NCBI GenBank assembly: GCA_965214095.1
Contig: OZ243938.1
Span: forward strand, 4,032,001-4,096,000
DNA: 64,000 nt
Reading direction: 5' to 3'
From: Candidatus Poribacteria bacterium
Lineage (GTDB): Bacteria > Poribacteria > WGA-4E > WGA-3G
Shown: positions 1 through 64,000 of the stretch, piece by piece
Position numbering within the stretch: position 1 is the stretch's first letter
Layout of the letters: each line of letters starts with the position of its first letter
The notes under the pieces: generated by a model
Databases searched by the model: none
What the model was told of the DNA's origin: nothing
Seen by the model: the letters and a program-made list of their open reading frames with translations, nothing else
Made by a program: the position numbers and the translations under genes

Positions 1-39
1 GTTATTTTGAACAATAGAATACAAATCTGCAAATAGCAA

Positions 40-327
40 TTACGCTCCATTCTGTGTATTTTGTATTGTGCGAATAAAATCTTCTAAATGTTCCGCTTGT
101 ATTGCTTCCTGGAACAGTTGTTTTACCTGTTGTAAATCGTCAATGGTTTCAAGCAATGGTGACAAGACAGGTGTAGTGTTCATTTCAAAACGTTTGTCAA
201 GTAGAACAACAATAGATTCAATTATTCCTTCTTTTGCTCCTTGTTCTATTCCTTGTTCTATTCCTTGTTCCATGCCGCGTTCCATGCCGCGTTCAATAAT
301 CATTTCGTAGACTGATGAATTGTTCAC
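40..327 (-). CDS. Putative internal in-frame small protein (RpnS-like antitoxin, about 95 aa) within the Rpn gene
   Basis: GGAGG (333-337, minus strand) 5 nt upstream of an in-frame GTG at 327 (..TCG GAG GAT ATT GTG AAC..), just before the repeat region. Confidence 0.55.
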   Translation of the reverse strand: MNNSSVYEMIIERGMERGMEQGIEQGIEQGAKEGIIESIVVLLDKRFEMNTTPVLSPLLETIDDLQQVKQLFQEAIQAEHLEDFIRTIQNTQNGA

Positions 328-1014
328 AATATCCTCCGATAGAGTTTCTATTAAGTCTTGACGTTCATGTCGTAAACCACTCATTACCCATAACTCAACC
401 AACAAATTATTCTTTGTTGTCAAGTCAATGGAAAGTTCCTTCGTTAACTCAACACAGTGGGTTGTCCACTCAAGACTTGACATGCCAGCTTTAGGTTTCA
501 TTAACGGAGTAAACGGCATCAAACCAGGTTGTTTTCCCTGCAGAATTGCTTCACCATCAATCTCATTCAGACGAATCACCTGGTATTCAACAATGAATCG
601 GTGACCAGGTATATCTTGGATATAGCCACCAGGATCTCTTTTACCAGCAGTTGATCGGAGATAAATCACAAAAGAGTAGACTGGTAATCCATATTTTTCA
701 AAACATCTACCGATATATCCAACATTCCGCTGTACCATGTTTGGATTCATGCTATCATCTGTCTGAATTTCACAATGAATTAATGTAGGATGTCCATCAA
801 GCAGTACCTTTGTCAATATGTCCATGTTTCGCACATCAACATTGGTTAAATTGGTGTCAACATGTTCAATAAACTCAAAATTGTTCTCATTCAATAGAAA
901 CTGGAGCATATCCTCTGGAAAGTTATAAAATGGGTCCTTCGCTACGATGTCAAACTTTTGATGTGGTAAATTAATCTCGTCAGTCCGGGTTTTCGTTTTA
1001 TCTTGTCTGTTCAA
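40..1014 (-). CDS. Rpn family recombination-promoting nuclease / PD-(D/E)XK putative transposase
   Basis: D..K N-terminus, MDIL...LIHCEIQT catalytic motif, C-terminal GMERGMEQGIEQGIEQG repeats typical of Rpn/YhgA family. Confidence 0.85.
   Translation of the reverse strand: MNRQDKTKTRTDEINLPHQKFDIVAKDPFYNFPEDMLQFLLNENNFEFIEHVDTNLTNVDVRNMDILTKVLLDGHPTLIHCEIQTDDSMNPNMVQRNVGYIGRCFEKYGLPVYSFVIYLRSTAGKRDPGGYIQDIPGHRFIVEYQVIRLNEIDGEAILQGKQPGLMPFTPLMKPKAGMSSLEWTTHCVELTKELSIDLTTKNNLLVELWVMSGLRHERQDLIETLSEDIVNNSSVYEMIIERGMERGMEQGIEQGIEQGAKEGIIESIVVLLDKRFEMNTTPVLSPLLETIDDLQQVKQLFQEAIQAEHLEDFIRTIQNTQNGA
232..293 (-). repeat. 12-bp tandem repeats encoding G(M/I)E(R/Q) units in Rpn
   Basis: ccttgttctatt and ccatgccgcgtt units repeated on the plus strand. 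Confidence 0.8.
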
Positions 1015-1023
1015 AAAGTGCCT

Positions 1024-2208
1024 TTATGCAATGTTCACTGCATTCACAGCAAGTTCTGCTGCTTCAGATAGTCCTTCGGCCAATTGTAAGTTCAGGTCCG
1101 ATTCAGTGATAATCTGTTTTCCCAATTCAACATTCGTACCTTCTAACCGAACGACAAGAGGAACATTGAGTTTGACTTGTTTCGCTGCTTCAACAATACC
1201 CGTAGCTATAGTATCACATTTCATAATGCCCCCGAAAATATTCACCAGCACAGCCTTTACATTTTCGTCAGCAAGGATGAGACGGAAAGCGTGTGCGACA
1301 GCCTCTACGGATGCACCACCACCAACATCAAGAAAGTTCGCAGGTTCACCACCTTTTTGCTTGATGATATCCATCGTAGCCATCGCCAACCCTGCACCGT
1401 TCACCATACAACCGATGTTGCCATCAAGACGAATATAACTTAAGCCAGATTCACTTGCTTCTAATTCGCTTGGATCTTCTTCATGTGGATCCCGCATTTC
1501 AGCGATATCAGAGTGTCTCCAGAGTGAGTTATCATCAAGGTTGACCTTTGAATCAAGCGCAACGATTTCTAATTCGTCTCCTTCACCAACGATTGCTAAC
1601 GGATTAATCTCTATCAACGAACAATCGCATTCAACAAACGCATTATAAAGACAAGTAATTAACTTGGTCGCATTTGGGATAAGTTGACGATAATTTGTGT
1701 CTGTGATCAGTTTGTAAGCAAAATCTCGTGCTTGGAATTCAGTTAAACCAAAGGCTGGATCAATCTGTGTCCGAATAATCTTATTGGGTGACTTTTCTGC
1801 GACTTCCTCAATATCCATGCCACCTTCTTCACTTCCAATAAGTGTGAGTTGTGATGTCTCTCTGTCAAGTAGAATAGCGAGATAGAATTCTTTCTGTATT
1901 TCAGCGGCTTGGACTATCAGAACTTTTCTAACGAGTTTTCCTTCAGGACCTGTCTGTGGTGTTACAAGCTGCATACCGAGTATATCTTCAGCAAGTTGAT
2001 TAACTTCAGCCAGAGAATTCGCGAGTTTTACGCCACCACCTTTGCCACGTCCACCTGCATGGATTTGTGCCTTGACCACATATTTTGAACTATCAATTGA
2101 TTGTGCAACAGTTTCTGCTTCTTCAGGTGATTCTGCAACTCTACCCGGCAGTGTGTTGACACCGAAGGACTCTAACAGAACTTTGGCTTGGTATTCGTGT
2201 ATATTCAT
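1024..2208 (-). CDS. sucC: Succinyl-CoA synthetase beta subunit
   Basis: [50 protein letters not shown] motifs. Confidence 0.98.
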
Positions 2209-2441
2209 ATTGTTTTTGTGCTATGAAAATCCTTTAGTAATGCCATTCAAATATGATTAATAGTTAGTTTTTTCAAATGAATTATATTTAAAGATTATAC
2301 ATTAGTTGCCCAATAATTGCAAGTTTTTCAATTTGTGTTTATATCACAAAATATTTGAATTTCACTACATAATGTAGTATACTTTGTAACCGATACATGC
2401 AATTTTTATGACAACTATCAAGTAGTAGCACAAGGAGTCCC

Positions 2442-3506
2442 ATGTCAACACTTGGGAGCGAACCAGCACCAACCAAAGAACGCGTCACTGCATATCTAAA
2501 GGAAGTCAAAACCAGAGTAGATGCATGTATCTTTGATTTTCTTCCTACATCCCATGAACACCAAGACGTGCATGAACTCTATCAAATGATGTTAGATTAT
2601 CCCCAACGTGCGGGAAAAGGGTTGAGACCTGCACTCTGTCTGCTCATCTGTGAAGCATTCGGCGGGGATGCTGAACGCGCTGTCAATACTGCTGCCGCAC
2701 TTGAACTGCTACAGAATTGGCTGCTCATCCATGATGATATTGAAGACGGTTCAGAACTCCGTCGCGGTGATCCTTGCCTCCATCAAAAACACGGTATCCC
2801 AATGGCTATTAATGTTGGAGACGCATTGCACTGCAAAATGTGGGAGATGTTACACAGAAACAATAATATACTTGGACATCAACTCGCTTTCAAGATACTT
2901 TCTGAATTTATACAATTAAGCAATCAGGTCGTTGAAGGACAACACATTGAACTGAGTTGGGTACGCCACAATAGGTGGAATATAAACGAGAAGGATTACT
3001 GGACTATGTGTATCCAGAAAACTGCATGGTATACATGCATTACACCGTGCCGTGTCGGAGCTATCATAGGTGGGGCAAATGCTGAAGAAACTGATGTTTT
3101 TATTGAACTTGGGAAAACTTTAGGTGTCGCATTCCAAATTCAGGATGATGTTTTGAACTTAATCGGTGATGTCGGAAGATACGGAAAAGAAATTGCAGGA
3201 GATATCAGTGAAGGTAAACGAACTCTCGTTCTTATCCATCTGTTCAATTCTTGTACACCGAAAGAAGCCCAATCCGTTATTGACATCATGGCACGACCAC
3301 GAGCTGAAAAAACTGATGCTGAAGTCCAAAGTGTCCTACAACTGATGCATAAGTATAACTCTATTCAATATGCACAGAAGTGCTCTATAAAACTACTGCA
3401 GGAAGCAGCAGAACTATTTACTCGGAATTTTGCCCATCTACCAAATAATAGGGCAAAACAACTGTTTTTATCTTTAATTCATTTCTTTGTTGAACGCGAA
3501 TATTAA
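2442..3506 (+). CDS. Polyprenyl (GGPP/FPP-type) diphosphate synthase
   Basis: GKGLRP, FARM DDIED..LRRG, GQ, KT, SARM FQIQDD, GDISEGK. Confidence 0.93.
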   Translation: MSTLGSEPAPTKERVTAYLKEVKTRVDACIFDFLPTSHEHQDVHELYQMMLDYPQRAGKGLRPALCLLICEAFGGDAERAVNTAAALELLQNWLLIHDDIEDGSELRRGDPCLHQKHGIPMAINVGDALHCKMWEMLHRNNNILGHQLAFKILSEFIQLSNQVVEGQHIELSWVRHNRWNINEKDYWTMCIQKTAWYTCITPCRVGAIIGGANAEETDVFIELGKTLGVAFQIQDDVLNLIGDVGRYGKEIAGDISEGKRTLVLIHLFNSCTPKEAQSVIDIMARPRAEKTDAEVQSVLQLMHKYNSIQYAQKCSIKLLQEAAELFTRNFAHLPNNRAKQLFLSLIHFFVEREY

Positions 3507-3524
3507 GAAGGAGAATACAATCCA

Positions 3525-4595
3525 ATGGCTATTACGGCTATTTCATCTGGGAAATTGAGAGGACTTATGAAACTTGCAGATGCAAGTGGCAGATTCAAAA
3601 TGATGGCGATTGACCAACGCGGTTCTATGGTGACCGCACTCGCAGATGTCCTTGGCATTGAAAAAACAGATGTGAAATACGATGATGTCGCATCCCTAAA
3701 AACATTGATTACAAGAATACTTGCACCAAATGCCACGGCAATTTTGACAGACCCGATTTATGGACACCCGTATTCAATTACTGAAATACCGCGCGATGTC
3801 GCACTACTTCTGGCTTATGAAGAATCTGGATATGTAAGCGAAGGTGTCAGTGAAAATGAACGTCTTTCCAATCCTATTGAAAACTGGACAATTGCAAAGG
3901 CACAACGGGCGGGAGCAGATGCTATCAAACTGCTCGCTTATTACCATCCAGATGCTTCTGAAGTAACTTTGAAACATCAACAAGCTTTTGTTCGTCACGT
4001 AGGTGAAGAATGTGAAAAACAAGACTTACCATTTCTGCTTGAACTTGTAAGTTATGCGTTTGAGGGCACGACGAAAACCGTTGAGTTTGCAAAACAGAAA
4101 CCGGATCTGGTCATCCGTAGCGTAGAAGAATTCACAGATCCATCCTACAAAGTGGATATTTTAAAATTAGAATTTCCCGCTGATCTAAAATATACTGAGG
4201 AATTCAAGGACAGCACATTTTATGCAGGAGCTTCTGCTTATGACTTAAGTGAAGTTAATGATATCTGTCAGAAATTGGATGAAACTTCAACCTTACCTTG
4301 GGTTATTTTGAGTGCAGGAGTAGATATTGAGGAGTTTATTGAAAACGTCAAACTTGCAACGGCAGCAGGCGCGAGTGGATTCCTATGTGGTCGCGCAATA
4401 TGGAAAAGAGTTTTTGAATACTATCCAGATATCAGTGCTGTGACACAGTTCCTTGAGAATGAGGCGACTACGAATTTCCATAATTCAAATGCAGCCGCAG
4501 AAAACGCCTTGCCTTGGTTTGAGCATCGTCAATTTGGAGGGGTAGAAAACATTCAACTTGCAAAGCAATCGGAAAACTGGGTCCAACAGTATTAA
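3525..4595 (+). CDS. lacD: Tagatose-1,6-bisphosphate aldolase (LacD/DeoC class I aldolase family)
   Basis: MAIDQRGS, KLLAYYHPD, DILKLEFP, LPWVILSAGV, GASGFLCGRAIW. Confidence 0.85.
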   Translation: MAITAISSGKLRGLMKLADASGRFKMMAIDQRGSMVTALADVLGIEKTDVKYDDVASLKTLITRILAPNATAILTDPIYGHPYSITEIPRDVALLLAYEESGYVSEGVSENERLSNPIENWTIAKAQRAGADAIKLLAYYHPDASEVTLKHQQAFVRHVGEECEKQDLPFLLELVSYAFEGTTKTVEFAKQKPDLVIRSVEEFTDPSYKVDILKLEFPADLKYTEEFKDSTFYAGASAYDLSEVNDICQKLDETSTLPWVILSAGVDIEEFIENVKLATAAGASGFLCGRAIWKRVFEYYPDISAVTQFLENEATTNFHNSNAAAENALPWFEHRQFGGVENIQLAKQSENWVQQY

Positions 4596-4631
4596 AGCAT
4601 AGGACTTATGTACTGCGCGCTGGATATTGTC

Positions 4632-5102
4632 CTACGCAAGCAAGTTGTCAAGTTTATTTTGGATTTTACGGGCGATTTCAAGTGTAGTCTCCGCAGGTAT
4701 TTGTCCGCCGATTTCAGCGACTAATACGACAACAGTGTCGCGAACGAAAAGCCAATTCGCTCCAGCTTGCCAAACTGAATCTCCTATTTCAACTTTGTCA
4801 TTGTCAACCGGTTGATAGACAGATTCGCGTCCACCAAATTTTGACAATGATTGCGCAGACAACCGAACTCGGCCCGTATCTGCAGCACTGTTGGCTTCAT
4901 CTGCAGTTTCATAAAACCAATAATTGAGTGCGATTTGTTCAGCAGGGGCATCGTTTAACCACCACCGATCACGCCACCCAAATTGTGCAATTGGCTTTGC
5001 AGGTGCAGTGACCGAATATAACTCTTGTTGAGAACTTAGACGTGCCGAATACTCTGACAAATCCGATTCTGTTAACTGAATTGATTCCAGTGTAATGTTC
5101 AT
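4632..5102 (-). CDS. Hypothetical protein
   Basis: Longest ORF in the gap; likely start ATG 5102 (MNITLES); no family recognised. Confidence 0.6.
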   Translation of the reverse strand: MNITLESIQLTESDLSEYSARLSSQQELYSVTAPAKPIAQFGWRDRWWLNDAPAEQIALNYWFYETADEANSAADTGRVRLSAQSLSKFGGRESVYQPVDNDKVEIGDSVWQAGANWLFVRDTVVVLVAEIGGQIPAETTLEIARKIQNKLDNLLA

Positions 5103-5261
5103 AATAAACATGATAACATGTTCGCAGCGCAAATTCTAATTAAAAACGAATATTTTATAAACATTTTCCTTAAAGAAAGCAACTAATAGATTATGCTTGC
5201 TATTTCTGTGAATATTAATGCATTTTGAAATCGGAGTTGTTTAAAAACTATCATTGCATAT

Positions 5262-5380
5262 TATAGTGGAATTTACAATTAATAGGACACGCCTCAGAAG
5301 GCGAGGAAACCTTGCTCCTACGGGACTTGTGGTACTTGCAAGTGCATTGAAATGTCTTCTTAATTCTAAACTTTACTATA
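5262..5380. mobile_element. MITE-like cassette: TA-ended imperfect TIRs enclosing one GTAG-REP
   Basis: Left TATAGTGGAATTTACAATTAA vs reverse-complemented right TATAGTAAAGTTTAGAATTAA; internal REP GTAGGAGCAAGGTTTCCTCGC (minus strand, 5301-5321). Confidence 0.65.
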
Positions 5381-5393
5381 GTTTCAAGAAATT

Positions 5394-6602
5394 ATGAAAA
5401 TACTTTCTCGTTATTGTCTAAAAGAGTTCATTCCTCCTTTCCTAATAGCACTCTTATGTTTTACTTGTATTATATTGTTTGATGAACTTTTTAGACTTAT
5501 TAAACTCTTCGTAAAAAAGGGTGTTAGTCCTTTTTATTTGATAGAATCACTGTTGTATGTAATGCCTGCAACAGTAGTCTTGTCCATTCCAATGGCTGCG
5601 TTAGTGGCAATCCTTTTAGCGTTAGGAAGACTCTCCACAGATTCGGAAATTATGGCTATGCGTGCACACGGGATTGCATTCCATCAACTTATGATACCAC
5701 TTCTGAGTGCTACTGTTCTATTAAGTGTAATAGACTTGGCAATGATGGAATATGTTTTACCGAAGGCTACTCTCGCATCGGTCTCCCTAAAACGTGACAT
5801 TCAAAAACACAATCCTGCCCTCATACTGGAGGAGGGGACGGTCATGAAAGAACTTCAGAGTGAAGGTAAACTTTGGATGTACGAATCGACTGATCCAGAA
5901 ACAGAAAGACTACAAAATGTAAGAATCTGGGATGAAATTTATCCAGGACAGCCACGTCTAACGTTGGCAAAATCTGCTACACTCGGATATGAAAATGGTA
6001 ACGCTAAATTGACGCTTTACGATGGCGAAACCTTTGAACCACAAACTGATGGATCAGAAGGTTTTAGAGTAACCCAATTTCAGCAACAAAGCATTACCCT
6101 TGATTTTACTCAGAATTTGCAACGCGGTGAATATAAATCGCAACATCCACAGACGATGCGTGTGGGAGAACTAAAGACACATATCAATAAATTAGAGAAT
6201 TCTATAAACCTAAAACCTGATAAAGTTTCTGAATATACCATCAATAAACTCCAGTATGCTAGAGTAGAATTCCACAAGAAGTTTGCTCTCCCATTTGCAT
6301 GTTTAGCGTTTGGTATTGTCGGTATCCCCCTTGGATTTATGGTGAAAAAGAACGGTAGAATGATAGGTTTTGGAATTGGGTTAGCAGTGATACTACTGTA
6401 TTACCTCTTGCTTCAGATAGGTCAAAATTCTGGAATCAATGGAAGACTACATCCAGCCTTAGCGATGTGGTTTCCAAATCTCGTCATCGGTGTAATTGGT
6501 ATTGCACTGCTTACAAGGATGTTCGGTGAAGGTAAGTTTAAATCAATACAGCATAGAGAACGCAAAGTGTCTATAGTTGTCAATAGGAACGCGGAATCTT
6601 AA
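5394..6602 (+). CDS. lptF: LPS export ABC permease LptF (YjgP/YjgQ family)
   Basis: ILSRY..KE, GRLSTDSEIMAMRAHG, HKKFALPFACL; 3+3 TM layout. Confidence 0.88.
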   Translation: MKILSRYCLKEFIPPFLIALLCFTCIILFDELFRLIKLFVKKGVSPFYLIESLLYVMPATVVLSIPMAALVAILLALGRLSTDSEIMAMRAHGIAFHQLMIPLLSATVLLSVIDLAMMEYVLPKATLASVSLKRDIQKHNPALILEEGTVMKELQSEGKLWMYESTDPETERLQNVRIWDEIYPGQPRLTLAKSATLGYENGNAKLTLYDGETFEPQTDGSEGFRVTQFQQQSITLDFTQNLQRGEYKSQHPQTMRVGELKTHINKLENSINLKPDKVSEYTINKLQYARVEFHKKFALPFACLAFGIVGIPLGFMVKKNGRMIGFGIGLAVILLYYLLLQIGQNSGINGRLHPALAMWFPNLVIGVIGIALLTRMFGEGKFKSIQHRERKVSIVVNRNAES

Positions 6603-6626
6603 TGTGTTTCATACAGGTAAGAAAAC

Positions 6627-7688
6627 TTGAACATATTGGACAGGTATCTACTAAAAGATTACCTTAAAGCCTTTTTTATCGGCTTCTTATTTTTTAGTGC
6701 ACTCGTTGTAGTCGTCAGATTATTAGATAAAGATATTAAACACTTTGATGAAGGTATCTCTTATCTCACAGCGGTAAAAATCATTCTATACCAAGCACCG
6801 CGTCGGATTATGGAGATTGTGCCGGTTTCTGGTTTTGTCGCCATTTTCTTTGTCCTTGGTCGTATGGTTCGCAATAACGAATTTGTCGCTATGAAAGCCG
6901 GTGGAATAAGTGTCTATAGAATCCTTACACCCATAATTATTGTTACACTGATTCTATGTATAGTCTTCGCAATATTCTATGACCGAGTTGCCTCACCTAT
7001 ATACCATGAAGCAAATCTATTGCAGAAAAAAAGCCGACCGAAACATGGAAGGAATCTTGTTTTCAAAGGGAAAGACAATCGTATTTTTTATTCACATCAA
7101 ATCAGTCTGGATGATAAAGCAATAAGCAAATTGACAATTTGGGAATCAGATAACACAGGGGAACTTGAACGTATTATCTATGCAAAAAAGGCGACTTGGA
7201 CTGAGGCACATTGGCAGTTGAGCAATGGAGATATACGTCTATTTGAAAATGGTGTTGAAGTTGGATATGAGACTTTTGATCAGAAATCTATAGAACGATA
7301 CGAAGACCCCGCACGTTTCATTGGTAGTGATAAAGACCCACGCGCTATGACCATAAAAGAGCTAAAGGAACAGATCGCATATAAAAAGGAAGCAGGTCAA
7401 ATCTCGCGGATTGAACATGTTAAGTTACATCACAAAATTGCATATCCGTTTGCTGCTGTTGTAGTAGTAATGTTAGGCGCACCGATTGCAGTCCGATTTG
7501 GCAAAGCAGGATTTTTCGCTGGATTGGTTATCGCATTCTTTCTTGTGTTTATCTATTGGGCAATCTCCTTTGCAACTTTGGAAGGTTTGAGTGAGAACGG
7601 GAAGTTACACCCGTTTTTAGCATGTTGGGGGGCAAACATAATCTATGGGATTGTCGGTACCCTCCTAATCTGGCGTACACCAAGATAA
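6627..7688 (+). CDS. lptG: LPS export ABC permease LptG (YjgP/YjgQ family)
   Basis: ILDRYLLK, RNNEFVAMKAGGIS, HHKIAYPFA; tandem with lptF. Confidence 0.88.
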   Translation: MNILDRYLLKDYLKAFFIGFLFFSALVVVVRLLDKDIKHFDEGISYLTAVKIILYQAPRRIMEIVPVSGFVAIFFVLGRMVRNNEFVAMKAGGISVYRILTPIIIVTLILCIVFAIFYDRVASPIYHEANLLQKKSRPKHGRNLVFKGKDNRIFYSHQISLDDKAISKLTIWESDNTGELERIIYAKKATWTEAHWQLSNGDIRLFENGVEVGYETFDQKSIERYEDPARFIGSDKDPRAMTIKELKEQIAYKKEAGQISRIEHVKLHHKIAYPFAAVVVVMLGAPIAVRFGKAGFFAGLVIAFFLVFIYWAISFATLEGLSENGKLHPFLACWGANIIYGIVGTLLIWRTPR

Positions 7689-7776
7689 TTGTTGATGAGA
7701 ATTCGATCTGTATGGCAATTCTTAAACAACTTTCCTACCAAATCAATACTTGTATCAATTTCAATATAATCCGCAA

Positions 7777-8349
7777 ATGAACACTTCAAAACTCGGTGAT
7801 TTCTTCTTTAAAATCCGCAGTTTCACTCCGATCCCGTTTATCATCGCACTTCTATATTTCACAAATCCCACTTGGATCAGTGTATCCATAAGTGTTCTAT
7901 TCATAGTAATAGGAGAATTAATCCGAATTTGGGCAGTCGGATATGCAGGAGGAACGACACGAGCCACAGCACTCGGTGCGGCACGAGATCTTGTCACAAC
8001 AGGTCCGTATAGTTATGTTCGCAACCCTCTCTATCTTGGAAACCTATTGCTCAGTCTCGGTATCACTATTTTTTCTAATGTGCTTTGGTTAATCCCTGTC
8101 TTAATTATAGGATATTTCATTCAATATCTTCCCATCATCTCAGTTGAAGAGAAATATTTACTTGATTCCTGTGGCAACGTTTATCAACAATATAAATCTC
8201 ATATTCCACGATTCCTCCCTCACTTCCGGTCCTATAACAATCAATCCCATCACGATTTTTCTTGGGCACGTGCCTTCAAGAGCGAAAGACGCACTTTGAC
8301 CGCAATAATCTGTGTCATCACTATGATTCTGGTCAGGGATTTGGTCTGA
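7777..8349 (+). CDS. Isoprenylcysteine carboxyl methyltransferase / PEMT family membrane protein
   Basis: LVTTGPYSYVRNPLYLG, EE..L, Y..Y...PRFLP motifs; start ATG 7777 (TTG 7750 is an alternative). Confidence 0.88.
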   Translation: MNTSKLGDFFFKIRSFTPIPFIIALLYFTNPTWISVSISVLFIVIGELIRIWAVGYAGGTTRATALGAARDLVTTGPYSYVRNPLYLGNLLLSLGITIFSNVLWLIPVLIIGYFIQYLPIISVEEKYLLDSCGNVYQQYKSHIPRFLPHFRSYNNQSHHDFSWARAFKSERRTLTAIICVITMILVRDLV

Positions 8350-8398
8350 GTTTGTTTCATCGTCCATCTACAGCGAAAATATTCAAGACATAAAATCC

Positions 8399-8428
8399 TT
8401 GACAATCTTATATGGTATTATATATAAT
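8399..8428 (+). promoter_or_regulatory. Sigma70-type promoter upstream of the tandem secreted-protein genes
   Basis: TTGACA-N18-TATAAT. Confidence 0.55.
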
Positions 8429-8611
8429 AATTTGAACTGATAATTGCCAAGACAATTATGGTAAAAAATAACCAACCTTATTTTCTAAATCGATCTTCCT
8501 ATAAGAAGTAAATTTGCAAGACAGGTTACTTGTCCAAGAACAGTAATACTTAACTACTTTTCCAGATACATTGTTTAATACAGAACTTCAATCAATAAGG
8601 AGGAATGTGAG

Positions 8612-9322
8612 ATGAATAATTTCGCTTTTTCAATTATGATCTTTTTTCTAATCGCAATCCTGTTCATTATGTCTGTTGACATCGCTTTTGCGCGAACGTT
8701 TAACAATGACTTTGAAACAGGAGACCTTACCGATTGGGAAAAAACGGGAACAGCGTTTGATTTCCAACCAACTTGGGGTGATAACCCAACTGCTCGTAAC
8801 AGAGGTCAACCCTCACAACACCAAGGCGATTGGTGGCTTGGTCTTGCTGAAAGATACCAAGGACCGGAAAAGGGCGCAGCACTCGGACAGAATCCAGGAG
8901 ATTTGGAACAGGACTCAAACGGCAACGTTGCTCCAGATGCACCCCAAGGCACATTAACCTCTATTGAGTTCACAATTGTCGGTGAATCTATGAATTTCCT
9001 AATGGGTGGAGGTAGCCGTGCTTGGGGAACTGCCGAACCTTGTTGTGTTAACCTTGTCATTAATGAAGAGGTCGTTAGAACAATGACCGGTAGTAACACA
9101 GAAAGTTTGACACGTAGAGAGTGGGATGTAGCTGACTTGAAAGGACAAATCGCTCAACTTGTCGTAGTAGATCAAAGCAGTGGTGGATGGGGTCATCCTA
9201 ATTTTGACGATGTACATCAAGCTGATGCAGGTGGAGATAATATTCCATGGGCACAGGTGACTGCCGTTGACGCACGTGGAAAGTTAGCCGTCAGCTGGGC
9301 ACAGATGAAAAAGTACTATTAG
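8612..9322 (+). CDS. Secreted beta-sandwich (CBM-like module resembling accessory domains of GH32 enzymes) with C-terminal GKLAVSWAQMKK tail
   Basis: AGGAGG RBS, signal peptide ending AFA, FETGDLTDW...NFLMGGG...WDV...GGWGH motifs. Confidence 0.75.
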   Translation: MNNFAFSIMIFFLIAILFIMSVDIAFARTFNNDFETGDLTDWEKTGTAFDFQPTWGDNPTARNRGQPSQHQGDWWLGLAERYQGPEKGAALGQNPGDLEQDSNGNVAPDAPQGTLTSIEFTIVGESMNFLMGGGSRAWGTAEPCCVNLVINEEVVRTMTGSNTESLTRREWDVADLKGQIAQLVVVDQSSGGWGHPNFDDVHQADAGGDNIPWAQVTAVDARGKLAVSWAQMKKYY

Positions 9323-9330
9323 ATAAAATA

Positions 9331-9358
9331 TTCGGTTCATGTTTCTTCATGAACTGAA
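9331..9358. terminator. Hairpin between the tandem paralogs
   Basis: TTCGGTTCATG-tttctt-CATGAACTGAA inverted repeat. Confidence 0.5.
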
Positions 9359-9396
9359 TATATCATAACTATTCTAAACAGAAGGAGAAATGACTG

Positions 9397-10110
9397 ATGA
9401 ATAAATATGCTTTATCACTCCTGATTATCTGTTTTCTTGCAATCTTTGTCATTATGTCTGTTGACACTGCTTTTGCACGATCATTTAACAATGACTTTGA
9501 AACAGGAGACCTTACCGATTGGGAGGAGAAAACAGGAGATGCATTTGATTTTCAACCCACATGGGGAGATAACCCAACAGCACGAGACAGAGGACAACCC
9601 TCAAAACATCAAGGCGATTGGTGGCTTGGACTTGCAGAGAGATACCAAGGACCGGTTAAAGGCGCAGCACTTGGACAGGAACCAGGTGATATGCAACAGA
9701 ATGCTCAAGGTGGTGAAGCACCTGATTTCCCACAAGGCACTTTAACCTCTATTGAATTCACTATTGTCGGAGAAACTATGAACTTCCTTATGGGTGGTGG
9801 CAACCGTGCTTGGGACACTGCAGAACCTTGCTGTGTCAACCTCGTGAGTAATGGCGATGTCGTTAGAACCGTAACAGGAGATAACAACGAAACAATGACG
9901 CGCAAAGAGTGGGATGTTTCTGATCTAAAAGGTGATACAGTTCAACTTGTTGTTATAGATAATAGTAGCGGAGGTTGGGGGCACCCAAACTTTGACGATG
10001 TACATCAAGCCGATAGAGACGGAGATAATATACCATGGGATAGAGTGCTTGCTGTTGATGCTCGCGGAAAGTTAGCTGTCAGTTGGGCGCAGATGAAAAA
10101 GTATTACTAA
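9397..10110 (+). CDS. Secreted beta-sandwich protein, tandem paralog of 8612..9322
   Basis: Collinear high identity with the upstream ORF; identical last 19 aa. Confidence 0.8.
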   Translation: MNKYALSLLIICFLAIFVIMSVDTAFARSFNNDFETGDLTDWEEKTGDAFDFQPTWGDNPTARDRGQPSKHQGDWWLGLAERYQGPVKGAALGQEPGDMQQNAQGGEAPDFPQGTLTSIEFTIVGETMNFLMGGGNRAWDTAEPCCVNLVSNGDVVRTVTGDNNETMTRKEWDVSDLKGDTVQLVVIDNSSGGWGHPNFDDVHQADRDGDNIPWDRVLAVDARGKLAVSWAQMKKYY

Positions 10111-10130
10111 ACTGAACCGACACAGTAACA

Positions 10131-10153
10131 GTAGGCGCGCTTTCTAAGCGCGC
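10131..10153 (+). repeat. GTAG-type REP palindrome between convergent genes
   Basis: GTAG-GCGCGC-TTTCTAA-GCGCGC. Confidence 0.6.
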
Positions 10154-10181
10154 TTACATCTCATAATTCAACACGCTTCCA

Positions 10182-11135
10182 TCATGGCGAGATTAATTCC
10201 AATCCCGCTCTTTCCCGAAACTTATTATATGTTTTCAATATCCCTTCTTCCATCGTATATGCAGGCGTAAATCCCATCTCATCAGCAATAGCAGATGCGT
10301 CATAGTCCCACGAAATACCGAATACACCCGGTTCCAATGTAATCTGAGCATCAGGCACCAAAGATTCCAAATATGCAACCCCCTCTTTGACAGGTCGGAT
10401 GCCCCCTTTAATATTGAAAACACGCGTCTTCGTCGTCGGGCATGTGCATGCCATGACAATTGAACTTGAAACATCCTCAACATATTGCCAATCCACAGAG
10501 TCGTCTCCAAATGGACATACGTGGGGTTTACCCATCGCAACGTCTTCAATCATCTTTGTCGTGAATGAACTCATACCCCGAGTCCTACCTACACCATAAA
10601 CAGCAGTAAACCGTAGTCCGATTGAATCAACACCGTAAGCATCAAAATAATGCATCGCATATCTCTCATTGAGAGACTTGCATGCACCATAGATAAACTT
10701 TGGGTAGTGCGGTGCATCGTTGAGTATCTGTTGGTGGTTGTAATCTTCAGGAGAACCGAACACCGCGACACTACTTGCCCACACAACACGTTTTATATCA
10801 AAAACACGTGCAGCTTCTAATATATTAATTGTGCCTTCGCAAACTATTTTCAATGCTTGGGGAGGATTCGCATTGCAAGCTGGCACTTGCCACGATGCGA
10901 GGTGAATTATACGATCAATCTCGTGTTCCTGCACTGTACGTAAGACATGTGGAAGGTCAGTTATGTCTCCTTGAACAAAAGTTAGACCTTCAATTTGCGC
11001 ATCTGTGAGTACCATTTTTGGAATGGTTAGGTCATAAGCAAAATCGTAAACGACCACTTTTTCACCAGCGGTTAAAAGATCCCGAATTACATAACTACCG
11101 ATGCAGCCCATACCACCGGTGAGTAGATATGCCAT
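10182..11135 (-). CDS. NAD-dependent epimerase/dehydratase (extended SDR)
   Basis: TGGMGCIG, ASSVAVFG, YGACK, LRFTAVYG. Confidence 0.92.
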   Translation of the reverse strand: MAYLLTGGMGCIGSYVIRDLLTAGEKVVVYDFAYDLTIPKMVLTDAQIEGLTFVQGDITDLPHVLRTVQEHEIDRIIHLASWQVPACNANPPQALKIVCEGTINILEAARVFDIKRVVWASSVAVFGSPEDYNHQQILNDAPHYPKFIYGACKSLNERYAMHYFDAYGVDSIGLRFTAVYGVGRTRGMSSFTTKMIEDVAMGKPHVCPFGDDSVDWQYVEDVSSSIVMACTCPTTKTRVFNIKGGIRPVKEGVAYLESLVPDAQITLEPGVFGISWDYDASAIADEMGFTPAYTMEEGILKTYNKFRERAGLELISP

Positions 11136-11188
11136 ATAAAATACTCCATAATAATGTTGTGATATTGTTATCTATCTGAAATCATTTT

Positions 11189-11524
11189 TCACTCAGGTTT
11201 GTCCATATTCATCGGTTCATCCACATTCACGAGGATATCATCACCCTCAATTTTCACAGGATAGATGGGTAGTTTCTCCTCACCTGGCCAAACACATTCA
11301 CCTGTCTTAACATCAAACTCCCACATGTGCATCGGGCAGGTGACACAGTTCTTGTCAATGAAACCGTAAGTCAATATCCCGCCAAGATGTGGACAAATAT
11401 TGTTCATGGCGAAAAATTCACCTTCAACATTATAAATACCGACTAAAACACCTTCAACTTTGACACCGATACATCTACCGGGTTGTATCTGTTCAGTTGT
11501 CGCAGCTTTTACAAATTGTGACAT
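11189..11524 (-). CDS. Rieske [2Fe-2S] ferredoxin
   Basis: CPHLG...CPMH ligands. Confidence 0.92.
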   Translation of the reverse strand: MSQFVKAATTEQIQPGRCIGVKVEGVLVGIYNVEGEFFAMNNICPHLGGILTYGFIDKNCVTCPMHMWEFDVKTGECVWPGEEKLPIYPVKIEGDDILVNVDEPMNMDKPE

Positions 11525-11549
11525 ATCTGTTCATACTCCAATCGTTGTA

Positions 11550-11664
11550 ATACCAATTCTAATAATAAATTTCCTTTTTGAATTAGAATGTCCGAGGCGC
11601 AATGAATTGCGCGACTACGAACCATCTATATTTTGAAGGGTATGTTATTTTTTAGAAATGGTAT
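11550..11664. mobile_element. MITE-like cassette with TIRs enclosing one GTAG-REP
   Basis: Left ATACCAATTCTAATAATAA vs reverse-complemented right ATACCATTTCTAAAAAATAA; internal GTAGTCGCGCAATTCATTGCGC (minus strand, 11597-11618). Confidence 0.65.
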
Positions 11665-11722
11665 AATATATGAATCGAGATAAACGATTCTTTCCATCCT
11701 ATATTTTCAACACAGATAGACA

Positions 11723-13324
11723 TTATCGTGATATGACTTTACCCTCTCCGCGTGGATCAGTACCACCATCTTGACATATTCCTCCATCCCACAGACGAAT
11801 TGCATGACCTGGTCCACCAATACCACCGCTTGCTGAAATATCATGCCCAAGTTTTCTCAATCCTTCAAGCGTTTCTTCACCAGCACGAGATTCCACCTGA
11901 ATTGGTTCAGCACCATCACAGTGAAAACGCGGAGCATCTAACGCAGCTTGCGCGCTGACTTGCATGTCAATTAGACTAACGCTGATATTAAGTTGATTGT
12001 TCTGGATCGTACGACCGCCAGGTATACCATAAGTTGCAAAAGGCATTCCGTCCAATGTTGCAAGGCAAGGACCCATATTGTGGAGTGGACGTTTTCCAGG
12101 TCCAATAGAGTTTGCCAAACCGGGTCTCGGATCAAAACGACCCACACCGTGTCCAAATAGCAGACCAGTTCCAGGTACAGTTACCATTGAACCGAATCCA
12201 CCACCGTGTGTCTGCGTCAACGATACCATATTCCCTTCCGCATCAGCAGTAGAGATATGACTTGTGCAACTCATCGGCTCATAGTAGACTACTTCACCGG
12301 GTTGAGGTGTTTCAAGTCCTGACTTCAATTGTTTACTGAGTTTCGCTGTGAAACTATCAGACAACTCTTCATCTATATCAATATCAACGAAAGCAGGATC
12401 CCCAAAACGACGAAGCCTTTCAACCCAACATATTTTCATTGCTTCGGCAAAGAGGTGAAACCTTTCTGTGAGAGTCATTCCAGCAACGTCATATCCTTCC
12501 ACCAAACGAAGCATCTGCAAAGTGGTTAGTCCTCCTGCACCGAGTGGCGAGGTATAGACAGAATACTCACGGTACTGGATTTTGTAAGGATCTGTAATAA
12601 AGGGACGGTAATTCTTCAGGTCATGATATGTCAAACACCCACCTAATTCCTGAATATGGTTTGCGATTGTTTCTGCGATATGTCCTTCGTAAAATGCTTT
12701 GTGTCCACCTTCAGCAACTGCTTCCAAGGTCCTTGCAAGGTCAGGATTAGTGAGAACTTCACCTCTTTTAGGCGGGGTGCCATTTTTAAGGAACACACGT
12801 GCTGTTTCAGGAAACTCTCTCTTCCAACGTTCAGCATTTCCTGCAATCCCACCACGATTAGCACCATTGGGTGCGTATCCGTAACGAGCAGAATTGATAG
12901 CAGGACGTAACACATCAGAAAGTGGAAGACTGCCATACTCATTTGATGCTAAACAGAGACCTGCGACAACGCCTGGCACTCCAATAGATAGCGGTCCGTG
13001 AACATTTACACGTCCCGGAACACGGTATCCAGCAACTGCATCGGGGGCATCCTCAATTGTGAACATATCTTCGGAAGCGGAGGCAGGTGCAGCACTGTTG
13101 TAATCAATCGCTACAACATCTTGCGTTTTCTTACGATAGATAAGCATACAGCCGCCATAACCAGCAATACCGTTATGCGAAGGTTCAACAACTCCTTCAG
13201 CAAACGCAGCCGCCACAGCAGCATCAACTGCATTACCACCTGCAACCAGCATGTCAAATCCTGCTTTTGCAGTGCGAGGATGGGGACCGACGACAGTCCC
13301 ATATTTCCTTTTGTTTGAATTCAC
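11723..13324 (-). CDS. ggt: Gamma-glutamyltransferase family protein
   Basis: GGNAVDAAVAAA, GVPGVVAG, nucleophile-region CTSHISTAD, PGKRPLHNM, DPRGEG; start uncertain (GTG 13324 vs TTG 13354). Confidence 0.9.
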   Translation of the reverse strand: MNSNKRKYGTVVGPHPRTAKAGFDMLVAGGNAVDAAVAAAFAEGVVEPSHNGIAGYGGCMLIYRKKTQDVVAIDYNSAAPASASEDMFTIEDAPDAVAGYRVPGRVNVHGPLSIGVPGVVAGLCLASNEYGSLPLSDVLRPAINSARYGYAPNGANRGGIAGNAERWKREFPETARVFLKNGTPPKRGEVLTNPDLARTLEAVAEGGHKAFYEGHIAETIANHIQELGGCLTYHDLKNYRPFITDPYKIQYREYSVYTSPLGAGGLTTLQMLRLVEGYDVAGMTLTERFHLFAEAMKICWVERLRRFGDPAFVDIDIDEELSDSFTAKLSKQLKSGLETPQPGEVVYYEPMSCTSHISTADAEGNMVSLTQTHGGGFGSMVTVPGTGLLFGHGVGRFDPRPGLANSIGPGKRPLHNMGPCLATLDGMPFATYGIPGGRTIQNNQLNISVSLIDMQVSAQAALDAPRFHCDGAEPIQVESRAGEETLEGLRKLGHDISASGGIGGPGHAIRLWDGGICQDGGTDPRGEGKVISR

Positions 13325-13418
13325 GCTGTATTCCTTTGTAAATGGATAATGCAAGGTATTTTAAGGTGTTTTCATTGAATTGTCAAGTTTTTCTGGTATG
13401 GATAGTATAGGAATAGTG

Positions 13419-13447
13419 TTGACACATCAAGCATGCTCTTATAAAAT
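13419..13447 (+). promoter_or_regulatory. Sigma70-type promoter
   Basis: TTGACA-N17-TAAAAT upstream of ORF 13572. Confidence 0.5.
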
Positions 13448-13571
13448 TGAATGCGTATAAACCTTTGATTATAGTCCTTATTCACAAAATAATTCTACTG
13501 ATATTTAATCAGATATCGGGTGTCAGCAAACTAACTTATACCATCAGAAACAATAAACTGAGAGGAAAATA

Positions 13572-14822
13572 ATGGATTCAAATACACAACAGAATGAAGC
13601 TCAGAATGTTGAACAGGAAAAGAGAATCATCAACTTATGTACTCAAAACTTGAATACTATCGGAAAAGCGGTTCAGTTATATCTCAACGACAACGATGAT
13701 TACCCTGAGTGGTTATCCGATCTCCACCCCAATTATCTACAAGATGCAAGCAACCTGATCTGTCCTGCTGATAAAGAGAATGGACAGGTATTTCATTCAT
13801 TCAATGAAGATAAAAATAGATCTATCAGTTATGATTACCAGTTTCACCCAGAGTACCGAGAGGAAAAGTCTGAACAACGTTTGATTTACGGAGATGCTAT
13901 GCCACTGGTGCGTTGCAGACACCATAAAAATCAAGAGTTTACATGTCTTAACTTGAGTTTTGCTTTTGAAGTATTTACTTCATCTGGAAATTGGGAATAT
14001 ACGCCAGAGGACATGTATGGAAGTCCAGAAAAATCCATAGAAGCCTTGGAAGCAGGACTAAAGCACCAACCAAAAAACCATCTTGTCGCCGAGTTTGCAT
14101 ATACAACATTAGTCCATCTCTATATTGATGCTGGACGTATGGAGGATGCCAAGAAGTTTGTTAACCGCCTTAAAATGACAATGAATCAGGACAATCTAAA
14201 GACATGGTTTCTCCTTGGTGAATTACTTGAGATGACGAATCAACGTGAAGAGTGTCTGACTATTTTTGAACAACTTGAAGAACAATATCCAGAGGACCGG
14301 GATTTACTCAACAAACTTGCATATATCAACGACAAACTTGGAAATTCTGAAGCCGCTGCAGCCTATGATCGGAAATCCGATCCGAAATATGAACTGTGGG
14401 GTAAAGTTGTATCAGATTTTTCTACAATTGACCTTGATGGGAAACCAATTTCACTCCAGCAATATCGTGGGAAGGTTGTATTACTTGATTTTTGGGGTAT
14501 ATGGTGTGGATTCTGCAGTCACGAAATGCCTAATCTCAAAAAGGTCTATGACACCTACAAGGATCAAGGATTTGACATCATCGGAGTCAGTCTTGATGAT
14601 GAAGAAGCAGTACTACGAGAATATATAAAAGAGAACGACATCCAGTGGCGACAAATTTCCAGTGGCAAAAGGTGGGAAGAGGATCCGCTTGCGAAGCAAT
14701 TTGATATTACCGGTATTCCAACACAGTGGCTTATTGACAAAGATGGCACATTAATCTCGCACAAAGCAAGAGGAGAGGAGTTAAGGAGTTTAGTTAGAGA
14801 CGCACTCAAGAATGATTCATAA
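13572..14822 (+). CDS. TlpA/redoxin-domain protein with TPR-like middle region
   Basis: GKVVLLDFWGIWCGFC, GIP..WLIDKDG; helical TPR-like repeats upstream. Confidence 0.85.
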   Translation: MDSNTQQNEAQNVEQEKRIINLCTQNLNTIGKAVQLYLNDNDDYPEWLSDLHPNYLQDASNLICPADKENGQVFHSFNEDKNRSISYDYQFHPEYREEKSEQRLIYGDAMPLVRCRHHKNQEFTCLNLSFAFEVFTSSGNWEYTPEDMYGSPEKSIEALEAGLKHQPKNHLVAEFAYTTLVHLYIDAGRMEDAKKFVNRLKMTMNQDNLKTWFLLGELLEMTNQREECLTIFEQLEEQYPEDRDLLNKLAYINDKLGNSEAAAAYDRKSDPKYELWGKVVSDFSTIDLDGKPISLQQYRGKVVLLDFWGIWCGFCSHEMPNLKKVYDTYKDQGFDIIGVSLDDEEAVLREYIKENDIQWRQISSGKRWEEDPLAKQFDITGIPTQWLIDKDGTLISHKARGEELRSLVRDALKNDS

Positions 14823-14951
14823 AATTGAATAATTCCATAGTCAGGTGCGGCTACAACCCTTCCACACTTCACACATCCGATTTTGTTTGACATACAAAAG
14901 ATGAACGGGTAAAATGATAATAAAACAGAATCATAACATAAGGAAAGGAAG

Positions 14952-15755
14952 ATGCAAAAATTAACATTTCTATCTGTCATTCTGTGTTTTCTCCTTGTTA
15001 CTTCAGTGAATAGTGAATTTCTACCAGAGGATAACAGTGCCGATTTTGGGCTGAAATATGGAGAATCAATCACAGGCATACCTCCCAGTAAACCCAAAAT
15101 AGATGGTAAACTTGATGACTGGAGATATGCTGTCTGGGTTGCCTTTGACTCTGAAAAAGAACTACACCGTGGTAAAGGTTCGTGGAAAGGCAAAGATGAC
15201 CTGACAATGACATGGTCAACGATGTATGATGAAAATAATTTCTATTTTGCTGCTGCAGTAATGGATGATATCTTTGCTCCAGCTGCAAATGCTGCTGAAC
15301 CCTGGGGCGGTGATTCAATATTTTTGTATGTGGACTGGGAAAAACTAGGTGTCGGTGTCCCGGTCTTTAAACCCAATTTTGCACGTATCAACAATAAAGC
15401 ACTTGTTACAGACTTCAGTGCAGTTAAAAATCAGAATGTACCTAACTCAGACATCGCTATTACACCTACTCCAGAATTGGGAGAAGGTGGAATGATTTAC
15501 GAAGTAGCTATGCCGTTTGATTGGATTACCAAGGAAAACATTGAAGACGGATCCGAAATCGGGTTTACTCCTGGATATGAAGAGGGGACAGATAACCCCG
15601 AAAAAAGAGCTGATTTAGTCTTTATGTGTTGGAACGGTTTGAATCCTGACGATTCCGCGAATCTTGGAACATTGAAGTTTAGTGGGCCACTCGCTGTCAG
15701 TTCAAAAGGAAAATTAGCGATCACTTGGGGATATTTGAAGAATTCTGATAGATAA
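14952..15755 (+). CDS. Secreted CBM9/DOMON-like sugar-binding protein with C-terminal GKLAITWGYLK tail
   Basis: Signal peptide, PKIDGKLDDW, YDENNFYFAAAVMDD, GDSI, YEVAMP motifs. Confidence 0.78.
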   Translation: MQKLTFLSVILCFLLVTSVNSEFLPEDNSADFGLKYGESITGIPPSKPKIDGKLDDWRYAVWVAFDSEKELHRGKGSWKGKDDLTMTWSTMYDENNFYFAAAVMDDIFAPAANAAEPWGGDSIFLYVDWEKLGVGVPVFKPNFARINNKALVTDFSAVKNQNVPNSDIAITPTPELGEGGMIYEVAMPFDWITKENIEDGSEIGFTPGYEEGTDNPEKRADLVFMCWNGLNPDDSANLGTLKFSGPLAVSSKGKLAITWGYLKNSDR

Positions 15756-15819
15756 TAATCTACATGCTAAAAGTGATTGACAATGTTCGGTCGGGAATAT
15801 TAGACTATTCATATACCTT

Positions 15820-16713
15820 ATGCCAGAAAAAACAAACAAGCAAGAAGAACTTTTTATACAACTGCTTGAAAAGATAGACATTTTACTAACTCGTTTGGAA
15901 GCAAACACAAAAGACGCATCAAACGACTGTCTTGACAACTATATCGCATTTAAATGGCAAACGCAAAACGGAAACGGACACCTTGTGCCTGTTAAACACC
16001 CGCATCTTGTTGATAGTGCCGATTTAATCGGTATAAATTCGCAATATACCGTCTTAGATCAAAACACACGACAGTTTCTTCATGGTGTCCCCGCAAATCA
16101 TGCACTATTGTGGGGAGACAGGGGAACGGGAAAGTCATCACTCGTCAAAGCCATGTTGAAACAATATTCGGCACAAAGACTTCGTTTAATCGCTGTCGGA
16201 AAAGATGGACTTGCTCATCTACAAGAAATCGCAGAGCTGCTGTGGGACAGACCAGAACGGTTCCTCCTCTTCTGTGATGACCTTGCTTTTAGCGATCACG
16301 AGCCGGAATATCGCGAACTGAAAGCGATTTTAGAAGGTGGTATTTCTGAATGTCCAGATAACATCCTCATATATGCAACATCCAATCGTCGACACTTGAT
16401 GCCACGACAAGTAGCAGAAAATCAGTATCCACAGAATGAGGAAGATGAACTTTATCCACGGGAGGCAACAGAAGAAAAAGTATCACTCAGTGACCGTTTT
16501 GGATTGCGTATCGCCTTTTACAGAATTTCTCAGAATACATACTTACAGATTGTGTCCCATTATGCACAAAAATTGGGAATTGAGATACAGACCGATGAAT
16601 TACATCGTGCAGCATTGGAATGGGAAGCATCATCCAGTGGACGTTCGGGACGTGTGGCATATCAGTTCATTACAAATCTCGTAGGACAATTAACACTTAC
16701 CGGCGACTATTAG
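15820..16713 (+). CDS. AAA+ ATPase, DUF815 family
   Basis: ANHALLWGDRGTGKSS, LFCDDL, YATSNRRHLMP, SLSDRFGL, RSGRVA. Confidence 0.92.
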   Translation: MPEKTNKQEELFIQLLEKIDILLTRLEANTKDASNDCLDNYIAFKWQTQNGNGHLVPVKHPHLVDSADLIGINSQYTVLDQNTRQFLHGVPANHALLWGDRGTGKSSLVKAMLKQYSAQRLRLIAVGKDGLAHLQEIAELLWDRPERFLLFCDDLAFSDHEPEYRELKAILEGGISECPDNILIYATSNRRHLMPRQVAENQYPQNEEDELYPREATEEKVSLSDRFGLRIAFYRISQNTYLQIVSHYAQKLGIEIQTDELHRAALEWEASSSGRSGRVAYQFITNLVGQLTLTGDY

Positions 16714-16763
16714 GTGAAAGACCACTTACAGTTTCAATTATTTGTATATAGGAAGTTAAATTC

Positions 16764-17540
16764 ATGAATGACACACTGACACAACAATACCTATTTGATG
16801 TACAAGGTTATTTAGTCATTGAGGATGTTTTGAATTCAGATGAGGTAGCTGAACTCAATCAACGCATTGACGAACAGGAATTGCCTCCACCGGGAAAAGC
16901 ACAAAGATTTGGCAGTGCACCAGACGGTTCCGGATTCTTACAGTGGGGTAAATCGTTCTGTAACCTACTTGATCAGCCAAAGATAATGGAAATACTCCGT
17001 TTTCGTTTGGGAGACTGCTTTCGTCTTGACCGTATCTACGGTATGTATATGAAAGACGGAATGTCAAGAGGTGGTTTGCACGCCGATTATGGGGCTTCAT
17101 CTCCTACCTCAAAGGCAAAACACGGAGAATATTTCCCATTTAGAGATAACGAGATACACAACGGTTTTGTCGTAGTAACATGGAATTTAGCCGACACAGG
17201 ACCTGACTATGGTGGATTCTGCTGCATTCCGGGCAGCCACAAAAGCAACTATAGACTGCCACACGAAATAGCAGCTGCCCCTGAAAAAGCACCATGTGTA
17301 ATTATCCCAAACGCTCCTGCTGGATCTGCGATTATGTTTTCTGAAGCTCTAACACACGGAACAGCTGCATGGAACGGTAAACACCAGCGGCGTTCACTTT
17401 TATACAAATATTGTGTCTCGCACATGGCATGGACATCACGTCGTGTAGCACCACCGCAGGATATCGAATTAACTGAACGGCAAAAGATACTTTTTCGTGA
17501 ACCTGCTGACCCACATCGTCACTTTCCATCTCTCTTTTGA
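16764..17540 (+). CDS. Phytanoyl-CoA dioxygenase (PhyH) family Fe/2OG enzyme
   Basis: QGYLVIEDVL, HAD, IPGSHK, LTHG, RRS. Confidence 0.9.
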   Translation: MNDTLTQQYLFDVQGYLVIEDVLNSDEVAELNQRIDEQELPPPGKAQRFGSAPDGSGFLQWGKSFCNLLDQPKIMEILRFRLGDCFRLDRIYGMYMKDGMSRGGLHADYGASSPTSKAKHGEYFPFRDNEIHNGFVVVTWNLADTGPDYGGFCCIPGSHKSNYRLPHEIAAAPEKAPCVIIPNAPAGSAIMFSEALTHGTAAWNGKHQRRSLLYKYCVSHMAWTSRRVAPPQDIELTERQKILFREPADPHRHFPSLF

Positions 17541-17631
17541 TGTCTATCGTTAGGTTAGAAACCGCACTAAAGTATTGGAAACCACTACTACAATTGAGAA
17601 ACGTGAAAGTTGATTAGTGTTGGAGAAGTAT

Positions 17632-17661
17632 TTGACAGTCTTCATATTACTAAGGTATAAT
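17632..17661 (+). promoter_or_regulatory. Consensus sigma70 promoter directly before the mini-Rpn start (likely leaderless)
   Basis: TTGACA-N18-TATAAT, with ATG 7 nt downstream. Confidence 0.65.
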
Positions 17662-17668
17662 ACGGTGT

Positions 17669-17875
17669 ATGGCACAATATGATGAAATTGTGAAGCATTT
17701 GATGGATAGATTCGCAAATAAATTCGCTGTACTTGCCTTTGATACACCACTTGATCATTTGACAGAGTTACATCTCACTGCGATTGATACACCCAGTGTT
17801 GAAACATTCACACAAACATTGAATGGATCAGAAGGGCAAACCAATAGTCTCACGCTATGTTCTAATCGTGTATGA
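17669..17875 (+). pseudogene. Internally deleted Rpn-family mini gene (N-terminal about 27 aa fused to the C-terminal helix)
   Basis: MAQYDEIVKHLMDRFANKFAVLAF resembles Rpn N-termini; LDHLTELHLTAIDTPSVETFTQTL resembles the Rpn C-terminus at 40..130 (LQQVKQLFQEAIQAEHLEDFIRTI). Confidence 0.6.
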
Positions 17876-17942
17876 AACATAAAATAAACAAGACTGTAAT
17901 TATAGTGAATTCATATTCAATTATGTTCAACTATTACACAAT

Positions 17943-18587
17943 ATGGAGGAAAATATGAAGAATGGGAGTATGTTCTGCCTAATATTAATTCTATTATTAG
18001 CAGGTATAATTCTAATACGAACTACTAACGCAGTTCCCAAAAAAGGAACCTTACGGGTCAGTGGTGATAACACTTGGATTGCCTATGTAAACGGAGAGAA
18101 GGTTGCAGAACACGTTAACTGGGATCAACCGACTGTATCAGATTTTGAATTGGATAACGGCTTTGCTGTAATCGCAGTATATGTGCACGATGCCGAACCG
18201 GGTGCTCAAGGAAGAGGAGGATTCCTCGCGGATATTGTACTAGACGACAAACCTGACTACATCGGTACTGGTGAAGATGGATGGAGATGTCAAGCAGGAA
18301 AACCTATCGCAGATCGAAATGATGGTTGGGAAGAAGTGGGTTTTGATGACAGCGATTGGGAAACAGAACTTCAGATTTATGACAAATTTGGTGCCGGAAT
18401 CTGGGGTGGAGGCGCAGCAGCAATGCGCGATATCTTTGGTGATCCAGAATGTACCGCAAATTGGGTATGGTGTGGACCAAACGATGTTGAAGACGACATA
18501 TATTTCCGCTATACAATCGGTCAACTCCCCGTTGAACCAAGTGGTAAAATCACCTCGACTTGGGGCGCATTGAAGAGCGAACGGTAA
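17943..18587 (+). CDS. Secreted lectin/galactose-binding-like protein with C-terminal GKITSTWGALK tail
   Basis: Signal peptide, GDN...YVNG, GGFLADI, WEEVGFDDSDW, ANWVW motifs; start may be ATG 17955 after GGAGG. Confidence 0.75.
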   Translation: MEENMKNGSMFCLILILLLAGIILIRTTNAVPKKGTLRVSGDNTWIAYVNGEKVAEHVNWDQPTVSDFELDNGFAVIAVYVHDAEPGAQGRGGFLADIVLDDKPDYIGTGEDGWRCQAGKPIADRNDGWEEVGFDDSDWETELQIYDKFGAGIWGGGAAAMRDIFGDPECTANWVWCGPNDVEDDIYFRYTIGQLPVEPSGKITSTWGALKSER

Positions 18588-18595
18588 ACTTATTA

Positions 18596-18629
18596 TCTTA
18601 TGGAACGGTTCTTATACAGTTCCATAAGA
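18596..18629. terminator. Hairpin between convergent genes
   Basis: TCTTATGGAAC...GTTCCATAAGA inverted repeat. Confidence 0.6.
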
Positions 18630-18659
18630 TGCATATATAGAAAGTAAAATCAATCCATA

Positions 18660-19955
18660 CTATTTTTGCGACTGAACTACTTGTGCAATTTTCGTGAAGA
18701 CATCTTCAATATCGGTTAAATCAATACATGAATACGCCACCCGTAACTCAGTTTCGCTCAGTGCGATTATGCCGATTCCGTGTTCATTGAGCAGGATTTG
18801 ACGAACAGTCTCTGCATTCCCAGCTTTTAAAGACAGACAGATGAAATAACCAGCGTGGTTAGGATAGACATCCCAAAGTTCAGTATAACGTGTATCATTT
18901 GCTATCTGTTGTGCCTTCAAGGCTCGATCTTTTAGTATTTCAAAGTGCCGTTGTTTCTGTTCACCATAACCAACTGATTTCATTGCTTCAAGGATAAGTG
19001 TTTGCGATATTTGTGCTGCACCTGATGTGCTTATCCGGATTAACCCACTGAGTTTTTCCTCAATCGGTTGCATTGCACTTTCCGGTAAACCGAATGTCAA
19101 AAACCCGACACGTAAACCCCAAGCGTATTCCTCTTTGGTAGCACCATCAATCTTTACGGACACAACGTTGGAATGACATCCGACTAATACACCGAAAAGG
19201 GATTCATGCATGACATCAGAATCATACCAAAAACCGGAATAAGCATCATCAACTATGACAAGGAGATTGCTCCCATTCTCTGCACACGACACAATTGTAT
19301 CTCTAATCTGATGTGCTTCATTGCGCGTAATTGCATATCCGGTCGGATTGTGTGGAAAATTCAGCAGAATTTGCACCTTGTCAGTAGCAGTCTCATATAG
19401 TGTCCGCCTGAATTCATTGATGTTAAAACACATGTCTGTATTGAAGAATGGGTAGGTTTGGATTACTGCACCTGCTTTTGTCTCAAATATCAGTCTATAA
19501 TTACCCCAATTTTTTTCTGGAAGTATGAGTGTATCACCGGTATTCACAAACAGATCCGAGAGTAGATTGAAACAGTGTGTCATTCCACTCGCCACAATCG
19601 GAAGGCTGATATGTGTTTTTTCAAGTAAGGGGTTTTTTGAACGAATATGAGTCTGCCAGCACCTACGTAATTCTATATTACCGAGAATTGGTGGGTACCC
19701 GTAAACACTCTCTGGAGAAAGTGTTTGCACACTATGATGTGAAACATTCAAATGCATCAGTTGACTATCTGCCGTTGCGACTGCACGGGTTGCATTCATA
19801 CGGTGTGCTTTTACAGATGCTTCCGCACTCTGGCTTAAGATGCCTTTTGGCAAGTAGATACGTTTGCCTAAATCTGAAAGTAATGAGTAAACCGTGGGGG
19901 CTGTCGTGCGGATATGACTATTCAATTCAGCAGCTAAAGGATTAATGTCTTGCAT
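18660..19955 (-). CDS. PLP-dependent aminotransferase class I/II
   Basis: NFPHNPTG, DDAY, KIDGATKEEYAWGLRVG. Confidence 0.92.
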   Translation of the reverse strand: MQDINPLAAELNSHIRTTAPTVYSLLSDLGKRIYLPKGILSQSAEASVKAHRMNATRAVATADSQLMHLNVSHHSVQTLSPESVYGYPPILGNIELRRCWQTHIRSKNPLLEKTHISLPIVASGMTHCFNLLSDLFVNTGDTLILPEKNWGNYRLIFETKAGAVIQTYPFFNTDMCFNINEFRRTLYETATDKVQILLNFPHNPTGYAITRNEAHQIRDTIVSCAENGSNLLVIVDDAYSGFWYDSDVMHESLFGVLVGCHSNVVSVKIDGATKEEYAWGLRVGFLTFGLPESAMQPIEEKLSGLIRISTSGAAQISQTLILEAMKSVGYGEQKQRHFEILKDRALKAQQIANDTRYTELWDVYPNHAGYFICLSLKAGNAETVRQILLNEHGIGIIALSETELRVAYSCIDLTDIEDVFTKIAQVVQSQK

Positions 19956-20102
19956 TTGATGTTGTTTTTCAATTGAATGTAATGTTATAATAGAAGTATG
20001 TATAGATTGTATACAATTGTGAATTGAGTCAGGTTAAATGTCAACCCAATTTTACAAGGTTTATCCCAAATCTACTAAATTATTGTGAATGATGTGTGAA
20101 TC

Positions 20103-21212
20103 ATGAAAATAATACTTAAAACATTCTTGATAGTTCTATTTGTTGCAATCGTCATTGGGTTTTTATTCTGTGTATATGTCCTCAATGCACCACCGATTGC
20201 ACAAACGGAAGCACCAAAATTACAAGTTCACATCAGTTCAGCAATTCGCGGAAGACCTACTACGAACTCAAAGCCGATCGCATATACCAAAAGTCATTAT
20301 CTTTTTGATATTGACCTGAGGTATCTTAGCAACTTAAACATTGGTGTTTTTTCTAATGAAATGTTGTTCAGTGTGGCTCTTGGACAAAGGGCAAAATACA
20401 GTGCCGGTCTATTAGACAAAGAACTACAGACCTCCTTTGACTGGAAAAAAATGTTTCAAAATTCTTTAGGTGGAGTCGAAATAAAATCAAAATCACCTGA
20501 TGTTAAGGTTGTACTAAGCGGTAAGGATTGGATGCTCACAGATGAAAATGGTGCAGGTTACACCGTCCAAAGAAATGGAAATAAACTCAGAATATATCTA
20601 CCCAATTTTGAAGATGTATTTAACAAAAACAAGGTTTCTCTCTCAAAGGATCTGGATTTCTCCGTTGTTAAAGCAGGAAAACAGTGGATGTTGAAAGATA
20701 ATAAATTTCTCCAGACTTATGAAATAAAGTCTGGTCAGAAAAAATTGGATATTCTACAACAATCGAAGTATCCAATTAAGACGCTACTCTTTAAAGTTAA
20801 TACAGCATCTACAGATACCTTGAGTGAAGGAACATTTAGCCCCGACATTTACGAGGGATTTGAGAAGAAGAATATACCTTTATCTAAAAAAGCTAAGTTG
20901 ATTGCTGCCGAAGACAAAATGAGTTGGGAAGTAATTGATGATACACAGAAGTATGCTATCAGAAACGAGGATGGTTGGTTGAATGTCCGTCTAAATCTTG
21001 AAAGTGATTGGCTATATATTGATATTACCGATAGATTGAAAGGGTGGATTCCAAGTAAGAGTGGATTCATATTCTATCCTCCTGATCCAACGCTCAGTTC
21101 ACGACAGAAACTAAAAGTCAAGGTAATTGGTGTCATGGATAGATTGAAAGAAGCGTTCGGTGTATTTAAAAAACCCGTTCCTCCTCAAAATAGTGAACTC
21201 TCAAATAAATAA
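20103..21212 (+). CDS. Membrane-anchored hypothetical protein with internal repeats and possible split SH3b-like domain
   Basis: N-terminal TM helix; repeated W.(L/V).D....Y.(I/V) units; GWIP near the C-terminus. Confidence 0.65.
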   Translation: MKIILKTFLIVLFVAIVIGFLFCVYVLNAPPIAQTEAPKLQVHISSAIRGRPTTNSKPIAYTKSHYLFDIDLRYLSNLNIGVFSNEMLFSVALGQRAKYSAGLLDKELQTSFDWKKMFQNSLGGVEIKSKSPDVKVVLSGKDWMLTDENGAGYTVQRNGNKLRIYLPNFEDVFNKNKVSLSKDLDFSVVKAGKQWMLKDNKFLQTYEIKSGQKKLDILQQSKYPIKTLLFKVNTASTDTLSEGTFSPDIYEGFEKKNIPLSKKAKLIAAEDKMSWEVIDDTQKYAIRNEDGWLNVRLNLESDWLYIDITDRLKGWIPSKSGFIFYPPDPTLSSRQKLKVKVIGVMDRLKEAFGVFKKPVPPQNSELSNK

Positions 21213-21290
21213 TGTAACTTTATCTGTTTATATTGTAAAACATAGACTCTATATCTGTTACAGGTCAGAACAACAGTTGTCCACATATAC

Positions 21291-22484
21291 ATGAAGATCC
21301 TTTTTTTGTCTCCCACCGTGCCTTACCCTCTCACCGACGGAGGACGCATCCGCGTTTATAATCTACTCAAACAAATTGCACAGGACAACGAAGTTACACT
21401 ACTGGCATTAGAGACTCAACCATCCGATGTTGACAGTGTTTCTCATATCCAACAATATGGTATAGTTGTCCATCTTGTCAAACATTTGCACACACTGCCT
21501 CGTGTTTCTCTGTCTACGCTCCTCAGTGCGTTTTTTAGAAGAAAACCGATTACAGTAGCCCGTTACAATGTGTCTACCTATCGACAAAAGTTACAGGAAC
21601 TGTTAGCATCTGAGTCTTTTGACATTATACATTATGAGATGTTTCATACTGCACAATTCCATACAGAATCAGACCTGCCAAGTGTTCTCTCACAGCAAAA
21701 TGTTGACTCTGCTATTTGGCATCGTCTAACAGGTGAAACAACAAACATATTCTATAAATTGGCATATTGGACACAGCAAATTGCCTTCCAACGTTATGAA
21801 AGTGTGCTAAGTCCAAAGTTTAATGCAGTGACCTGCACATCTGAAATTGATGCTGCCATTTTTGAAAAACACTGTCCGAACGAAATTGTAAAGGTCATTC
21901 CTAATGGAGTTGATGTTTCTCATTTTATGCCTGATTCTGAATCTGAAGACGCAGCACATCTTATCTACATCGGTAGTATGGATTGGTATCCAAACGAAGA
22001 TGCCGTTTCATTCTTTGCAAATGAGGTGTTACCGATTATCCGTGAGAGAGTGCCAAACGTCAACTTTACTATTGTCGGAGGAAATCCTTCAGAAGATATC
22101 CAACGCATAGCAGAAAGAGACGGTGTCGTGGTAACAGGACGTGTGCCAGAGATCAAACCCTACTTCTCAGCTGCAACGGTATTCGTTGTGCCGTTACGGA
22201 TCGGCAGTGGTACGCGCCTCAAAATACTGGAAGCATTGGCAATGGGGAAAGCAGTCGTTTCTACCACTGTTGGGGCGGAAGGTTTGACACTTCAGGATGG
22301 AGATGAGATTATGATTGCTGATGAACCGAACCATTTTGCAGAAGTTGTGATACGTTTACTCACTGATCCCGCACTACGTAAGAAAATTGGTCAAAACGGA
22401 AGAAGACGCGTTGAGCAGGATTATGATTGGCAAAACATCGGAAAAAAATTGCTTACTGTTTATGAGTCAATTCTCAGCAAGTAG
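21291..22484 (+). CDS. Glycosyltransferase family 4
   Basis: PYPLTDGGRIR, IPNGVD, GSMDWYPN, GSGTRLKILEALAMG. Confidence 0.93.
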   Translation: MKILFLSPTVPYPLTDGGRIRVYNLLKQIAQDNEVTLLALETQPSDVDSVSHIQQYGIVVHLVKHLHTLPRVSLSTLLSAFFRRKPITVARYNVSTYRQKLQELLASESFDIIHYEMFHTAQFHTESDLPSVLSQQNVDSAIWHRLTGETTNIFYKLAYWTQQIAFQRYESVLSPKFNAVTCTSEIDAAIFEKHCPNEIVKVIPNGVDVSHFMPDSESEDAAHLIYIGSMDWYPNEDAVSFFANEVLPIIRERVPNVNFTIVGGNPSEDIQRIAERDGVVVTGRVPEIKPYFSAATVFVVPLRIGSGTRLKILEALAMGKAVVSTTVGAEGLTLQDGDEIMIADEPNHFAEVVIRLLTDPALRKKIGQNGRRRVEQDYDWQNIGKKLLTVYESILSK

Positions 22485-22487
22485 TGT

Positions 22488-22625
22488 TATAGTGAAATGT
22501 AAAAACACTCGCATACTCCGTGGTAGATGCGGTTTCCTAACCGCATCTATGAGACTGAACAAACACCGGTTCGGTTAGGAAACCGAACCTACCGTAGTGT
22601 GTAAATAATTATGGTTTTTACTATA
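22488..22625. mobile_element. 138-bp MITE/REPIN-like element (two inverted GTAG-REPs inside TA-ended TIRs); inverted near-copy at 50548-50684
   Basis: TATAGTGAAA...TTTTACTATA ends; GGTAGATGCGGTTTCCTAACCGCATC and GGTTCGGTTAGGAAACCGAACCTACC. Confidence 0.85.
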
Positions 22626-22631
22626 ATTGTT

Positions 22632-23420
22632 TCACTCACTCTCAATTTCATATACAACTGTAACACTTATAGTGACAGTAAGTTCACCGGAGACGATTGG
22701 TGTGGATGTACGTTCAGCATCATCAGCGAAGGCTGACTCCGCAACAGCATACGGTATTGGTGGACTTTCGTAATATGAGTTTTCAGTTATAGTAACAGGT
22801 TGCCCAAGTGTTACGCCGCTTGCTTCTGCTATAGTGAGTGCTTTTGCTTCAGCATTTTTCACAGCTAACGCACGTGCTTGTTCTTGTAATGGCGTAGTAT
22901 CTTCAATCATAAACTGAATGGAATTGAGAACGATGCTGTCACCACCTGCTTCGGCGGCATCATCAATCACATTGCTGAGTGTATCCAATTCTCTCACTTT
23001 TGTCTGAACACTGTTATTCACTCTATAACCACGAAGTTTGCGTTCCCCTTCCGAATAATCGTATTGCGGATAGATACTGAAATTCTGCGTTATTATATCT
23101 TTTTCCGCTATACCGTTTGCCTCAAGCGATTCAATCAATGCTGTCATTGCACTTGCTGCTTCTTCGCGTGCATCTGCAACAGAATCTCTCTCAACAGAAA
23201 CGCCTAAGTTAAGCGTTGCGATATCAGGTTCACCTGATACCGATCCGCTTCCATTGACATTTATTGTCCTACCAGATAAAGACGGTGTAAAAACCTGTGA
23301 AACAAGATTTCTATCGCAGGCAGTCAGTGTTGAAACCAGCAATATTAGAATTAGAAGCATGCAATTTCGAAAATTGAAAGAATAGGTATTCCAACCCGAA
23401 CTTTCTTGTGATGTAGACAT
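22632..23420 (-). CDS. SIMPL (DUF541) domain lipoprotein
   Basis: LTAC lipobox; VNGSGSVSGEPDIA, FSIYPQYDY, A..KA..IA..SGVTLG. Confidence 0.9.
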   Translation of the reverse strand: MSTSQESSGWNTYSFNFRNCMLLILILLVSTLTACDRNLVSQVFTPSLSGRTINVNGSGSVSGEPDIATLNLGVSVERDSVADAREEAASAMTALIESLEANGIAEKDIITQNFSIYPQYDYSEGERKLRGYRVNNSVQTKVRELDTLSNVIDDAAEAGGDSIVLNSIQFMIEDTTPLQEQARALAVKNAEAKALTIAEASGVTLGQPVTITENSYYESPPIPYAVAESAFADDAERTSTPIVSGELTVTISVTVVYEIESE

Positions 23421-23453
23421 TAGAGTCTCCTTGATTTTTATATATTCATTACA

Positions 23454-24167
23454 TTAATTTCCAAACAACTTGATCTGTTCAGGTGGGATAGAGATTGAAA
23501 CACCTGCATTGTTTGTAAAATGAATATTTTCATTCCTTTTGATAAGACCAAATAACATTTTTTCGTAGAAAGATAAATCCGTAAACTGTGGTACTGATTT
23601 GTGCTGTTCATTGTAAAAATCAGCATCAATATATGACCATACGCTGTCCCAACGGTTAATTGATTTTGATTTTAGTTTTGTATAGTTACGTACAGCATCA
23701 ACTAATATACCACCATTTGTCCTCTCAAATTTTGCGTTGCTTACGGTTATGTGTGATGGATATGCATGTGCATATACGACAGTATCGGAGGTTTTCCACA
23801 ACATACCTTCTTTTGGCTTTTCTGTCGGTTGTCCATGTTTTGAGACACACATTTTGGTAATATTCTGTGCACTCTTTACCGGTTTTTCTGTGATATATCC
23901 TGCTGCTCGTAGTTTGTTATCTTTGAATGTATAGACGAGAAATGCGGGGACACCAGCAATCTTACTTCTATATACCAGCACGTCATCTGTGCGTTGATAC
24001 ACTTGCATATCTTTCTCAACAAGTAGGACGCGTTGGCGACTGTCCCCCCATCGAGTCTCACGGAAATCGTAATCGTTCGTGTTCTCTTCAGATAGAGTTT
24101 TGGAGATGGATGCACATCCGGTGAGAAGTATGAATATGGGTAGTGCTAAACAGACCATAGTTTTCAT
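23454..24167 (-). CDS. Hypothetical lipoprotein
   Basis: GGAG RBS before ATG 24167, LLTGC lipobox, YDFRETRWG motif. Confidence 0.75.
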   Translation of the reverse strand: MKTMVCLALPIFILLTGCASISKTLSEENTNDYDFRETRWGDSRQRVLLVEKDMQVYQRTDDVLVYRSKIAGVPAFLVYTFKDNKLRAAGYITEKPVKSAQNITKMCVSKHGQPTEKPKEGMLWKTSDTVVYAHAYPSHITVSNAKFERTNGGILVDAVRNYTKLKSKSINRWDSVWSYIDADFYNEQHKSVPQFTDLSFYEKMLFGLIKRNENIHFTNNAGVSISIPPEQIKLFGN

Positions 24168-24273
24168 AATTATACTCCTTATATCTTTTTGGGAGTTAAT
24201 ATAACAATTATTGTAAGTACGTATGAAATGCAATGTTGAAGAAAACTATGTGTCATGACGTAGACAGAAAACT

Positions 24274-25272
24274 TTAATCTGGAGATACTTCCTCAACTGT
24301 TTGTGATGGATTGCCTTCGTTAGTTCCTTCGGTTGTTGCACTCTCCATTAGTTTGTCCGATTTCTTGATTAGATTGTCAACATTGGATTTGAGTAGTCTG
24401 AAAACTTGTTCCTTTTCATCACTATTTACGTATAGTTTTCCACCATCCTCATTACCGATATGTAAGGTTTTGGTTGAACCATCATTAAGTATAGCAGAAA
24501 TTGAGGATGTAGGGGAGTCTAAACCGTATTCTGCAAGTTCTTTTGCCTCAGCGAAGTCGTCAGTCTGTAATTTACTTAACTTATTCAGCAGATTATCAAC
24601 TTGATTTTGAATCACAGCAGCTGTCGTTGGTTGTAACATTTGCCACTTGTTCTCAGCATCTAACATCAATTCAACTGTTTCTTCAGGTGAAGTAATGTTT
24701 ATTTTTGTGACGATGCCTTTATTGAAGTCAAAAATAGTTCTGTCTTTCCAAGTTCGTGTGCTTTTATCAAAAACTCCTTGTAGGTAACCTTTTGCAACGT
24801 AAACATCCTTGGAATCAGCAGCACGCACATAACTGCTTAAAAATCCGGGAGTGTTTTTCCCAACAAACAGATGTGCTATCAACTTATCATTTGCATCCAT
24901 CAATTTCACTTCAACACCGCTGCTATCAACCTGGAATTCAGCTTGTTTTTCTGGATTGTCAGAGACTTTATTGGCATTATCAAATTCTGCCATTTTTGTG
25001 AACAAATCATTTAAAGCTTCTGTATCTGCAGGGTAGTTATCCATTGAAGTGACAAGCCACTTATCATCATGTTTTGTGAGAGTTGATGTTTCACCTTTAG
25101 CAATAATCTCTATTCTTGCTACCTGTTCCTTGTCGAATTTCGGGAAAAGCGCAGTTGCTTCATCAACTTTCTTTTGATAATCACTTTTCCTGAATGGGTT
25201 CTCAAATATCAGGACAAGGAGCAGTAAAAAAACAAATATTCCACTTAGAATGAGTAGTTGTTTCTTTTTCAT
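24274..25272 (-). CDS. DUF4340 domain protein
   Basis: N-terminal TM; duplicated W....YPA / YGL..P units; follows a GldG-like gene. Confidence 0.8.
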   Translation of the reverse strand: MKKKQLLILSGIFVFLLLLVLIFENPFRKSDYQKKVDEATALFPKFDKEQVARIEIIAKGETSTLTKHDDKWLVTSMDNYPADTEALNDLFTKMAEFDNANKVSDNPEKQAEFQVDSSGVEVKLMDANDKLIAHLFVGKNTPGFLSSYVRAADSKDVYVAKGYLQGVFDKSTRTWKDRTIFDFNKGIVTKINITSPEETVELMLDAENKWQMLQPTTAAVIQNQVDNLLNKLSKLQTDDFAEAKELAEYGLDSPTSSISAILNDGSTKTLHIGNEDGGKLYVNSDEKEQVFRLLKSNVDNLIKKSDKLMESATTEGTNEGNPSQTVEEVSPD

Positions 25273-25297
25273 TGTTCTTTTGATTGATTTAATATGC

Positions 25298-26941
25298 TTA
25301 TATCCGTGAACCGTAGGTTCCAACCAACCGTTTTACCCTCCTTTTTAATAGATACCGAATTAACCCGATAATAACGACTAACAGAGGAATACCAACGGTA
25401 CACAAGTATTTGATGAGATTTTTTATTAAACCCGAGACTTCATTTAAGGGTCTGCTTGTTATTGAATGTGAACGTATACCGATAAGAGTGTCTCCAAGGG
25501 TTAACCAGTCAATACAGTTTAAGAAAAACTTGGCACTCTTTGGATTCAGTTGTGATAGGATTCCTCCTGTTCCGACAACAATAATTTGCGTATCGGTACT
25601 ATCTGTAATTGTAGTTCGGTCTTCAGTTTTTGGTGTTGTGTTAGATTTGTCATCCTCATTTTCACCTTCAGAATCCGCTTCTGGTTCTGTGGTTGGGATC
25701 TCTTTATCTGCATAGAAACTTTTGAATTTACCTTCCAAAGCTGCAGCAACAGTAAACACTTGTAAATCTGTCTGTGGAATAGGTGAACCGGGCATTAGGT
25801 TGTATACACCTTGAAAACTTTGTCCAAATTCAGTAGTCTTTGCTAATGCTGTTGCTGTTATCCCCTCTTTCGTCAAGGTCTCTAAAGAACTTGTCCAAGG
25901 TAAAGTCAATTCCTCTAATTGGCTCGTAATAGCGTTTTCTTTTGAAAAATTGGTTTTGTGGATTTTGATAAAATAGATATAAGGTTGAATAAAGGTCATT
26001 CTACCTTGTTGTAGCTGCACAGAATCATGTGATCTGCGATCACCTATAAGATTATTCCCGAGTTTAATACCGTAGTGTTCAAGTAGATCGTTCAAACCAG
26101 TAGCAAGTGGTGTGCCTTGTAGGGTTTGGGGTTGCATCGTAATGGGATCAATTAGGAATAATGCTCTTCCACCGTGCATGATAAACTGGTCAATCTCATA
26201 TTTCTCTCTTTCTGTCAACATCTGTTTTGGTCCTGCAACAACTAAAGTCGTTACAGATGGGTCAACAGGTTCTCCTGTTTGAAGGTCAACCGTCGTGATG
26301 TTATATTGTCCATCTGCATTCTTGTCTAAGAGTTGCCGCAGTTGCTGATTTGCCTGCGTCTGTGCATTGATATCATATTCATCATGTCCGGTCAAGAATC
26401 CGATAGTCTTTACATCCTTGGTCGTCACTTTCACAATTGTGGATGTGAGTTCGTATTCTAAGTTAGCAGTAGATTGAACAACGGGTAGTACTTCCTCTTT
26501 TCCACTATAACCTACGGAAATAGCCATATAGACGTTTGCAATGACGGCTTTATCCTTCTCAAAAACATTGATTGGAACTTCCTGTATACCCTTAAAACGA
26601 AGTTCCTGTTTTTGCGCATCGTCCATATCGCTAGGATTGATATAGTCAATTTGCAGTCTCCGTGAGAACGCATTATATTCATCCAAAACATCTCTGACAT
26701 CCTGTAGTATTTGACCTACTCGTGCGGGTTCCGTTGAAAAGTATACGGTGATTGTGACAATGTCATCTAAATTCTTAATAGTCTCCTTGGTTGATTTGGA
26801 TACGGTATAACGTTTATCCTCAGTGAGATCCAATCGTACAAAACGACGTGCGGAAAGAAAATTAATCAGAACCAGAATGCCAAATATGAGTGCAGCAAAT
26901 GCTAAGGTATTAGCACCGTATCTTATCCGTTTATCAGCCAA
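25298..26941 (-). CDS. GldG-like ABC transporter auxiliary component
   Basis: RLDLTEDKRYTVS, EYELTSTI, GFLTGHDE, IDQFIMHGG, FFLNCIDWL. Confidence 0.88.
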   Translation of the reverse strand: MADKRIRYGANTLAFAALIFGILVLINFLSARRFVRLDLTEDKRYTVSKSTKETIKNLDDIVTITVYFSTEPARVGQILQDVRDVLDEYNAFSRRLQIDYINPSDMDDAQKQELRFKGIQEVPINVFEKDKAVIANVYMAISVGYSGKEEVLPVVQSTANLEYELTSTIVKVTTKDVKTIGFLTGHDEYDINAQTQANQQLRQLLDKNADGQYNITTVDLQTGEPVDPSVTTLVVAGPKQMLTEREKYEIDQFIMHGGRALFLIDPITMQPQTLQGTPLATGLNDLLEHYGIKLGNNLIGDRRSHDSVQLQQGRMTFIQPYIYFIKIHKTNFSKENAITSQLEELTLPWTSSLETLTKEGITATALAKTTEFGQSFQGVYNLMPGSPIPQTDLQVFTVAAALEGKFKSFYADKEIPTTEPEADSEGENEDDKSNTTPKTEDRTTITDSTDTQIIVVGTGGILSQLNPKSAKFFLNCIDWLTLGDTLIGIRSHSITSRPLNEVSGLIKNLIKYLCTVGIPLLVVIIGLIRYLLKRRVKRLVGTYGSRI

Positions 26942-26960
26942 AACAATTTACCTCCTAAAC

Positions 26961-27686
26961 CTAACGCCATTTTCTACTTTCTACCATGAGTGTACTCAGA
27001 TATAGAAAAAATCCAGTGATTGTTAAATAGTATATAATATCTCGTGAATCAATGACTCCGCGTAGGATACTACTATAGTGAACACCGAGTCCAAGATAAC
27101 TAAATATTGGAAATAACCAATTGGGAGTGCTAAAAAGCACAATGTCCTCTCCGATAATCAGTAAAGCAAAGCATGCAGAAATCCCAAGAATAAATGCGAC
27201 AATTTGGTTCTCAGTAATCGTTGAAGCAAATAATCCGATAGACAGGTATGCACCACCCATCAAGAGAAGTCCGATGTAACCACATATAATAGTGCCACCA
27301 TCCGGATCACCCAGAACTATGACAGCAATTGGAAGTGCAAGTGAAAAGAGTGCAGTTACTGCGAGCAACCCAAAACTTGCAAGAAATTTTCCTACAACTA
27401 CCTCATAGTCCTTTAGCGGCAAGGTCATGAGTATTTCTGCTGTACCGATCTTTTTCTCCTCCGCCCAAAGTTTCATGGTAACAGAAGGAATAAAGAATAA
27501 AAAAATCCACGGCATTAACCCAAAGAATCCTCGCATTTCGGCTTGACCACTAATGAAAAAAGTTCTGAAGAAAAGCCATGATGAAATAGCAAGGAAAAAT
27601 GTAATAAAGATATATGCAATGGGTGAATTGAAATAACTTCTAAATTCTTTTTTGAAAATTGCGTTGATGTTTTGCATAGTATTCAA
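26961..27686 (-). CDS. GldF-like ABC-2 permease
   Basis: KKEFRSYFNSPIAY, EEKKIGTAEILMT, NQIVAF, RGVIDSRDIIYY. Confidence 0.9.
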   Translation of the reverse strand: MNTMQNINAIFKKEFRSYFNSPIAYIFITFFLAISSWLFFRTFFISGQAEMRGFFGLMPWIFLFFIPSVTMKLWAEEKKIGTAEILMTLPLKDYEVVVGKFLASFGLLAVTALFSLALPIAVIVLGDPDGGTIICGYIGLLLMGGAYLSIGLFASTITENQIVAFILGISACFALLIIGEDIVLFSTPNWLFPIFSYLGLGVHYSSILRGVIDSRDIIYYLTITGFFLYLSTLMVESRKWR

Positions 27687-27737
27687 TCTTATTTTCGGTG
27701 TAGGGTGTTCAAGGAACGACTAATATAATTTTCGGTA

Positions 27738-28730
27738 TTATTCTTCTTCAGATGAATCCCTTTCTTCTATTATGCTATTAGAGGGTGTATGACTGTTTAT
27801 TCCTGTTGTAAAGTGAAGGAATATATTTTCCAAATCAATCGTTTCATGGTGAAGTTCAACGAGATCCCATTGGTTTTGTTGTGCAGCGTGGAATAATTTG
27901 CTTGACGCATCATACCCCTCTTGTGAGGTCGTTATTTCATAACTCACGACACCGTTATCTGTCTTCACATGGGCAACCCCAGTCACGCCATCCAAATCTC
28001 TTAATTGAGGTGTGATTTCTTCCTCAGTTCCTCTGATAGTAAGATGTACCTTATCCTCACTCCGAACTTGTTCAATTAGGTCCTCTAATGTGCCGTTTGC
28101 AACTATCTTACCTTGATTGATCATCAGAATTCGGCTACATGTTGCGGCAACTTCAGGTAAAATGTGTGTGCTGAATAGAACAAGTTTCTCTTTCCCCATC
28201 TCAATAATCAAGTTTCGAATCTCAATAGTTTGGGTAGGGTCAAGTCCAGATGTAGGTTCATCTAATATCAGGATAGGTGGGTCGTGGATGAGACTTTGTG
28301 CTAATCCGACGCGTTGTCGGTAACCTTTGGAGAGTTCACCAATGTCTTTTTGTATTACCCCTTCAAGTCCACATATATCAATGACCGTATTAATTCGTTC
28401 TTTGCGTTGACTCTTAGGTATATCACGAACTTCCGCCATAAATTTGAGGTATTCAACTACTCCCATATCTACATATAGCGGTGCACTTTCAGGGAGGTAA
28501 CCGACATTTTTCCTGACATCAATGGGGTGTTCAAGGACATTGTAACCGGCAACGGTAGCATTCCCAGCATCTGCGGTGAGATAGCAGGTGAGGATACGCA
28601 TTGTCGTAGTCTTGCCAGCACCGTTCGGGCCAATGAATCCTACAACTTCTCCAGCTTTAGCATCAAATGAGACTTGGTCAACAGCAAGCGTTGGTCCGTA
28701 AGATTTGGTAAGTTCTCTGACTTCAATCAT
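27738..28730 (-). CDS. GldA-like ABC transporter ATP-binding protein
   Basis: GPNGAGKTT, LSKGYRQRVGLAQ, ILDEPT. Confidence 0.93.
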   Translation of the reverse strand: MIEVRELTKSYGPTLAVDQVSFDAKAGEVVGFIGPNGAGKTTTMRILTCYLTADAGNATVAGYNVLEHPIDVRKNVGYLPESAPLYVDMGVVEYLKFMAEVRDIPKSQRKERINTVIDICGLEGVIQKDIGELSKGYRQRVGLAQSLIHDPPILILDEPTSGLDPTQTIEIRNLIIEMGKEKLVLFSTHILPEVAATCSRILMINQGKIVANGTLEDLIEQVRSEDKVHLTIRGTEEEITPQLRDLDGVTGVAHVKTDNGVVSYEITTSQEGYDASSKLFHAAQQNQWDLVELHHETIDLENIFLHFTTGINSHTPSNSIIEERDSSEEE

Positions 28731-28961
28731 TGCATATAATATTTCTTTTTAATGTATTAATATTGAGATGTGGTTGGTGAAAAGGATTTCAAACCAACGT
28801 CATATCAGGATAAAACCTTAATAATATTATCATGTTAATCTCTGAATGTCAAGGAAAAATAAATGTATTCATCTGAGACATCTAATTGTCAGAATGCAGT
28901 ATGTGATTCCTGCTGCTGTCTCTAACAAAATATCAATATTTATGTAGGTTACAAACAGAAA

Positions 28962-28983
28962 GGACAGGTATAAATACCTGTCC
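28962..28983 (-). terminator. Intrinsic terminator after glnB
   Basis: GGACAGGTA-N4-TACCTGTCC followed by a T-rich tract on the minus strand. Confidence 0.7.
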
Positions 28984-29017
28984 CATTAAATAATAATTGT
29001 GTATGACAGAGATAAAT

Positions 29018-29419
<402 letters not shown>

Positions 29420-29531
29420 TTAGATTATCTTATAGTTGTTTGATGAGTGGATATGAAACTATCCTCACCAATAAATTCAGATATTAACTTGACGATTGCC
29501 TATATTTTGCACCTTGATAAATGCATGATGT

Positions 29532-29618
29532 AGAACCCCGCTCTGTGAAATAAATTGATAACCTACCTGCCAACTTATGTGTATCAATACTATATGTTAT
29601 TTCTCAGCACAGGGTTCT
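29532..29618. mobile_element. 87-bp MITE-like element with about 22-bp imperfect TIRs
   Basis: AGAACCCCGCTCTGTGAAATAA vs reverse-complemented right end AGAACCCTGTGCTGAGAAATAA. Confidence 0.5.
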
Positions 29619-29638
29619 CACCTTACACAAAATGTGTT

Positions 29639-31060
29639 CTATATATCATGATAGAGGAAGAATTCATAAGGATGCGGACGTATATTAACGGCATCTACCT
29701 CATTTTCGCGTTTGTAATCAATCCAAACATCCAGTACATCTTCAGTAAAGACATCGCCCTTGAGAAGATATTCGTGGTCATCCTCAAGTGCATCAAGTGC
29801 ATCTCCAAGAGAAACAGGCGTAGATTCAATATCATCAAGTTCCTCTGGTTCAAGGTCGTATAGGTCTTTATCCAACGGATCCCCTGGATGGATTCTGTTC
29901 TGAATTCCGTCAAGTCCTGCCATAAGCAATGCACTGAATGCAAGGTATGGGTTACAAGACGGATCCGGTGTTCTGAATTCAACCCGTTTTGCCTTTTCAC
30001 TCTTGGAATATACAGGAATACGGACACAGGCACTACGGTTTCTCTGTGAATAAGCAATATTGACAGGTGCTTCATACCCAGGAACTAAACGCTTATAGGA
30101 ATTGGTCGTCGGGGCAATGATTGCGCATAATGAACGCGCATGTGCCAATAAACCACCGATCCAATAAAGTGCTGTTTCACTGAGAAGTGAGTAACCTTGT
30201 GGATCAAAGAATACATTCTTTCCATCTTTCCACAAACTTGTGTGTACATGCATTCCCGAACCGTTATCTTGGAAGAGCGGTTTGGGCATGAAAGTAGCGA
30301 CTAAATTATGAGAACGGGCAACGTTTTTAACGATGTATTTGTACAACGCGATTTTATCACCGACCGTTGTTAGTGTATCATAACGGATGTCAATTTCACC
30401 TTGTCCTGCCGTTCCTACTTCGTGGTGATGGACTTCTACATCAATACCGGATTCAATAAGTTTCAGACAGATTTCAGACCGGATGTCTTGAAGTGTATCT
30501 GATGGTGGAACAGGGAAATATCCTTCTTTATATCTCGGTTTGTAACCGAGGTTAGGATTTTCTTCACGTCCAGAATTCCAACTACCTTCAACTGAATCTA
30601 CGTGATAAAAACCTGAATTCGGTGTCTGGCTGTAACGTATATCGTTCAATAGATAGAATTCTGCTTCAGGTCCCCAAAAACTTGTATCGGCAATGCCAGT
30701 GGACTGAAGGTATGCTTCAGCTTTCTGTGCAATATGCCGCACATCACGCGTGTAATTCTCCAATGTAATTGGGTCTTTTATATTACAGGTAATACTCAAT
30801 GTTGGGATTTGACATACTGGATCAACCAACGCAGTTGCGGGATCGGGAAATAGCAACATATCACTCTCGTTGATCGCCTGAAAGCCACGGATACTTGACC
30901 CATCAAAACCAATACCTTCTGTAAATAGGTCTTCGCTCAATTCATCAACCATAATAGAAAAGTGTTGCCACATTCCCGGCAGGTCCATGAATTTTAGGTC
31001 AACTACTTTAACATTATTTTCTTTTGCAAGTGCAACCACCTCACTTGGTGTCATTCGCAT
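29639..31060 (-). CDS. glnA: Glutamine synthetase type I
   Basis: FDGSSIRGF, HHHEV, TFMPKP..DNGSGMH, NSYKRLVPGYEAP, adenylylation-site DLYDL. Confidence 0.98.
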   Translation of the reverse strand: MRMTPSEVVALAKENNVKVVDLKFMDLPGMWQHFSIMVDELSEDLFTEGIGFDGSSIRGFQAINESDMLLFPDPATALVDPVCQIPTLSITCNIKDPITLENYTRDVRHIAQKAEAYLQSTGIADTSFWGPEAEFYLLNDIRYSQTPNSGFYHVDSVEGSWNSGREENPNLGYKPRYKEGYFPVPPSDTLQDIRSEICLKLIESGIDVEVHHHEVGTAGQGEIDIRYDTLTTVGDKIALYKYIVKNVARSHNLVATFMPKPLFQDNGSGMHVHTSLWKDGKNVFFDPQGYSLLSETALYWIGGLLAHARSLCAIIAPTTNSYKRLVPGYEAPVNIAYSQRNRSACVRIPVYSKSEKAKRVEFRTPDPSCNPYLAFSALLMAGLDGIQNRIHPGDPLDKDLYDLEPEELDDIESTPVSLGDALDALEDDHEYLLKGDVFTEDVLDVWIDYKRENEVDAVNIRPHPYEFFLYHDI

Positions 31061-31168
31061 TTCCTCCTAATGAATCAAAATTTTGCAATCATATCATACG
31101 TACGTGAAGCGTTATCATATTGATTGTACAAAGTAAAAAATTCGATATAATTCTTATGAAGTGAACTG

Positions 31169-31185
31169 TGCAATGTCTATGCCAA
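31169..31185 (-). promoter_or_regulatory. Sigma54 (-24/-12) promoter of glnA
   Basis: Minus strand TTGGCATAGACATTGCA (GG-N10-GC). Confidence 0.8.
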
Positions 31186-31325
31186 TATGAAAAACACCTT
31201 AATAAAAGCGCGTTGAATACGCTTTGTTGAGGACAGGTTCATACCCTATTTAGTATGAACATAGATAGAAATGTCGTTTTAATAGAAATGTAAAAATATA
31301 TAATACAAGCCCAAGCGAAAATATA

Positions 31326-31365
31326 TGCTAAATTATTAGGCATAAAATTGCCCAAAATTTCAGCA
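31326..31365. promoter_or_regulatory. Two candidate NtrC-type enhancer sites
   Basis: TGC-N11-GCA at 31326-31342 and 31349-31365, about 140-180 bp upstream of the sigma54 site. Confidence 0.55.
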
Positions 31366-31368
31366 GAA

Positions 31369-31962
31369 TTAGGAAGATTTGTCTTGTTTTAATTCAACAT
31401 CTTCAGCAAATCTGCTTGTTTCAGGTCCATCTTGCCCAGCATATTTATTCGACGGTTTGTGTCGGTAAGGCATACTTGATGGTGAAGAAAGTTGTTCAAA
31501 TGTAAAGGCACAAATCCGCATACCTGGATAAAGCATTACTGGCATTCTGCCCAGATTTCCTAACTCCAACGTAGCATTTCCTACCCAACCGGGGTCGAAT
31601 AGTCCTGCGGTACTGTGGACGATAATCCCAAGTCTTCCGAGACTGCTGCGTCCTTCAAGTCGCGCCATCACATCGTCTGCTAATTCAAGCTTTTCATGCG
31701 TTGCGGCGAGAACAAACTCACCTGGTTGCATCGTAAATGCCTCTCCATCAGGGACCATAACTTTTCGCATGAGATCATCCGCATCCACCTTTTCCTTCAA
31801 ATCAATAAACGGATGTTTGCTATGTTCAAAAACGCGAAAAATATTACCTAATCTGAAATCAATTGAACAACTACCCCATTGTGTTTCTGAATCTGGTTCA
31901 GGGTTGATCTTTATTTTTCCTTGGCGTATATATTGTTCTATGTCTACATTTGATAATACCAT
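31369..31962 (-). CDS. dcd: dCTP deaminase
   Basis: SIDFRLG, EGRSSLGRLG..VHSTAG..DPG, TLEL, KYAGQ. Confidence 0.95.
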   Translation of the reverse strand: MVLSNVDIEQYIRQGKIKINPEPDSETQWGSCSIDFRLGNIFRVFEHSKHPFIDLKEKVDADDLMRKVMVPDGEAFTMQPGEFVLAATHEKLELADDVMARLEGRSSLGRLGIIVHSTAGLFDPGWVGNATLELGNLGRMPVMLYPGMRICAFTFEQLSSPSSMPYRHKPSNKYAGQDGPETSRFAEDVELKQDKSS

Positions 31963-32064
31963 ATTATTATATTACCATTAATTTGAAATGATGTCACGTT
32001 TTTTGTCCAATCTGTATTATGTTGGATACCTTGCTATCAGTGCTTATCACATGCGGTTATTGGA

Positions 32065-33393
32065 TTACTCAACCCAGTTTTCAGGAGAAAGACCACGATA
32101 GGCATAATCTAATAGCGTCACAGGATGCATTGCTTTCATATCCAATCCGCGTTTATGAATACCTTGTTGAATCTGCAGTAGACATCCAGGATTTCCAGTT
32201 GCGACTATATCCGCTTCAGTATCAGCAATGTGTTGCATCTTCCGCTCAAGTATCTCTTGTGATAGTTCTGGTTGGGTTATGTTGTAAATACCAGCACTGC
32301 CACAACACCAGTCAGATTCAGTTAACTCAATTAACTCAATCTCTGGTATTGTTTGTAGAACCTTTATAGGTTGTGATTTTACCCGTTGTCCATGCAAGAG
32401 ATGACACGGTTCATCATAAGTAACTCGGAGTGGTATTTTACCTTTGGGTGTGACCATTTCAATTTCTGCTAAGAATTCACTGATGTCCTGCATTTTGTGG
32501 CTGAAGTTTTCCGCTTTCTCTGTGTAATTTGGATCGTTTTCCAACAGCACTTCATATTCCTTCAGTGCTGCACCGCAACCAGCAGAATTGATGATAATGG
32601 CATCTAATTGTTCGTTTTCAAACGCATCAATGTTCTGTTTTGCAAGTTCTGAAGCAAAATAGCGTTCTCCGTTATGTAGGTGCAATGCCCCACAACATGT
32701 CTGTTTGCGTGGTGTAACAACTTCACATCCATTCTCTGACAACACACGTATTGTCGCCAAATTAGTATCGGTAAAAACTTGATTCATGATGCATCCGGGG
32801 ATAAAACCAACACGGTATCGGGTTTCACCTATTGCGGGGGTAATGTCGCGTATTGTATATTTGAGACGTGGTGGTGGGATTTTAGGTAATAACGACTCCA
32901 TCTGTCCAAGTTGTCCCATCAACTTGAGTATACCACTTTTCTGAACTAACCATCGGATGCCGAGTTTTTGGTAGAGCCACATCAGCTCAAAGATAAGGTC
33001 TAATCGTTCTTTGTTCGGTAGGATTTGCTTGAAAACAAGGTTGCTCCAGAATTTGTGACTTGTTGATCGGTGCGCGTTCTGTTCATAGATCGCGCGAGCT
33101 TGTTCCAAGAGTTCACCGAAGTGGACACCGGATGGACATGCTGTTTCACAAGCGCGGCAATCTAAGCATCGATAGATATATTCTGCCCATTCTTCGTTGA
33201 GGGGTGTGGCATCTTGTGATTTGAACGCGCTTCCCATGAGGTATAATCTACCCCGTGGGGAATCGGTTTCTAATCCTAATTCGCGATAGGTTGGACAAGT
33301 AGGTAAGCAGAGACCACAATGGGTACAAGCATCCCATTTTTTCCAACTGAAGGTCTCTAATCCGATTAACGGTTGGGTTTGATGGGTGGACAT
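32065..33393 (-). CDS. glcF: Glycolate oxidase Fe-S subunit GlcF-like
   Basis: CTHCGLCLPTCPTY, SPRGR, CLDCRACETACP, two CCG domains. Confidence 0.88.
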   Translation of the reverse strand: MSTHQTQPLIGLETFSWKKWDACTHCGLCLPTCPTYRELGLETDSPRGRLYLMGSAFKSQDATPLNEEWAEYIYRCLDCRACETACPSGVHFGELLEQARAIYEQNAHRSTSHKFWSNLVFKQILPNKERLDLIFELMWLYQKLGIRWLVQKSGILKLMGQLGQMESLLPKIPPPRLKYTIRDITPAIGETRYRVGFIPGCIMNQVFTDTNLATIRVLSENGCEVVTPRKQTCCGALHLHNGERYFASELAKQNIDAFENEQLDAIIINSAGCGAALKEYEVLLENDPNYTEKAENFSHKMQDISEFLAEIEMVTPKGKIPLRVTYDEPCHLLHGQRVKSQPIKVLQTIPEIELIELTESDWCCGSAGIYNITQPELSQEILERKMQHIADTEADIVATGNPGCLLQIQQGIHKRGLDMKAMHPVTLLDYAYRGLSPENWVE

Positions 33394-33438
33394 ATAAAGT
33401 GTATTGCTTTGGTGATAGTTAATTTCAATAGTGTCAGT

Positions 33439-33783
33439 TTAATTATGTTGGAATTTCAACAGTATCATGCCAAGCACAAATAATACTGTAAGTACAATTA
33501 ATCCGAGAGTGGAAAAGAGCATACCTATTTTACTCATTGAACCTGCAAAACTCTTATTTAGATTATTACTTCTGTTTTCATTTATCTTCTCCGCAAGTAG
33601 ATGTTTTTCGTTCTCTGTGTACTCAGCACTTTTTGCAACGGAATCAGGAGAAATTGACAATTGTTTATGTTGTCTTTTCCGTTTAGGAATTACAAGAATA
33701 AGAAGTAGAATACAACCAAAAAAAGTCAATATATGAACTGGATATGCGGCAATGACTGTAAAAACTCCATTTAGATCATTCAT
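33439..33783 (-). CDS. Hypothetical membrane protein (2 TM)
   Basis: Two hydrophobic segments; GGA-like RBS before ATG 33783. Confidence 0.6.
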   Translation of the reverse strand: MNDLNGVFTVIAAYPVHILTFFGCILLLILVIPKRKRQHKQLSISPDSVAKSAEYTENEKHLLAEKINENRSNNLNKSFAGSMSKIGMLFSTLGLIVLTVLFVLGMILLKFQHN

Positions 33784-33830
33784 AATGTCATCCTTGCCTT
33801 TGCATTGTATGTTGAAATTAATCAATCAAA

Positions 33831-34664
33831 CTATTTTCCAGTAATGATTTTGGTAATTCCTTCATTTAGACTACCAGATCGATATCCTTGTAAGTCAAGT
33901 GTGACGTGTTCGTACCCAAGTGTTTTATAGTGATCATTGATCTGATTTCGTATTGTTTCTTGACGTAAGAGGACAATTTCATCTGCATCAAGTTCAATTC
34001 GTGCAAGTTCACCGTGGTGTCGGACACGAAACTGACGGATACCTAAATCGTAGAGAAATTGTTCTGCAGCATCAACCTGCCGTAGCAACTCACGAGTGAT
34101 ACGCATACCGTAAGGAAATCTTGAAGAAAGACATGCGAAAGCAGGTTTATCCCACGTCGGTAGGTCCCATGCTTTAGAAATTTCACGGATTTCTGCTTTT
34201 GTTAGGTGGACATCAATCAATGGTGCTTTGATACCCATCTGTTTTGCAGCGTCCATTCCTGGGCGATGATCGCCGACATCATCAGGGATTGCGCCGTAAA
34301 CGATAGTTCCAACATCATATTTATCTGCGATCGGACGCAGTTTGTCAAATAGTTCTGTCTTACAAAAGAAACATCTGTTTGTAGGATTGCTTGCATATCC
34401 TTCCAAGTCTAATTCTTCGGTGTGTACCGTTTCAAATCGGATGCCAATCTGTTTGGCAATATCCTGTGCGGCTTTCATTTCACGGATAGGATAGGAATCA
34501 GAAATTGCAGTAACTGCAAGGGAGTTTTCACCTAATGCATGATGGGCAGCCTCAGCAAGAAATGTGCTATCAACACCACCAGAGAAGGCAACAATTACCT
34601 TTTGATAATCACTTAAACATTCGTAGAGGTGTTCTACTTTTGTTTGTAATGGATTTGGTATCAT
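33831..34664 (-). CDS. larE: ATP-dependent sacrificial sulfur transferase LarE family
   Basis: AFSGGVDS, NP.NRCFFCK, RPG, WDKPAFACLSSRFPYG, RVRHHG, GYRSGS. Confidence 0.92.
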   Translation of the reverse strand: MIPNPLQTKVEHLYECLSDYQKVIVAFSGGVDSTFLAEAAHHALGENSLAVTAISDSYPIREMKAAQDIAKQIGIRFETVHTEELDLEGYASNPTNRCFFCKTELFDKLRPIADKYDVGTIVYGAIPDDVGDHRPGMDAAKQMGIKAPLIDVHLTKAEIREISKAWDLPTWDKPAFACLSSRFPYGMRITRELLRQVDAAEQFLYDLGIRQFRVRHHGELARIELDADEIVLLRQETIRNQINDHYKTLGYEHVTLDLQGYRSGSLNEGITKIITGK

Positions 34665-34682
34665 AAATTCACACCTTAAGTA

Positions 34683-35273
34683 TTACTGTGGTCTTTCGGC
34701 TTGTTGGATTATTTTCAGTTCATCTCTGAGCAATTGTCTTTTCAAGCCACTTATTCTGTCAATAAAGAGTGTGCCATTGAGATGGTCAATTTCGTGTTGC
34801 AGCACACGTGAGAGAAGTCCCGCTGCTTCAAATTGGATTTCTTTATTATTTATGCTCAATGCTTTAACGGCAATCTTCTCTGGACGTTTCACATCAGCAC
34901 GGACATCTGGTATGCTAAGACATCCTTCCTCCACCACTGTTTCGCCTTCTGCACTTAATATCTCTGGATTGAACAAAAGTAGTGGGTCAAATTTGTCTTC
35001 CTCATCATCCCCACCGATGTCAACTACGAGAAACCGCTTTAGTACGCCAACTTGGGTGGCTGCGAGACCGATACCGACACCAGTTGCGTATAGTGTCATC
35101 AACATATCCTCAGCGAGTTTGATTTCTGCTTCGGTTATTTCCTGAACAGGTGTTGCTCTTTTGCGGAGGACAGGATCACCATAATATCGAAGTTGTAACG
35201 GTTTCGTTTTAGGTAACTGTAGTGCTTCGTCTGCTGTATGTCTGTTTTTGCGTTTTCTTTTCGGCTTTGACAT
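34683..35273 (-). CDS. def: Peptide deformylase
   Basis: GIGLAATQVG, EGCLS, QHEIDHL; likely start ATG 35273. Confidence 0.95.
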   Translation of the reverse strand: MSKPKRKRKNRHTADEALQLPKTKPLQLRYYGDPVLRKRATPVQEITEAEIKLAEDMLMTLYATGVGIGLAATQVGVLKRFLVVDIGGDDEEDKFDPLLLFNPEILSAEGETVVEEGCLSIPDVRADVKRPEKIAVKALSINNKEIQFEAAGLLSRVLQHEIDHLNGTLFIDRISGLKRQLLRDELKIIQQAERPQ

Positions 35274-35348
35274 ACGATGCGTATTACTCCATTCTTCTTT
35301 ATCTCTGACAAGTTTATATATCTTAACACTTGCGAGGGATATTGTCAA

Positions 35349-35490
35349 GTGAAAATGAAAGGAATTGACTGGTAATTCTCATTTTCTCAAACCCGGTAGG
35401 TGCGGTTTTCTAACCAAGTCAGCATACCTAACGCCTATGCTGACAGACTTCTCAAGGAAATTACCCAATTTATTTCTTAATCTTCATTAT
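35349..35490. repeat. Degenerate REP-containing cassette
   Basis: GGTAGGTGCGGTTTTCTAACC (35395-35415), same REP family as 22488; weak terminal inverted similarity. Confidence 0.5.
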
Positions 35491-35559
35491 GCTTGGGTCA
35501 AAAAACATTTGATTTATGAATTGTTTTGTGATGTACTATATTCAGCATTGTGGATAGGG

Positions 35560-35610
35560 TTGTCAAGGAAGCACAAGTCCTAACCTTTAGGTTGTGGGGT
35601 ACTATGACAA
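35560..35610. mobile_element. IS200/IS605-type end palindrome remnant (PATE-like)
   Basis: Minus strand GTCATAGTACCCCACAACCTAAAGGTTAGGACTTG...TGACAA, resembling IS200/IS605 subterminal hairpins. Confidence 0.5.
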
Positions 35611-35648
35611 GATTCCCTTAATGTTCTTTAGTGTAAGGAATTCAGAAC

Positions 35649-36443
35649 ATGCGAAAATCAACATCATTATCAAAAATAATCGTAAAAGGCACTATCAACA
35701 GTTTCCTGTTGATAGTTTCTATGGCTTTTTTGATAGTTCCTACAGGCCAAGCATTAGATGGAGAAGTTGAAGAGATTCTAAAGCATATAGATCAACTCTA
35801 CCGAAGTGATACAAGCAATACAGAAATGGAGATGCAAATTGTCACACCAAATTGGGAACGGACACTGGCAATGACTGTGTGGACAAAAGGAACAGATAAG
35901 ACATTTATACGGATTACCGCACCGAAAAAGGAAAAGGATGTCACGACACTCAGAATCGGTAAAGAGATGTGGAATTATCTGCCGAAAGTCAACAAAATAT
36001 TCAAGATTTCACCATCAATGATGATGGGGTCGTGGATGGGATCCGATTTCACCAATGACGACCTTGTGAGAGAGTCGTCACTGATCAACGACTATACATA
36101 TCAACTGATTACGCCTGAAAATGCGTCCCCTGACCAAATTTACGTTGAGTTAACTCCCAAAGAAGACTCTCCTATTGTATGGGGAAAGGTAGTTACTGCA
36201 GTTAGGAAAGATGATCATATCCCTGTGTGGCAACATTTCTTTGATGAAAAAGACAGATTGATGAGAGTGCTAAATTTTAAAGATATAAAATCATTCGGTG
36301 AAAAGACTATACCTTCTGTGATGGAAATGATCCCGCAGAACAAAGAAGGACACAAAACGGTGATAAGATTTTTGAAGGCTGAATATGACTCTGAAATTGA
36401 TGATAAGATCTTCTCACGCAGAAATCTCCAGAAAAGGAAATAA
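35649..36443 (+). CDS. Outer membrane lipoprotein-sorting (LolA-like) protein
   Basis: APKKEK..TLR....MWNYLP, SWMGSDFTNDDL, IFSRRNL motifs; signal peptide. Confidence 0.85.
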   Translation: MRKSTSLSKIIVKGTINSFLLIVSMAFLIVPTGQALDGEVEEILKHIDQLYRSDTSNTEMEMQIVTPNWERTLAMTVWTKGTDKTFIRITAPKKEKDVTTLRIGKEMWNYLPKVNKIFKISPSMMMGSWMGSDFTNDDLVRESSLINDYTYQLITPENASPDQIYVELTPKEDSPIVWGKVVTAVRKDDHIPVWQHFFDEKDRLMRVLNFKDIKSFGEKTIPSVMEMIPQNKEGHKTVIRFLKAEYDSEIDDKIFSRRNLQKRK

Positions 36444-36449
36444 ACAAGG

Positions 36450-37031
36450 TTGAAAATAATCTGTAAAACACGAAAATATAGTTGTGATTTATCGCAAAAC
36501 TTTAGAAATTGTTTATATCTATGCCTAATCTGTCTGTTGTTGAGTATGATTTACAATGTTTCAGTCCAGGCTCAATCAACAGAACTTACAAAAAGTTTTG
36601 GTATAGGTTCACAAGGTGCTACACCTGCCTTTGGTGGAATCAGTTTCAAATATAATGGACTTGCACCCGTTTACCTGCAAGCTGTTGGTCGTTTCATCCA
36701 AATTGATGATTATACTGATCACATGTTGGGGTGTGGTGTGTCATACGCAATCTATGAACATATTGGTCAGTGGAATCAAGCACGACTCTATTTTTCTTTA
36801 GAAGGTGGATGGCGTTTCCATAAAGAAACTGATGACGACAATAATAGTTTTGAAAATACTACCCTCGCGGCTGGAATCTCATTCGGTGGAGAACTCGTTT
36901 TTTCACTCGGAGGTATTCCACTCGGACTGAATCTTGGAATCGGACAAGGGTTTGGAAGAGAATATAACGGTTCTGATTCTAAAGGTGTTGCAGGAGTTTA
37001 TGTGGGTGCTGGAATACATGCATATTTTTAG
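36450..37031 (+). CDS. Hypothetical exported protein, small beta-barrel-like
   Basis: Signal peptide ending VQA; alternating amphipathic strands; ends in aromatic ..HAYF. Confidence 0.65.
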   Translation: MKIICKTRKYSCDLSQNFRNCLYLCLICLLLSMIYNVSVQAQSTELTKSFGIGSQGATPAFGGISFKYNGLAPVYLQAVGRFIQIDDYTDHMLGCGVSYAIYEHIGQWNQARLYFSLEGGWRFHKETDDDNNSFENTTLAAGISFGGELVFSLGGIPLGLNLGIGQGFGREYNGSDSKGVAGVYVGAGIHAYF

Positions 37032-38637
37032 ATCTTTTTTATTTGGTCTGCTTTCCATTTATGTTTTCTGTATTTCACTATTAGGATGTTCAAAAACACT
37101 TAAAAAGAATGTTCAACCCCTACCACCGAATCCATATTCCTTTGAGCAATACGAGATTTTAACTGGTTCTGCAAAACATCAGTCCATTCTAACGGGTTTC
37201 CTATTGAACGGAGAAACAGCGGATATTGCTGTCCTGAATATTGACGAGGACAATGCACGACACTTATCCATTTATTCTTTCAATAAAGAAAATTGGGAAC
37301 TCAGCATAAAGACAACACTACATCAAGAAGTATTATTTGTTGACATTGCGAACATTGATGGACGTGACAGACTTATCACATATCAACATGGTCACTTGAA
37401 TTGGTTTGATCCTGAAACAGAAGTACTACATAAACTCATTGATATTACAATCCATTTCAATCCTCTCAATCTGAAGGAAATACCCTATGTTAATATCAGT
37501 CAAGACCCAAATGGTGATGGTCGTGATGATTTTGTTTTACCAGATATTGATGGGTTTTGGGTCTCCACACAATTAGACAATGGAATGTTTACGTATCCAA
37601 TAAAACTTGGTCCATCCGACCCTTTTCTTGATGAAACAGCATTGGATGAAAAACAAATCTATCGGGATGTTGGGATCAATTCCTTCACTGTTCTATGGTA
37701 TATGAGTCGTTTTCATCTGGTAGATTACGATGGTGACAAACGAAATGATATTGTCTTCTGGAACGAGGATCATTTCGATGTATATCATCAAAATCCTCAA
37801 GGCACGTTTTCTGCTGTTCCTACCACATTTACTGTTGATGTAGAATTTGACAATGATGGTGTATATTCATTAGCATTCGGATATGAAGGAGAAAACACAT
37901 TTGCCCTGATTTCAGGATTCAGAAAGAAAACAAAACGTAGCGTGTTACACATGTTTCGTGATTTAAACGGTGATGGTGTCACGGATATGGTTATACATAC
38001 CTTAGAAGGAAGAAGCCTGGGTAATCTCAAGAGTATGTATGAGATCTATTTTGGCAAAATGGGAAACGAAGGTATAAAGTTCAGTTCTGAGGGTAGGCTA
38101 TCAATCAGACCAAAAGGGAAAGCAGGTGGATTGCTACCATGGGGTTATGCATATCAATGGTGGGAAGACATAGATGGAGATGGTGATGTAGATATTCTGT
38201 ATAAGGACGTTAAAACTACCCTCGGTGGTATGATACGTGCAATGGCGGGGAAATCTATTGCAATAGATCTTGAGTGTTACCGAATGCACGAAGGAATTTA
38301 CCAACGAAAACCAACATACAGACGAAAAATTAGACCCGCATTAGAGATCTTTGAAACAGAACGTGTCTTCTTTCCTGCTGTCCTATATGGAGATGTAAAT
38401 GGTGATAACAGATATGATATCATAATTGGCAAAAACTGGAATGAGATGCATATCTATCTTGGTATACCAGGACCAAAGTTATATGCAAAGCAACCCCAAA
38501 AAGTTGCGGTCAGTATGCCTAACGATGAGCGAAACATGCGTTCAGTAGACATGAATAGAGATAATAAGAAGGATATTCTCATATATCATCCAGATACGGA
38601 AAAGTCACACCGTGTGACATTGTTAATCTCAAAATAG
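37018..38637 (+). CDS. FG-GAP/VCBS repeat lipoprotein
   Basis: LLGC lipobox after ATG 37018; repeated D.NGDG..D motifs. Confidence 0.82.
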   Translation: MHIFRSFLFGLLSIYVFCISLLGCSKTLKKNVQPLPPNPYSFEQYEILTGSAKHQSILTGFLLNGETADIAVLNIDEDNARHLSIYSFNKENWELSIKTTLHQEVLFVDIANIDGRDRLITYQHGHLNWFDPETEVLHKLIDITIHFNPLNLKEIPYVNISQDPNGDGRDDFVLPDIDGFWVSTQLDNGMFTYPIKLGPSDPFLDETALDEKQIYRDVGINSFTVLWYMSRFHLVDYDGDKRNDIVFWNEDHFDVYHQNPQGTFSAVPTTFTVDVEFDNDGVYSLAFGYEGENTFALISGFRKKTKRSVLHMFRDLNGDGVTDMVIHTLEGRSLGNLKSMYEIYFGKMGNEGIKFSSEGRLSIRPKGKAGGLLPWGYAYQWWEDIDGDGDVDILYKDVKTTLGGMIRAMAGKSIAIDLECYRMHEGIYQRKPTYRRKIRPALEIFETERVFFPAVLYGDVNGDNRYDIIIGKNWNEMHIYLGIPGPKLYAKQPQKVAVSMPNDERNMRSVDMNRDNKKDILIYHPDTEKSHRVTLLISK

Positions 38638-38692
38638 ATAGTTTGTTTCATCTCTAATTTATGGACAACTTCACAAGCACTAAATTACTTCT

Positions 38693-39907
38693 ATGATACT
38701 CAAAATTGCATTTCGAAACATCTTCCGTCAAAAGCGACGCACAATCCTTACTGCGCTGGCAATGATCGTCGGATTTATGCTCTCATGTGTATTTATCGGA
38801 TGGTCAGATGGCATCTATTCCAACATCATTGATATGTTCACACGCAACCGCATCGGACATATACAGGTGCATCAGGAAGGATATCTGGATAGACCTTCAC
38901 TTTATAAAAACATTACCGACTATGAGTCAATTGGGAACACGATTCAAAACAACGAAGGCGTGGAAGCATGGTCTCCACGATTATATGCCGCTGGACTCGG
39001 TTCTGTCGGAGAAAAGAGCACTGCTGTCCGGGTGGTTGGCATAGATATAAAAAGAGAGCAAAATGCAACTAAATTCTCTCAGAAAGTAATTGAAGGTAGA
39101 CCATTTCAGGAAATTGCACTAAATGAAGCAGTCATTGGGAAGGGACTTAAAAAGATACTTAAGGCAGAAATTGGCACTGATCTCGTGATTTTTTCACAGG
39201 CTGCAGACGGTTCAATTGCCAATGACCTATACAAAATTGTTGGAATAACTGACAGTGGTGACGACATAACAGATCGAACGACATGTTATTTAAATCTTGC
39301 AGCTGCACAGGAGTTATTTGTGCTTGAAGGTCGTATCCACGAGTTTGTTGTAATTGTCTCAGATATAAACCATGTCGGAAGAGTTACGAGTACCATTAAA
39401 GACACACTCAGAGGTTTAACGCTGGAAGTGTTACCTTGGCAGGAGGTTGCAAAGTCATTTTATAACGCTATGCAAGCCGACAAACAGGGGGATGCAATCG
39501 GACGTTTTGTTATTATTCTGATCGTTGCTATGGGTGTTCTCAACACTGTATTGATGTCGGTCCTGGAACGAACGCGCGAATATGGATTGTTGAGGGCAGT
39601 AGGGACAAAACCGATACAAATATTTTGGTTGGTATTATGTGAAGTGGTCATTATCGCATTAGCAAGTATTATCATTGGTGCGGTAATTGGAACCACCATA
39701 AACTATCTATTATCCGTTTACGGCATTGAATTTATTGATGGATTCACCTATGGCGGCATGAAATTTGACAAATTACATGCTGAGGTAAATATCCGAACAC
39801 TCATAATACCTACTTTCACTGTGATGTTGTCCGCGTTGTTAGTAAGTTTATATCCTGCGATAAAAGCAGCACGCATTCTACCTGCAAAGGCTATGCGAAC
39901 ACGATAA
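38693..39907 (+). CDS. ABC permease, LolE/FtsX (MacB-like) family
   Basis: AFRNIFRQKRRTILT, NTVLMSVLERTREYG..RAVG, YPAIKA. Confidence 0.92.
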   Translation: MILKIAFRNIFRQKRRTILTALAMIVGFMLSCVFIGWSDGIYSNIIDMFTRNRIGHIQVHQEGYLDRPSLYKNITDYESIGNTIQNNEGVEAWSPRLYAAGLGSVGEKSTAVRVVGIDIKREQNATKFSQKVIEGRPFQEIALNEAVIGKGLKKILKAEIGTDLVIFSQAADGSIANDLYKIVGITDSGDDITDRTTCYLNLAAAQELFVLEGRIHEFVVIVSDINHVGRVTSTIKDTLRGLTLEVLPWQEVAKSFYNAMQADKQGDAIGRFVIILIVAMGVLNTVLMSVLERTREYGLLRAVGTKPIQIFWLVLCEVVIIALASIIIGAVIGTTINYLLSVYGIEFIDGFTYGGMKFDKLHAEVNIRTLIIPTFTVMLSALLVSLYPAIKAARILPAKAMRTR

Positions 39908-39919
39908 AGTTGATATATT

Positions 39920-41152
39920 ATGATCCTAATCTTAATCAAACTTGCATGGAAAAATATACTTCGCAATAAAAGACGTACTATTATTGCTGCAACTGCGATC
40001 AGTATCGGTCTTGCTGCACTCATTTTCGTTGATGCCTATATGATAGGCATGAAAGAGAACATGATTAAAACTGCCACTGCTTCCTTTCTTGGAGATGCAC
40101 AGATCCATCGCGAAGGTTTTCGTGATGAACAAGAGGTAACACTCACTATTCAGGAAATTGAGACTATTACCCGTAAACTCGCGAAGGAATCAATCGTACA
40201 GTATTTCACACGTAGGACATTCGCTTCTGGTATGATCCGATCCGCTGCAAATATGAATAGCGGTGTCATGCTTGTAGGGATTTTTCCGGGAACTGAAAGA
40301 TTCCTATCTCAGATTGACGATGCGATTATTGAAGGTAACTATTTTGAAGGAAATAATGAAAATGACATAGTTATTGGGTCAAAACTCGCAGAAATCCTTG
40401 AAGTTGAACTCGGTGACAAAGTTCCCGTTACGGTTTCACAAGCCTATGGAGGTGAGTTTTCACAGGTTGGTTTCCGGATTTCAGGTATCTTTAAGTTTGC
40501 AGACGAAGGAATGAACAGTGGTATGGTGTTTGTTCGGATAAATAAAGCACAAGAGATGCTTGGGATTGGTAATGACGTGCATGAAATTGCAATTAAATTC
40601 ACCTCAACTGAGATCTCTTTGGACAAAGAATTAGCATTTTGGGATACTTACGACATACATGACAATGAAATTGTGAGTTGGATAGATATTCTACCTCAAA
40701 TCAATACACTTTTTCAAATGTCAAAATACAGTAAGTATATTATGGGGTCTATACTTTTCATCGTTGTCGCATTCGGCATAGTCAACACACTTTTTATGTC
40801 ATTGTATGAACGTATGTTTGAGTTTGGTGTGTTGCGGGCAGTTGGCACAAGACCTTTTGGGATGGCACGTTTAATCATATTTGAAGCAGGAGCATTGGCA
40901 ATAGTCAGCATCGTAATCGGTGTGATACTCGGTGGCATATTAACTGGAATCTTAGCACATTACGGTCTTAATTTTACTGGAATTGAAATGATGGGTGTGA
41001 CGATTCAAGAATATATCTATCCTGTATTAGCAGTTGAACAGTTCATCCAGTATCCGATTGCTGTCTTTATTTTTACAATAATCGCAGGATTGTATCCCGC
41101 ATGGCATGTTGCCAAAATGTCTCCTGTTGACGCAATGCGACAGAGTTTTTAG
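39920..41152 (+). CDS. ABC permease, LolE/FtsX (MacB-like) family
   Basis: AWKNILRNKRRT, NTLFMSLYERMFEFG..RAVG, YPAW. Confidence 0.92.
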   Translation: MILILIKLAWKNILRNKRRTIIAATAISIGLAALIFVDAYMIGMKENMIKTATASFLGDAQIHREGFRDEQEVTLTIQEIETITRKLAKESIVQYFTRRTFASGMIRSAANMNSGVMLVGIFPGTERFLSQIDDAIIEGNYFEGNNENDIVIGSKLAEILEVELGDKVPVTVSQAYGGEFSQVGFRISGIFKFADEGMNSGMVFVRINKAQEMLGIGNDVHEIAIKFTSTEISLDKELAFWDTYDIHDNEIVSWIDILPQINTLFQMSKYSKYIMGSILFIVVAFGIVNTLFMSLYERMFEFGVLRAVGTRPFGMARLIIFEAGALAIVSIVIGVILGGILTGILAHYGLNFTGIEMMGVTIQEYIYPVLAVEQFIQYPIAVFIFTIIAGLYPAWHVAKMSPVDAMRQSF

Positions 41153-41161
41153 GAAACTATT

Positions 41162-41863
41162 ATGGAAAATATACAGCAGACAGATGTCATTGTTACAGAA
41201 GAAATCACCAAGGTTTATGATCCAGATGGAATACCGATACATGCCCTAAACGGAATTAACCTTACGATTCAATCTGGTGAACTAACGGCAATTGTCGGTC
41301 CTTCCGGTTCTGGTAAAACAACATTTCTCAATATCATTTCTGGATTAGACACACCAACAGAAGGTAAGGTATGGCTTGCAGGAAATGTCTTGTCGGAGAT
41401 GAGTGGAAATGAACTATCTGATTATAGACGAGATAACATCGGATTCATATTTCAAGCATATAACCTTATACCCGTGCTCACAGTGAGAGAAAATGTTGAA
41501 TATATTATGCTCTTGGCAGGTGTTCCAAAAACTGAACGACATGAACGCGTGACTGCCATGCTTGAATCTGTCGGATTAGCAGGCGTGGAGGACAGACTTC
41601 CTACGAAACTTTCCGGTGGACAACAGCAACGGGTTGCAATTGCACGGGCAATGGTATCAGAACCATCTATAGTCCTCGCAGATGAACCCACCGCTAATCT
41701 TGACTCAAAAACAGGGGCAGACCTACTTGAGATGATGCGTAAACTTAACTCGGATACAGGAATGACATTTATATTCTCAACACATGATCCAATGGTAATG
41801 GAAAGTGCAAAAAGATTAATTACCCTACGCGATGGTAAAATTGACAGCGATGAGACAAAATAG
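41162..41863 (+). CDS. ABC ATP-binding protein, LolD-like
   Basis: GPSGSGKTT, LSGGQQQRVAIARA, LADEPTANLD, STHD. Confidence 0.94.
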   Translation: MENIQQTDVIVTEEITKVYDPDGIPIHALNGINLTIQSGELTAIVGPSGSGKTTFLNIISGLDTPTEGKVWLAGNVLSEMSGNELSDYRRDNIGFIFQAYNLIPVLTVRENVEYIMLLAGVPKTERHERVTAMLESVGLAGVEDRLPTKLSGGQQQRVAIARAMVSEPSIVLADEPTANLDSKTGADLLEMMRKLNSDTGMTFIFSTHDPMVMESAKRLITLRDGKIDSDETK

Positions 41864-43097
41864 TAATAAAAAACAGTTAAGAAATACCATCACGGTATTT
41901 ATCTGTCTCATGTCTGTTGCTTATGTCCAATTTGCTGTTGCTGAGTTCAGTTACGGTGGCTATTACAAAAACTTCTTTACCGCATTCAAGACACCACTTC
42001 CTGACCGTCCGCTGATGGGTGCTGCGGTTAATAGATTACGTCTAAACTTATCTTACAATCCTACTGACATAGTTTCCTTTGTTTTTGCTTATGATACTGC
42101 GCCGCGTGTTCAAGATCCTTCGCTTTTTTCTGAGTCCCCATTTGCAGTCGGTATCGCTTCTTCAAACTACCGCGCAATAGATTTTGAATCCTTGCTATAT
42201 CCAGATGCTGATAGTTCAATCGGTAGTGTAGGTATCTATCACAATCTTGATCGTGCATCAGTACAGATTAGTACCGATTTTGCCGACATATCCATCGGTA
42301 GAGATGCTGTTGCATGGGGGAGTGCGCGAGTAGTTAACCCAACTGATGTTGTTGCACCTTATACTCACGATCAATTGGACACAGAAGACCGAGTAGGTGT
42401 TGACGCACTACGTATTCGTATTCCAATCGGTATGTTGGGAGAAATAGATACAGGATACATCTTTGGAACAGATTTTGACTTTGACAAAAGTGTAATCTTT
42501 CTTAGAACACAGATGAACGCTGCCGAAACCGATTTCTCAATGCTATTAATGGAGCTTCAGAGAGATTTGCTGATTGGACTTGATGTCACCCGCGGTATAT
42601 TAGGTGCTGGATTCTGGTTGGAAACTGCTTATGTGATAACAAAAGCTTTTGTTGAGAAAGCAGATTCAGCGAATAACTATCTGCGAACTTCAGTGGGTTT
42701 AGATTATAGTTTCAATGGTGAAACATACACATTCATTGAGTATCACTACAACGGAGCAGGGATAGATAATCCTGATAACTATCTCACTAACATTGAGCAA
42801 TCTGCTTATACACGTGGGGGTGTTTATCTTTTAGGTGTTCACTATCTTGCTCCTGGGATTAACCATCAACTAACCCCACTGATTAGTCTCGGAGGACAAT
42901 TATTGATAAACCTAACAGACCCCTCCATCTGGCTTGCACCAAATGTAGCGTATAACATCGCAGAAGACATCCATCTCTCTGTAGGTGGATTGATAAGTTT
43001 TGGAAGAACACCGACAAACGAAGATTCAACCCAGTTCAAATCCGAATTTGGTAGCTACCCAAATCTTTTTTTTACATCAATTAGCGTCTATTATTGA
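41850..43097 (+). CDS. Hypothetical outer-membrane beta-barrel protein
   Basis: Signal peptide ending AVA; GR..V.WG....NPTD motif; C-terminal aromatic YY. Confidence 0.72.
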   Translation: MRQNSNKKQLRNTITVFICLMSVAYVQFAVAEFSYGGYYKNFFTAFKTPLPDRPLMGAAVNRLRLNLSYNPTDIVSFVFAYDTAPRVQDPSLFSESPFAVGIASSNYRAIDFESLLYPDADSSIGSVGIYHNLDRASVQISTDFADISIGRDAVAWGSARVVNPTDVVAPYTHDQLDTEDRVGVDALRIRIPIGMLGEIDTGYIFGTDFDFDKSVIFLRTQMNAAETDFSMLLMELQRDLLIGLDVTRGILGAGFWLETAYVITKAFVEKADSANNYLRTSVGLDYSFNGETYTFIEYHYNGAGIDNPDNYLTNIEQSAYTRGGVYLLGVHYLAPGINHQLTPLISLGGQLLINLTDPSIWLAPNVAYNIAEDIHLSVGGLISFGRTPTNEDSTQFKSEFGSYPNLFFTSISVYY

Positions 43098-43150
43098 TCC
43101 ACGTCTTTCACATAAACCATTGTAGGGTGGTGTCTCTGTGCCCGCACTAT

Positions 43151-43296
43151 TAGGCATTTTCCCCAGGCCGGTAGGTTCGGTTTCCTAACCGAACCGGATC
43201 TTCCGCTAGAACCCTCTGACATAGCGTTTGGCGCAAAGCCGGTTCGGTTAGGAAACCGAACCTACCACCTCTGGAAGGACACTAAATTGATGCCTA
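43151..43296. mobile_element. REPIN-like element with short TIRs (TAGGCAT...ATGCCTA)
   Basis: Inverted pair GGTAGGTTCGGTTTCCTAACCGAACCGG (43170-43197) / CCGGTTCGGTTAGGAAACCGAACCTACC (43239-43266). Confidence 0.8.
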
Positions 43297-43441
43297 TGGG
43301 CAAACAATTACACACTCCACACAAGGCAATTCATTAGCAATCATTCACTGTATATGGTAATATACTGAGCGAAGTACATCTAAGAAATTAACAACACTAT
43401 ATACTTGAATGTAGAGGATTTAGAAATCAGCGAGAGAACTT

Positions 43442-44155
43442 ATGGACAATTGTTGCCACGAAAAAGCAGACGAACTTGAAGAACTCCGAGAGAAACAATC
43501 CAAAACCTTGTGGATTGTCCTTGCCATCAACGGTGTCATGTTCTGTGTAGAAATGGTTGTAGGTATACTGGCAGGTTCAGTTGCTCTGCAGGCTGATTCT
43601 CTTGATATGATGAGCGATACTTTGGTCTACGGATTCAGTCTATACGCAATTGGAAAAAGTTACCGTTGGCGTGCTGGGTCTGCCTTGCTCAAGGGTAGTA
43701 TTATGGCAATCTTTGGTGTAGGCGTGTTGATCCAAAGCTGCTATAAATTTCTCGCGGGTGGAATTCCTGAGTCTAACTTCATGTTTGCCATGAGTTTAAT
43801 CGCTCTGGCTGCAAATTTGAGTTGTCTGATATTATTGTCAAGGCACAAGTCAGATGATATAAATATGCGTTCAACTTGGATATGCTCGCGAAACGACATC
43901 ATTGCTAACTCAAGTGTATTTGTCGCTGCTGCTCTCGTTGCAATCACAAACTCAATGTTGCCAGATGTGATTGTAGGTCTATTAATTACAGGTATCTTTA
44001 TTAAGTCTGCTGTCTCAGTTTTAAGAGATTCGGTGAGAGAATTGCGTGAACCGGATACCCTCCCGACACAAGTATCTGTTGTTAAGTTTGAACCTGTAGA
44101 AGAACTGTGTAGTGCGGGAATATGTCCAGTAAACGCATGCCAGTGTCAGGCTTGA
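43442..44155 (+). CDS. Cation diffusion facilitator (CzcD-like) metal transporter
   Basis: SVALQADSLDM..D, DDINMRSTWICSRNDII..; Cys-rich termini (CCH; CSAGICPVNACQC). Confidence 0.88.
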   Translation: MDNCCHEKADELEELREKQSKTLWIVLAINGVMFCVEMVVGILAGSVALQADSLDMMSDTLVYGFSLYAIGKSYRWRAGSALLKGSIMAIFGVGVLIQSCYKFLAGGIPESNFMFAMSLIALAANLSCLILLSRHKSDDINMRSTWICSRNDIIANSSVFVAAALVAITNSMLPDVIVGLLITGIFIKSAVSVLRDSVRELREPDTLPTQVSVVKFEPVEELCSAGICPVNACQCQA

Positions 44156-44158
44156 AAA

Positions 44159-45370
44159 CTATTCTGATACCAGACCTAAATCAGATGAAATTGCCTTATC
44201 CCAATCTGCTGTAAATTCCCACCAATTTGACATAACCCTATTCTCATACTTGATACCGTTGTTATGTCCAGGCATATTCTGCATCCAGTATATATACCAC
44301 TTAGACTCTATCAGTTGTTGTATCTTATCACGGTCTTTATCGGGAAATGCATACTTCAGTTTGCCATAAGTATCTACATTGACAAGTGTTTTCTTTCCGC
44401 TATTGTCTGGTGTCCAATCTTCAATATCACTTTCAACTAAGGTCATCGTTTCAGTATAGTCATAATGTTTGGTCGTATTCGGTGGCATGTGCGTCCATCC
44501 AGCACGACCAGTAATGAAGTTACCTTCTTTGTCTTGGCCAACAAATCTCTTCCAAAACAGGTCTGTATTACCAAATTGCAGTTGATTGACATGGCTCAAT
44601 ATCGCTTCCAATTGATGTCCATGATTGTGTACCGCTTCTGCATGACTTCTTCTGAAGTTTTGTCCATAAACTGTATATGTTGACTTATAGATGGGTAGAT
44701 CTGTGTTATCTCGATTACTATTGGAAATATCTCCTGTCAATGGACTTGACATGTTGGATTCCCACCAGTTTCTAAAATCCTCTGGTTTATGGATATTCGG
44801 GTCATAGCACGGAAAATCAGAGGTCACACCACCCATCCACATCCATATTTCCTTGACACCTAAATCGTTCACATAATGCTCAATGTTGAAACGTTCAAAT
44901 ATCTTATGGTAATCCGGGGAATACAGCGGCGTGCCATCGGCTAAATGCTGACTGACAGGACCCTTTGGAGTCTGCTCATAAACGGTTATATATTCCACAA
45001 CACGATAACCAATAGAAGGTACTGCTGTTGAGTTTTTATATCCTCTAAATCTGGTGCCTTCTTCAAGCATAAACTTAACCCGTTTATCAAATTGATCTAT
45101 CCTTGTTTTGAGTTCATCAAGGCTTATTTCACCTAAATCCCAAAAGTCCGGTGCTTTTGAAATATCCAGATTGATACCATCAGTAGTAGGCAGAAACCTC
45201 ATAATTACAACAGGTATTTCATTGAGATGTCCTGCTGCAGGAGTCGCTAAATATGGATCAATTTTCTCATAAACTGGCGATATTTCTTCTGCAAATACTT
45301 GTCTGGATTGCGTTAACATAACGATGAACACAACTCCTAATATAAGTGTTTTGATTTTATATATTGTCAT
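44159..45370 (-). CDS. Secreted hypothetical protein with possible zinc-binding motif
   Basis: Signal peptide ending VFA; HNHGHQLE motif. Confidence 0.7.
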   Translation of the reverse strand: MTIYKIKTLILGVVFIVMLTQSRQVFAEEISPVYEKIDPYLATPAAGHLNEIPVVIMRFLPTTDGINLDISKAPDFWDLGEISLDELKTRIDQFDKRVKFMLEEGTRFRGYKNSTAVPSIGYRVVEYITVYEQTPKGPVSQHLADGTPLYSPDYHKIFERFNIEHYVNDLGVKEIWMWMGGVTSDFPCYDPNIHKPEDFRNWWESNMSSPLTGDISNSNRDNTDLPIYKSTYTVYGQNFRRSHAEAVHNHGHQLEAILSHVNQLQFGNTDLFWKRFVGQDKEGNFITGRAGWTHMPPNTTKHYDYTETMTLVESDIEDWTPDNSGKKTLVNVDTYGKLKYAFPDKDRDKIQQLIESKWYIYWMQNMPGHNNGIKYENRVMSNWWEFTADWDKAISSDLGLVSE

Positions 45371-45493
45371 AAAACATAAAAAGAAACCCCATGGCTGTGA
45401 GGCACATGAGGGTATTAAATTGTGTGTTTTACCACTTGGCATTGAGATAAATGGAGTTACATAATGACTCCGCTCAACACATTCAAATCTGAT

Positions 45494-45850
45494 TTATTCC
45501 TCAGCTGAAGCAATAACAGAAGCAGTAAAACGCGGCTTTCCATCCATTTCTTCTATTGCAGCAACAGCATCTGTTAATGCAGTAGTATCCACTTTACCTT
45601 TCTCAACCTTCACAACGGCTTTTTCATCAGCTTGTGAAACAGTCACGACTTCTGTGACACCTGCAACATCCTTAAGTGCAGACTGCACTTTGGAAACACA
45701 AGAGCCTCAAGCCAGACCTGTTACGGCTAAGCTGATTTCTTCAACAACAATGTCTGCAGTTTGATTTTCTGCTGTGTCTTCTTTCTGCTGATTTGCACAA
45801 CCAAAGGCAACAAGCATCAAAACCACGATAAAAAACGATTTCTTCAACAT
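45494..45850 (-). CDS. Selenocysteine-containing HMA (MerP/CopZ-like) lipoprotein, 118 aa, Sec48
   Basis: ATG 45850 MLKKSFFIVVLMLVAFGC..., then AVTGLA-TGA(45707-45709)-GSCVSKVQSALKDVAGV in frame; UGA occupies the first Cys of the GxxCxxC motif. Confidence 0.85.
45674..45690 (-). promoter_or_regulatory. Candidate bacterial SECIS hairpin
   Basis: AAGTGCA-GTC-TGCACTT starting 16 nt after UGA. Confidence 0.75.
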
Positions 45851-46013
45851 TTCTTATATGTCCTCATAATAAGATAGATTATAAACACAATTAAGGATAC
45901 TTATTAGGTTTATAATCTATCTCAATCAATTTGCCTCAATCATCTTATGACAATCAAGCAATATATGTAAAAAGTATCAGATGAAGGACGGTTTAACTCG
46001 TCCTACAAGACTA

Positions 46014-46400
46014 TTAATTGGCAATAGATGCGGTAAAGCGAGCATCGGCATCATCAATTGCTTTGATGATGGTATCGTTTGTAACTTTGCCCTTTTCCAC
46101 CTTAACGACGACCAATTTTGTTTCTCTGGAAACACTGATGATCTCTTCTACACCCGTGACCTTCTTTAGTGCAGACTGCACTATGGCGGGACACGAACCT
46201 CATGTCATGCCCTCCACCTGAAAAGTCACTTCCTGATACATAGGTTTTTCTGCTGTTTTTTCCGTGGTTTTTTCCATCGGTGTTTCACCAGCGGCCATTT
46301 CGGTCTCTTCAGCCATTTCTGCTTCTTGACCCATCATAGCACAACCTGTCAGGAGTGCAAAGGTAACGAGAGTAATCAGCGCAAATTTCGCGATATACAT
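46014..46400 (-). CDS. Selenocysteine-containing HMA (MerP/CopZ-like) lipoprotein, 128 aa, Sec67
   Basis: AGGAGG RBS, LLTGC lipobox, FQVEGMT-TGA(46200-46202)-GSCPAIVQSALKKVTGV...RFTASIAN-TAA in frame. Confidence 0.88.
46167..46183 (-). promoter_or_regulatory. Candidate bacterial SECIS hairpin
   Basis: TAGTGCA-GTC-TGCACTA starting 16 nt after UGA. Confidence 0.75.
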
Positions 46401-46521
46401 CGTTATACCTCCTTTGTTATTTACATAACTATGTTATCATATTGAAATATATATTGTCAAGTTAATTATTTGGAATATAGGGTGTTTCTGGTGAAGTATA
46501 AGAATAATTGGACACACCACC

Positions 46522-46640
46522 GTAGGAGCGATCTCAGAATCGCGACATAACACAGTGATAATCGGGAATCGGAGTTCCCTCCTACACATCCAAAATCTAA
46601 AAGAAAATAAACCGTTCGTAGTCGCGCAATTCATTGCGAC
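46522..46640. repeat. Cluster of three GTAG-type REP palindromes
   Basis: GTAGGAGCGATCTCAGAATCGCGAC (46522), minus-strand GTAGGAGGGAACTCCGATTCCC (46564-46585), GTAGTCGCGCAATTCATTGCGAC (46618). Confidence 0.75.
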
Positions 46641-46642
46641 TT

Positions 46643-47437
46643 TTACATTATCTGACTTAATGAGAGCAGTGAATTTTCAACTCTTTTTCTGTTGGAATGT
46701 TCTCTATGAGCATCAAGGAAGGGAAAGATTTTCTGAAGACGTAAAAGCTGCTTTTGAACAGCTGCAGCTCTTTCAAATTGCAGTAATGCCGAAGCCGAAT
46801 TTCGTTTAGCAACCAAATTCTCTTGAACTCTTAGATAGTTGCCATCAAGCAAATGGATGATATTCATTATCGTTTCACTATAGAGTTCTTGAGTGATGCG
46901 TGCAGCACAAGGCGCATAACATCGCTTCATATCATATTGTAGACAGGCACGGTATCCTTCTTGCGGTGTGATGCTACCTTGACAAGTGCGCACCATAAAG
47001 ATACGTTGCAACACATCAATTGCCTCATCCGTCCATCTTCGACTGGAAAGTGGCCCGAAGTATCTCGCTTCATCATTATAAATCTCAGGGACTCTCTCAA
47101 GAAGTGGAAAATCATCTGCAACATTGATGCGAATATACCAAGTCTGCGTGCCATACTTCAACGCAGAATTATAGGTGGGTTGGTGTTCTTTAATAAGACG
47201 CGATTCAAGAAACAGTGCTTCCTGTTCCGATTGACACACATGATAATCTACAGACGCTGTCCATCTGATTAATCGTTTGATCTTGGAACGACGTTTCTTA
47301 ACTTTATGCACATAAGAACGGACACGTTTACGTAGACATTTTGCTTTACCTATGTACAAGATCTTACCTGATGCACCATAGAAAAAGTAGACACCTGGAT
47401 CCATTGGGATGTCTTGGACCATATCTTTCGTTAGCAT
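46643..47437 (-). CDS. GIY-YIG nuclease, UvrC N-terminal/Cho-like
   Basis: PGVYFF...LYIGKAKCLRKRVRSY, EALFLE, P.YN, YFGP, Cys cluster and UVR helix. Confidence 0.88.
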   Translation of the reverse strand: MLTKDMVQDIPMDPGVYFFYGASGKILYIGKAKCLRKRVRSYVHKVKKRRSKIKRLIRWTASVDYHVCQSEQEALFLESRLIKEHQPTYNSALKYGTQTWYIRINVADDFPLLERVPEIYNDEARYFGPLSSRRWTDEAIDVLQRIFMVRTCQGSITPQEGYRACLQYDMKRCYAPCAARITQELYSETIMNIIHLLDGNYLRVQENLVAKRNSASALLQFERAAAVQKQLLRLQKIFPFLDAHREHSNRKRVENSLLSLSQIM

Positions 47438-47765
47438 ATTTGTGTTTTCTGTGTAATCAGTGGGGTTTCCTGAAAATGACGATATTATTCTGTTTGACTC
47501 GGACTAAAAAAACTGCTAATTTGTTGTAACGAAATATTGCAAAATTGAGAAGATGAAATGTCAATAAACAAGCATTATTACTTTTTCGCGCTTAATGCAC
47601 TACAACCCCTTTTACAGTATAGTTTCTCCGCTATCAACAACGCTTTTAAAATGACTACGTATATTTTATAGGTTTGGTTACAAAATAGTTGAGTTTTTTA
47701 CTGCTTTTTTCGAATCTTAATGAAAATTGAACTAAATGACTTCATTTTGCTGAAGGAATGTTTTT

Positions 47766-48623
47766 ATGAAACAATGGGAACCGACCACAAAGGAAAAAGA
47801 AAAATACGAAAATGATGGATATTTCATCCTTCGTAATGTCATTTCGCAAGACATTACTGCCGAACTACGCGGTGTAATCCGAAATGTCATCATGCTTCCT
47901 GAACCCGGACAGTTTGTTGACATTGACCCTATGGATCCGATGGTTGATTCTCCGCAAGGAAGAATTGCGCGATACCGAAAACTTGCTAATTTCTGTGTTC
48001 AATCCCCACTGATTTGGCTCAATATCTATGCAGGAGAAAAACTGCTCAACATAGCACGGCATTTTCTTGGGGACGACATCATAATGAAATATAACAGTTG
48101 TTTCCTAAAACCTGCACGGACTGGCAGTGTAACACCTTGGCATCAAGACAATGGACTATGGCGTGATGGGGAAACAGAACCCTTTAATTTTTGGATACCA
48201 CTTGAACCTGCAACTAGGGAAAATGGATGCATGCAATTTATACCCGGTAGCCACAAAACTGAGATAATTGAACACGTCCGATATCCTGATAGTATACACG
48301 GTGAACTCCCCCGTGAAGATGTGAAGAAGATGCTGGAAAAACATAGTGTGCATCATATTGAATTGGATGCTGGGGATGTCGTCTTTTGGCACAGTAGTAT
48401 GTGGCACTATAGTCCACCAAATAAGAGTAACAAAAGCCGCATTGCAGTTGCAGGTGTATGGACAAATCCTCAAATTATTGAAAACAGTAGACATTACTGG
48501 CAGAACTTACGTTGGGTGATGAAAAAAGGTAAAGTTTGCACACAATTTCCACCTGAAACTGTTAAGCTTGAGAACGGAAATACGGATCCTACAGAACCAT
48601 TTCGAATTGCTAAGGAATATTAG
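47766..48623 (+). CDS. Phytanoyl-CoA dioxygenase (PhyH) family enzyme
   Basis: DGYFILRNV, TPWHQD, ENGCMQFIPGSHK, WHYSPPN..R. Confidence 0.92.
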   Translation: MKQWEPTTKEKEKYENDGYFILRNVISQDITAELRGVIRNVIMLPEPGQFVDIDPMDPMVDSPQGRIARYRKLANFCVQSPLIWLNIYAGEKLLNIARHFLGDDIIMKYNSCFLKPARTGSVTPWHQDNGLWRDGETEPFNFWIPLEPATRENGCMQFIPGSHKTEIIEHVRYPDSIHGELPREDVKKMLEKHSVHHIELDAGDVVFWHSSMWHYSPPNKSNKSRIAVAGVWTNPQIIENSRHYWQNLRWVMKKGKVCTQFPPETVKLENGNTDPTEPFRIAKEY

Positions 48624-49943
48624 ATGCAAAAACCCAACATCGTTATATACCTATCCGATGATCATGGGTGGGAATACCTCGGTTGCTACGGAAACACGGA
48701 TATCCAAACACCAAATTTAGACCGCATTGCTGATGAAGGGTTGCGTTTTACACATGCTTTTACACCTACACCGACCTGTGCTCCTTCTCGTTCAACGTTA
48801 TACACAGGTCTTTATCCTGCACGACACGGGGCAATGGGAAATCACACAGAATGTCATTCACATCTTGCTACCTTACCGAAACTGCTTAGGGAACTTGATT
48901 ACCGTGTAGCCATCGCTGGAAAAACGCATGTAAAACCAACAGAACTTTTTGACTTTGAATATATCGGCGGATTTCTCCCCAAGCGTGCAGAACATCGTAG
49001 AAAATATCGCGCTGAAGGACTTGATACCGCTCCAGTTGAAGACTTCCTATCATCACATCGTAAGGAATATCCAAATCAACCGATCTGCCTTATTCTGGGT
49101 GATAGCAATCCACATGTAACTTGGGAACCGAACAAAACATACAATCCAGACGCATTGAGTCTATCCCCTTACATCGCTGATACGCCAATCACCCGAAAGG
49201 CACTTGCAAATTACTATCAAGACATAACCACTATGGACACACGTATCGGTGATGTTGACAAAATGTTGGAAAAACATGGATATACAGACAACACACTGTT
49301 CATTTATACAACCGATCACGGTTCTGAGTTTCCGCATTGTAAGTGGACGTTGTATGATACCGGTATCCGTCTACCGTTCATTGCGAGATGGCACAGTGAA
49401 ATACCTACAGCAACCGTTACAGATGCGATGATTTCACATATTGACTTCTTACCAACACTGATAGACATCGCTGGTGGCGAACCATCAAAGAAAATGGATG
49501 GTAGAAGCTACAGAAATGTTTTATGTGGACAGCAAAAGATATTCCGTGATAAAATATACGGAACGCACACACGCGATGGAAACATGAATGTCTTTCCGCA
49601 AAGGTGTGTCCGTGATAGTCAATACAAATATATACTGAATCTAAATCCTGAAAACAGATGGACAACGCATTTTACTGAAGTGGAAAGGATTCCTGAAAGT
49701 CATGCTGAAGTTTGGAACAGTTGGGTAGAAAAGGCAAAGAGTGATGCAAAAACTGCTGAACTTGTTTTTCTAACACAACATCACCCAGTTGAGGAACTGT
49801 ATGATGTCAATGCAGATCCTTACGAATTCAATAATATAGCATTTGAGGAAACATCACATCCGATTCTTGAAGAAATGCGTACTGATGTTCAAGAATGGAT
49901 GCAATCACAAGGAGATGAAGGAAAACCTGAAAATGAACAATAA
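48624..49943 (+). CDS. Sulfatase (Cys-type, N-sulfoglucosamine sulfohydrolase-like)
   Basis: PNIVIYLSDD, CAPSRSTLYTG, GKTH, TTDHG, EELYD...DP.E. Confidence 0.93.
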   Translation: MQKPNIVIYLSDDHGWEYLGCYGNTDIQTPNLDRIADEGLRFTHAFTPTPTCAPSRSTLYTGLYPARHGAMGNHTECHSHLATLPKLLRELDYRVAIAGKTHVKPTELFDFEYIGGFLPKRAEHRRKYRAEGLDTAPVEDFLSSHRKEYPNQPICLILGDSNPHVTWEPNKTYNPDALSLSPYIADTPITRKALANYYQDITTMDTRIGDVDKMLEKHGYTDNTLFIYTTDHGSEFPHCKWTLYDTGIRLPFIARWHSEIPTATVTDAMISHIDFLPTLIDIAGGEPSKKMDGRSYRNVLCGQQKIFRDKIYGTHTRDGNMNVFPQRCVRDSQYKYILNLNPENRWTTHFTEVERIPESHAEVWNSWVEKAKSDAKTAELVFLTQHHPVEELYDVNADPYEFNNIAFEETSHPILEEMRTDVQEWMQSQGDEGKPENEQ

Positions 49944-50526
49944 ATATATCAATAAAGTCATCTATAGTGTCATTTTAGTCATAACATTTGCATTTATGGC
50001 TTGTCTGGATTCAGATGACCTCAATGATATTCTAACACTTGAACCAGAAACACTACCTCCTAGTGAAGGGTTAGCAATAGGCTCAACTGCCCCTGATTTT
50101 TCACTACCAGATGCAGATGGGAATGTCCATGAACTATCTGATTATGCAGGACAGAAAGTTACTCTTGTCTTTTTTGCTACTGAAAGTTGACCGGAATGTA
50201 GAAAACAACTCGTTGAGTTGCAAAGTGGATATCAAAATATAAAAGCGGCTGGTGCAGCAGAACTAATTGTCATGAGTAGTGATAACACAAATGGAATTCG
50301 TGAATTACGTCAAGATGAAGGAATTGATTATCTGCTTCTTTCTGATGGTGATGTTGACACCATTGCTGCCTACAACGTACGAGCACAAAGCGGTAATCCT
50401 TTCTTGGCACGTCCAGCAACCTTCATTGTCAATGAAAACGGTAGAATTGCATGGGTAGACCTTGGCGATAGATATGGTCATCGCACAAATTCAGAACAGA
50501 TTATTGATGCCTTGAACGATTTGTAG
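49933..50526 (+). CDS. Selenocysteine-containing AhpC/TSA peroxiredoxin-like lipoprotein, 197 aa, Sec86
   Basis: FMAC lipobox; IGSTAPDFSLPD..LSDYAGQKVTLVFFATES-TGA(50188-50190)-PECRKQLVELQ..LLSD..ARPATFIV in one frame (UxxC). Confidence 0.85.
50206..50220 (+). promoter_or_regulatory. Candidate bacterial SECIS hairpin
   Basis: CAACTC-GTT-GAGTTG starting 15 nt after UGA. Confidence 0.65.
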
Positions 50527-50547
50527 AAATGCGTCATCGTATCCGAT

Positions 50548-50684
50548 TATAGTAAAACCATAATTATTTACACACTACGGTAGGTTCGGTTTCCTAACCG
50601 AACCGATGTTTGTTCGGTCTCATAGATGCGGTTAGGAAACCGCATCTACCAGAGAGTGTGCACACATTTTTACATTTCACTATA
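50548..50684. mobile_element. 137-bp MITE/REPIN-like element, inverted near-copy of 22488-22625
   Basis: Reverse complement aligns end to end with the 22488 element. Confidence 0.85.
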
Positions 50685-50688
50685 AAAT

Positions 50689-50717
50689 AAAAAGGGCAAA
50701 AAAATCTCTGCCCTTTT
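50689..50717. terminator. Intrinsic terminator
   Basis: AAAAGGGCA...TGCCCTTTT. Confidence 0.65.
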
Positions 50718-50733
50718 ACCTAACCATACCTAC

Positions 50734-51512
50734 CTATCGTTCACGGTCAGTTTTTATGGCTCCCCAAGTCGTAGTCAATTTTTCTGCAGGTTCTACAGGC
50801 AAGAAAGCACCATCTTTTATAGTGTTTAACTCTGCTTCAGTAATGACACGATTGAACAAGAACACTTCATCAATAATGCCCGTGAAAAATTCTAATCCGG
50901 GATGTCTTGCCCCGACCATTACTGAACCGTCAATCTGTATTACTTCAGGTGGTTTTGCACCACCGCCTACTCTTCGTCCATCATAGTAAATGCTAACATC
51001 CTTGTCTATATCATGCGTTACAGCAATATGAACCCAGTCTTGTGGTTGATTCTCATCAGTGATACCTTTCTGTGCCCAACCAGGAGCTTTAGACCAGAGA
51101 TAAGTCTTTTGATTATCATTATTAAATATCGTTGCCCAGACAAGAGACCCAGCAGCTACCATATAATTCCAAGTCGCAACTTGATTGGCTCCGCGTTTAA
51201 CCCAAAATGCAATAGAAAACTGCTTCCTTAACTGTAAACTATCGTTGATAGGAACTATTACGTACTGCTTATTTGCACCATCAAACTCAAGTGCTTTTCC
51301 ATCATATTGTCCATCAACCCATGAGGGATTTGCCATCAGTTCACCATCATTTCCGTGTGAGAACCGTCTTTGGCAGTTTTACCGTTGCCTTCATCAAATG
51401 ATAGGTATAGAACGAGTGATTCATCATCTAAACCGGCATGTGAAGCAAGAGGAACAATGAACATTGTCAGTACTGTCAAGAATGCTGCGATGATATTGAT
51501 TCGTTTCAACAC
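50734..51512 (-). pseudogene. Secreted LamG/concanavalin-like protein with C-terminal EKLTTTWGAIK tail; single-base frameshift near 51357
   Basis: AGGAGGAG RBS, GTG 51512, signal peptide and LVLYLSFDEGNGKTAKDGS in one frame; HGNDGELMANPSWVDG..GKALEFDG..WVHIAVT..FTGIIDEV in another. Confidence 0.8.
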
Positions 51513-51599
51513 TGTTGTCTCCTCCTTACATTGTGACTTTTATTCTAAATTAGTATACAATATTTCTTATACACCAGACACTTCGTAACCACAAATAAT

Positions 51600-53342
51600 T
51601 TAGCATGCACCACACTTTTTGCAAACTGTGGTATCACATGCACTTGTCATAAAACCTTTTTCATGTTTGTTATGTTCAAGCTGTAAGAATTGAGGTTTAA
51701 CATTTAGATCAAGATGGTCCCAAGGATTAATTTCACTAAAACTTCGTTGTCGTAAAGCATAAAAATCAGGTGCTAATCCGTGTTGACGAAAGGCATTGTT
51801 CCAAGAATTACCGTTTGCAAGTTCTAATATGACTTTTCCAAGTCGGCGGTCTCCTCTGGCCAGTACTGCTTCTTGATGTGCCATCCGAGCACTTGCTGAT
51901 GATACTTTTATACTTCCAAGTCTGTTTATTTCACGTTTTAAATAATCAAGTTTTTTCGCAATTGTCTTTGGTGGTTCCATTGGAACCCATTGGAACGGTG
52001 TATGCGGTTTTGGTACCATCGGTGATATGGTAAAACTGATACGACCAATCTTTCCAGATCGCTTCGCATGTGGCAATAGGAGAGTTCGCATCTCTTTAGC
52101 CATATCAACAATCGCGGTCACATCGGCTGGGGTTTCATAAGGGACACCAATAAGGAAATACAAACGCAGATTGAGTATGTCTCGTTTCAATGCTTCTTCA
52201 AATACATGGTAGAGTCTTTCTCTTGGAATTGCTTTGTTAACGACTTTCTGTAAATCTTCGGTTGCAACTTCGGGTGCGATAGTGATAGTACCTTGATCAC
52301 TATCAGCGAGTGCATCAAGGAGTGGTGTTTCAACGGTTTCTGCGCGTAGCGAGGCACATGAAATACGGAATCCTTTATCTACTAAACCTGAAGCGATCTC
52401 GTTGATCTGCGGATGATCGGATATAGAGGCACCGACTAAACCGATTCTATCGGTAATTCCTCTTGCTTTTTCGGCCAATGCAAGTGTGTTCTCTACGGAA
52501 CGATGTCTCGGCCATCTTCGTGCATAATCTGCAACACAGAAACGACACTGTCTTCCACATCCACGGACAATTTCAATCAGATGGGCGTTAGAAAACTCAG
52601 TATTTGGTGTATGTATGTGTGTGCAGGTTTGAACATTATCCAGGACCGGGACTGCTGCTGAAGTTACTTTTGCAGGAAAGCCGTTCTGTGCTTGAACATT
52701 CGCAACCGTTCCATCATCTTGGTACGCAACATCATAAAAACTGGGAACATAGAAACCCGGTTCTTTGCCGAGAGATTCTAAAAGGTCTGCCTTGGGTGAG
52801 TTTGACATTTTCCAATCATGGAATCTATCCATGAATGTGTGTATCGTCAATTCTGCTTCACCGACGACGAAGACATCAATGAAATCTGCCAGAGGCTCAG
52901 GATTGTATGATATGTTGATTCCACCTGCGATGACAAGTGGGTCCCATTCGGTACGCTCTTCCGTAAGCTGCGGGATGTTGCCTAATTTCAATGCACGAAC
53001 AATATTCACATAGTCGGATTCAAAGGATACTGAGAAACCAACAATATCAAATATATTCAGAGACGTTTGCGTTTCTAAAGAGAAAAGAGGTTTCTTCTTC
53101 CTTATGAGTTCATTGACATATTGTGGTTCAGGAATAAAAACACGTTCACAAGATGTATCTTCGCGTCCATTCAACGTTGCATAGATTACTTGCATACCCA
53201 AACTCGACATACCGAGTTGATATGTACTTGGATAAACAAGTGCGAACCTATTTGATTTTCTAATATTTGTTGCTGTACGCTGACCTTCAATAGCATATTG
53301 TTCAGTTTCTAATAGCTGCTGAGTATGCTGGTATAAATCCAA
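51600..53342 (-). CDS. B12-binding-like radical SAM protein (YgiQ/TIGR03960-like)
   Basis: YPSTYQLGMSSLG, RGCGRQCRFC, PKPHTPFQW, C-terminal C..C..CGAC. Confidence 0.88.
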   Translation of the reverse strand: MDLYQHTQQLLETEQYAIEGQRTATNIRKSNRFALVYPSTYQLGMSSLGMQVIYATLNGREDTSCERVFIPEPQYVNELIRKKKPLFSLETQTSLNIFDIVGFSVSFESDYVNIVRALKLGNIPQLTEERTEWDPLVIAGGINISYNPEPLADFIDVFVVGEAELTIHTFMDRFHDWKMSNSPKADLLESLGKEPGFYVPSFYDVAYQDDGTVANVQAQNGFPAKVTSAAVPVLDNVQTCTHIHTPNTEFSNAHLIEIVRGCGRQCRFCVADYARRWPRHRSVENTLALAEKARGITDRIGLVGASISDHPQINEIASGLVDKGFRISCASLRAETVETPLLDALADSDQGTITIAPEVATEDLQKVVNKAIPRERLYHVFEEALKRDILNLRLYFLIGVPYETPADVTAIVDMAKEMRTLLLPHAKRSGKIGRISFTISPMVPKPHTPFQWVPMEPPKTIAKKLDYLKREINRLGSIKVSSASARMAHQEAVLARGDRRLGKVILELANGNSWNNAFRQHGLAPDFYALRQRSFSEINPWDHLDLNVKPQFLQLEHNKHEKGFMTSACDTTVCKKCGAC

Positions 53343-53381
53343 TTTGAATCCTCTTAAAATGTTTAGTAGATAAAATCGTAG

Positions 53382-54701
53382 TTAGTTTCTACGTTTATCT
53401 CTTTTCTGTTGAACACGCAGGAACGATGGTATATCCCACTGTTTTTCTTTGTCCTGATCTTTTTCATCATCGACCGGTTGCTCAGTGTTTTCTTGCTGTT
53501 CCTGTCCACCACGTGGCGGTCTTTGTTGGGGCGTTGGTCGAGGCGGTGAACTCGTTTCTCTTTCTTGCGGTTGACGTTCCCAAGCATTCCGTTGTGTTCC
53601 AGGTTGATTCCTTCCAGCACCACCAGCCTCATTAGTTCTAATCCTACTTCCCTGCAGCATCGGATTTGGTTGTACTTGACGATTGAAGCCGCCACTCTGA
53701 CCGCCTCCCTGCCTAGCATTGAAGTTTGCATCTGTTGGTGGGTCAAAACCTGTTGCAATAACTGTCACCAGAACTTCATCTTTGAGTTCCAGTTCATCTC
53801 TGTAAACCAATCCAAAGATTGGTTCTGCATCTTCAGATGCTTCAACGATGACGCGCATTGTTTCATCTAATTCAGCCATTGTGAAATCAGGCGGAGAAGT
53901 GATATTAACGATCATCCCAATAGCTCCAGAAATACTGGTTTCTTCAAGTAATGGTGAGGAAATAGCTTGCTCAGCAGCTGCAATTGCACGATTGTCACCA
54001 GTTGCTCTTCCCATACCCATCAATGCCGTTCCGGCATCGCGCATGACAGTCTCTACGTCCGCGAAATCAACATTAATCTCACCTGCTTCCGTGATAATAT
54101 CAGAAATGCTTTGAACACCGTGTAATAGGATTTCGTCTCCAATCTTAAACGCGTCTTGAATCGGGAGTTTTCTATCAAAGTTATCAATCAGACGTTGATT
54201 AGGTACAACGATTACTGAGTCTGCGTTGTTGCGAAGTTCCTTTAAACCTGCTTCGGCGTTTTCTGCCCGTCGTCTTCCTTCAAAGTTAAAAGGTCGCGTT
54301 ACGACTCCGATAGTTAAGGCACCCTTTTCTTTTGCCAGAGATGCGACAATTGGAGCTGCACCCGTACCAGTTCCACCACCCATACCAGCTGCGACAAAGA
54401 CCATATGTGCTGACTCAACAATTTCTTGAAGGTATTCACGATCTTCATTAGCAGCCTTTGCTCCGATTTCTGGGTTGGAACCTGCCCCTAAGCCCTTGGT
54501 TGTGCTCTCACCGATCTTAATTTGTGTTGCACCATGACATGTGCTGAGTGCTTGTTGATCTGTGTTCACTGCATAGAATTCAATACCTGTGAGTGCAGCT
54601 TCAATCATACGTCTCACTGCATTCCCACCAGCTCCACCTACACCAATAACCTTAATTTTTGCACTCGCATTCTCAAATTCTTCTTGTTCAAAAGCTATCA
54701 T
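53382..54701 (-). CDS. ftsZ: Cell division protein FtsZ
   Basis: GVGGAGGNAV, GMGGGTGTG, INVDFADV, C-terminal DIPSFLR. Confidence 0.99.
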   Translation of the reverse strand: MIAFEQEEFENASAKIKVIGVGGAGGNAVRRMIEAALTGIEFYAVNTDQQALSTCHGATQIKIGESTTKGLGAGSNPEIGAKAANEDREYLQEIVESAHMVFVAAGMGGGTGTGAAPIVASLAKEKGALTIGVVTRPFNFEGRRRAENAEAGLKELRNNADSVIVVPNQRLIDNFDRKLPIQDAFKIGDEILLHGVQSISDIITEAGEINVDFADVETVMRDAGTALMGMGRATGDNRAIAAAEQAISSPLLEETSISGAIGMIVNITSPPDFTMAELDETMRVIVEASEDAEPIFGLVYRDELELKDEVLVTVIATGFDPPTDANFNARQGGGQSGGFNRQVQPNPMLQGSRIRTNEAGGAGRNQPGTQRNAWERQPQERETSSPPRPTPQQRPPRGGQEQQENTEQPVDDEKDQDKEKQWDIPSFLRVQQKRDKRRN

Positions 54702-55041
54702 TTTTTGTTTTTAGTCGCCCTTGGATAACTCATCCTTTAGCACTTCTACTGCATCGGTTTAGTTTCGTCAATTACAGTAACGTGTATTACCATTGGCAAC
54801 CTAATTCCTCCATATCAAAATGTTGTCTGTGATTACAATAAACATAATGCAGTAATACCAGATCTAAAGATTTAAATTTACTCGTTGTGCAAATCTTAGT
54901 ATGTAGGTAGAATTTCTGATAAGTAATGTATAGTGGTAATATCTTCATTACATAACCTAAGATCCGAACAAACACTAAATATATATGTGTTATTTCAACC
55001 TAATCTCTTCCGTTTAATTTTACTGAACTTATCTTTTTAAC

Positions 55042-55178
55042 TATAGTAAAATTTGAAATTAACTATACACTTTGCATTTAGAAAAACGCGTTTGTAGTCG
55101 CGCAATTCATTGCGCTTCTTACATTGTATAAATAAGCAATTGGGACAATATGTTTCATTAATTGTAAGTTTTACCATA
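55042..55178. mobile_element. MITE-like cassette with TA-ended TIRs enclosing one GTAG-REP
   Basis: Left TATAGTAAAATTTGAAATTAA vs reverse-complemented right TATGGTAAAACTTACAATTAA; internal GTAGTCGCGCAATTCATTGCGC (55094-55115). Confidence 0.7.
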
Positions 55179-55311
55179 AAATACGACTTTTTCTGTCTTT
55201 ATATGTATTGAAATCATAGTTTCACTATTATACATATAATATGCTTTTTAATCAATAAATTGAATCATGTCATCAAGGTTGTTTAGTTTTAACGTGAATT
55301 CGGTGTATCTG

Positions 55312-55348
55312 TTGTATGAAGGGTTTCGCTCCTCAACCCAACATACAA
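55312..55348 (-). repeat. Degenerate REP palindrome
   Basis: Minus strand GTATGTTGGGTTGAGGAGCGAAACCC. Confidence 0.45.
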
Positions 55349-55463
55349 TCATGATAAAGTGAAAATCTGAATACTAAATAGACCTGTCTATATATGGTTT
55401 AGGAAGTAGCACATCAAGTTTAGTATCTATTAGATTGTAATTTAACCTTCTGGTTTATTCTAT

Positions 55464-56699
55464 TTAGTATCCGAACCATTCTTTTATGTTTCTGAAAAAC
55501 CCACCCATCGGACTTAAACTGCGTCTTAATGTTTGTGCTTGTTTTTCTTCACGTCGTAATGATTCACCATACATAGATAAACCTAAACTTGTGGAAAACA
55601 TAGGATAATTAATCCTGTCTGTCAATCCTTTTAATTCCATTGGATAACCAACTTGAACACGTAGTTGTAAAATCTCTTCAGCAAGTTCAGTTAATCCATC
55701 CATGAGTGAAGTGCCCCCCGTAAGAACCAATCCACCTGGAAGTTGCATGCCAGAGATCTCACTTGCTATTGCTTCAAGTATATCTACCATTCTATATTCA
55801 ATGATTTGCGCTAATTCAAGTCGACTTATAAACCTCGGTGGAGATGACTCGGTTGTAATAGGCACAGGGTTAGCGTCTTCTTCTGTTATCCACTGAGTCC
55901 AAGCACAACCACGATGTAGTTTTAGTTCCTCAGCCGTTGGAAGTGTTACTTTTAAATATTGTGCAATATCGTTTGTTACGTGTTGTCCGCCAACGGGAAA
56001 AACAGCGATGTGTTCAATAGCATCTTCTTTATACACAATTATGTCTGTTGTTTGGTCTCCAATGTCCGCAAGTGCAATTCCTGCTTCACGTTCATCTCTC
56101 TGCAAAACAGCTTTTGCTGAGGCAAGTGGAGCAACTGCCAAGGTTTCAACACTTGGAATATCCGCACTTTCTACACTGTTCAACAGACTCTGAATTCCAC
56201 TTGTATTTCCAGTGATGATATATGCATTTGCTTCTAAACGTGCACCTGACATGCCAATTGGTTCTTTTATTTTAATATCCATGTCAACAACAAAGTTCTG
56301 TTCAAGCACATGTAGAATATCCTGTCCATCTGGGATAGGTGCTATAGACCTTGCCGATTGAATAGCACGGTCTACATCATCCTTTGTTATCTGTGAAGTA
56401 TTCTTGACTGTTATTACGCCGCGTGATGTTTGTCCGTTGATATGCTCACCAGAAATTCCCAAACATACAGACTCAATGTTTATTCCAGCCATAAGTTCTG
56501 CTTCTGAAATTGCCTCACGAATCGCTGCTGCTGTAGCATTGATGTCTACGACAATACCTCTTCTCAATCCTTTTGAGTTTGCAACACCAACACCGATAAT
56601 TTCCATCTGGCCATCCAAACTCGGTAGTGCATGGCATACTACGGCAGAAATCTTACTTGATCCTATATCTAATCCAGTGATAATGGTTCCTTTTGCCAT
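55464..56699 (-). CDS. ftsA: Cell division protein FtsA
   Basis: GLDIGSSKI, SKGLRRG.VVD, DIG..TTD, GG.HVTNDIA, GLVLTGGTS. Confidence 0.96.
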   Translation of the reverse strand: MAKGTIITGLDIGSSKISAVVCHALPSLDGQMEIIGVGVANSKGLRRGIVVDINATAAAIREAISEAELMAGINIESVCLGISGEHINGQTSRGVITVKNTSQITKDDVDRAIQSARSIAPIPDGQDILHVLEQNFVVDMDIKIKEPIGMSGARLEANAYIITGNTSGIQSLLNSVESADIPSVETLAVAPLASAKAVLQRDEREAGIALADIGDQTTDIIVYKEDAIEHIAVFPVGGQHVTNDIAQYLKVTLPTAEELKLHRGCAWTQWITEEDANPVPITTESSPPRFISRLELAQIIEYRMVDILEAIASEISGMQLPGGLVLTGGTSLMDGLTELAEEILQLRVQVGYPMELKGLTDRINYPMFSTSLGLSMYGESLRREEKQAQTLRRSLSPMGGFFRNIKEWFGY

Positions 56700-57656
56700 C
56701 TATCTGCTGTCACCTCCTATAAATAGTGTGTCTGCATATCTGCTATCCAAATATGTATATTTATCTGGTAAAGAATTTACCTTCTTACCCATACGATTTT
56801 TATTTGTTAGATTATATTTTTTTTGTTGAAGTATGAGGAGTCCTTGTTGCTGAATAAACAGAGCTACATTATCAAGTCCAGTTTCAAGCATATCGGAAGC
56901 GATCCATACTGGCATAGGTAAATCAGCCAATTCAATAATGATTTTGTCAGAAATTCTGGCATCAATGCTCCTTAAGTTTTTTCTCAGTTCAGGTTTTCTG
57001 TTAATTACGAGTTTCAAAATCTGAATACCTCGTTGGGTTGTTCCAGACTTGAGCTGCTTCCCAACTTCAGGAAAATGTATTCCTTCATCTAAGATAAGTG
57101 TCTTGTGTGTAAAATCTTCTCGTTGTATTAATTCTAACACATAACCAGCTCCATCTATCAAGTAAAATGTATCAGTCTTTGGCATCCCTTTTGCGTTTTT
57201 CAGTAAATCTTTTGATTTTTCACCTGACGATTGTATATGCCGCACTCGTGCAAACGGTTTTCGTTCTGTAATTTCAACAGATAACTGTCGCTTTACATAA
57301 TTCTTTGTGACATAAGCATCCTTAACATAACTTAAATTGTTCTTCAAATATGTAGCCGTTTTAGATTCAGAGTCAGTAATGATATTTTGGAGGTTATCTC
57401 CTAACACATCATAAATATCTCCTTCGGTATAGTGTGACTTACCAGTGATATTTATGATTACATGGACTTGATCAATATCAAATAATCCAACAAATAACTT
57501 CGTCAAAAACAAAAAAGTGATAACGACGGTACCATAAATAACTATTCTTCTTGTACGATATCTTGGTGTTCGTATCCTTTTTGGTTTGAAAATACGATGT
57601 TCAGGTCCATCCTTTCTCCGTTTTTTAGCATTAAAGAATTTCATTTTCAAACTCAA
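56700..57656 (-). CDS. ftsQ: FtsQ/DivIB-like cell division protein
   Basis: Basic N-terminus, single TM, POTRA-like region ending VEITERKP, YLDSRY; position upstream of ftsA. Confidence 0.75.
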   Translation of the reverse strand: MSLKMKFFNAKKRRKDGPEHRIFKPKRIRTPRYRTRRIVIYGTVVITFLFLTKLFVGLFDIDQVHVIINITGKSHYTEGDIYDVLGDNLQNIITDSESKTATYLKNNLSYVKDAYVTKNYVKRQLSVEITERKPFARVRHIQSSGEKSKDLLKNAKGMPKTDTFYLIDGAGYVLELIQREDFTHKTLILDEGIHFPEVGKQLKSGTTQRGIQILKLVINRKPELRKNLRSIDARISDKIIIELADLPMPVWIASDMLETGLDNVALFIQQQGLLILQQKKYNLTNKNRMGKKVNSLPDKYTYLDSRYADTLFIGGDSR

Positions 57657-59018
57657 TTAGGAAGCACATTTGTTAAGAAATTTTTGTCCGACTTCCATTA
57701 TATCTCCAGCTCCCAAAGTGATTATCAAATCATGTGGTTGTGTAATCTCATTGAGATGTTCAACCACATCATCCATTTCAGTAATATAACTAACATTGGG
57801 ATGTCCAAGTGCTTTTATAGCATTTGCCAAGTTTTTGCCTGATACATTTTCTATCGGTTCCTCGCCTGCTCCATAGATAGATGTAACGATCAGAACATCA
57901 GCCTGATCAAATGATCGTGAAAATTCGTCTGCGAGATCCCTCACTCGTGCGTATCTATGTGGTTGAAAAACAGCAACAATACGACGATCATATCCATCTC
58001 TTGCCCCTTGCAATGCCGCTTGCAATTTTGCTGGATTATGTGCATAATCATCAACAACAACTATATCATCAACAATACCCAAAACTTCAAAACGTCGATG
58101 AACGCCTTGGAAAGATTCAAGTGCGTTTTTTATATCTAAGAATGGAATCTCTAATTCAAGTCCGACTGCAATTGCCGCCAAGGAGTTAGAGATATTGTGT
58201 CTTCCGGGCATCTTAAGATGAACATTACCACACATTTCGCCGTGCGATCGAACTCTATAGTGAGACGTAGGACCATCAATCTGGATATCTTCTGCAATCA
58301 GATCAGCATGTGAGTTAAGTCCGTAGGTTACAAATCTCCTATTAATTTTTGTCAATAGATTCTTTATATTTTCATGATCAAGACATAATATAGCTGAACC
58401 GTAAAAGGGAACTTTGTTGACAAATGTGAGGAAAGTTTCACCGATCTCTTTTATGCTGTTGTAATAGTCAAGATGATCTGCATCTACAGAAGTGACAACG
58501 GCAATGGTTGGATAAAACATCTCTATTGATCCATAAGCCTCATCTGCTTCAATGACCATCACATCACCGCGTCCACTCCGGGCATTGCTACCATTTATTA
58601 ACTTCCCACCGACAACAACTGTTGGGTCAAGAGTCGCCAAGACTGCTGCTGTCATTGCGGTTGTCGTCGTTTTTCCGTGTGTGCCGCTTACCGCAATACT
58701 ATATCGCATACGTGTAATTTCATTCAACATCTCGGCTCCCCGAATAATGGGGATTTTGTTCTTTACTGCTGCTTGCAATTCAGAGTTGTTTTCAGGAATT
58801 GCTGGAGATATTACCACTACGTCTGCTCCATCAATATTTGATGAAGAATGACTATACCATATATTGGCTCCACATTTTTGTAAATGTTCAGTTGTTGCCG
58901 ATTTCTTTATGTCAGATCCAGTGACATAAAAATCGTGGTCAAGTAGTACCTCAGCGATACCACTCAATCCTGCACCTCCTATACCAATAATATGAATGTG
59001 TTGAGTCTTACCTAACAA
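57657..59018 (-). CDS. murC: UDP-N-acetylmuramate--L-alanine ligase
   Basis: IGIGGAGLSGIA, GTHGKTTTT, EADE, DDYAH.P, FQPHRY. Confidence 0.97.
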   Translation of the reverse strand: MLGKTQHIHIIGIGGAGLSGIAEVLLDHDFYVTGSDIKKSATTEHLQKCGANIWYSHSSSNIDGADVVVISPAIPENNSELQAAVKNKIPIIRGAEMLNEITRMRYSIAVSGTHGKTTTTAMTAAVLATLDPTVVVGGKLINGSNARSGRGDVMVIEADEAYGSIEMFYPTIAVVTSVDADHLDYYNSIKEIGETFLTFVNKVPFYGSAILCLDHENIKNLLTKINRRFVTYGLNSHADLIAEDIQIDGPTSHYRVRSHGEMCGNVHLKMPGRHNISNSLAAIAVGLELEIPFLDIKNALESFQGVHRRFEVLGIVDDIVVVDDYAHNPAKLQAALQGARDGYDRRIVAVFQPHRYARVRDLADEFSRSFDQADVLIVTSIYGAGEEPIENVSGKNLANAIKALGHPNVSYITEMDDVVEHLNEITQPHDLIITLGAGDIMEVGQKFLNKCAS

Positions 59019-59086
59019 CCGGGACCTCCAGCGTAAATGCTTAACATACTCAAAAACGATGGGTAGGTATCTATTGTTTACACCGA

Positions 59087-60316
59087 TTATGCAAGTCTAT
59101 ATACTGATTCGGCAATTGCTTGACTCGCACTGGGATGCCCTAACTTCTGACTTGCTGATTTCATTTTTGAATATGCGTCTTGGTCTGTTAAAATATTATG
59201 TAGGGTATCAGCAAGAATTTCTGGTTTCAACATTTCCTGTTGAAGAACGATGGCTGCACCTGTCTTTGCAACCGATTCCGCATTATCTACTTGGTTATTA
59301 CCAACAGCAGCGGGTAACGGAATAAAGATCGCGGGAATTCCGCAAGCCGTGACTTCAGAGACAGTCATTCCACCCGCTCTACATATCATTAAATCTGCTA
59401 TACTATAGATTTCTTCTACCTTATCAAAGAACGGTTGAGCATGATGGGGTATTCCATTTTCAACATAAGCTGCATGCACATCATCAGCATTTATTTTACC
59501 GGTTTGATGAATAATTTGGATTGGAATCGTTCTGGAACTCTTCTCAGATTCTACTCCATCTACATTTGATTCAGAATTATGTGCACAGGAATAATTTGCT
59601 ATTAATGGCGCAGCATTTATCAAAGCTTCATTTACGGTTTGAGAACCTTGGCTGCCCCCCATTACGAATACTGTTTTGCTATTTGGACATAAATTATACT
59701 TTCTGTATGTATTTTCATCCCGTGCAAATTCCGTTATCCCAGGACGAATAGGGTTACCAGTAACCTTTACGATGTGTTCAGGGAATCGTGGGGTTTCCTG
59801 CGGTAATGCAAGGTAGGCTGCCTGTGCCCATCGTGCCAGAATGCTATTTGTCAAACCAGGGGACACATTCTGTTCCTGAATTGCTATAGGAATGTCAAGC
59901 AACCATGCAGCAAAGAGAACAGGTCCAGAAACATAACCGCCTGTACCGATCACAACATCTGGTTTTATACGCTTTAAATACTTCAATGACTGTAATAGAC
60001 CGATACATACATTAATGATAACAGGAAACCACTTCCATGTCAAGCTGCGAGGGAACCCTTCAACAGTGATAGGCAGAAATTGGAAATCGTGTTGAGGAAT
60101 AAGCGTAGCTTCTAACCGATTGCTCCCACCGATAAAAACAAGGTCTACCTCCGTGTTCAAACGTTGAAGTGCTTGTGCAATTCCGATGGCAGGATATATG
60201 TGTCCACCTGTACCACCTCCAGCAAGAACGAATCTCTTCGCTCCATTTTCTATATCCATATTATCAGTTTGAACGTCCTGTCTATTAGGTCGTGTGTTTT
60301 CTTTTTTTACATCCAT
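59087..60316 (-). CDS. murG: Undecaprenyldiphospho-muramoylpentapeptide GlcNAc transferase
   Basis: GGGTGGHIYP, GTGGYVSGP, EQN, GNPIR, GGSQG, RAGG.TVSE; start uncertain. Confidence 0.96.
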   Translation of the reverse strand: MDVKKENTRPNRQDVQTDNMDIENGAKRFVLAGGGTGGHIYPAIGIAQALQRLNTEVDLVFIGGSNRLEATLIPQHDFQFLPITVEGFPRSLTWKWFPVIINVCIGLLQSLKYLKRIKPDVVIGTGGYVSGPVLFAAWLLDIPIAIQEQNVSPGLTNSILARWAQAAYLALPQETPRFPEHIVKVTGNPIRPGITEFARDENTYRKYNLCPNSKTVFVMGGSQGSQTVNEALINAAPLIANYSCAHNSESNVDGVESEKSSRTIPIQIIHQTGKINADDVHAAYVENGIPHHAQPFFDKVEEIYSIADLMICRAGGMTVSEVTACGIPAIFIPLPAAVGNNQVDNAESVAKTGAAIVLQQEMLKPEILADTLHNILTDQDAYSKMKSASQKLGHPSASQAIAESVYRLA

Positions 60317-60393
60317 CAGCGAATTTTGGTAGAAATAAATTATATATGTTATGAAGACATTAGTATAAGCAGAATCAACAATCTCATTTCTGT

Positions 60394-61596
60394 TTAAAGC
60401 CTTCTTGATTTTGGCGTTGTTCTTGTAGCACTTCGCGATATATTCAACATTATACCTACACAAACCAAACTAATTACAAGAGAGGAACCACCGTAGCTAA
60501 GAAATGGAAGTGTTATACCTTTTGTAGGAAGTAATCCAGTTACAACACCAATATTGATAAATGTCTGTAGACCAATGACAAGCGTAAGTCCAGTTGCGAA
60601 CAACGCACCGAATCGATTTTCTGTTCGTCTTGCTATTGATATACCTCGCCAAATGAATATCATAAAGATTATGGTAACACCTGCTGCACCGATAAATCCA
60701 AATTCTTCTCCTAAAACTGAAAAGATGAAATCAGTATGAGGATAGGGCAAATAATTAATCTTTGCAGCACTATCATCAATTCCGACTCCGTATAATCCGC
60801 CCCACTGTAATGCCTCTAATGAACGTTCAAGTTGAAAACCTGCGGCATCAGGAGATTGAAGCGTTGCCCAATAGTCAGTTACTCGTTTCAAACGATACGG
60901 ACTACTGAATATAAACCCAGACAATAAACCAACACCTGCTGTGATTAACATCAATGTGTGTGAAAGACGGATTCCTCCAATAAAGAGTAAACATCCGGCA
61001 GTCGCGGCTAATAGGACTGCTGAGCCGAAATCTGGTTGTCTTGCGACTAAACCAAACATCAATCCGATAATTAGGATATTTGGTAGAACGCCATGTAAAA
61101 AACTCTTTATCCGTTCCGGCTTTCGTGCCAAAAAATGTGCAACATGAATCAGTAATGCGATCTTTGCAAATTCAACAGGTTGAAAATTGACACCTTTTAC
61201 AGAAATCCATCTTCTAAATACCCCGCCATCTGCCCCTTGTACACCAAACCCTATCGGTGTGAAAACAAGAACAAGTAAGACAAAAGCAAGAAAGAGCAAG
61301 AGATTGCTGTACTTTTCATAGAACCTATACGGGATGTATGAAGCAACCCCCATACCTACCAGACCTATGAAGCAAGCAATGGATTGGATTTTTAAGTATT
61401 GATAATTATTACCGTACTGTTTCATTGACAAAACATGTCCAGCACTGTAAACCATCAAGATACCTATTCCAACCAACAGAAGCGTTACAGCAAGCAAGCC
61501 TGCGTCAACTCTTCCGCTTCCTGTATTCTGTACCTGTTCTCCTTTAACTGGTATGGTAGTAGAATTTGTAAAATGAATAGTATTTTGATTTTGCAT
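60394..61596 (-). CDS. ftsW: Peptidoglycan glycosyltransferase FtsW
   Basis: RRWI, QPVEFAK, QPDFG, LPYPHTDFIF, LPTKGITLPFLSYGGSS. Confidence 0.96.
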   Translation of the reverse strand: MQNQNTIHFTNSTTIPVKGEQVQNTGSGRVDAGLLAVTLLLVGIGILMVYSAGHVLSMKQYGNNYQYLKIQSIACFIGLVGMGVASYIPYRFYEKYSNLLLFLAFVLLVLVFTPIGFGVQGADGGVFRRWISVKGVNFQPVEFAKIALLIHVAHFLARKPERIKSFLHGVLPNILIIGLMFGLVARQPDFGSAVLLAATAGCLLFIGGIRLSHTLMLITAGVGLLSGFIFSSPYRLKRVTDYWATLQSPDAAGFQLERSLEALQWGGLYGVGIDDSAAKINYLPYPHTDFIFSVLGEEFGFIGAAGVTIIFMIFIWRGISIARRTENRFGALFATGLTLVIGLQTFINIGVVTGLLPTKGITLPFLSYGGSSLVISLVCVGIMLNISRSATRTTPKSRRL

Positions 61597-61656
61597 GGAT
61601 CTTTAGTATATTGTTTTATGTGAGTTCTATAAAATAGAATATTTATTCGTTTCATA

Positions 61657-63135
61657 CTAACTTCTTGTATAAAGTGAATTTACGGCATTTTTGAAATCTT
61701 CACCGCGTTCTTTGTAATCTGAATACATGTCAAAACTCGCATTAGCAGGTGATAAAAGAACTATATCGCCTTGTGCGGCATGAGTATATGCATATTCTAC
61801 TGCTTCTTTCATTGAAGTTGCATTCTGCATCTTAGCACAACCACTAAGTGTCTGTTGTATATTATACGTGTGTTCTCCAAGCAATATCAAACATTTTACA
61901 CTGTCTCGAACGAGATCAATCAAGGGTACATAATTGTTTCCTTTATCAAATCCCCCGACAATTAGGAACACCCGTTTATTATCTGCATCTGCAGATGTAT
62001 TTTTTATGATTGATTCAAGAGCTGCACTTGTTGCTATGACGTTGGTTGCTTTAGAATCGTTTATGTAATCTACACCATTTATAGCAGACACTTTTTCATA
62101 AGCGTGTTCAAGAGCAGTATGTTTCTTATCAAAATCAATGAAAGCCTGTCGGATATCCGTTACTGGCACACCATAAATAGTTCCCACGACTGCCGCTGCA
62201 AGCACATTACGTACATTATGTGTTCCCGCTAATGGAATTTCAGCGATATTACAAATCAAGTCTTCATGCTCACTATGATAATTAAATATGTTGATTTCAT
62301 CACCATTCCTTTGCAGACCAGCACCAATCTTACACCCCATTTTTTCACAATAGTCCTTCAGTCCTTTGTCTGTCTCTTTAAGATTGTCTGTGAAAAACGC
62401 CTTCTTTGCTTCGGTGTTATGTGAAAGTCGTTTTATTGTTTCATCAGCTCCGTTTAGCACTATCCAATCTGATTCCTTCTGGTTTGCATATATCTTCCGT
62501 TTAGCACTTAAATAAGCATCCATTGTTTTGTGACGATCAAGATGATCACGCGAGAAATTTAAAAATACACTTACATTCGGATGGAAAGACACAGTGCTTT
62601 CTAACTGGAAACTACTTGCTTCAACAACAACAATGTCCTGTTCGGATAATGTTCCAACTTTATTTGCTAATGGTACACCGATATTTCCGGCAACAACGAC
62701 ATTAGAAAAAAGGTCGCTACTTTCAAGAATTGCTGCGGTTAATAGCGTTGTTGTTGACTTTCCTTTTGTACCTGTAATCGCAACTATAGGTGCTTGACAA
62801 AGCGCAGCGGATATTTCCAATTCACCCAAAATTGGTATGTTTCTTTTTTTCGCATCACATAGAATTGGAATATCTAAAGGAACTCCCGGTGAAACGACAA
62901 CGAATTCTGCTTTAGCGATACAAGATTCTCCATGCCCTCCGAGTTGATATTCTATCGGTATCCCATCTAATTGGGAAAGTTCAGCAGATAACGTATCTCT
63001 GTCACGGGTGTCTGTGAGTGTAATATTTGCACCAAGTTCATGAAGCAAACGTGCAATTGCTATGCCACTTCTATTTGCACCAAAAATAGTGATCTGTTTG
63101 TCAGAATAACTTTTTGGTTCAGAGGAATCAATCAT
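61657..63135 (-). CDS. murD: UDP-MurNAc-L-alanine--D-glutamate ligase
   Basis: VVVSPGVP, ITGTKGKSTTT, GNIG, EASSFQLE, DHLDRH, NDSKATN, LLSPA.ASFD. Confidence 0.97.
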   Translation of the reverse strand: MIDSSEPKSYSDKQITIFGANRSGIAIARLLHELGANITLTDTRDRDTLSAELSQLDGIPIEYQLGGHGESCIAKAEFVVVSPGVPLDIPILCDAKKRNIPILGELEISAALCQAPIVAITGTKGKSTTTLLTAAILESSDLFSNVVVAGNIGVPLANKVGTLSEQDIVVVEASSFQLESTVSFHPNVSVFLNFSRDHLDRHKTMDAYLSAKRKIYANQKESDWIVLNGADETIKRLSHNTEAKKAFFTDNLKETDKGLKDYCEKMGCKIGAGLQRNGDEINIFNYHSEHEDLICNIAEIPLAGTHNVRNVLAAAVVGTIYGVPVTDIRQAFIDFDKKHTALEHAYEKVSAINGVDYINDSKATNVIATSAALESIIKNTSADADNKRVFLIVGGFDKGNNYVPLIDLVRDSVKCLILLGEHTYNIQQTLSGCAKMQNATSMKEAVEYAYTHAAQGDIVLLSPANASFDMYSDYKERGEDFKNAVNSLYTRS

Positions 63136-63183
63136 CTTTTTTACCGTAGAATTTGGAAAGGAGGATATTTTGCGGATATATTC

Positions 63184-64000
63184 TCATCCAATCCTAAGCG
63201 TGCTCAACGCTATCAACATCAAGATAAGTGCGACAATCCAAAAGCGGATTACTACTTTTGATTCCTTCCAACCTGAAAGCAAAAAATGATAATGCAGCGG
63301 TGACATTTTTATAACCCGTTTACCGAATGTTCTATAAGACCAAACCTGTATGATGACTGAAAGTGCCTCTGCTACAAAGATACCACCCACGATAATTAGG
63401 AGAAATTCCTGTTTAATTAAGAGTGCACATGTCCCGAGCGTAGCACCGAGAGGCAATGACCCAGTATCTCCCATAAACAGTTGTGCTGGATGTCCATTGT
63501 ACCATAGAAATCCCAATCCTGCTCCAACTAACGATGCACAAAAGATAGCCGTAACTTCTCCACCGATCGGTAAATGGAATAGGTTGAGATGTTCAGCAAT
63601 AACATTGTGGCTTGCAAGATACCCCAATGCACCAATTGTACCTGCAACGAAGAGCGTACATCCTATTGCCAATCCATCCATACCATCTGTCAGATTCACA
63701 GCATTTGATGTTCCGACAATAACTAAAGTAGCAAAAGGAATAAAAAGAATATTCAGATTAGGTTTGTAGTCTTTAAAAAACGGAAGATGTAATGCCGTAC
63801 GACTTGCTGGATCATTTGCTTCAAATGGACCCCATTGATAAAGATAGTATGCTATGGCTAATGCCCCAACCGTTTGTAGAACAATCTTCTGCCAGCCGCG
63901 TAGTCCAAGCGATTGTTTTCTACTAAGTTTACACATATCATCTAAGAATCCAAGACCTCCAAACCATAGTGTAGTCAAAATCATCAGGTAGATAAAAGGT
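63184..64000 (-). CDS. mraY: Phospho-N-acetylmuramoyl-pentapeptide transferase (5' part outside the window)
   Basis: GFLDD, SNAVNLTDGMDGLA, FLWYN..PA..FMGDTGSL, EALSV..QV. Confidence 0.97.
   Translation of the reverse strand, partial: PFIYLMILTTLWFGGLGFLDDMCKLSRKQSLGLRGWQKIVLQTVGALAIAYYLYQWGPFEANDPASRTALHLPFFKDYKPNLNILFIPFATLVIVGTSNAVNLTDGMDGLAIGCTLFVAGTIGALGYLASHNVIAEHLNLFHLPIGGEVTAIFCASLVGAGLGFLWYNGHPAQLFMGDTGSLPLGATLGTCALLIKQEFLLIIVGGIFVAEALSVIIQVWSYRTFGKRVIKMSPLHYHFLLSGWKESKVVIRFWIVALILMLIALSTLRIG

Follow-up and report, generated by a model that had tools for sequence, protein, structure and literature searches.

Short C-terminal tags have earlier led to sortase, exosortase, rhombosortase and type IX secretion. 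Tripartite sorting signals (LPXTG, PEP-CTERM, GlyGly-CTERM and MYXO-CTERM) combine a signature motif, a membrane-spanning helix and a basic cluster; the type A domain of type IX secretion is an Ig-like sandwich of 70–100 residues; and the beta-signal of outer-membrane beta-barrel proteins is C-terminal, with alternating hydrophobic residues and a terminal aromatic one. In Poribacteria, a phylum without cultivated members and mostly known from sponges as symbionts, a tag of about 18–20 residues marks ~125 exported, mostly lectin-like proteins per genome (~3% of genes in the genome studied here), without the defining parts of these known tags.

The stretch of DNA analysed (64,000 nucleotides, hereafter the window; C1:4032001-4096000) contains five tail genes, the only ones among the 147 whole-genome matches of a tail profile (E≤10) to fall within it. 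Tail gene 1 (8612..9322, + strand) encodes a protein of 236 aa with a signal peptide and no Pfam family, its last 20 codons (9260..9319, +) forming the tag, and tail gene 2 (9397..10110, +; 237 aa; tag at 10048..10107, +) is its tandem paralog. Tail gene 3 (14952..15755, +; 267 aa; tag at 15693..15752, +) is CBM9-like, and tail gene 4 (17943..18587, +; 214 aa; tag at 18525..18584, +) encodes a weak rhamnosidase-N-like beta-sandwich. In gene 5, a one-base frameshift near 51357 separates an upstream frame (51336..51512, −), which holds the signal peptide and the first ~58 codons, from a downstream frame (50734..51336, −) that carries a LamG domain and the tag (50737..50796, −). Two runs labelled with the organism of the window yielded contigs that agree with its sequence at this frameshift, while in a related strain's contig one extra base behind 51357 yields an open frame. 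Translation recovered the exact tails at all five places given by the first-pass annotation; its statement that all five proteins have signal peptides holds for four of them, but in the frameshifted fifth the signal peptide lies in the other frame. The surroundings in the window are of a housekeeping kind (LptFG, gamma-glutamyltranspeptidase and a cell-division cluster).

Anchored on its tryptophan, the tag reads L(-12) x V(-10) [E/S/D] [P/A] x [G/D/N] K(-5) L [T/A] T T W(0) [G/A] x [L/I] K(+4), or in short form L-x-V-[ED]-[PA]-x-G-K-L-T-T-T-W-G-x-[LI]-K, with 0–10 residues between K(+4) and the stop (mode 3 in this genome). When 3.17 million residues of six-frame segments were searched with the expression K[LIVM]..[ST]W[GAS].[LIMV]K, 71 matches were found genome-wide, all 71 within 1–10 residues of a stop, versus one match in reversed sequences and 0, 0, 0, 1 and 0 in five shuffles. 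A profile built from these tails gave 127 hits at ≥10 bits, of which 124 are no farther than 12 residues from a stop codon; among these 124 tails, W and K(+4) are invariant (124/124), K(-5) is kept in 119 and V(-10) in 110. The genome-wide count expected by the first-pass annotation was thus borne out, the hits being many, nearly all terminal and mostly on proteins with a signal-peptide-like N-terminus: 105 of the 124 pass a crude hydrophobic-N-terminus test, versus 1115 of 3196 background frames, and the 19 that fail are mostly short fragments or frames with doubtful starts. Synonymous codons at conserved tag positions follow genome-wide usage, and this free use places the conservation at the protein level rather than in a DNA repeat. 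The tag is portable and under protein-level selection, and Sec-exported proteins with many different folds carry it at their free C-terminus.

The passengers belong to more than 20 unrelated families and are mostly lectin-like. The first 71 tail proteins form 22 BLAST clusters, the biggest being one LamG family (32/71), and the Pfam families found on passengers are LamG, CBM9, CBM4_9, DUF1080-type, PA14, WD40/PD40, YWTD propellers and Ig/LTD giants, with no Pfam family in 14 of the 35 tail proteins scanned. A strictly C-terminal tail shared by many unrelated exported folds, as first proposed, is therefore upheld; its description as a signal for glycan-binding modules is too narrow, as other kinds of passenger also bear it. 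In the predicted structure of gene 3 (mean pLDDT 88.8) the last domain strand occupies residues 239–246, and residues 256–267, the tag core, have pLDDT <50 and are not packed onto the domain. The fold thus ends at about residue 246, and the possibility raised at the outset that the tail is a strand of one shared domain fails. The model of gene 4, built with 19 sequences, has a mean pLDDT of 47.7, too low for use.

Among described systems, the type IX type A domain is similar in being C-terminal, in occurring on Sec-exported proteins of many folds, in dozens of copies per genome, and in being found on paralogs of the same passengers. However, the tag measures 18–20 residues against 84–89 for the type IX domain of this very genome, in line with its first description as far shorter, and its core is unstructured or of low confidence in the model instead of forming an Ig-like sandwich; moreover, it persists without the SprA/Sov translocon and PorU that the type IX domain depends on, and stands upstream of a complete type IX domain in four proteins. 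Neither tails nor tail proteins were matched by the type A models (TIGR04183 / PF18962), whereas four long-domain proteins of this genome, used as positive control for TIGR04183, scored 23–32 bits against a cut-off of 23. The tripartite signals share with the tag a short C-terminal position and large paralogous sets of small, often lectin-like proteins with signal peptides, and its V-E-P stretch recalls P-E-P. Yet the combination of motif, membrane helix and basic cluster was not found over the 124 tails, which lack a membrane helix and a terminal Arg cluster, and the exosortase family PF09721, the one sortase-type family searched, had no match in this genome, which is 94.5% complete. Within the last 25 residues of the 124 tails, the highest 15-residue Kyte-Doolittle mean has a median of 0.14 and a maximum of 1.09, too little hydrophobicity for a membrane span, so that the absence of a membrane helix claimed for the window applies throughout the genome; the tag is cationic, with a median net charge of +2.

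Dockerins (dockerin-cohesin, PF00404 / PF00963) resemble the tag in occupying the same slot just upstream of the type IX domain. The tag, in contrast, lacks their duplicated Ca-binding loop-helix and reaches a third of the dockerin length of about 60–70 residues; Dockerin_1 (PF00404) had no hit among the scanned tail proteins and a dockerin-like expression matched 0 of 122. With the beta-signal the tag shares alternating hydrophobics, an aromatic residue and its place at the C-terminus, but its passengers are soluble beta-sandwiches or propellers and not barrels, and its aromatic is not terminal, being followed by 0–10 polar residues beyond the motif. Type I secretion dispenses with a Sec signal peptide, unlike the signal-peptide-like majority (105/124) of the tail proteins. 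As to whether a model for the tail already exists, a point left open by the first-pass annotation, none was found in NCBIfam (40 tails at E≤10 and the five whole proteins at E≤1) or in Pfam (window and genome tail proteins scanned). In the part of the literature that lies outside subscription journals (including PMC12618676), no paper was found on the motif, on a C-terminal sorting signal or on type IX in Poribacteria; within these sources and models, the tag appears not to have been described before.

The tag is ancestral to Poribacteria and is also found in a small unrelated clade. It is present in all 41 relatives and in all 151 genomes of a sample of the phylum, and in the most distant Poribacteria class 49 of 49 tail hits (30 loci) are terminal. 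A search of 1.84 billion proteins gave 630 cluster representatives at E≤0.001; among the best 150 of these 630, the tail is C-terminal except in eight, of which one is a false positive and seven carry a canonical tail followed by 10–56 unrelated residues, read as read-through or merged gene calls. Outside Poribacteria, at least one lineage bears the tag among the matches listed in a DNA scan of the whole collection. This second lineage consists of four mutually closest genomes with 4–13 tails each, and no tail was found in 37 other relatives or in the other 57 genomes of its phylum sample. Its tails are C-terminal too, on signal-peptide or lipoprotein proteins, so the remark made for the window that no lipoproteins carry the tail does not extend to it. 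The tag is thus not confined to Poribacteria, a new observation, and the second lineage uses different passengers: they have no BLAST match in the Poribacteria genome and include ankyrin-repeat metalloproteases. In one family of HExxH-ankyrin lipoproteins, members carry either the tail or a module of dockerin plus sorting domain that is 52–56% identical to the Poribacteria module.

An interchange of this sort is also seen within the Poribacteria genome. The type IX type A sorting domain (84–89 residues) is found on 67 proteins; a dockerin-like motif precedes it in 28 and the tail in four, ending 5–7 residues before the domain, while 63 of the 67 have no tail. Dockerin-like motifs number 45 in the 4173 frames of the genome, with none among the 122 tail-only proteins, and 22 cohesin matches exceed the cut-off. 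Among paralogous passengers (WD40 proteins and Ig-repeat giants, 36–57% identity), some bear the tail and others the long domain. In the four proteins with both, the tails are off-consensus, two having Leu in place of Trp, and these could be decaying relics rather than functional dual tags. The coexistence of the tail with a full sorting domain in these four argues that the tail is not sufficient, or not meant, for translocation. No machinery was found, and the outer-membrane translocation signal proposed by the first-pass annotation is not shown.

From these sequence patterns, the tag may best be read as a post-export docking or retention tag, at a rough probability of 0.45. A passenger would be exported by Sec with its C-terminal tag free, after which a conserved partner would recognise the tag and dock or retain the protein at the cell envelope or surface; by analogy, its purpose would resemble that of a dockerin or surface-retention tag and not that of an outer-membrane translocation signal. 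Docking is argued chiefly from architecture: in the multidomain surface proteins of this genome, the slot upstream of the type IX domain usually holds a dockerin-like module and in four proteins holds the tail. If the sorting domain is cleaved as in Bacteroidota, these four proteins would end in the tail, just like the ~125 tail-only proteins. A type IX-like translocon and a PorU-type peptidase are both missing from the second lineage, so neither would be the partner. It counts against docking at the surface that all ~125 tail-only proteins would need a way across the outer membrane; a type II system exists.

That system is central to the alternative that survives best, though we consider it unlikely: an outer-membrane export signal, read in the periplasm by the type II system or another channel. 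The demography is that of a sorting signal (~3% of genes, C-terminal, with signal peptide), and the type II operon of the genome is complete, includes a tandem pair of secretins and is followed by one tail gene 546 bases downstream on the same strand. Secretins are present in 4/4 second-lineage genomes; they are, however, widespread (matched in 6 of 14 control genomes), and the synteny of tail gene and secretin is found only within the window's genus, at 8 of 30 loci including its own. In one second-lineage genome, 8 of 12 tail genes directly adjoin giant genes with a prepilin-type N-terminus, but none of the 122 tail genes in the Poribacteria genome has a pilin-like gene as close as two genes away. 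Both links were dropped, the type II synteny as confined to the genus and the pilin association as confined to one second-lineage genome. The complete type IX domain behind the tail in four proteins would also be redundant if the tail were itself an export signal.

A partner for the tag was sought in the neighbourhoods of tail genes and among exported proteins common to both lineages, and none was found. The 534 neighbours comprise only abundant paralog families (PhyH, GFO/IDH/MocA, enolase-type, FGE-sulfatase, TPR, SDR and dockerin/FG-GAP proteins), and 43 of the 122 tail genes adjoin a further tail gene. A blind comparison took in 2.0 of the 2.18 Mb of a second-lineage genome and gave hits to the Poribacteria genome for 651 of 1835 frames. 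Among the 466 whose coverage exceeds 60%, identity has a median of 35% and peaks at 66.7%, the top pairs being housekeeping-like, and no gene shows the unusually high between-lineage identity that co-transfer of a reader would predict. Fifty shared frames have a signal-peptide-like start. Of the 43 shared frames picked, six were left out, each spanning two sequence stretches, and the 37 scanned are all generic envelope proteins (binding proteins, S41, HtrA, BamA, PBPs and OmpA).

The occurrence of the tag in two unrelated lineages, on unrelated passengers and with no sign of a reader transferred along with it, would fit a partner that is not bacterial but a host (sponge) or matrix component, or else the cell's own anionic surface glycolipid, the tag having spread among co-resident symbionts because they share the target. 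One second-lineage genome bears the title of a bin from a sample series in which a Poribacteria bin was obtained as well, and the ankyrin-repeat metalloproteases among the second-lineage passengers, the cationic charge of the tag and its invariant Trp point the same way. We hold this to be quite unlikely, because every sampled Poribacteria lineage, the deepest classes included, bears the tag, which makes it older than any single host association, and because the invariant K, W, K spacing speaks for recognition by a specific protein rather than for generic electrostatics.

A role as minimal signal or attachment site of a type IX-like system, read by PorV-like shuttles or PorU-like peptidases, is improbable and already disfavoured. 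This genome does encode an SprA-like frame of 2196 residues, six PorV-like and three large PorU-like frames, all scoring below curated cut-offs, and GldM and GldL models had no hit in it, nor in the controls, so that this result carries no weight; an SprA-like gene is present in 61/61 Poribacteria, and four proteins have the tail right beside the sorting domain. Yet 63 of 67 sorting-domain proteins have no tail, and the tag has neither type IX length nor an Ig fold. Furthermore, SprA-like genes are found in 0/4 second-lineage genomes, C25 peptidases in 0/4 (versus 15 of 37 tail-less relatives), and homologues of SprA, PorV and catalytic PorU are absent from the 2.0 of 2.18 Mb searched in one of them, so the tag is independent of a type IX-like apparatus.

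Also improbable is a processing or turnover tag addressed to periplasmic C-terminal (S41, PDZ-bearing) or HtrA-type proteases: S41 and HtrA-type PDZ proteases occur in both lineages, with three S41 paralogs in one second-lineage genome, but diderm bacteria have such proteases in general, unlike the restricted tag, and the extreme C-terminus that PDZ domains recognise is variable here in both length (0–10 residues after K+4) and sequence. The view that the tag is no functional unit, and arises by chance, as a repeat in the DNA or as the final strand of a single common domain, had nothing found in its favour, although one LamG family makes up the largest passenger cluster (32/71); it is refuted by the controls (0–1 versus 71 matches), the free variation of synonymous codons, the more than 20 unrelated passenger clusters and the unpacked tag in a confident model.

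A more far-reaching version, which we regard as doubtful, is that the tag would be the linear transferable recognition peptide of a novel envelope system or of the type II pathway, sorting or displaying ~3% of the proteome phylum-wide. Gene transfer would have carried the tag to an unrelated clade, whether or not the reader came along, and there it would address ankyrin-repeat metalloproteases. We know of no linear signal for the type II pathway. The tag provides a ready list of proteins placed in or beyond the envelope and a peptide bait for its reader, and the second lineage enables a comparative search for that reader between four tag-bearing genomes and 37 tag-free relatives. Separately, a record titled Planctomycetota contains two tail hits on two contigs, from either transfer or mis-binning.

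The five C-terminal tails quoted in the first-pass annotation were reproduced exactly by translation of the five frames. A signal peptide, claimed there for all five proteins, was found as an N-terminal hydrophobic, signal-peptide-like segment in the four intact genes (8612-9322, 9397-10110, 14952-15755 and 17943-18587, all plus strand), while gene 5 (50734-51512, minus strand) is broken by a one-base frameshift into an upstream frame (51336-51512, minus) with the signal peptide and the first ~58 codons and a downstream frame (50734-51336, minus) with a Pfam LamG domain and the tag. Over 50626-51700, the window showed zero differences from contigs of two runs carrying its organism label, and in a related strain's contig from another study one extra base behind 51357 opens the frame. 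As the assembly may itself derive from the two matching runs, the shift is either genuine in the window strain or an error common to runs and assembly. Pfam assigned CBM9 to the gene at 14952, a sub-threshold rhamnosidase-N-like match to that at 17943 and no family to the tandem genes at 8612 and 9397; the genes around them in the window are housekeeping. About 45 bases beyond the gene 5 stop lies an ~86-base element (50600-50690) with two hairpin-forming inverted repeats, which has 123 matches of at least 50 bases throughout the genome; in four runs its contig depth is very high.

Across the window's genome (5.25 Mb, 41% G+C; 3.17 million residues of six-frame segments), a regular expression for the motif matched 71 times, each time with a stop codon 1-10 residues away, compared with one match in the reversed sequences and 0, 0, 0, 1 and 0 in five shuffles. 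A profile built from these 71 gave 127 matches of at least 10 bits, among which 124 lie within 12 residues of a stop. Aligned on Trp, the 124 tails show the pattern L(-12) x V(-10) [E/S/D] [P/A] x [G/D/N] K(-5) L [T/A] T T W [G/A] x [L/I] K(+4), with W and K(+4) kept in all 124, K(-5) in 119 and V(-10) in 110, followed by 1-10 residues (mode 3). At the conserved positions, codon choice for K, L, T and G follows genome-wide usage; the conservation is at the protein level, and an artefact is excluded as its explanation. The tails have a median net charge of +2 and no membrane helix (highest 15-residue hydropathy: median 0.14, maximum 1.09). By one crude test, 105 of the 124 proteins have a signal-peptide-like start versus 1115 of 3196 background frames, most of the 19 failing it being short fragments or frames whose start is uncertain; a lipobox-like string occurs in only three. 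Most of the proteins (102) are of 180-400 residues, nine are longer and 13 are fragments of <180 residues, which suggest that the family decays often.

The passengers of the first 71 tail proteins, with signal peptide and tail cut away, formed 22 clusters by BLAST, LamG making up the largest (32 members). Among the 39 non-LamG members, 35 were scanned with Pfam (the remaining four, those of the window, had a separate scan), revealing WD40 and PD40 propellers, YWTD repeats, Big_1/LTD giants, CBM9, CBM4_9, a DUF1080-type hydrolase family, GH43_C2, DUF4960 and weak PA14, and no family in 14 of the 35. In a structure model of the CBM9-like window protein (14952-15755; 49 homologues, mean pLDDT 88.8), the last strand stops at residue 246 (block 241-250 averaging pLDDT 80) and the tag core, residues 256-267, follows it at pLDDT <50. 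The possibility raised at first pass that the tail is a strand of one shared domain was thus dismissed: the tail is a portable module and not part of a fold.

Known signals did not account for it. Forty tails had no NCBIfam match at E<=10, whole window proteins matched only passenger-domain models at E<=1, Pfam holds no model for the tail, and no exosortase gene was found in the genome. In the portions of the literature reached by full-text search, no paper was found to deal with the motif or with a Poribacteria sorting signal; where the proteins are named in databases, it is as 'hypothetical protein [Candidatus Poribacteria bacterium]'.

The profile detected tails in all 41 relatives (16-142 matches each) and in all 151 genomes of a phylum sample spanning nine families and 22 genera (up to 56 matches scored per genome). 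In the most distant Poribacteria class, 49 of 49 matches, in 30 loci, were terminal, K(+4) being followed by 0-5 residues. A degenerate DNA pattern matched at least 127 stretches in a species-representative collection; among those listed, 116, of which 115 are terminal, come from records with Candidatus or uncultured Poribacteria in the title, seven from bins without a taxon title, two from one 'Pseudomonadota bacterium' bin and one from a 'Planctomycetota' bin with two profile matches, these last ten all being terminal. The single listed Synechococcus stretch is not terminal, and that genome has no profile match. Among 1.84 billion cluster representatives, 630 reached E<=0.001; in the best 150, the eight with >10 residues beyond the match were inspected, comprising one unrelated LRR protein and seven canonical tails followed by 10-56 unrelated residues, which are read-through or merged gene calls. 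Among contigs filed as viral, four of five matched stretches were true terminal tails on signal-peptide proteins (IMG/VR loci L371, L373, L374 and L375); three of these contigs have 33-34% G+C, unlike the window's genome.

The window's genome, whose phylum is not Bacteroidota, also encodes a putative type IX-like outer-membrane apparatus with 67 cargo-type proteins. These 67 frames finish with an 84-89-residue domain starting Q-N-Y-P-N-P-F-N-P, which in four frames scanned scored 23-32 bits with TIGR04183, the model of the type A sorting domain (cut-off 23); two of these four domains also matched PF18962 and FlgD_ig. Model matches below curated cut-offs marked one SprA-like frame (2196 residues; contig C1, 2569438-2576028), six PorV-like frames (1405482-1406630 and five more) and three large PorU-like frames (2636073-2642528, 2779829-2786311 and 3092996-3098221); GldL and GldM models found no match in the genome, with controls equally silent. 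All 61 Poribacteria sampled have a SprA-like gene, and the literature search returned no paper linking the phylum to type IX secretion. Cohesin domains gave 22 matches over cut-off, and many cargo-type proteins show a cohesin-dockerin-sorting-domain architecture. A dockerin-like motif fills the slot upstream of the sorting domain in 28 of the 67 frames and occurs in none of 122 tail-only proteins. Four of the 67 have a tail or a stretch resembling one, off-consensus in each, that stops 5-7 residues upstream of the sorting domain, and two of the three internal profile matches are among these; paralogs (36-57% identity) of large tail proteins end in the long sorting domain instead.

Starting from the 'Pseudomonadota' bin, 61 genomes of its phylum were sampled, and four, mutual nearest relatives, carried tails, while their other 37 relatives had none. 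These genomes (1.9-3.1 Mb; loci 49-54% G+C) hold 4-13 tails each, in three of them all on the contig numbered C1; the tails are again terminal, with V, K, W and K conserved. Passengers are signal-peptide or lipoproteins, of a 320-340-residue family without assignment and a HExxH-ankyrin family; BLAST matched none of these passengers in the window's genome. SprA-like genes and C25 peptidases were found in none of the four (C25 in 15 of the 37 tail-less relatives), and in 2.0 Mb of one 2.18-Mb genome the SprA-, PorV- and PorU-catalytic parts of Poribacteria had no homologue. In that genome, two further HExxH-ankyrin paralogs have the tail replaced by a dockerin-plus-sorting-domain module 52-56% identical to that of Poribacteria, versus a 35% median for all shared proteins; thus C-terminal modules have been transferred between the two lineages and are exchanged on one passenger family. 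Eight of its 12 tail genes directly adjoin giant genes with a prepilin-type N-terminus. The two-gene cassette recurs in at least eight copies on C1 of G167, the 2.2-Mb genome with tagged HExxH-ankyrin genes (for example, 99382-102263, 1037200-1041511 and 1914696-1919415), pairing a giant protein (590-1205 aa, prepilin-type N-terminus) with a tagged lipoprotein HExxH-metalloprotease with ankyrin repeats.

The tag, which is under selection, is a portable module at the C-terminus of exported proteins. It depends neither on the fold of its passenger nor on the type IX-like apparatus, and it can be exchanged for other C-terminal modules. After Sec export, a conserved partner would read it, and this reading would lead to docking or retention of the protein. 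Such a docking or retention role is our preferred reading (probability roughly 0.45), because the tail takes the place of the dockerin upstream of an export domain that is removable and because four proteins need that export domain on top of the tail; it is weakened by the off-consensus state of those four tails, by a candidate search that yielded no reader and by the outer-membrane route that tail-only proteins need. An outer-membrane export signal, one of the roles proposed at first pass, is a rather unlikely alternative: the genome has a type II operon, its two secretins in tandem, with one tail gene following it, and all four second-lineage genomes have secretins, while the synteny of tail gene and secretin is restricted to the window's genus. 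Binding of a non-bacterial partner is improbable. A link to type IX is more doubtful still, as the second lineage separates the two, and a protease tag is the least probable reading.

Besides its two full-length secretins (998 and 996 aa), the type II operon (C1, 2470000-2486410) encodes a GspK-like protein with a helix-hairpin-helix insert, and the tail gene lies 546 bases downstream. Contig C2 of the same genome (32,066 bases) has 64% G+C versus 41% for the main contig and is possibly foreign or mis-binned DNA.

Follow-up and report, generated by a model that had tools for sequence, protein, structure and literature searches.

Two tandem genes in Poribacteria predicted to encode lipobox-bearing HMA selenoproteins with a Sec-x-x-Cys loop

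Two adjacent genes of a Candidatus Poribacteria bacterium, here termed gene A and gene B, are each interrupted by an in-frame TGA codon and very probably encode selenoproteins, namely periplasmic HMA domains that are tethered to the membrane and carry a Sec-x-x-Cys loop, which is the best explanation of the locus as a whole. In both genes, every sequence signal of SelB-dependent selenocysteine (Sec) insertion is shown here to be present, and the predicted products are shown to be HMA domains with a Sec-x-x-Cys loop, a lipobox and the features of exported proteins. The positions given refer to the window, i.e., the whole stretch of 64,000 nucleotides that was analyzed (Table 1).

With translation table 11, gene A is divided into two pieces (46200-46400 and 46014-46181), as is gene B (45707-45850 and 45494-45688), and reading through the TGA joins the pieces into a single frame for gene A and likewise for gene B. 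The peptide across the TGA then reads ..VEGMT-U-GSCPAIVQSALK.. in protein A and ..AVTGLA-U-GSCVSKVQSALK.. in protein B. Protein A opens with a signal peptide and a lipobox (Cys20), followed by a Met/Glu-rich linker and, last, by an HMA domain whose site reads U-G-S-C; protein B has the same order of parts and the same U-G-S-C site, with its lipobox Cys at position 18 (Cys18) and with a linker that is short and acidic. The coordinates, the peptides, the AFGC and LTGC lipoboxes and, for gene A, the linker rich in Met and Glu that a preliminary description of this DNA had reported were all found in the sequence, and its proposal of a duplicated, diverged pair agrees with the 39% identity between the two proteins, by which genes A and B are classed as diverged paralogs. 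Despite the apparent early stop, both genes are almost certainly intact.

Table 1. Features of the tandem HMA locus and its surroundings, in window coordinates.
Feature	Position	Strand	Basis or description
Gene A	46014..46400	-	TGA read-through ORF, 128 aa
Signal peptide and lipobox L-T-G-C (Cys20), gene A	46341..46400	-	Sequence, G19/C20 conservation
Sec67 UGA of gene A	46200..46202	-	First Cys of GMxCxxC
SECIS-type hairpin, gene A	46168..46182	-	Fold, consensus structure, frozen synonymous sites
Promoter-like region and RBS upstream of gene A	46408..46460	-	Consensus scan, conserved blocks
Inverted repeat, A-B spacer	45872..45922	.	20-nt arms, 90% complementary, 11 nt between
Gene B	45494..45850	-	TGA read-through ORF, 118 aa
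Sec48 UGA of gene B	45707..45709	-	First Cys of HMA GMxCxxC loop
SECIS-type hairpin, gene B	45675..45689	-	Sequence identical to gene A hairpin
Downstream gene, secreted domain	44159..45442	-	427 aa

In both genes, the TGA takes the place of the first Cys in the GMxCxxC loop of the HMA domain, as the preliminary description had claimed. The match of the Pfam HMA profile (PF00403) spans the TGA in both genes and, with Cys placed at the TGA, reaches 40.8 bits for gene A and 29.9 bits for gene B (cut-off 24.8). Cys occupies the Sec column both in the HMA profile and in the solved homologs. An AF2 model of protein A, computed with the family alignment, shows with confidence a beta-alpha-beta-beta-alpha-beta domain that spans residues 55-126 (block-mean pLDDT 84-95; E55-63, H70-79, E84-91, E96-102, H108-118, E123-126). 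Its best solved match is 1osd, the MerP of Ralstonia metallidurans, a periplasmic protein (TM 0.94, rmsd 1.0, 36% identity), followed by metal-binding domains of copper ATPases and by CopZ/Atx1 chaperones; 1afi is also listed, and at E<=0.001 there are matches to 53 solved chains of the HMA type. Among the more specific families, the MerP model TIGR02052 gave 49.0 bits (E 6.5e-13) for gene A and 30.8 bits for gene B, below the equivalog cut-off of 92.55, NF041115 (UxxU_metal_bind) gave 51.3 and 39.2 bits, below its cut-off of 95, and NF045683 (MerT_CopZ_Se) gave 38.0 and 24.2 bits, below its cut-off of 375. The CopZ/Atx1 models NF047957, NF033795 and TIGR00003 matched with E-values of 1e-11 to 1e-12, all under the curated cut-offs, and the NF041046 family (UGSC-containing protein) was absent from the NCBIfam matches of both proteins at E<=0.1. 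Because the scores lie under the cut-offs of the MerP, CopZ, NF041115 and NF045683 models, the metal is not readable from family membership.

The interrupting codon is conserved far beyond this genome. In a six-frame search of 60 relatives, a full-length gene A ortholog with exactly one TGA was found in 35 of the 36 other genomes of the same genus, the lone genome without it (G025) being 73% complete; the second TGA-bearing copy, gene B, adjoins gene A in most genomes, and the three other families of the same order also gave TGA-bearing matches. A phylum-wide profile search found matches in 164 of 176 genomes (157/158 in the own order with its four families, 6/17 in other families), and among the matches listed 149 of 150 have one TGA and one has none. 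Of the 159 distinct sequences of the HMA loop in the fetched loci, 152 have TGA and the other 7 have TGT or TGC, and in the 149 aligned distinct Sec forms the UGA is invariant and the second metal-ligand codon is always TGT or TGC (Cys). As the TGA is conserved among relatives, a chance origin of the read-through frames is excluded. For gene A, a comparison of 406 ortholog pairs along the 24 codons that follow the TGA gave a pN/pS of 0.55, a value that is not decisive, since the SECIS constrains synonymous sites in the same stretch and depresses synonymous change there.

In both genes, a SECIS-type hairpin with a 6-bp stem and a 3-nt loop opening with G starts 18 nt past the UGA, and in gene A it overlaps the V-Q-S-A-L codons. 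The hairpin was found in all 149 distinct Sec forms of the ungapped alignment, for which RNAalifold returned exactly the same helix with 98.4% of the cells paired, compared with 8-53% in the slid controls. Covariation is thin because the stem is nearly invariant: a compensatory A-U to G-C change occurs in 4 sequences at one stem pair of the six, and a G-U change in 3. The frozen synonymous sites are stronger evidence for the hairpin than covariation, as the fourfold third positions within the stem are fixed as G in the Val codon (149/149) and as A in the Ala codon (148/149), whereas comparable fourfold sites a few codons beyond the stem are mixed (e.g., C62/T60/A17/G10); the first base of the loop is G in 149/149 Sec forms. 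The helix is gone in 7/7 Cys forms, by a synonymous GTG-to-GTA change, a Q-to-K change or a different helix-1 sequence. In the whole genome (5.25 Mb, 94.5% complete), the combination of UGA and hairpin occurs at three places, all of them HMA domains (gene A, gene B and one further HMA domain), and at none in the reversed control. A search of 45300-46700 against Rfam (E<=10) returned noise alone, without a match to any SECIS family.

The genome also encodes the machinery on which Sec insertion depends. In a profile search of the genome, selA (616 bits), selB (355 bits) and selD (361 bits, with one in-frame TGA of its own) all scored above their curated cut-offs, and tRNA-Sec, located directly after selB, scored above its cut-off (78.1 bits) and was called by ARAGORN as tRNA-SeC with anticodon TCA. 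TGA is not generally reassigned in this genome: the window has 40 ORFs with a length of 250 aa or more, and these end in TAA (24), TAG (11) or TGA (5). The preliminary description had read the TGA codons as Sec, and each of the points on which that reading could have failed came out in its favor: selA, selB, selD and tRNA-Sec are all present, the relatives keep TGA rather than TGT or TGC, and TGA serves as an ordinary stop elsewhere in the window.

The features that point to export are conserved as well. The AF2 model of protein A has an N-terminal helix at residues 3-21, corresponding to the predicted signal peptide, and a disordered linker at residues 23-49 (pLDDT <50). The lipobox strings are ..LLTGC in gene A and ..VAFGC in gene B, and the lipobox Gly-Cys (G19 and C20 in gene A) is invariant in 28/28 aligned A and B sequences, so that signal peptide and lipobox are consistent with the earlier proposal of exported, lipoprotein-type proteins. 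Among the genes for lipoprotein processing, lspA is present above the cut-off (118.3 bits), and an lgt-like match reaches 100.1 bits (cut-off 118.9). The linker of gene A is variable in sequence with three fixed Met positions in 29 same-genus orthologs, counted by eye: a Met one residue past the residue that follows the lipid Cys (28/29), an AEM block (27/29) and a T-x-M block (29/29). The linker of gene B is acidic and, in relatives, Gln/Thr-rich, and it lacks the fixed Met of gene A.

A sigma-70-type promoter is predicted upstream of gene A, where TTGACA, an 18-nt spacer, a TG-extended -10 element and AAGGAGG were found (10/12 consensus matches plus TG), and the upstream regions of 29 same-genus orthologs share the TTGACA, ATATGATA..AT and AAGGAGG blocks as conserved elements. 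The inverted repeat between the two genes is a candidate terminator of gene A or operator of gene B. Contigs of four RNA libraries from three studies cover 45484-46402, although DNA carry-over is possible and the expression level is not readable from them. Such contigs (4 runs, 3 studies) bridge the TGA of gene B, with no variant listed at either TGA, and among the 32 RNA-library pieces listed (of 108) none has at least 31 letters on both sides of the TGA of gene A. The depth of the RNA contigs peaks near the conserved UGA/SECIS stretch, which is probably the sum of many strains and paralogs, and contig ends lie near 45484-45497 and 46399-46402.

The surroundings of the pair were compared in 80 related loci, 77 of them from Candidatus or uncultured Poribacteria and 3 from MAGs labeled uncultured bacterium. 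The conserved neighbors are a PhyH-family dioxygenase (76/80 loci), a GIY-YIG protein (72/80) and a sulfatase (57/80). In this window, a CDF cation-efflux gene lies beside the pair, but it is found nearby in only 5 of the 80 loci, and no conserved metal operon and no conserved metal-resistance neighbors exist across the 80 loci. The secreted-domain gene is found downstream of the pair in 27/80 loci, forms an in-frame fusion with gene B in one relative (L041) and is part of a long frame in another (L045). Its 427-aa product in this window has no Pfam or NCBIfam match, and its AF2 model (pLDDT 92.4) gave weak metzincin matches in a Foldseek search against the PDB (best E 9.1e-4, TM 0.25-0.34) and a best VIA-align Z of 6.3, which is inside the range of chance arrangements; we do not claim that the protein is a protease. 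Elsewhere in the genome, the third Sec-HMA domain shares a protein with a WD40 propeller and a haem c-type module (CxxCH), as parts of one fusion, and the CopA-like ATPase has Cys in its HMA loop (GMHCEGC).

Taken together, a mechanism can be proposed in which proteins A and B would be exported by way of their Sec-pathway signal peptides and lipidated at the lipobox Cys, so that a flexible linker of 20-35 residues would tether the domain on the periplasmic face of the membrane. During translation, SelB loaded with Sec-tRNA(Sec) would be recruited by the hairpin inside the helix 1 codons (V-Q-x-A-L), 18 nt past the UGA. A soft metal ion may then be held between the selenolate and the thiolate of the Sec-x-x-Cys loop, and the proteins may buffer, scavenge or pass on metal in the periplasm as binders or chaperones. 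The low pKa and the softness of selenolate are established chemistry, and with these properties the site would remain functional even where the compartment is oxidising. The preliminary description had named Hg, Cu and Ag as the likely soft metals; that choice still stands as a suggestion, but its mercury part has lost ground, given that MerT is missing from the genome and that no match to the MerA model exceeds the cut-off. Cu(I) is the metal that we favor, at a confidence somewhat short of even, because of the fixed Met in the linker of gene A and the lack of a mer system. Met-rich Cu(I)/Ag(I) motifs occur in periplasmic copper proteins, and the linker Met of gene A resemble them. Binding of Hg, Cd or Ag, or a mixed or broad specificity, appears rather unlikely. 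The weights given here and below to the metal, redox and MerP-type roles are rough and overlap, and they are not a partition. On a larger scale, a lineage-wide system of selenium-based periplasmic metal handling in Poribacteria could be envisaged, comprising the two tethered Sec-HMA lipoproteins and the Sec-HMA haem c/WD40 fusion, with one SECIS shared in helix 1 and with Sec selected as the site would stay reduced and metal-competent in an oxidising compartment, although we regard this extension as doubtful.

Three other explanations have to be weighed against tethered Sec-x-x-Cys domains that bind metal. That proteins A and B are the equivalent of MerP, capturing periplasmic Hg(II) and delivering it to a system for the uptake and reduction of mercury, is suggested by the structural comparison, in which the MerP structure 1osd is the best match and 1afi is listed, as well as by the E-value of the TIGR02052 match to gene A. 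The affinity of selenolate for Hg is very high, which as general chemistry would fit such a role. However, the two TIGR02052 scores fall far below the equivalog cut-off, MerT (PF02411) has 0 matches in the 94.5%-complete genome, and no mer genes are found among the conserved neighbors in the 80 loci. The best match to the MerA model reaches 383 bits and is probably another flavoprotein disulfide reductase, because its score is below the cut-off of 454.45, and overall we consider the MerP role improbable. Most bacterial selenoproteins are redox enzymes, and the two proteins might accordingly be periplasmic selenol/thiol oxidoreductases acting on metal ions or partner disulfides rather than metal carriers. 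UxxC is a typical redox motif of many of the selenoprotein families in published tables (PMC13188914, PMC9312934), and the fusion of the third Sec-HMA domain to the CxxCH haem c-type module and the WD40 propeller hints at electron transfer. Yet the fold is HMA and not thioredoxin-like, the G-M-T-U-x-x-C context of the loop is of the metal-binding type, and no partner reductase gene lies nearby, which leaves a redox function with a low probability.

The third alternative is that the TGA codons do not specify Sec. They would then be nonsense mutations that became fixed or artifacts of assembly, with truncated stubs as the result, or else would reflect a general reassignment in this lineage. This alternative finds some backing in public gene calls: a search of 5.8 billion clustered proteins returned 6 relatives of gene A, none of them named, of which 3 show Trp in the column of the Sec and the other 3 are stubs, either truncated or frame-shifted. 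A profile search of 1.84 billion representatives, in which 9 of the best 150 matches were inspected, gave 6 Poribacteria-type pieces and 3 multi-HMA proteins of the Cys type; of the 6 pieces, 4 start just past the UGA or deeper in the first domain and 2 are Trp misreads. The alternative is hard to reconcile with the TGA in 152/159 distinct sequences followed by a conserved frame and HMA profile, with a hairpin that is lost exactly where Cys replaces Sec, with the full Sec machinery in the genome, with TGA as the stop of 5/40 long ORFs in the window and with RNA-library contigs that retain the TGA, so that this alternative is extremely improbable. Because gene callers stop at the UGA, and the relatives in the databases are misreads or stubs, the pair is invisible to annotation-based studies.

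If read as tethered selenoproteins, genes A and B represent a conserved and apparently well-promoted pair of envelope proteins that annotation has missed in a major phylum of sponge symbionts. With 7 Cys revertants that arose naturally, they would allow Sec and Cys to be compared in a single fold, and from this natural comparison the contribution of selenium to a metal-binding site outside the cytoplasm could be addressed. SelA and SelB are reported to be enriched in sponge symbionts (PMC5649159), and the pair gives names to concrete selenoproteins behind this enrichment of Sec-synthesis genes; if the lineage-wide system is true, its demand for Sec would help to explain it.

In the selenoprotein tables of two reviews, the NF041115 protein appears as 'putative mercuric reductase' (PMC9312934, PMC13188914), and other entries include a UxxC 'cation-transporting ATPase', a UxxU metal-binding protein, a MerT-type protein and a 'UGSC-containing protein' (PMC13188914, PMC9312934, PMC1976440). 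A text search of the literature returned nothing relevant on Sec-HMA or MerP-like selenoproteins, supplements being outside its scope, and, by titles and the starts of abstracts, none of the papers found on Poribacteria and selenocysteine is about HMA proteins. The words PF00403, HMA, lipoprotein, metallochaperone, sponge and Poribacteria are absent from a 2026 review (PMC13188914).

Among the known systems, NF041115 resembles proteins A and B in its small domain of the HMA type, in which Sec provides the first ligand of the metal loop, and it is the best or second-best NCBIfam match of the two proteins. It differs in having a U-x-x-U loop, whereas the second ligand is Cys in 149/149 Sec forms here, and in being a profile of 74 positions, to which proteins A and B add a signal peptide, a lipobox and a linker. 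The UxxC cation-transporting ATPase has, as tabulated, the same motif as proteins A and B, and its UxxC probably sits in an N-terminal HMA domain; the domain would then belong to the cytoplasmic N-terminus of a pump, in contrast to the stand-alone, predicted exported lipoproteins described here. NF045683, named 'MerT/CopZ fusion-like heavy metal transport selenoprotein', is by its name an HMA/CopZ-type fusion selenoprotein, and its profile positions 151-229 align with the HMA domain of gene A, but proteins A and B have no MerT membrane part. With the 'UGSC-containing protein' NF041046, they have only the four-letter motif in common. CopZ and Atx1 chaperones are typically cytoplasmic and are not known to carry a signal peptide. 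They share the HMA fold and a GMxCxxC-type loop with proteins A and B, but their model loop is Cys-only, whereas proteins A and B have Sec and are predicted to be exported. MerP (TIGR02052; 1osd, 1afi), the best structural match, is also a single periplasmic HMA domain, but it has Cys and is soluble, whereas proteins A and B have Sec, are predicted to be anchored through the lipobox and score under the MerP cut-off in a genome without MerT and without MerA above the cut-off. Sec-containing HMA proteins are already known computationally, as P-type ATPases and as the UxxU proteins of NF041115, and because these predictions from other lineages exist, the gain made here is limited. What is new is a variant at the level of a family, defined by its predicted lipid anchor, its UxxC loop, its tandem paralogs and, as judged from the genomes compared, its distribution throughout the Poribacteria.

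A third Sec-HMA protein is encoded by the genome to which the window belongs (see table for coordinates), its HMA loop reading ..SGMT-U-SAC.., and its UGA is followed by a hairpin identical to the SECIS-type stem-loop of the paired lipoprotein genes A and B. This protein comprises 531 aa; it has a signal peptide, its HMA domain is C-terminal, and it also contains WD40-like repeats and a haem c-type motif (CxxCH). Similar frames of 510-570 aa are found in relatives. Some Poribacteria have multi-HMA proteins that carry Sec in domain 1 and Cys in the next two to three repeats (..VTGMTCEACPAKVEAAL..); the hairpin is absent from these Cys repeats, and the database entries for these proteins start immediately past the UGA. 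As selD contains one in-frame TGA, its product is probably a Sec-containing selenophosphate synthetase.

The promoter-like element and AAGGAGG site before gene A are strongly conserved across 29 same-genus orthologues, among which no clear palindromic operator was seen in this region. The inverted repeat in the A-B spacer, which is overlapped by a TATAAT-like string, may serve as either terminator or operator.

Features in the window and in related sequences (G000:C1, contig coordinates of the window's own genome; L, fetched loci; P, database proteins)
Feature	Location	Strand	Remarks
TTGACA, extended -10 and AAGGAGG	window 46408-46460		upstream of gene A
Inverted repeat	window 45872-45922		A-B spacer; 20 nt, 90% complementary, arms 11 nt apart
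427-aa neighbour	window 44159-45442	-	secreted domain
Cation-efflux (CDF) gene	window 43442-44155	+	PF01545; convergent to neighbour gene
Third Sec-HMA gene	G000:C1:648559-650150 (L133:1492-3087)	-	outside window
selD	G000:C1:1272212-1273138		outside window
Multi-HMA protein	L113:6142-7100; also L114; P0128, P0130		Sec in first domain

The CDF gene, whose product is Cys-rich at both ends (N-terminal ..NCCH.., C-terminal ..CSAGICPVNACQCQA), is rarely found near genes A and B: 5 of the 80 related loci have it there. At L041:1982-3382, a single frame fuses gene B to the domain of its 427-aa downstream neighbour, and at L045 the gene B frame continues for ~470 codons to the locus edge. Searches of Pfam and NCBIfam with the neighbour returned no family match. 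It has 429 homologues; among the 120 listed, named ones come from groups that include Bacteroidota, Gammaproteobacteria and Gemmatimonadales. Fusions with Big_2, LamG or T9SS sorting domains are common. Residues H225, G228, H229, Q230 and E232 are invariant, and the AF2 model (pLDDT 92.4) resembles metzincins in fold only weakly.
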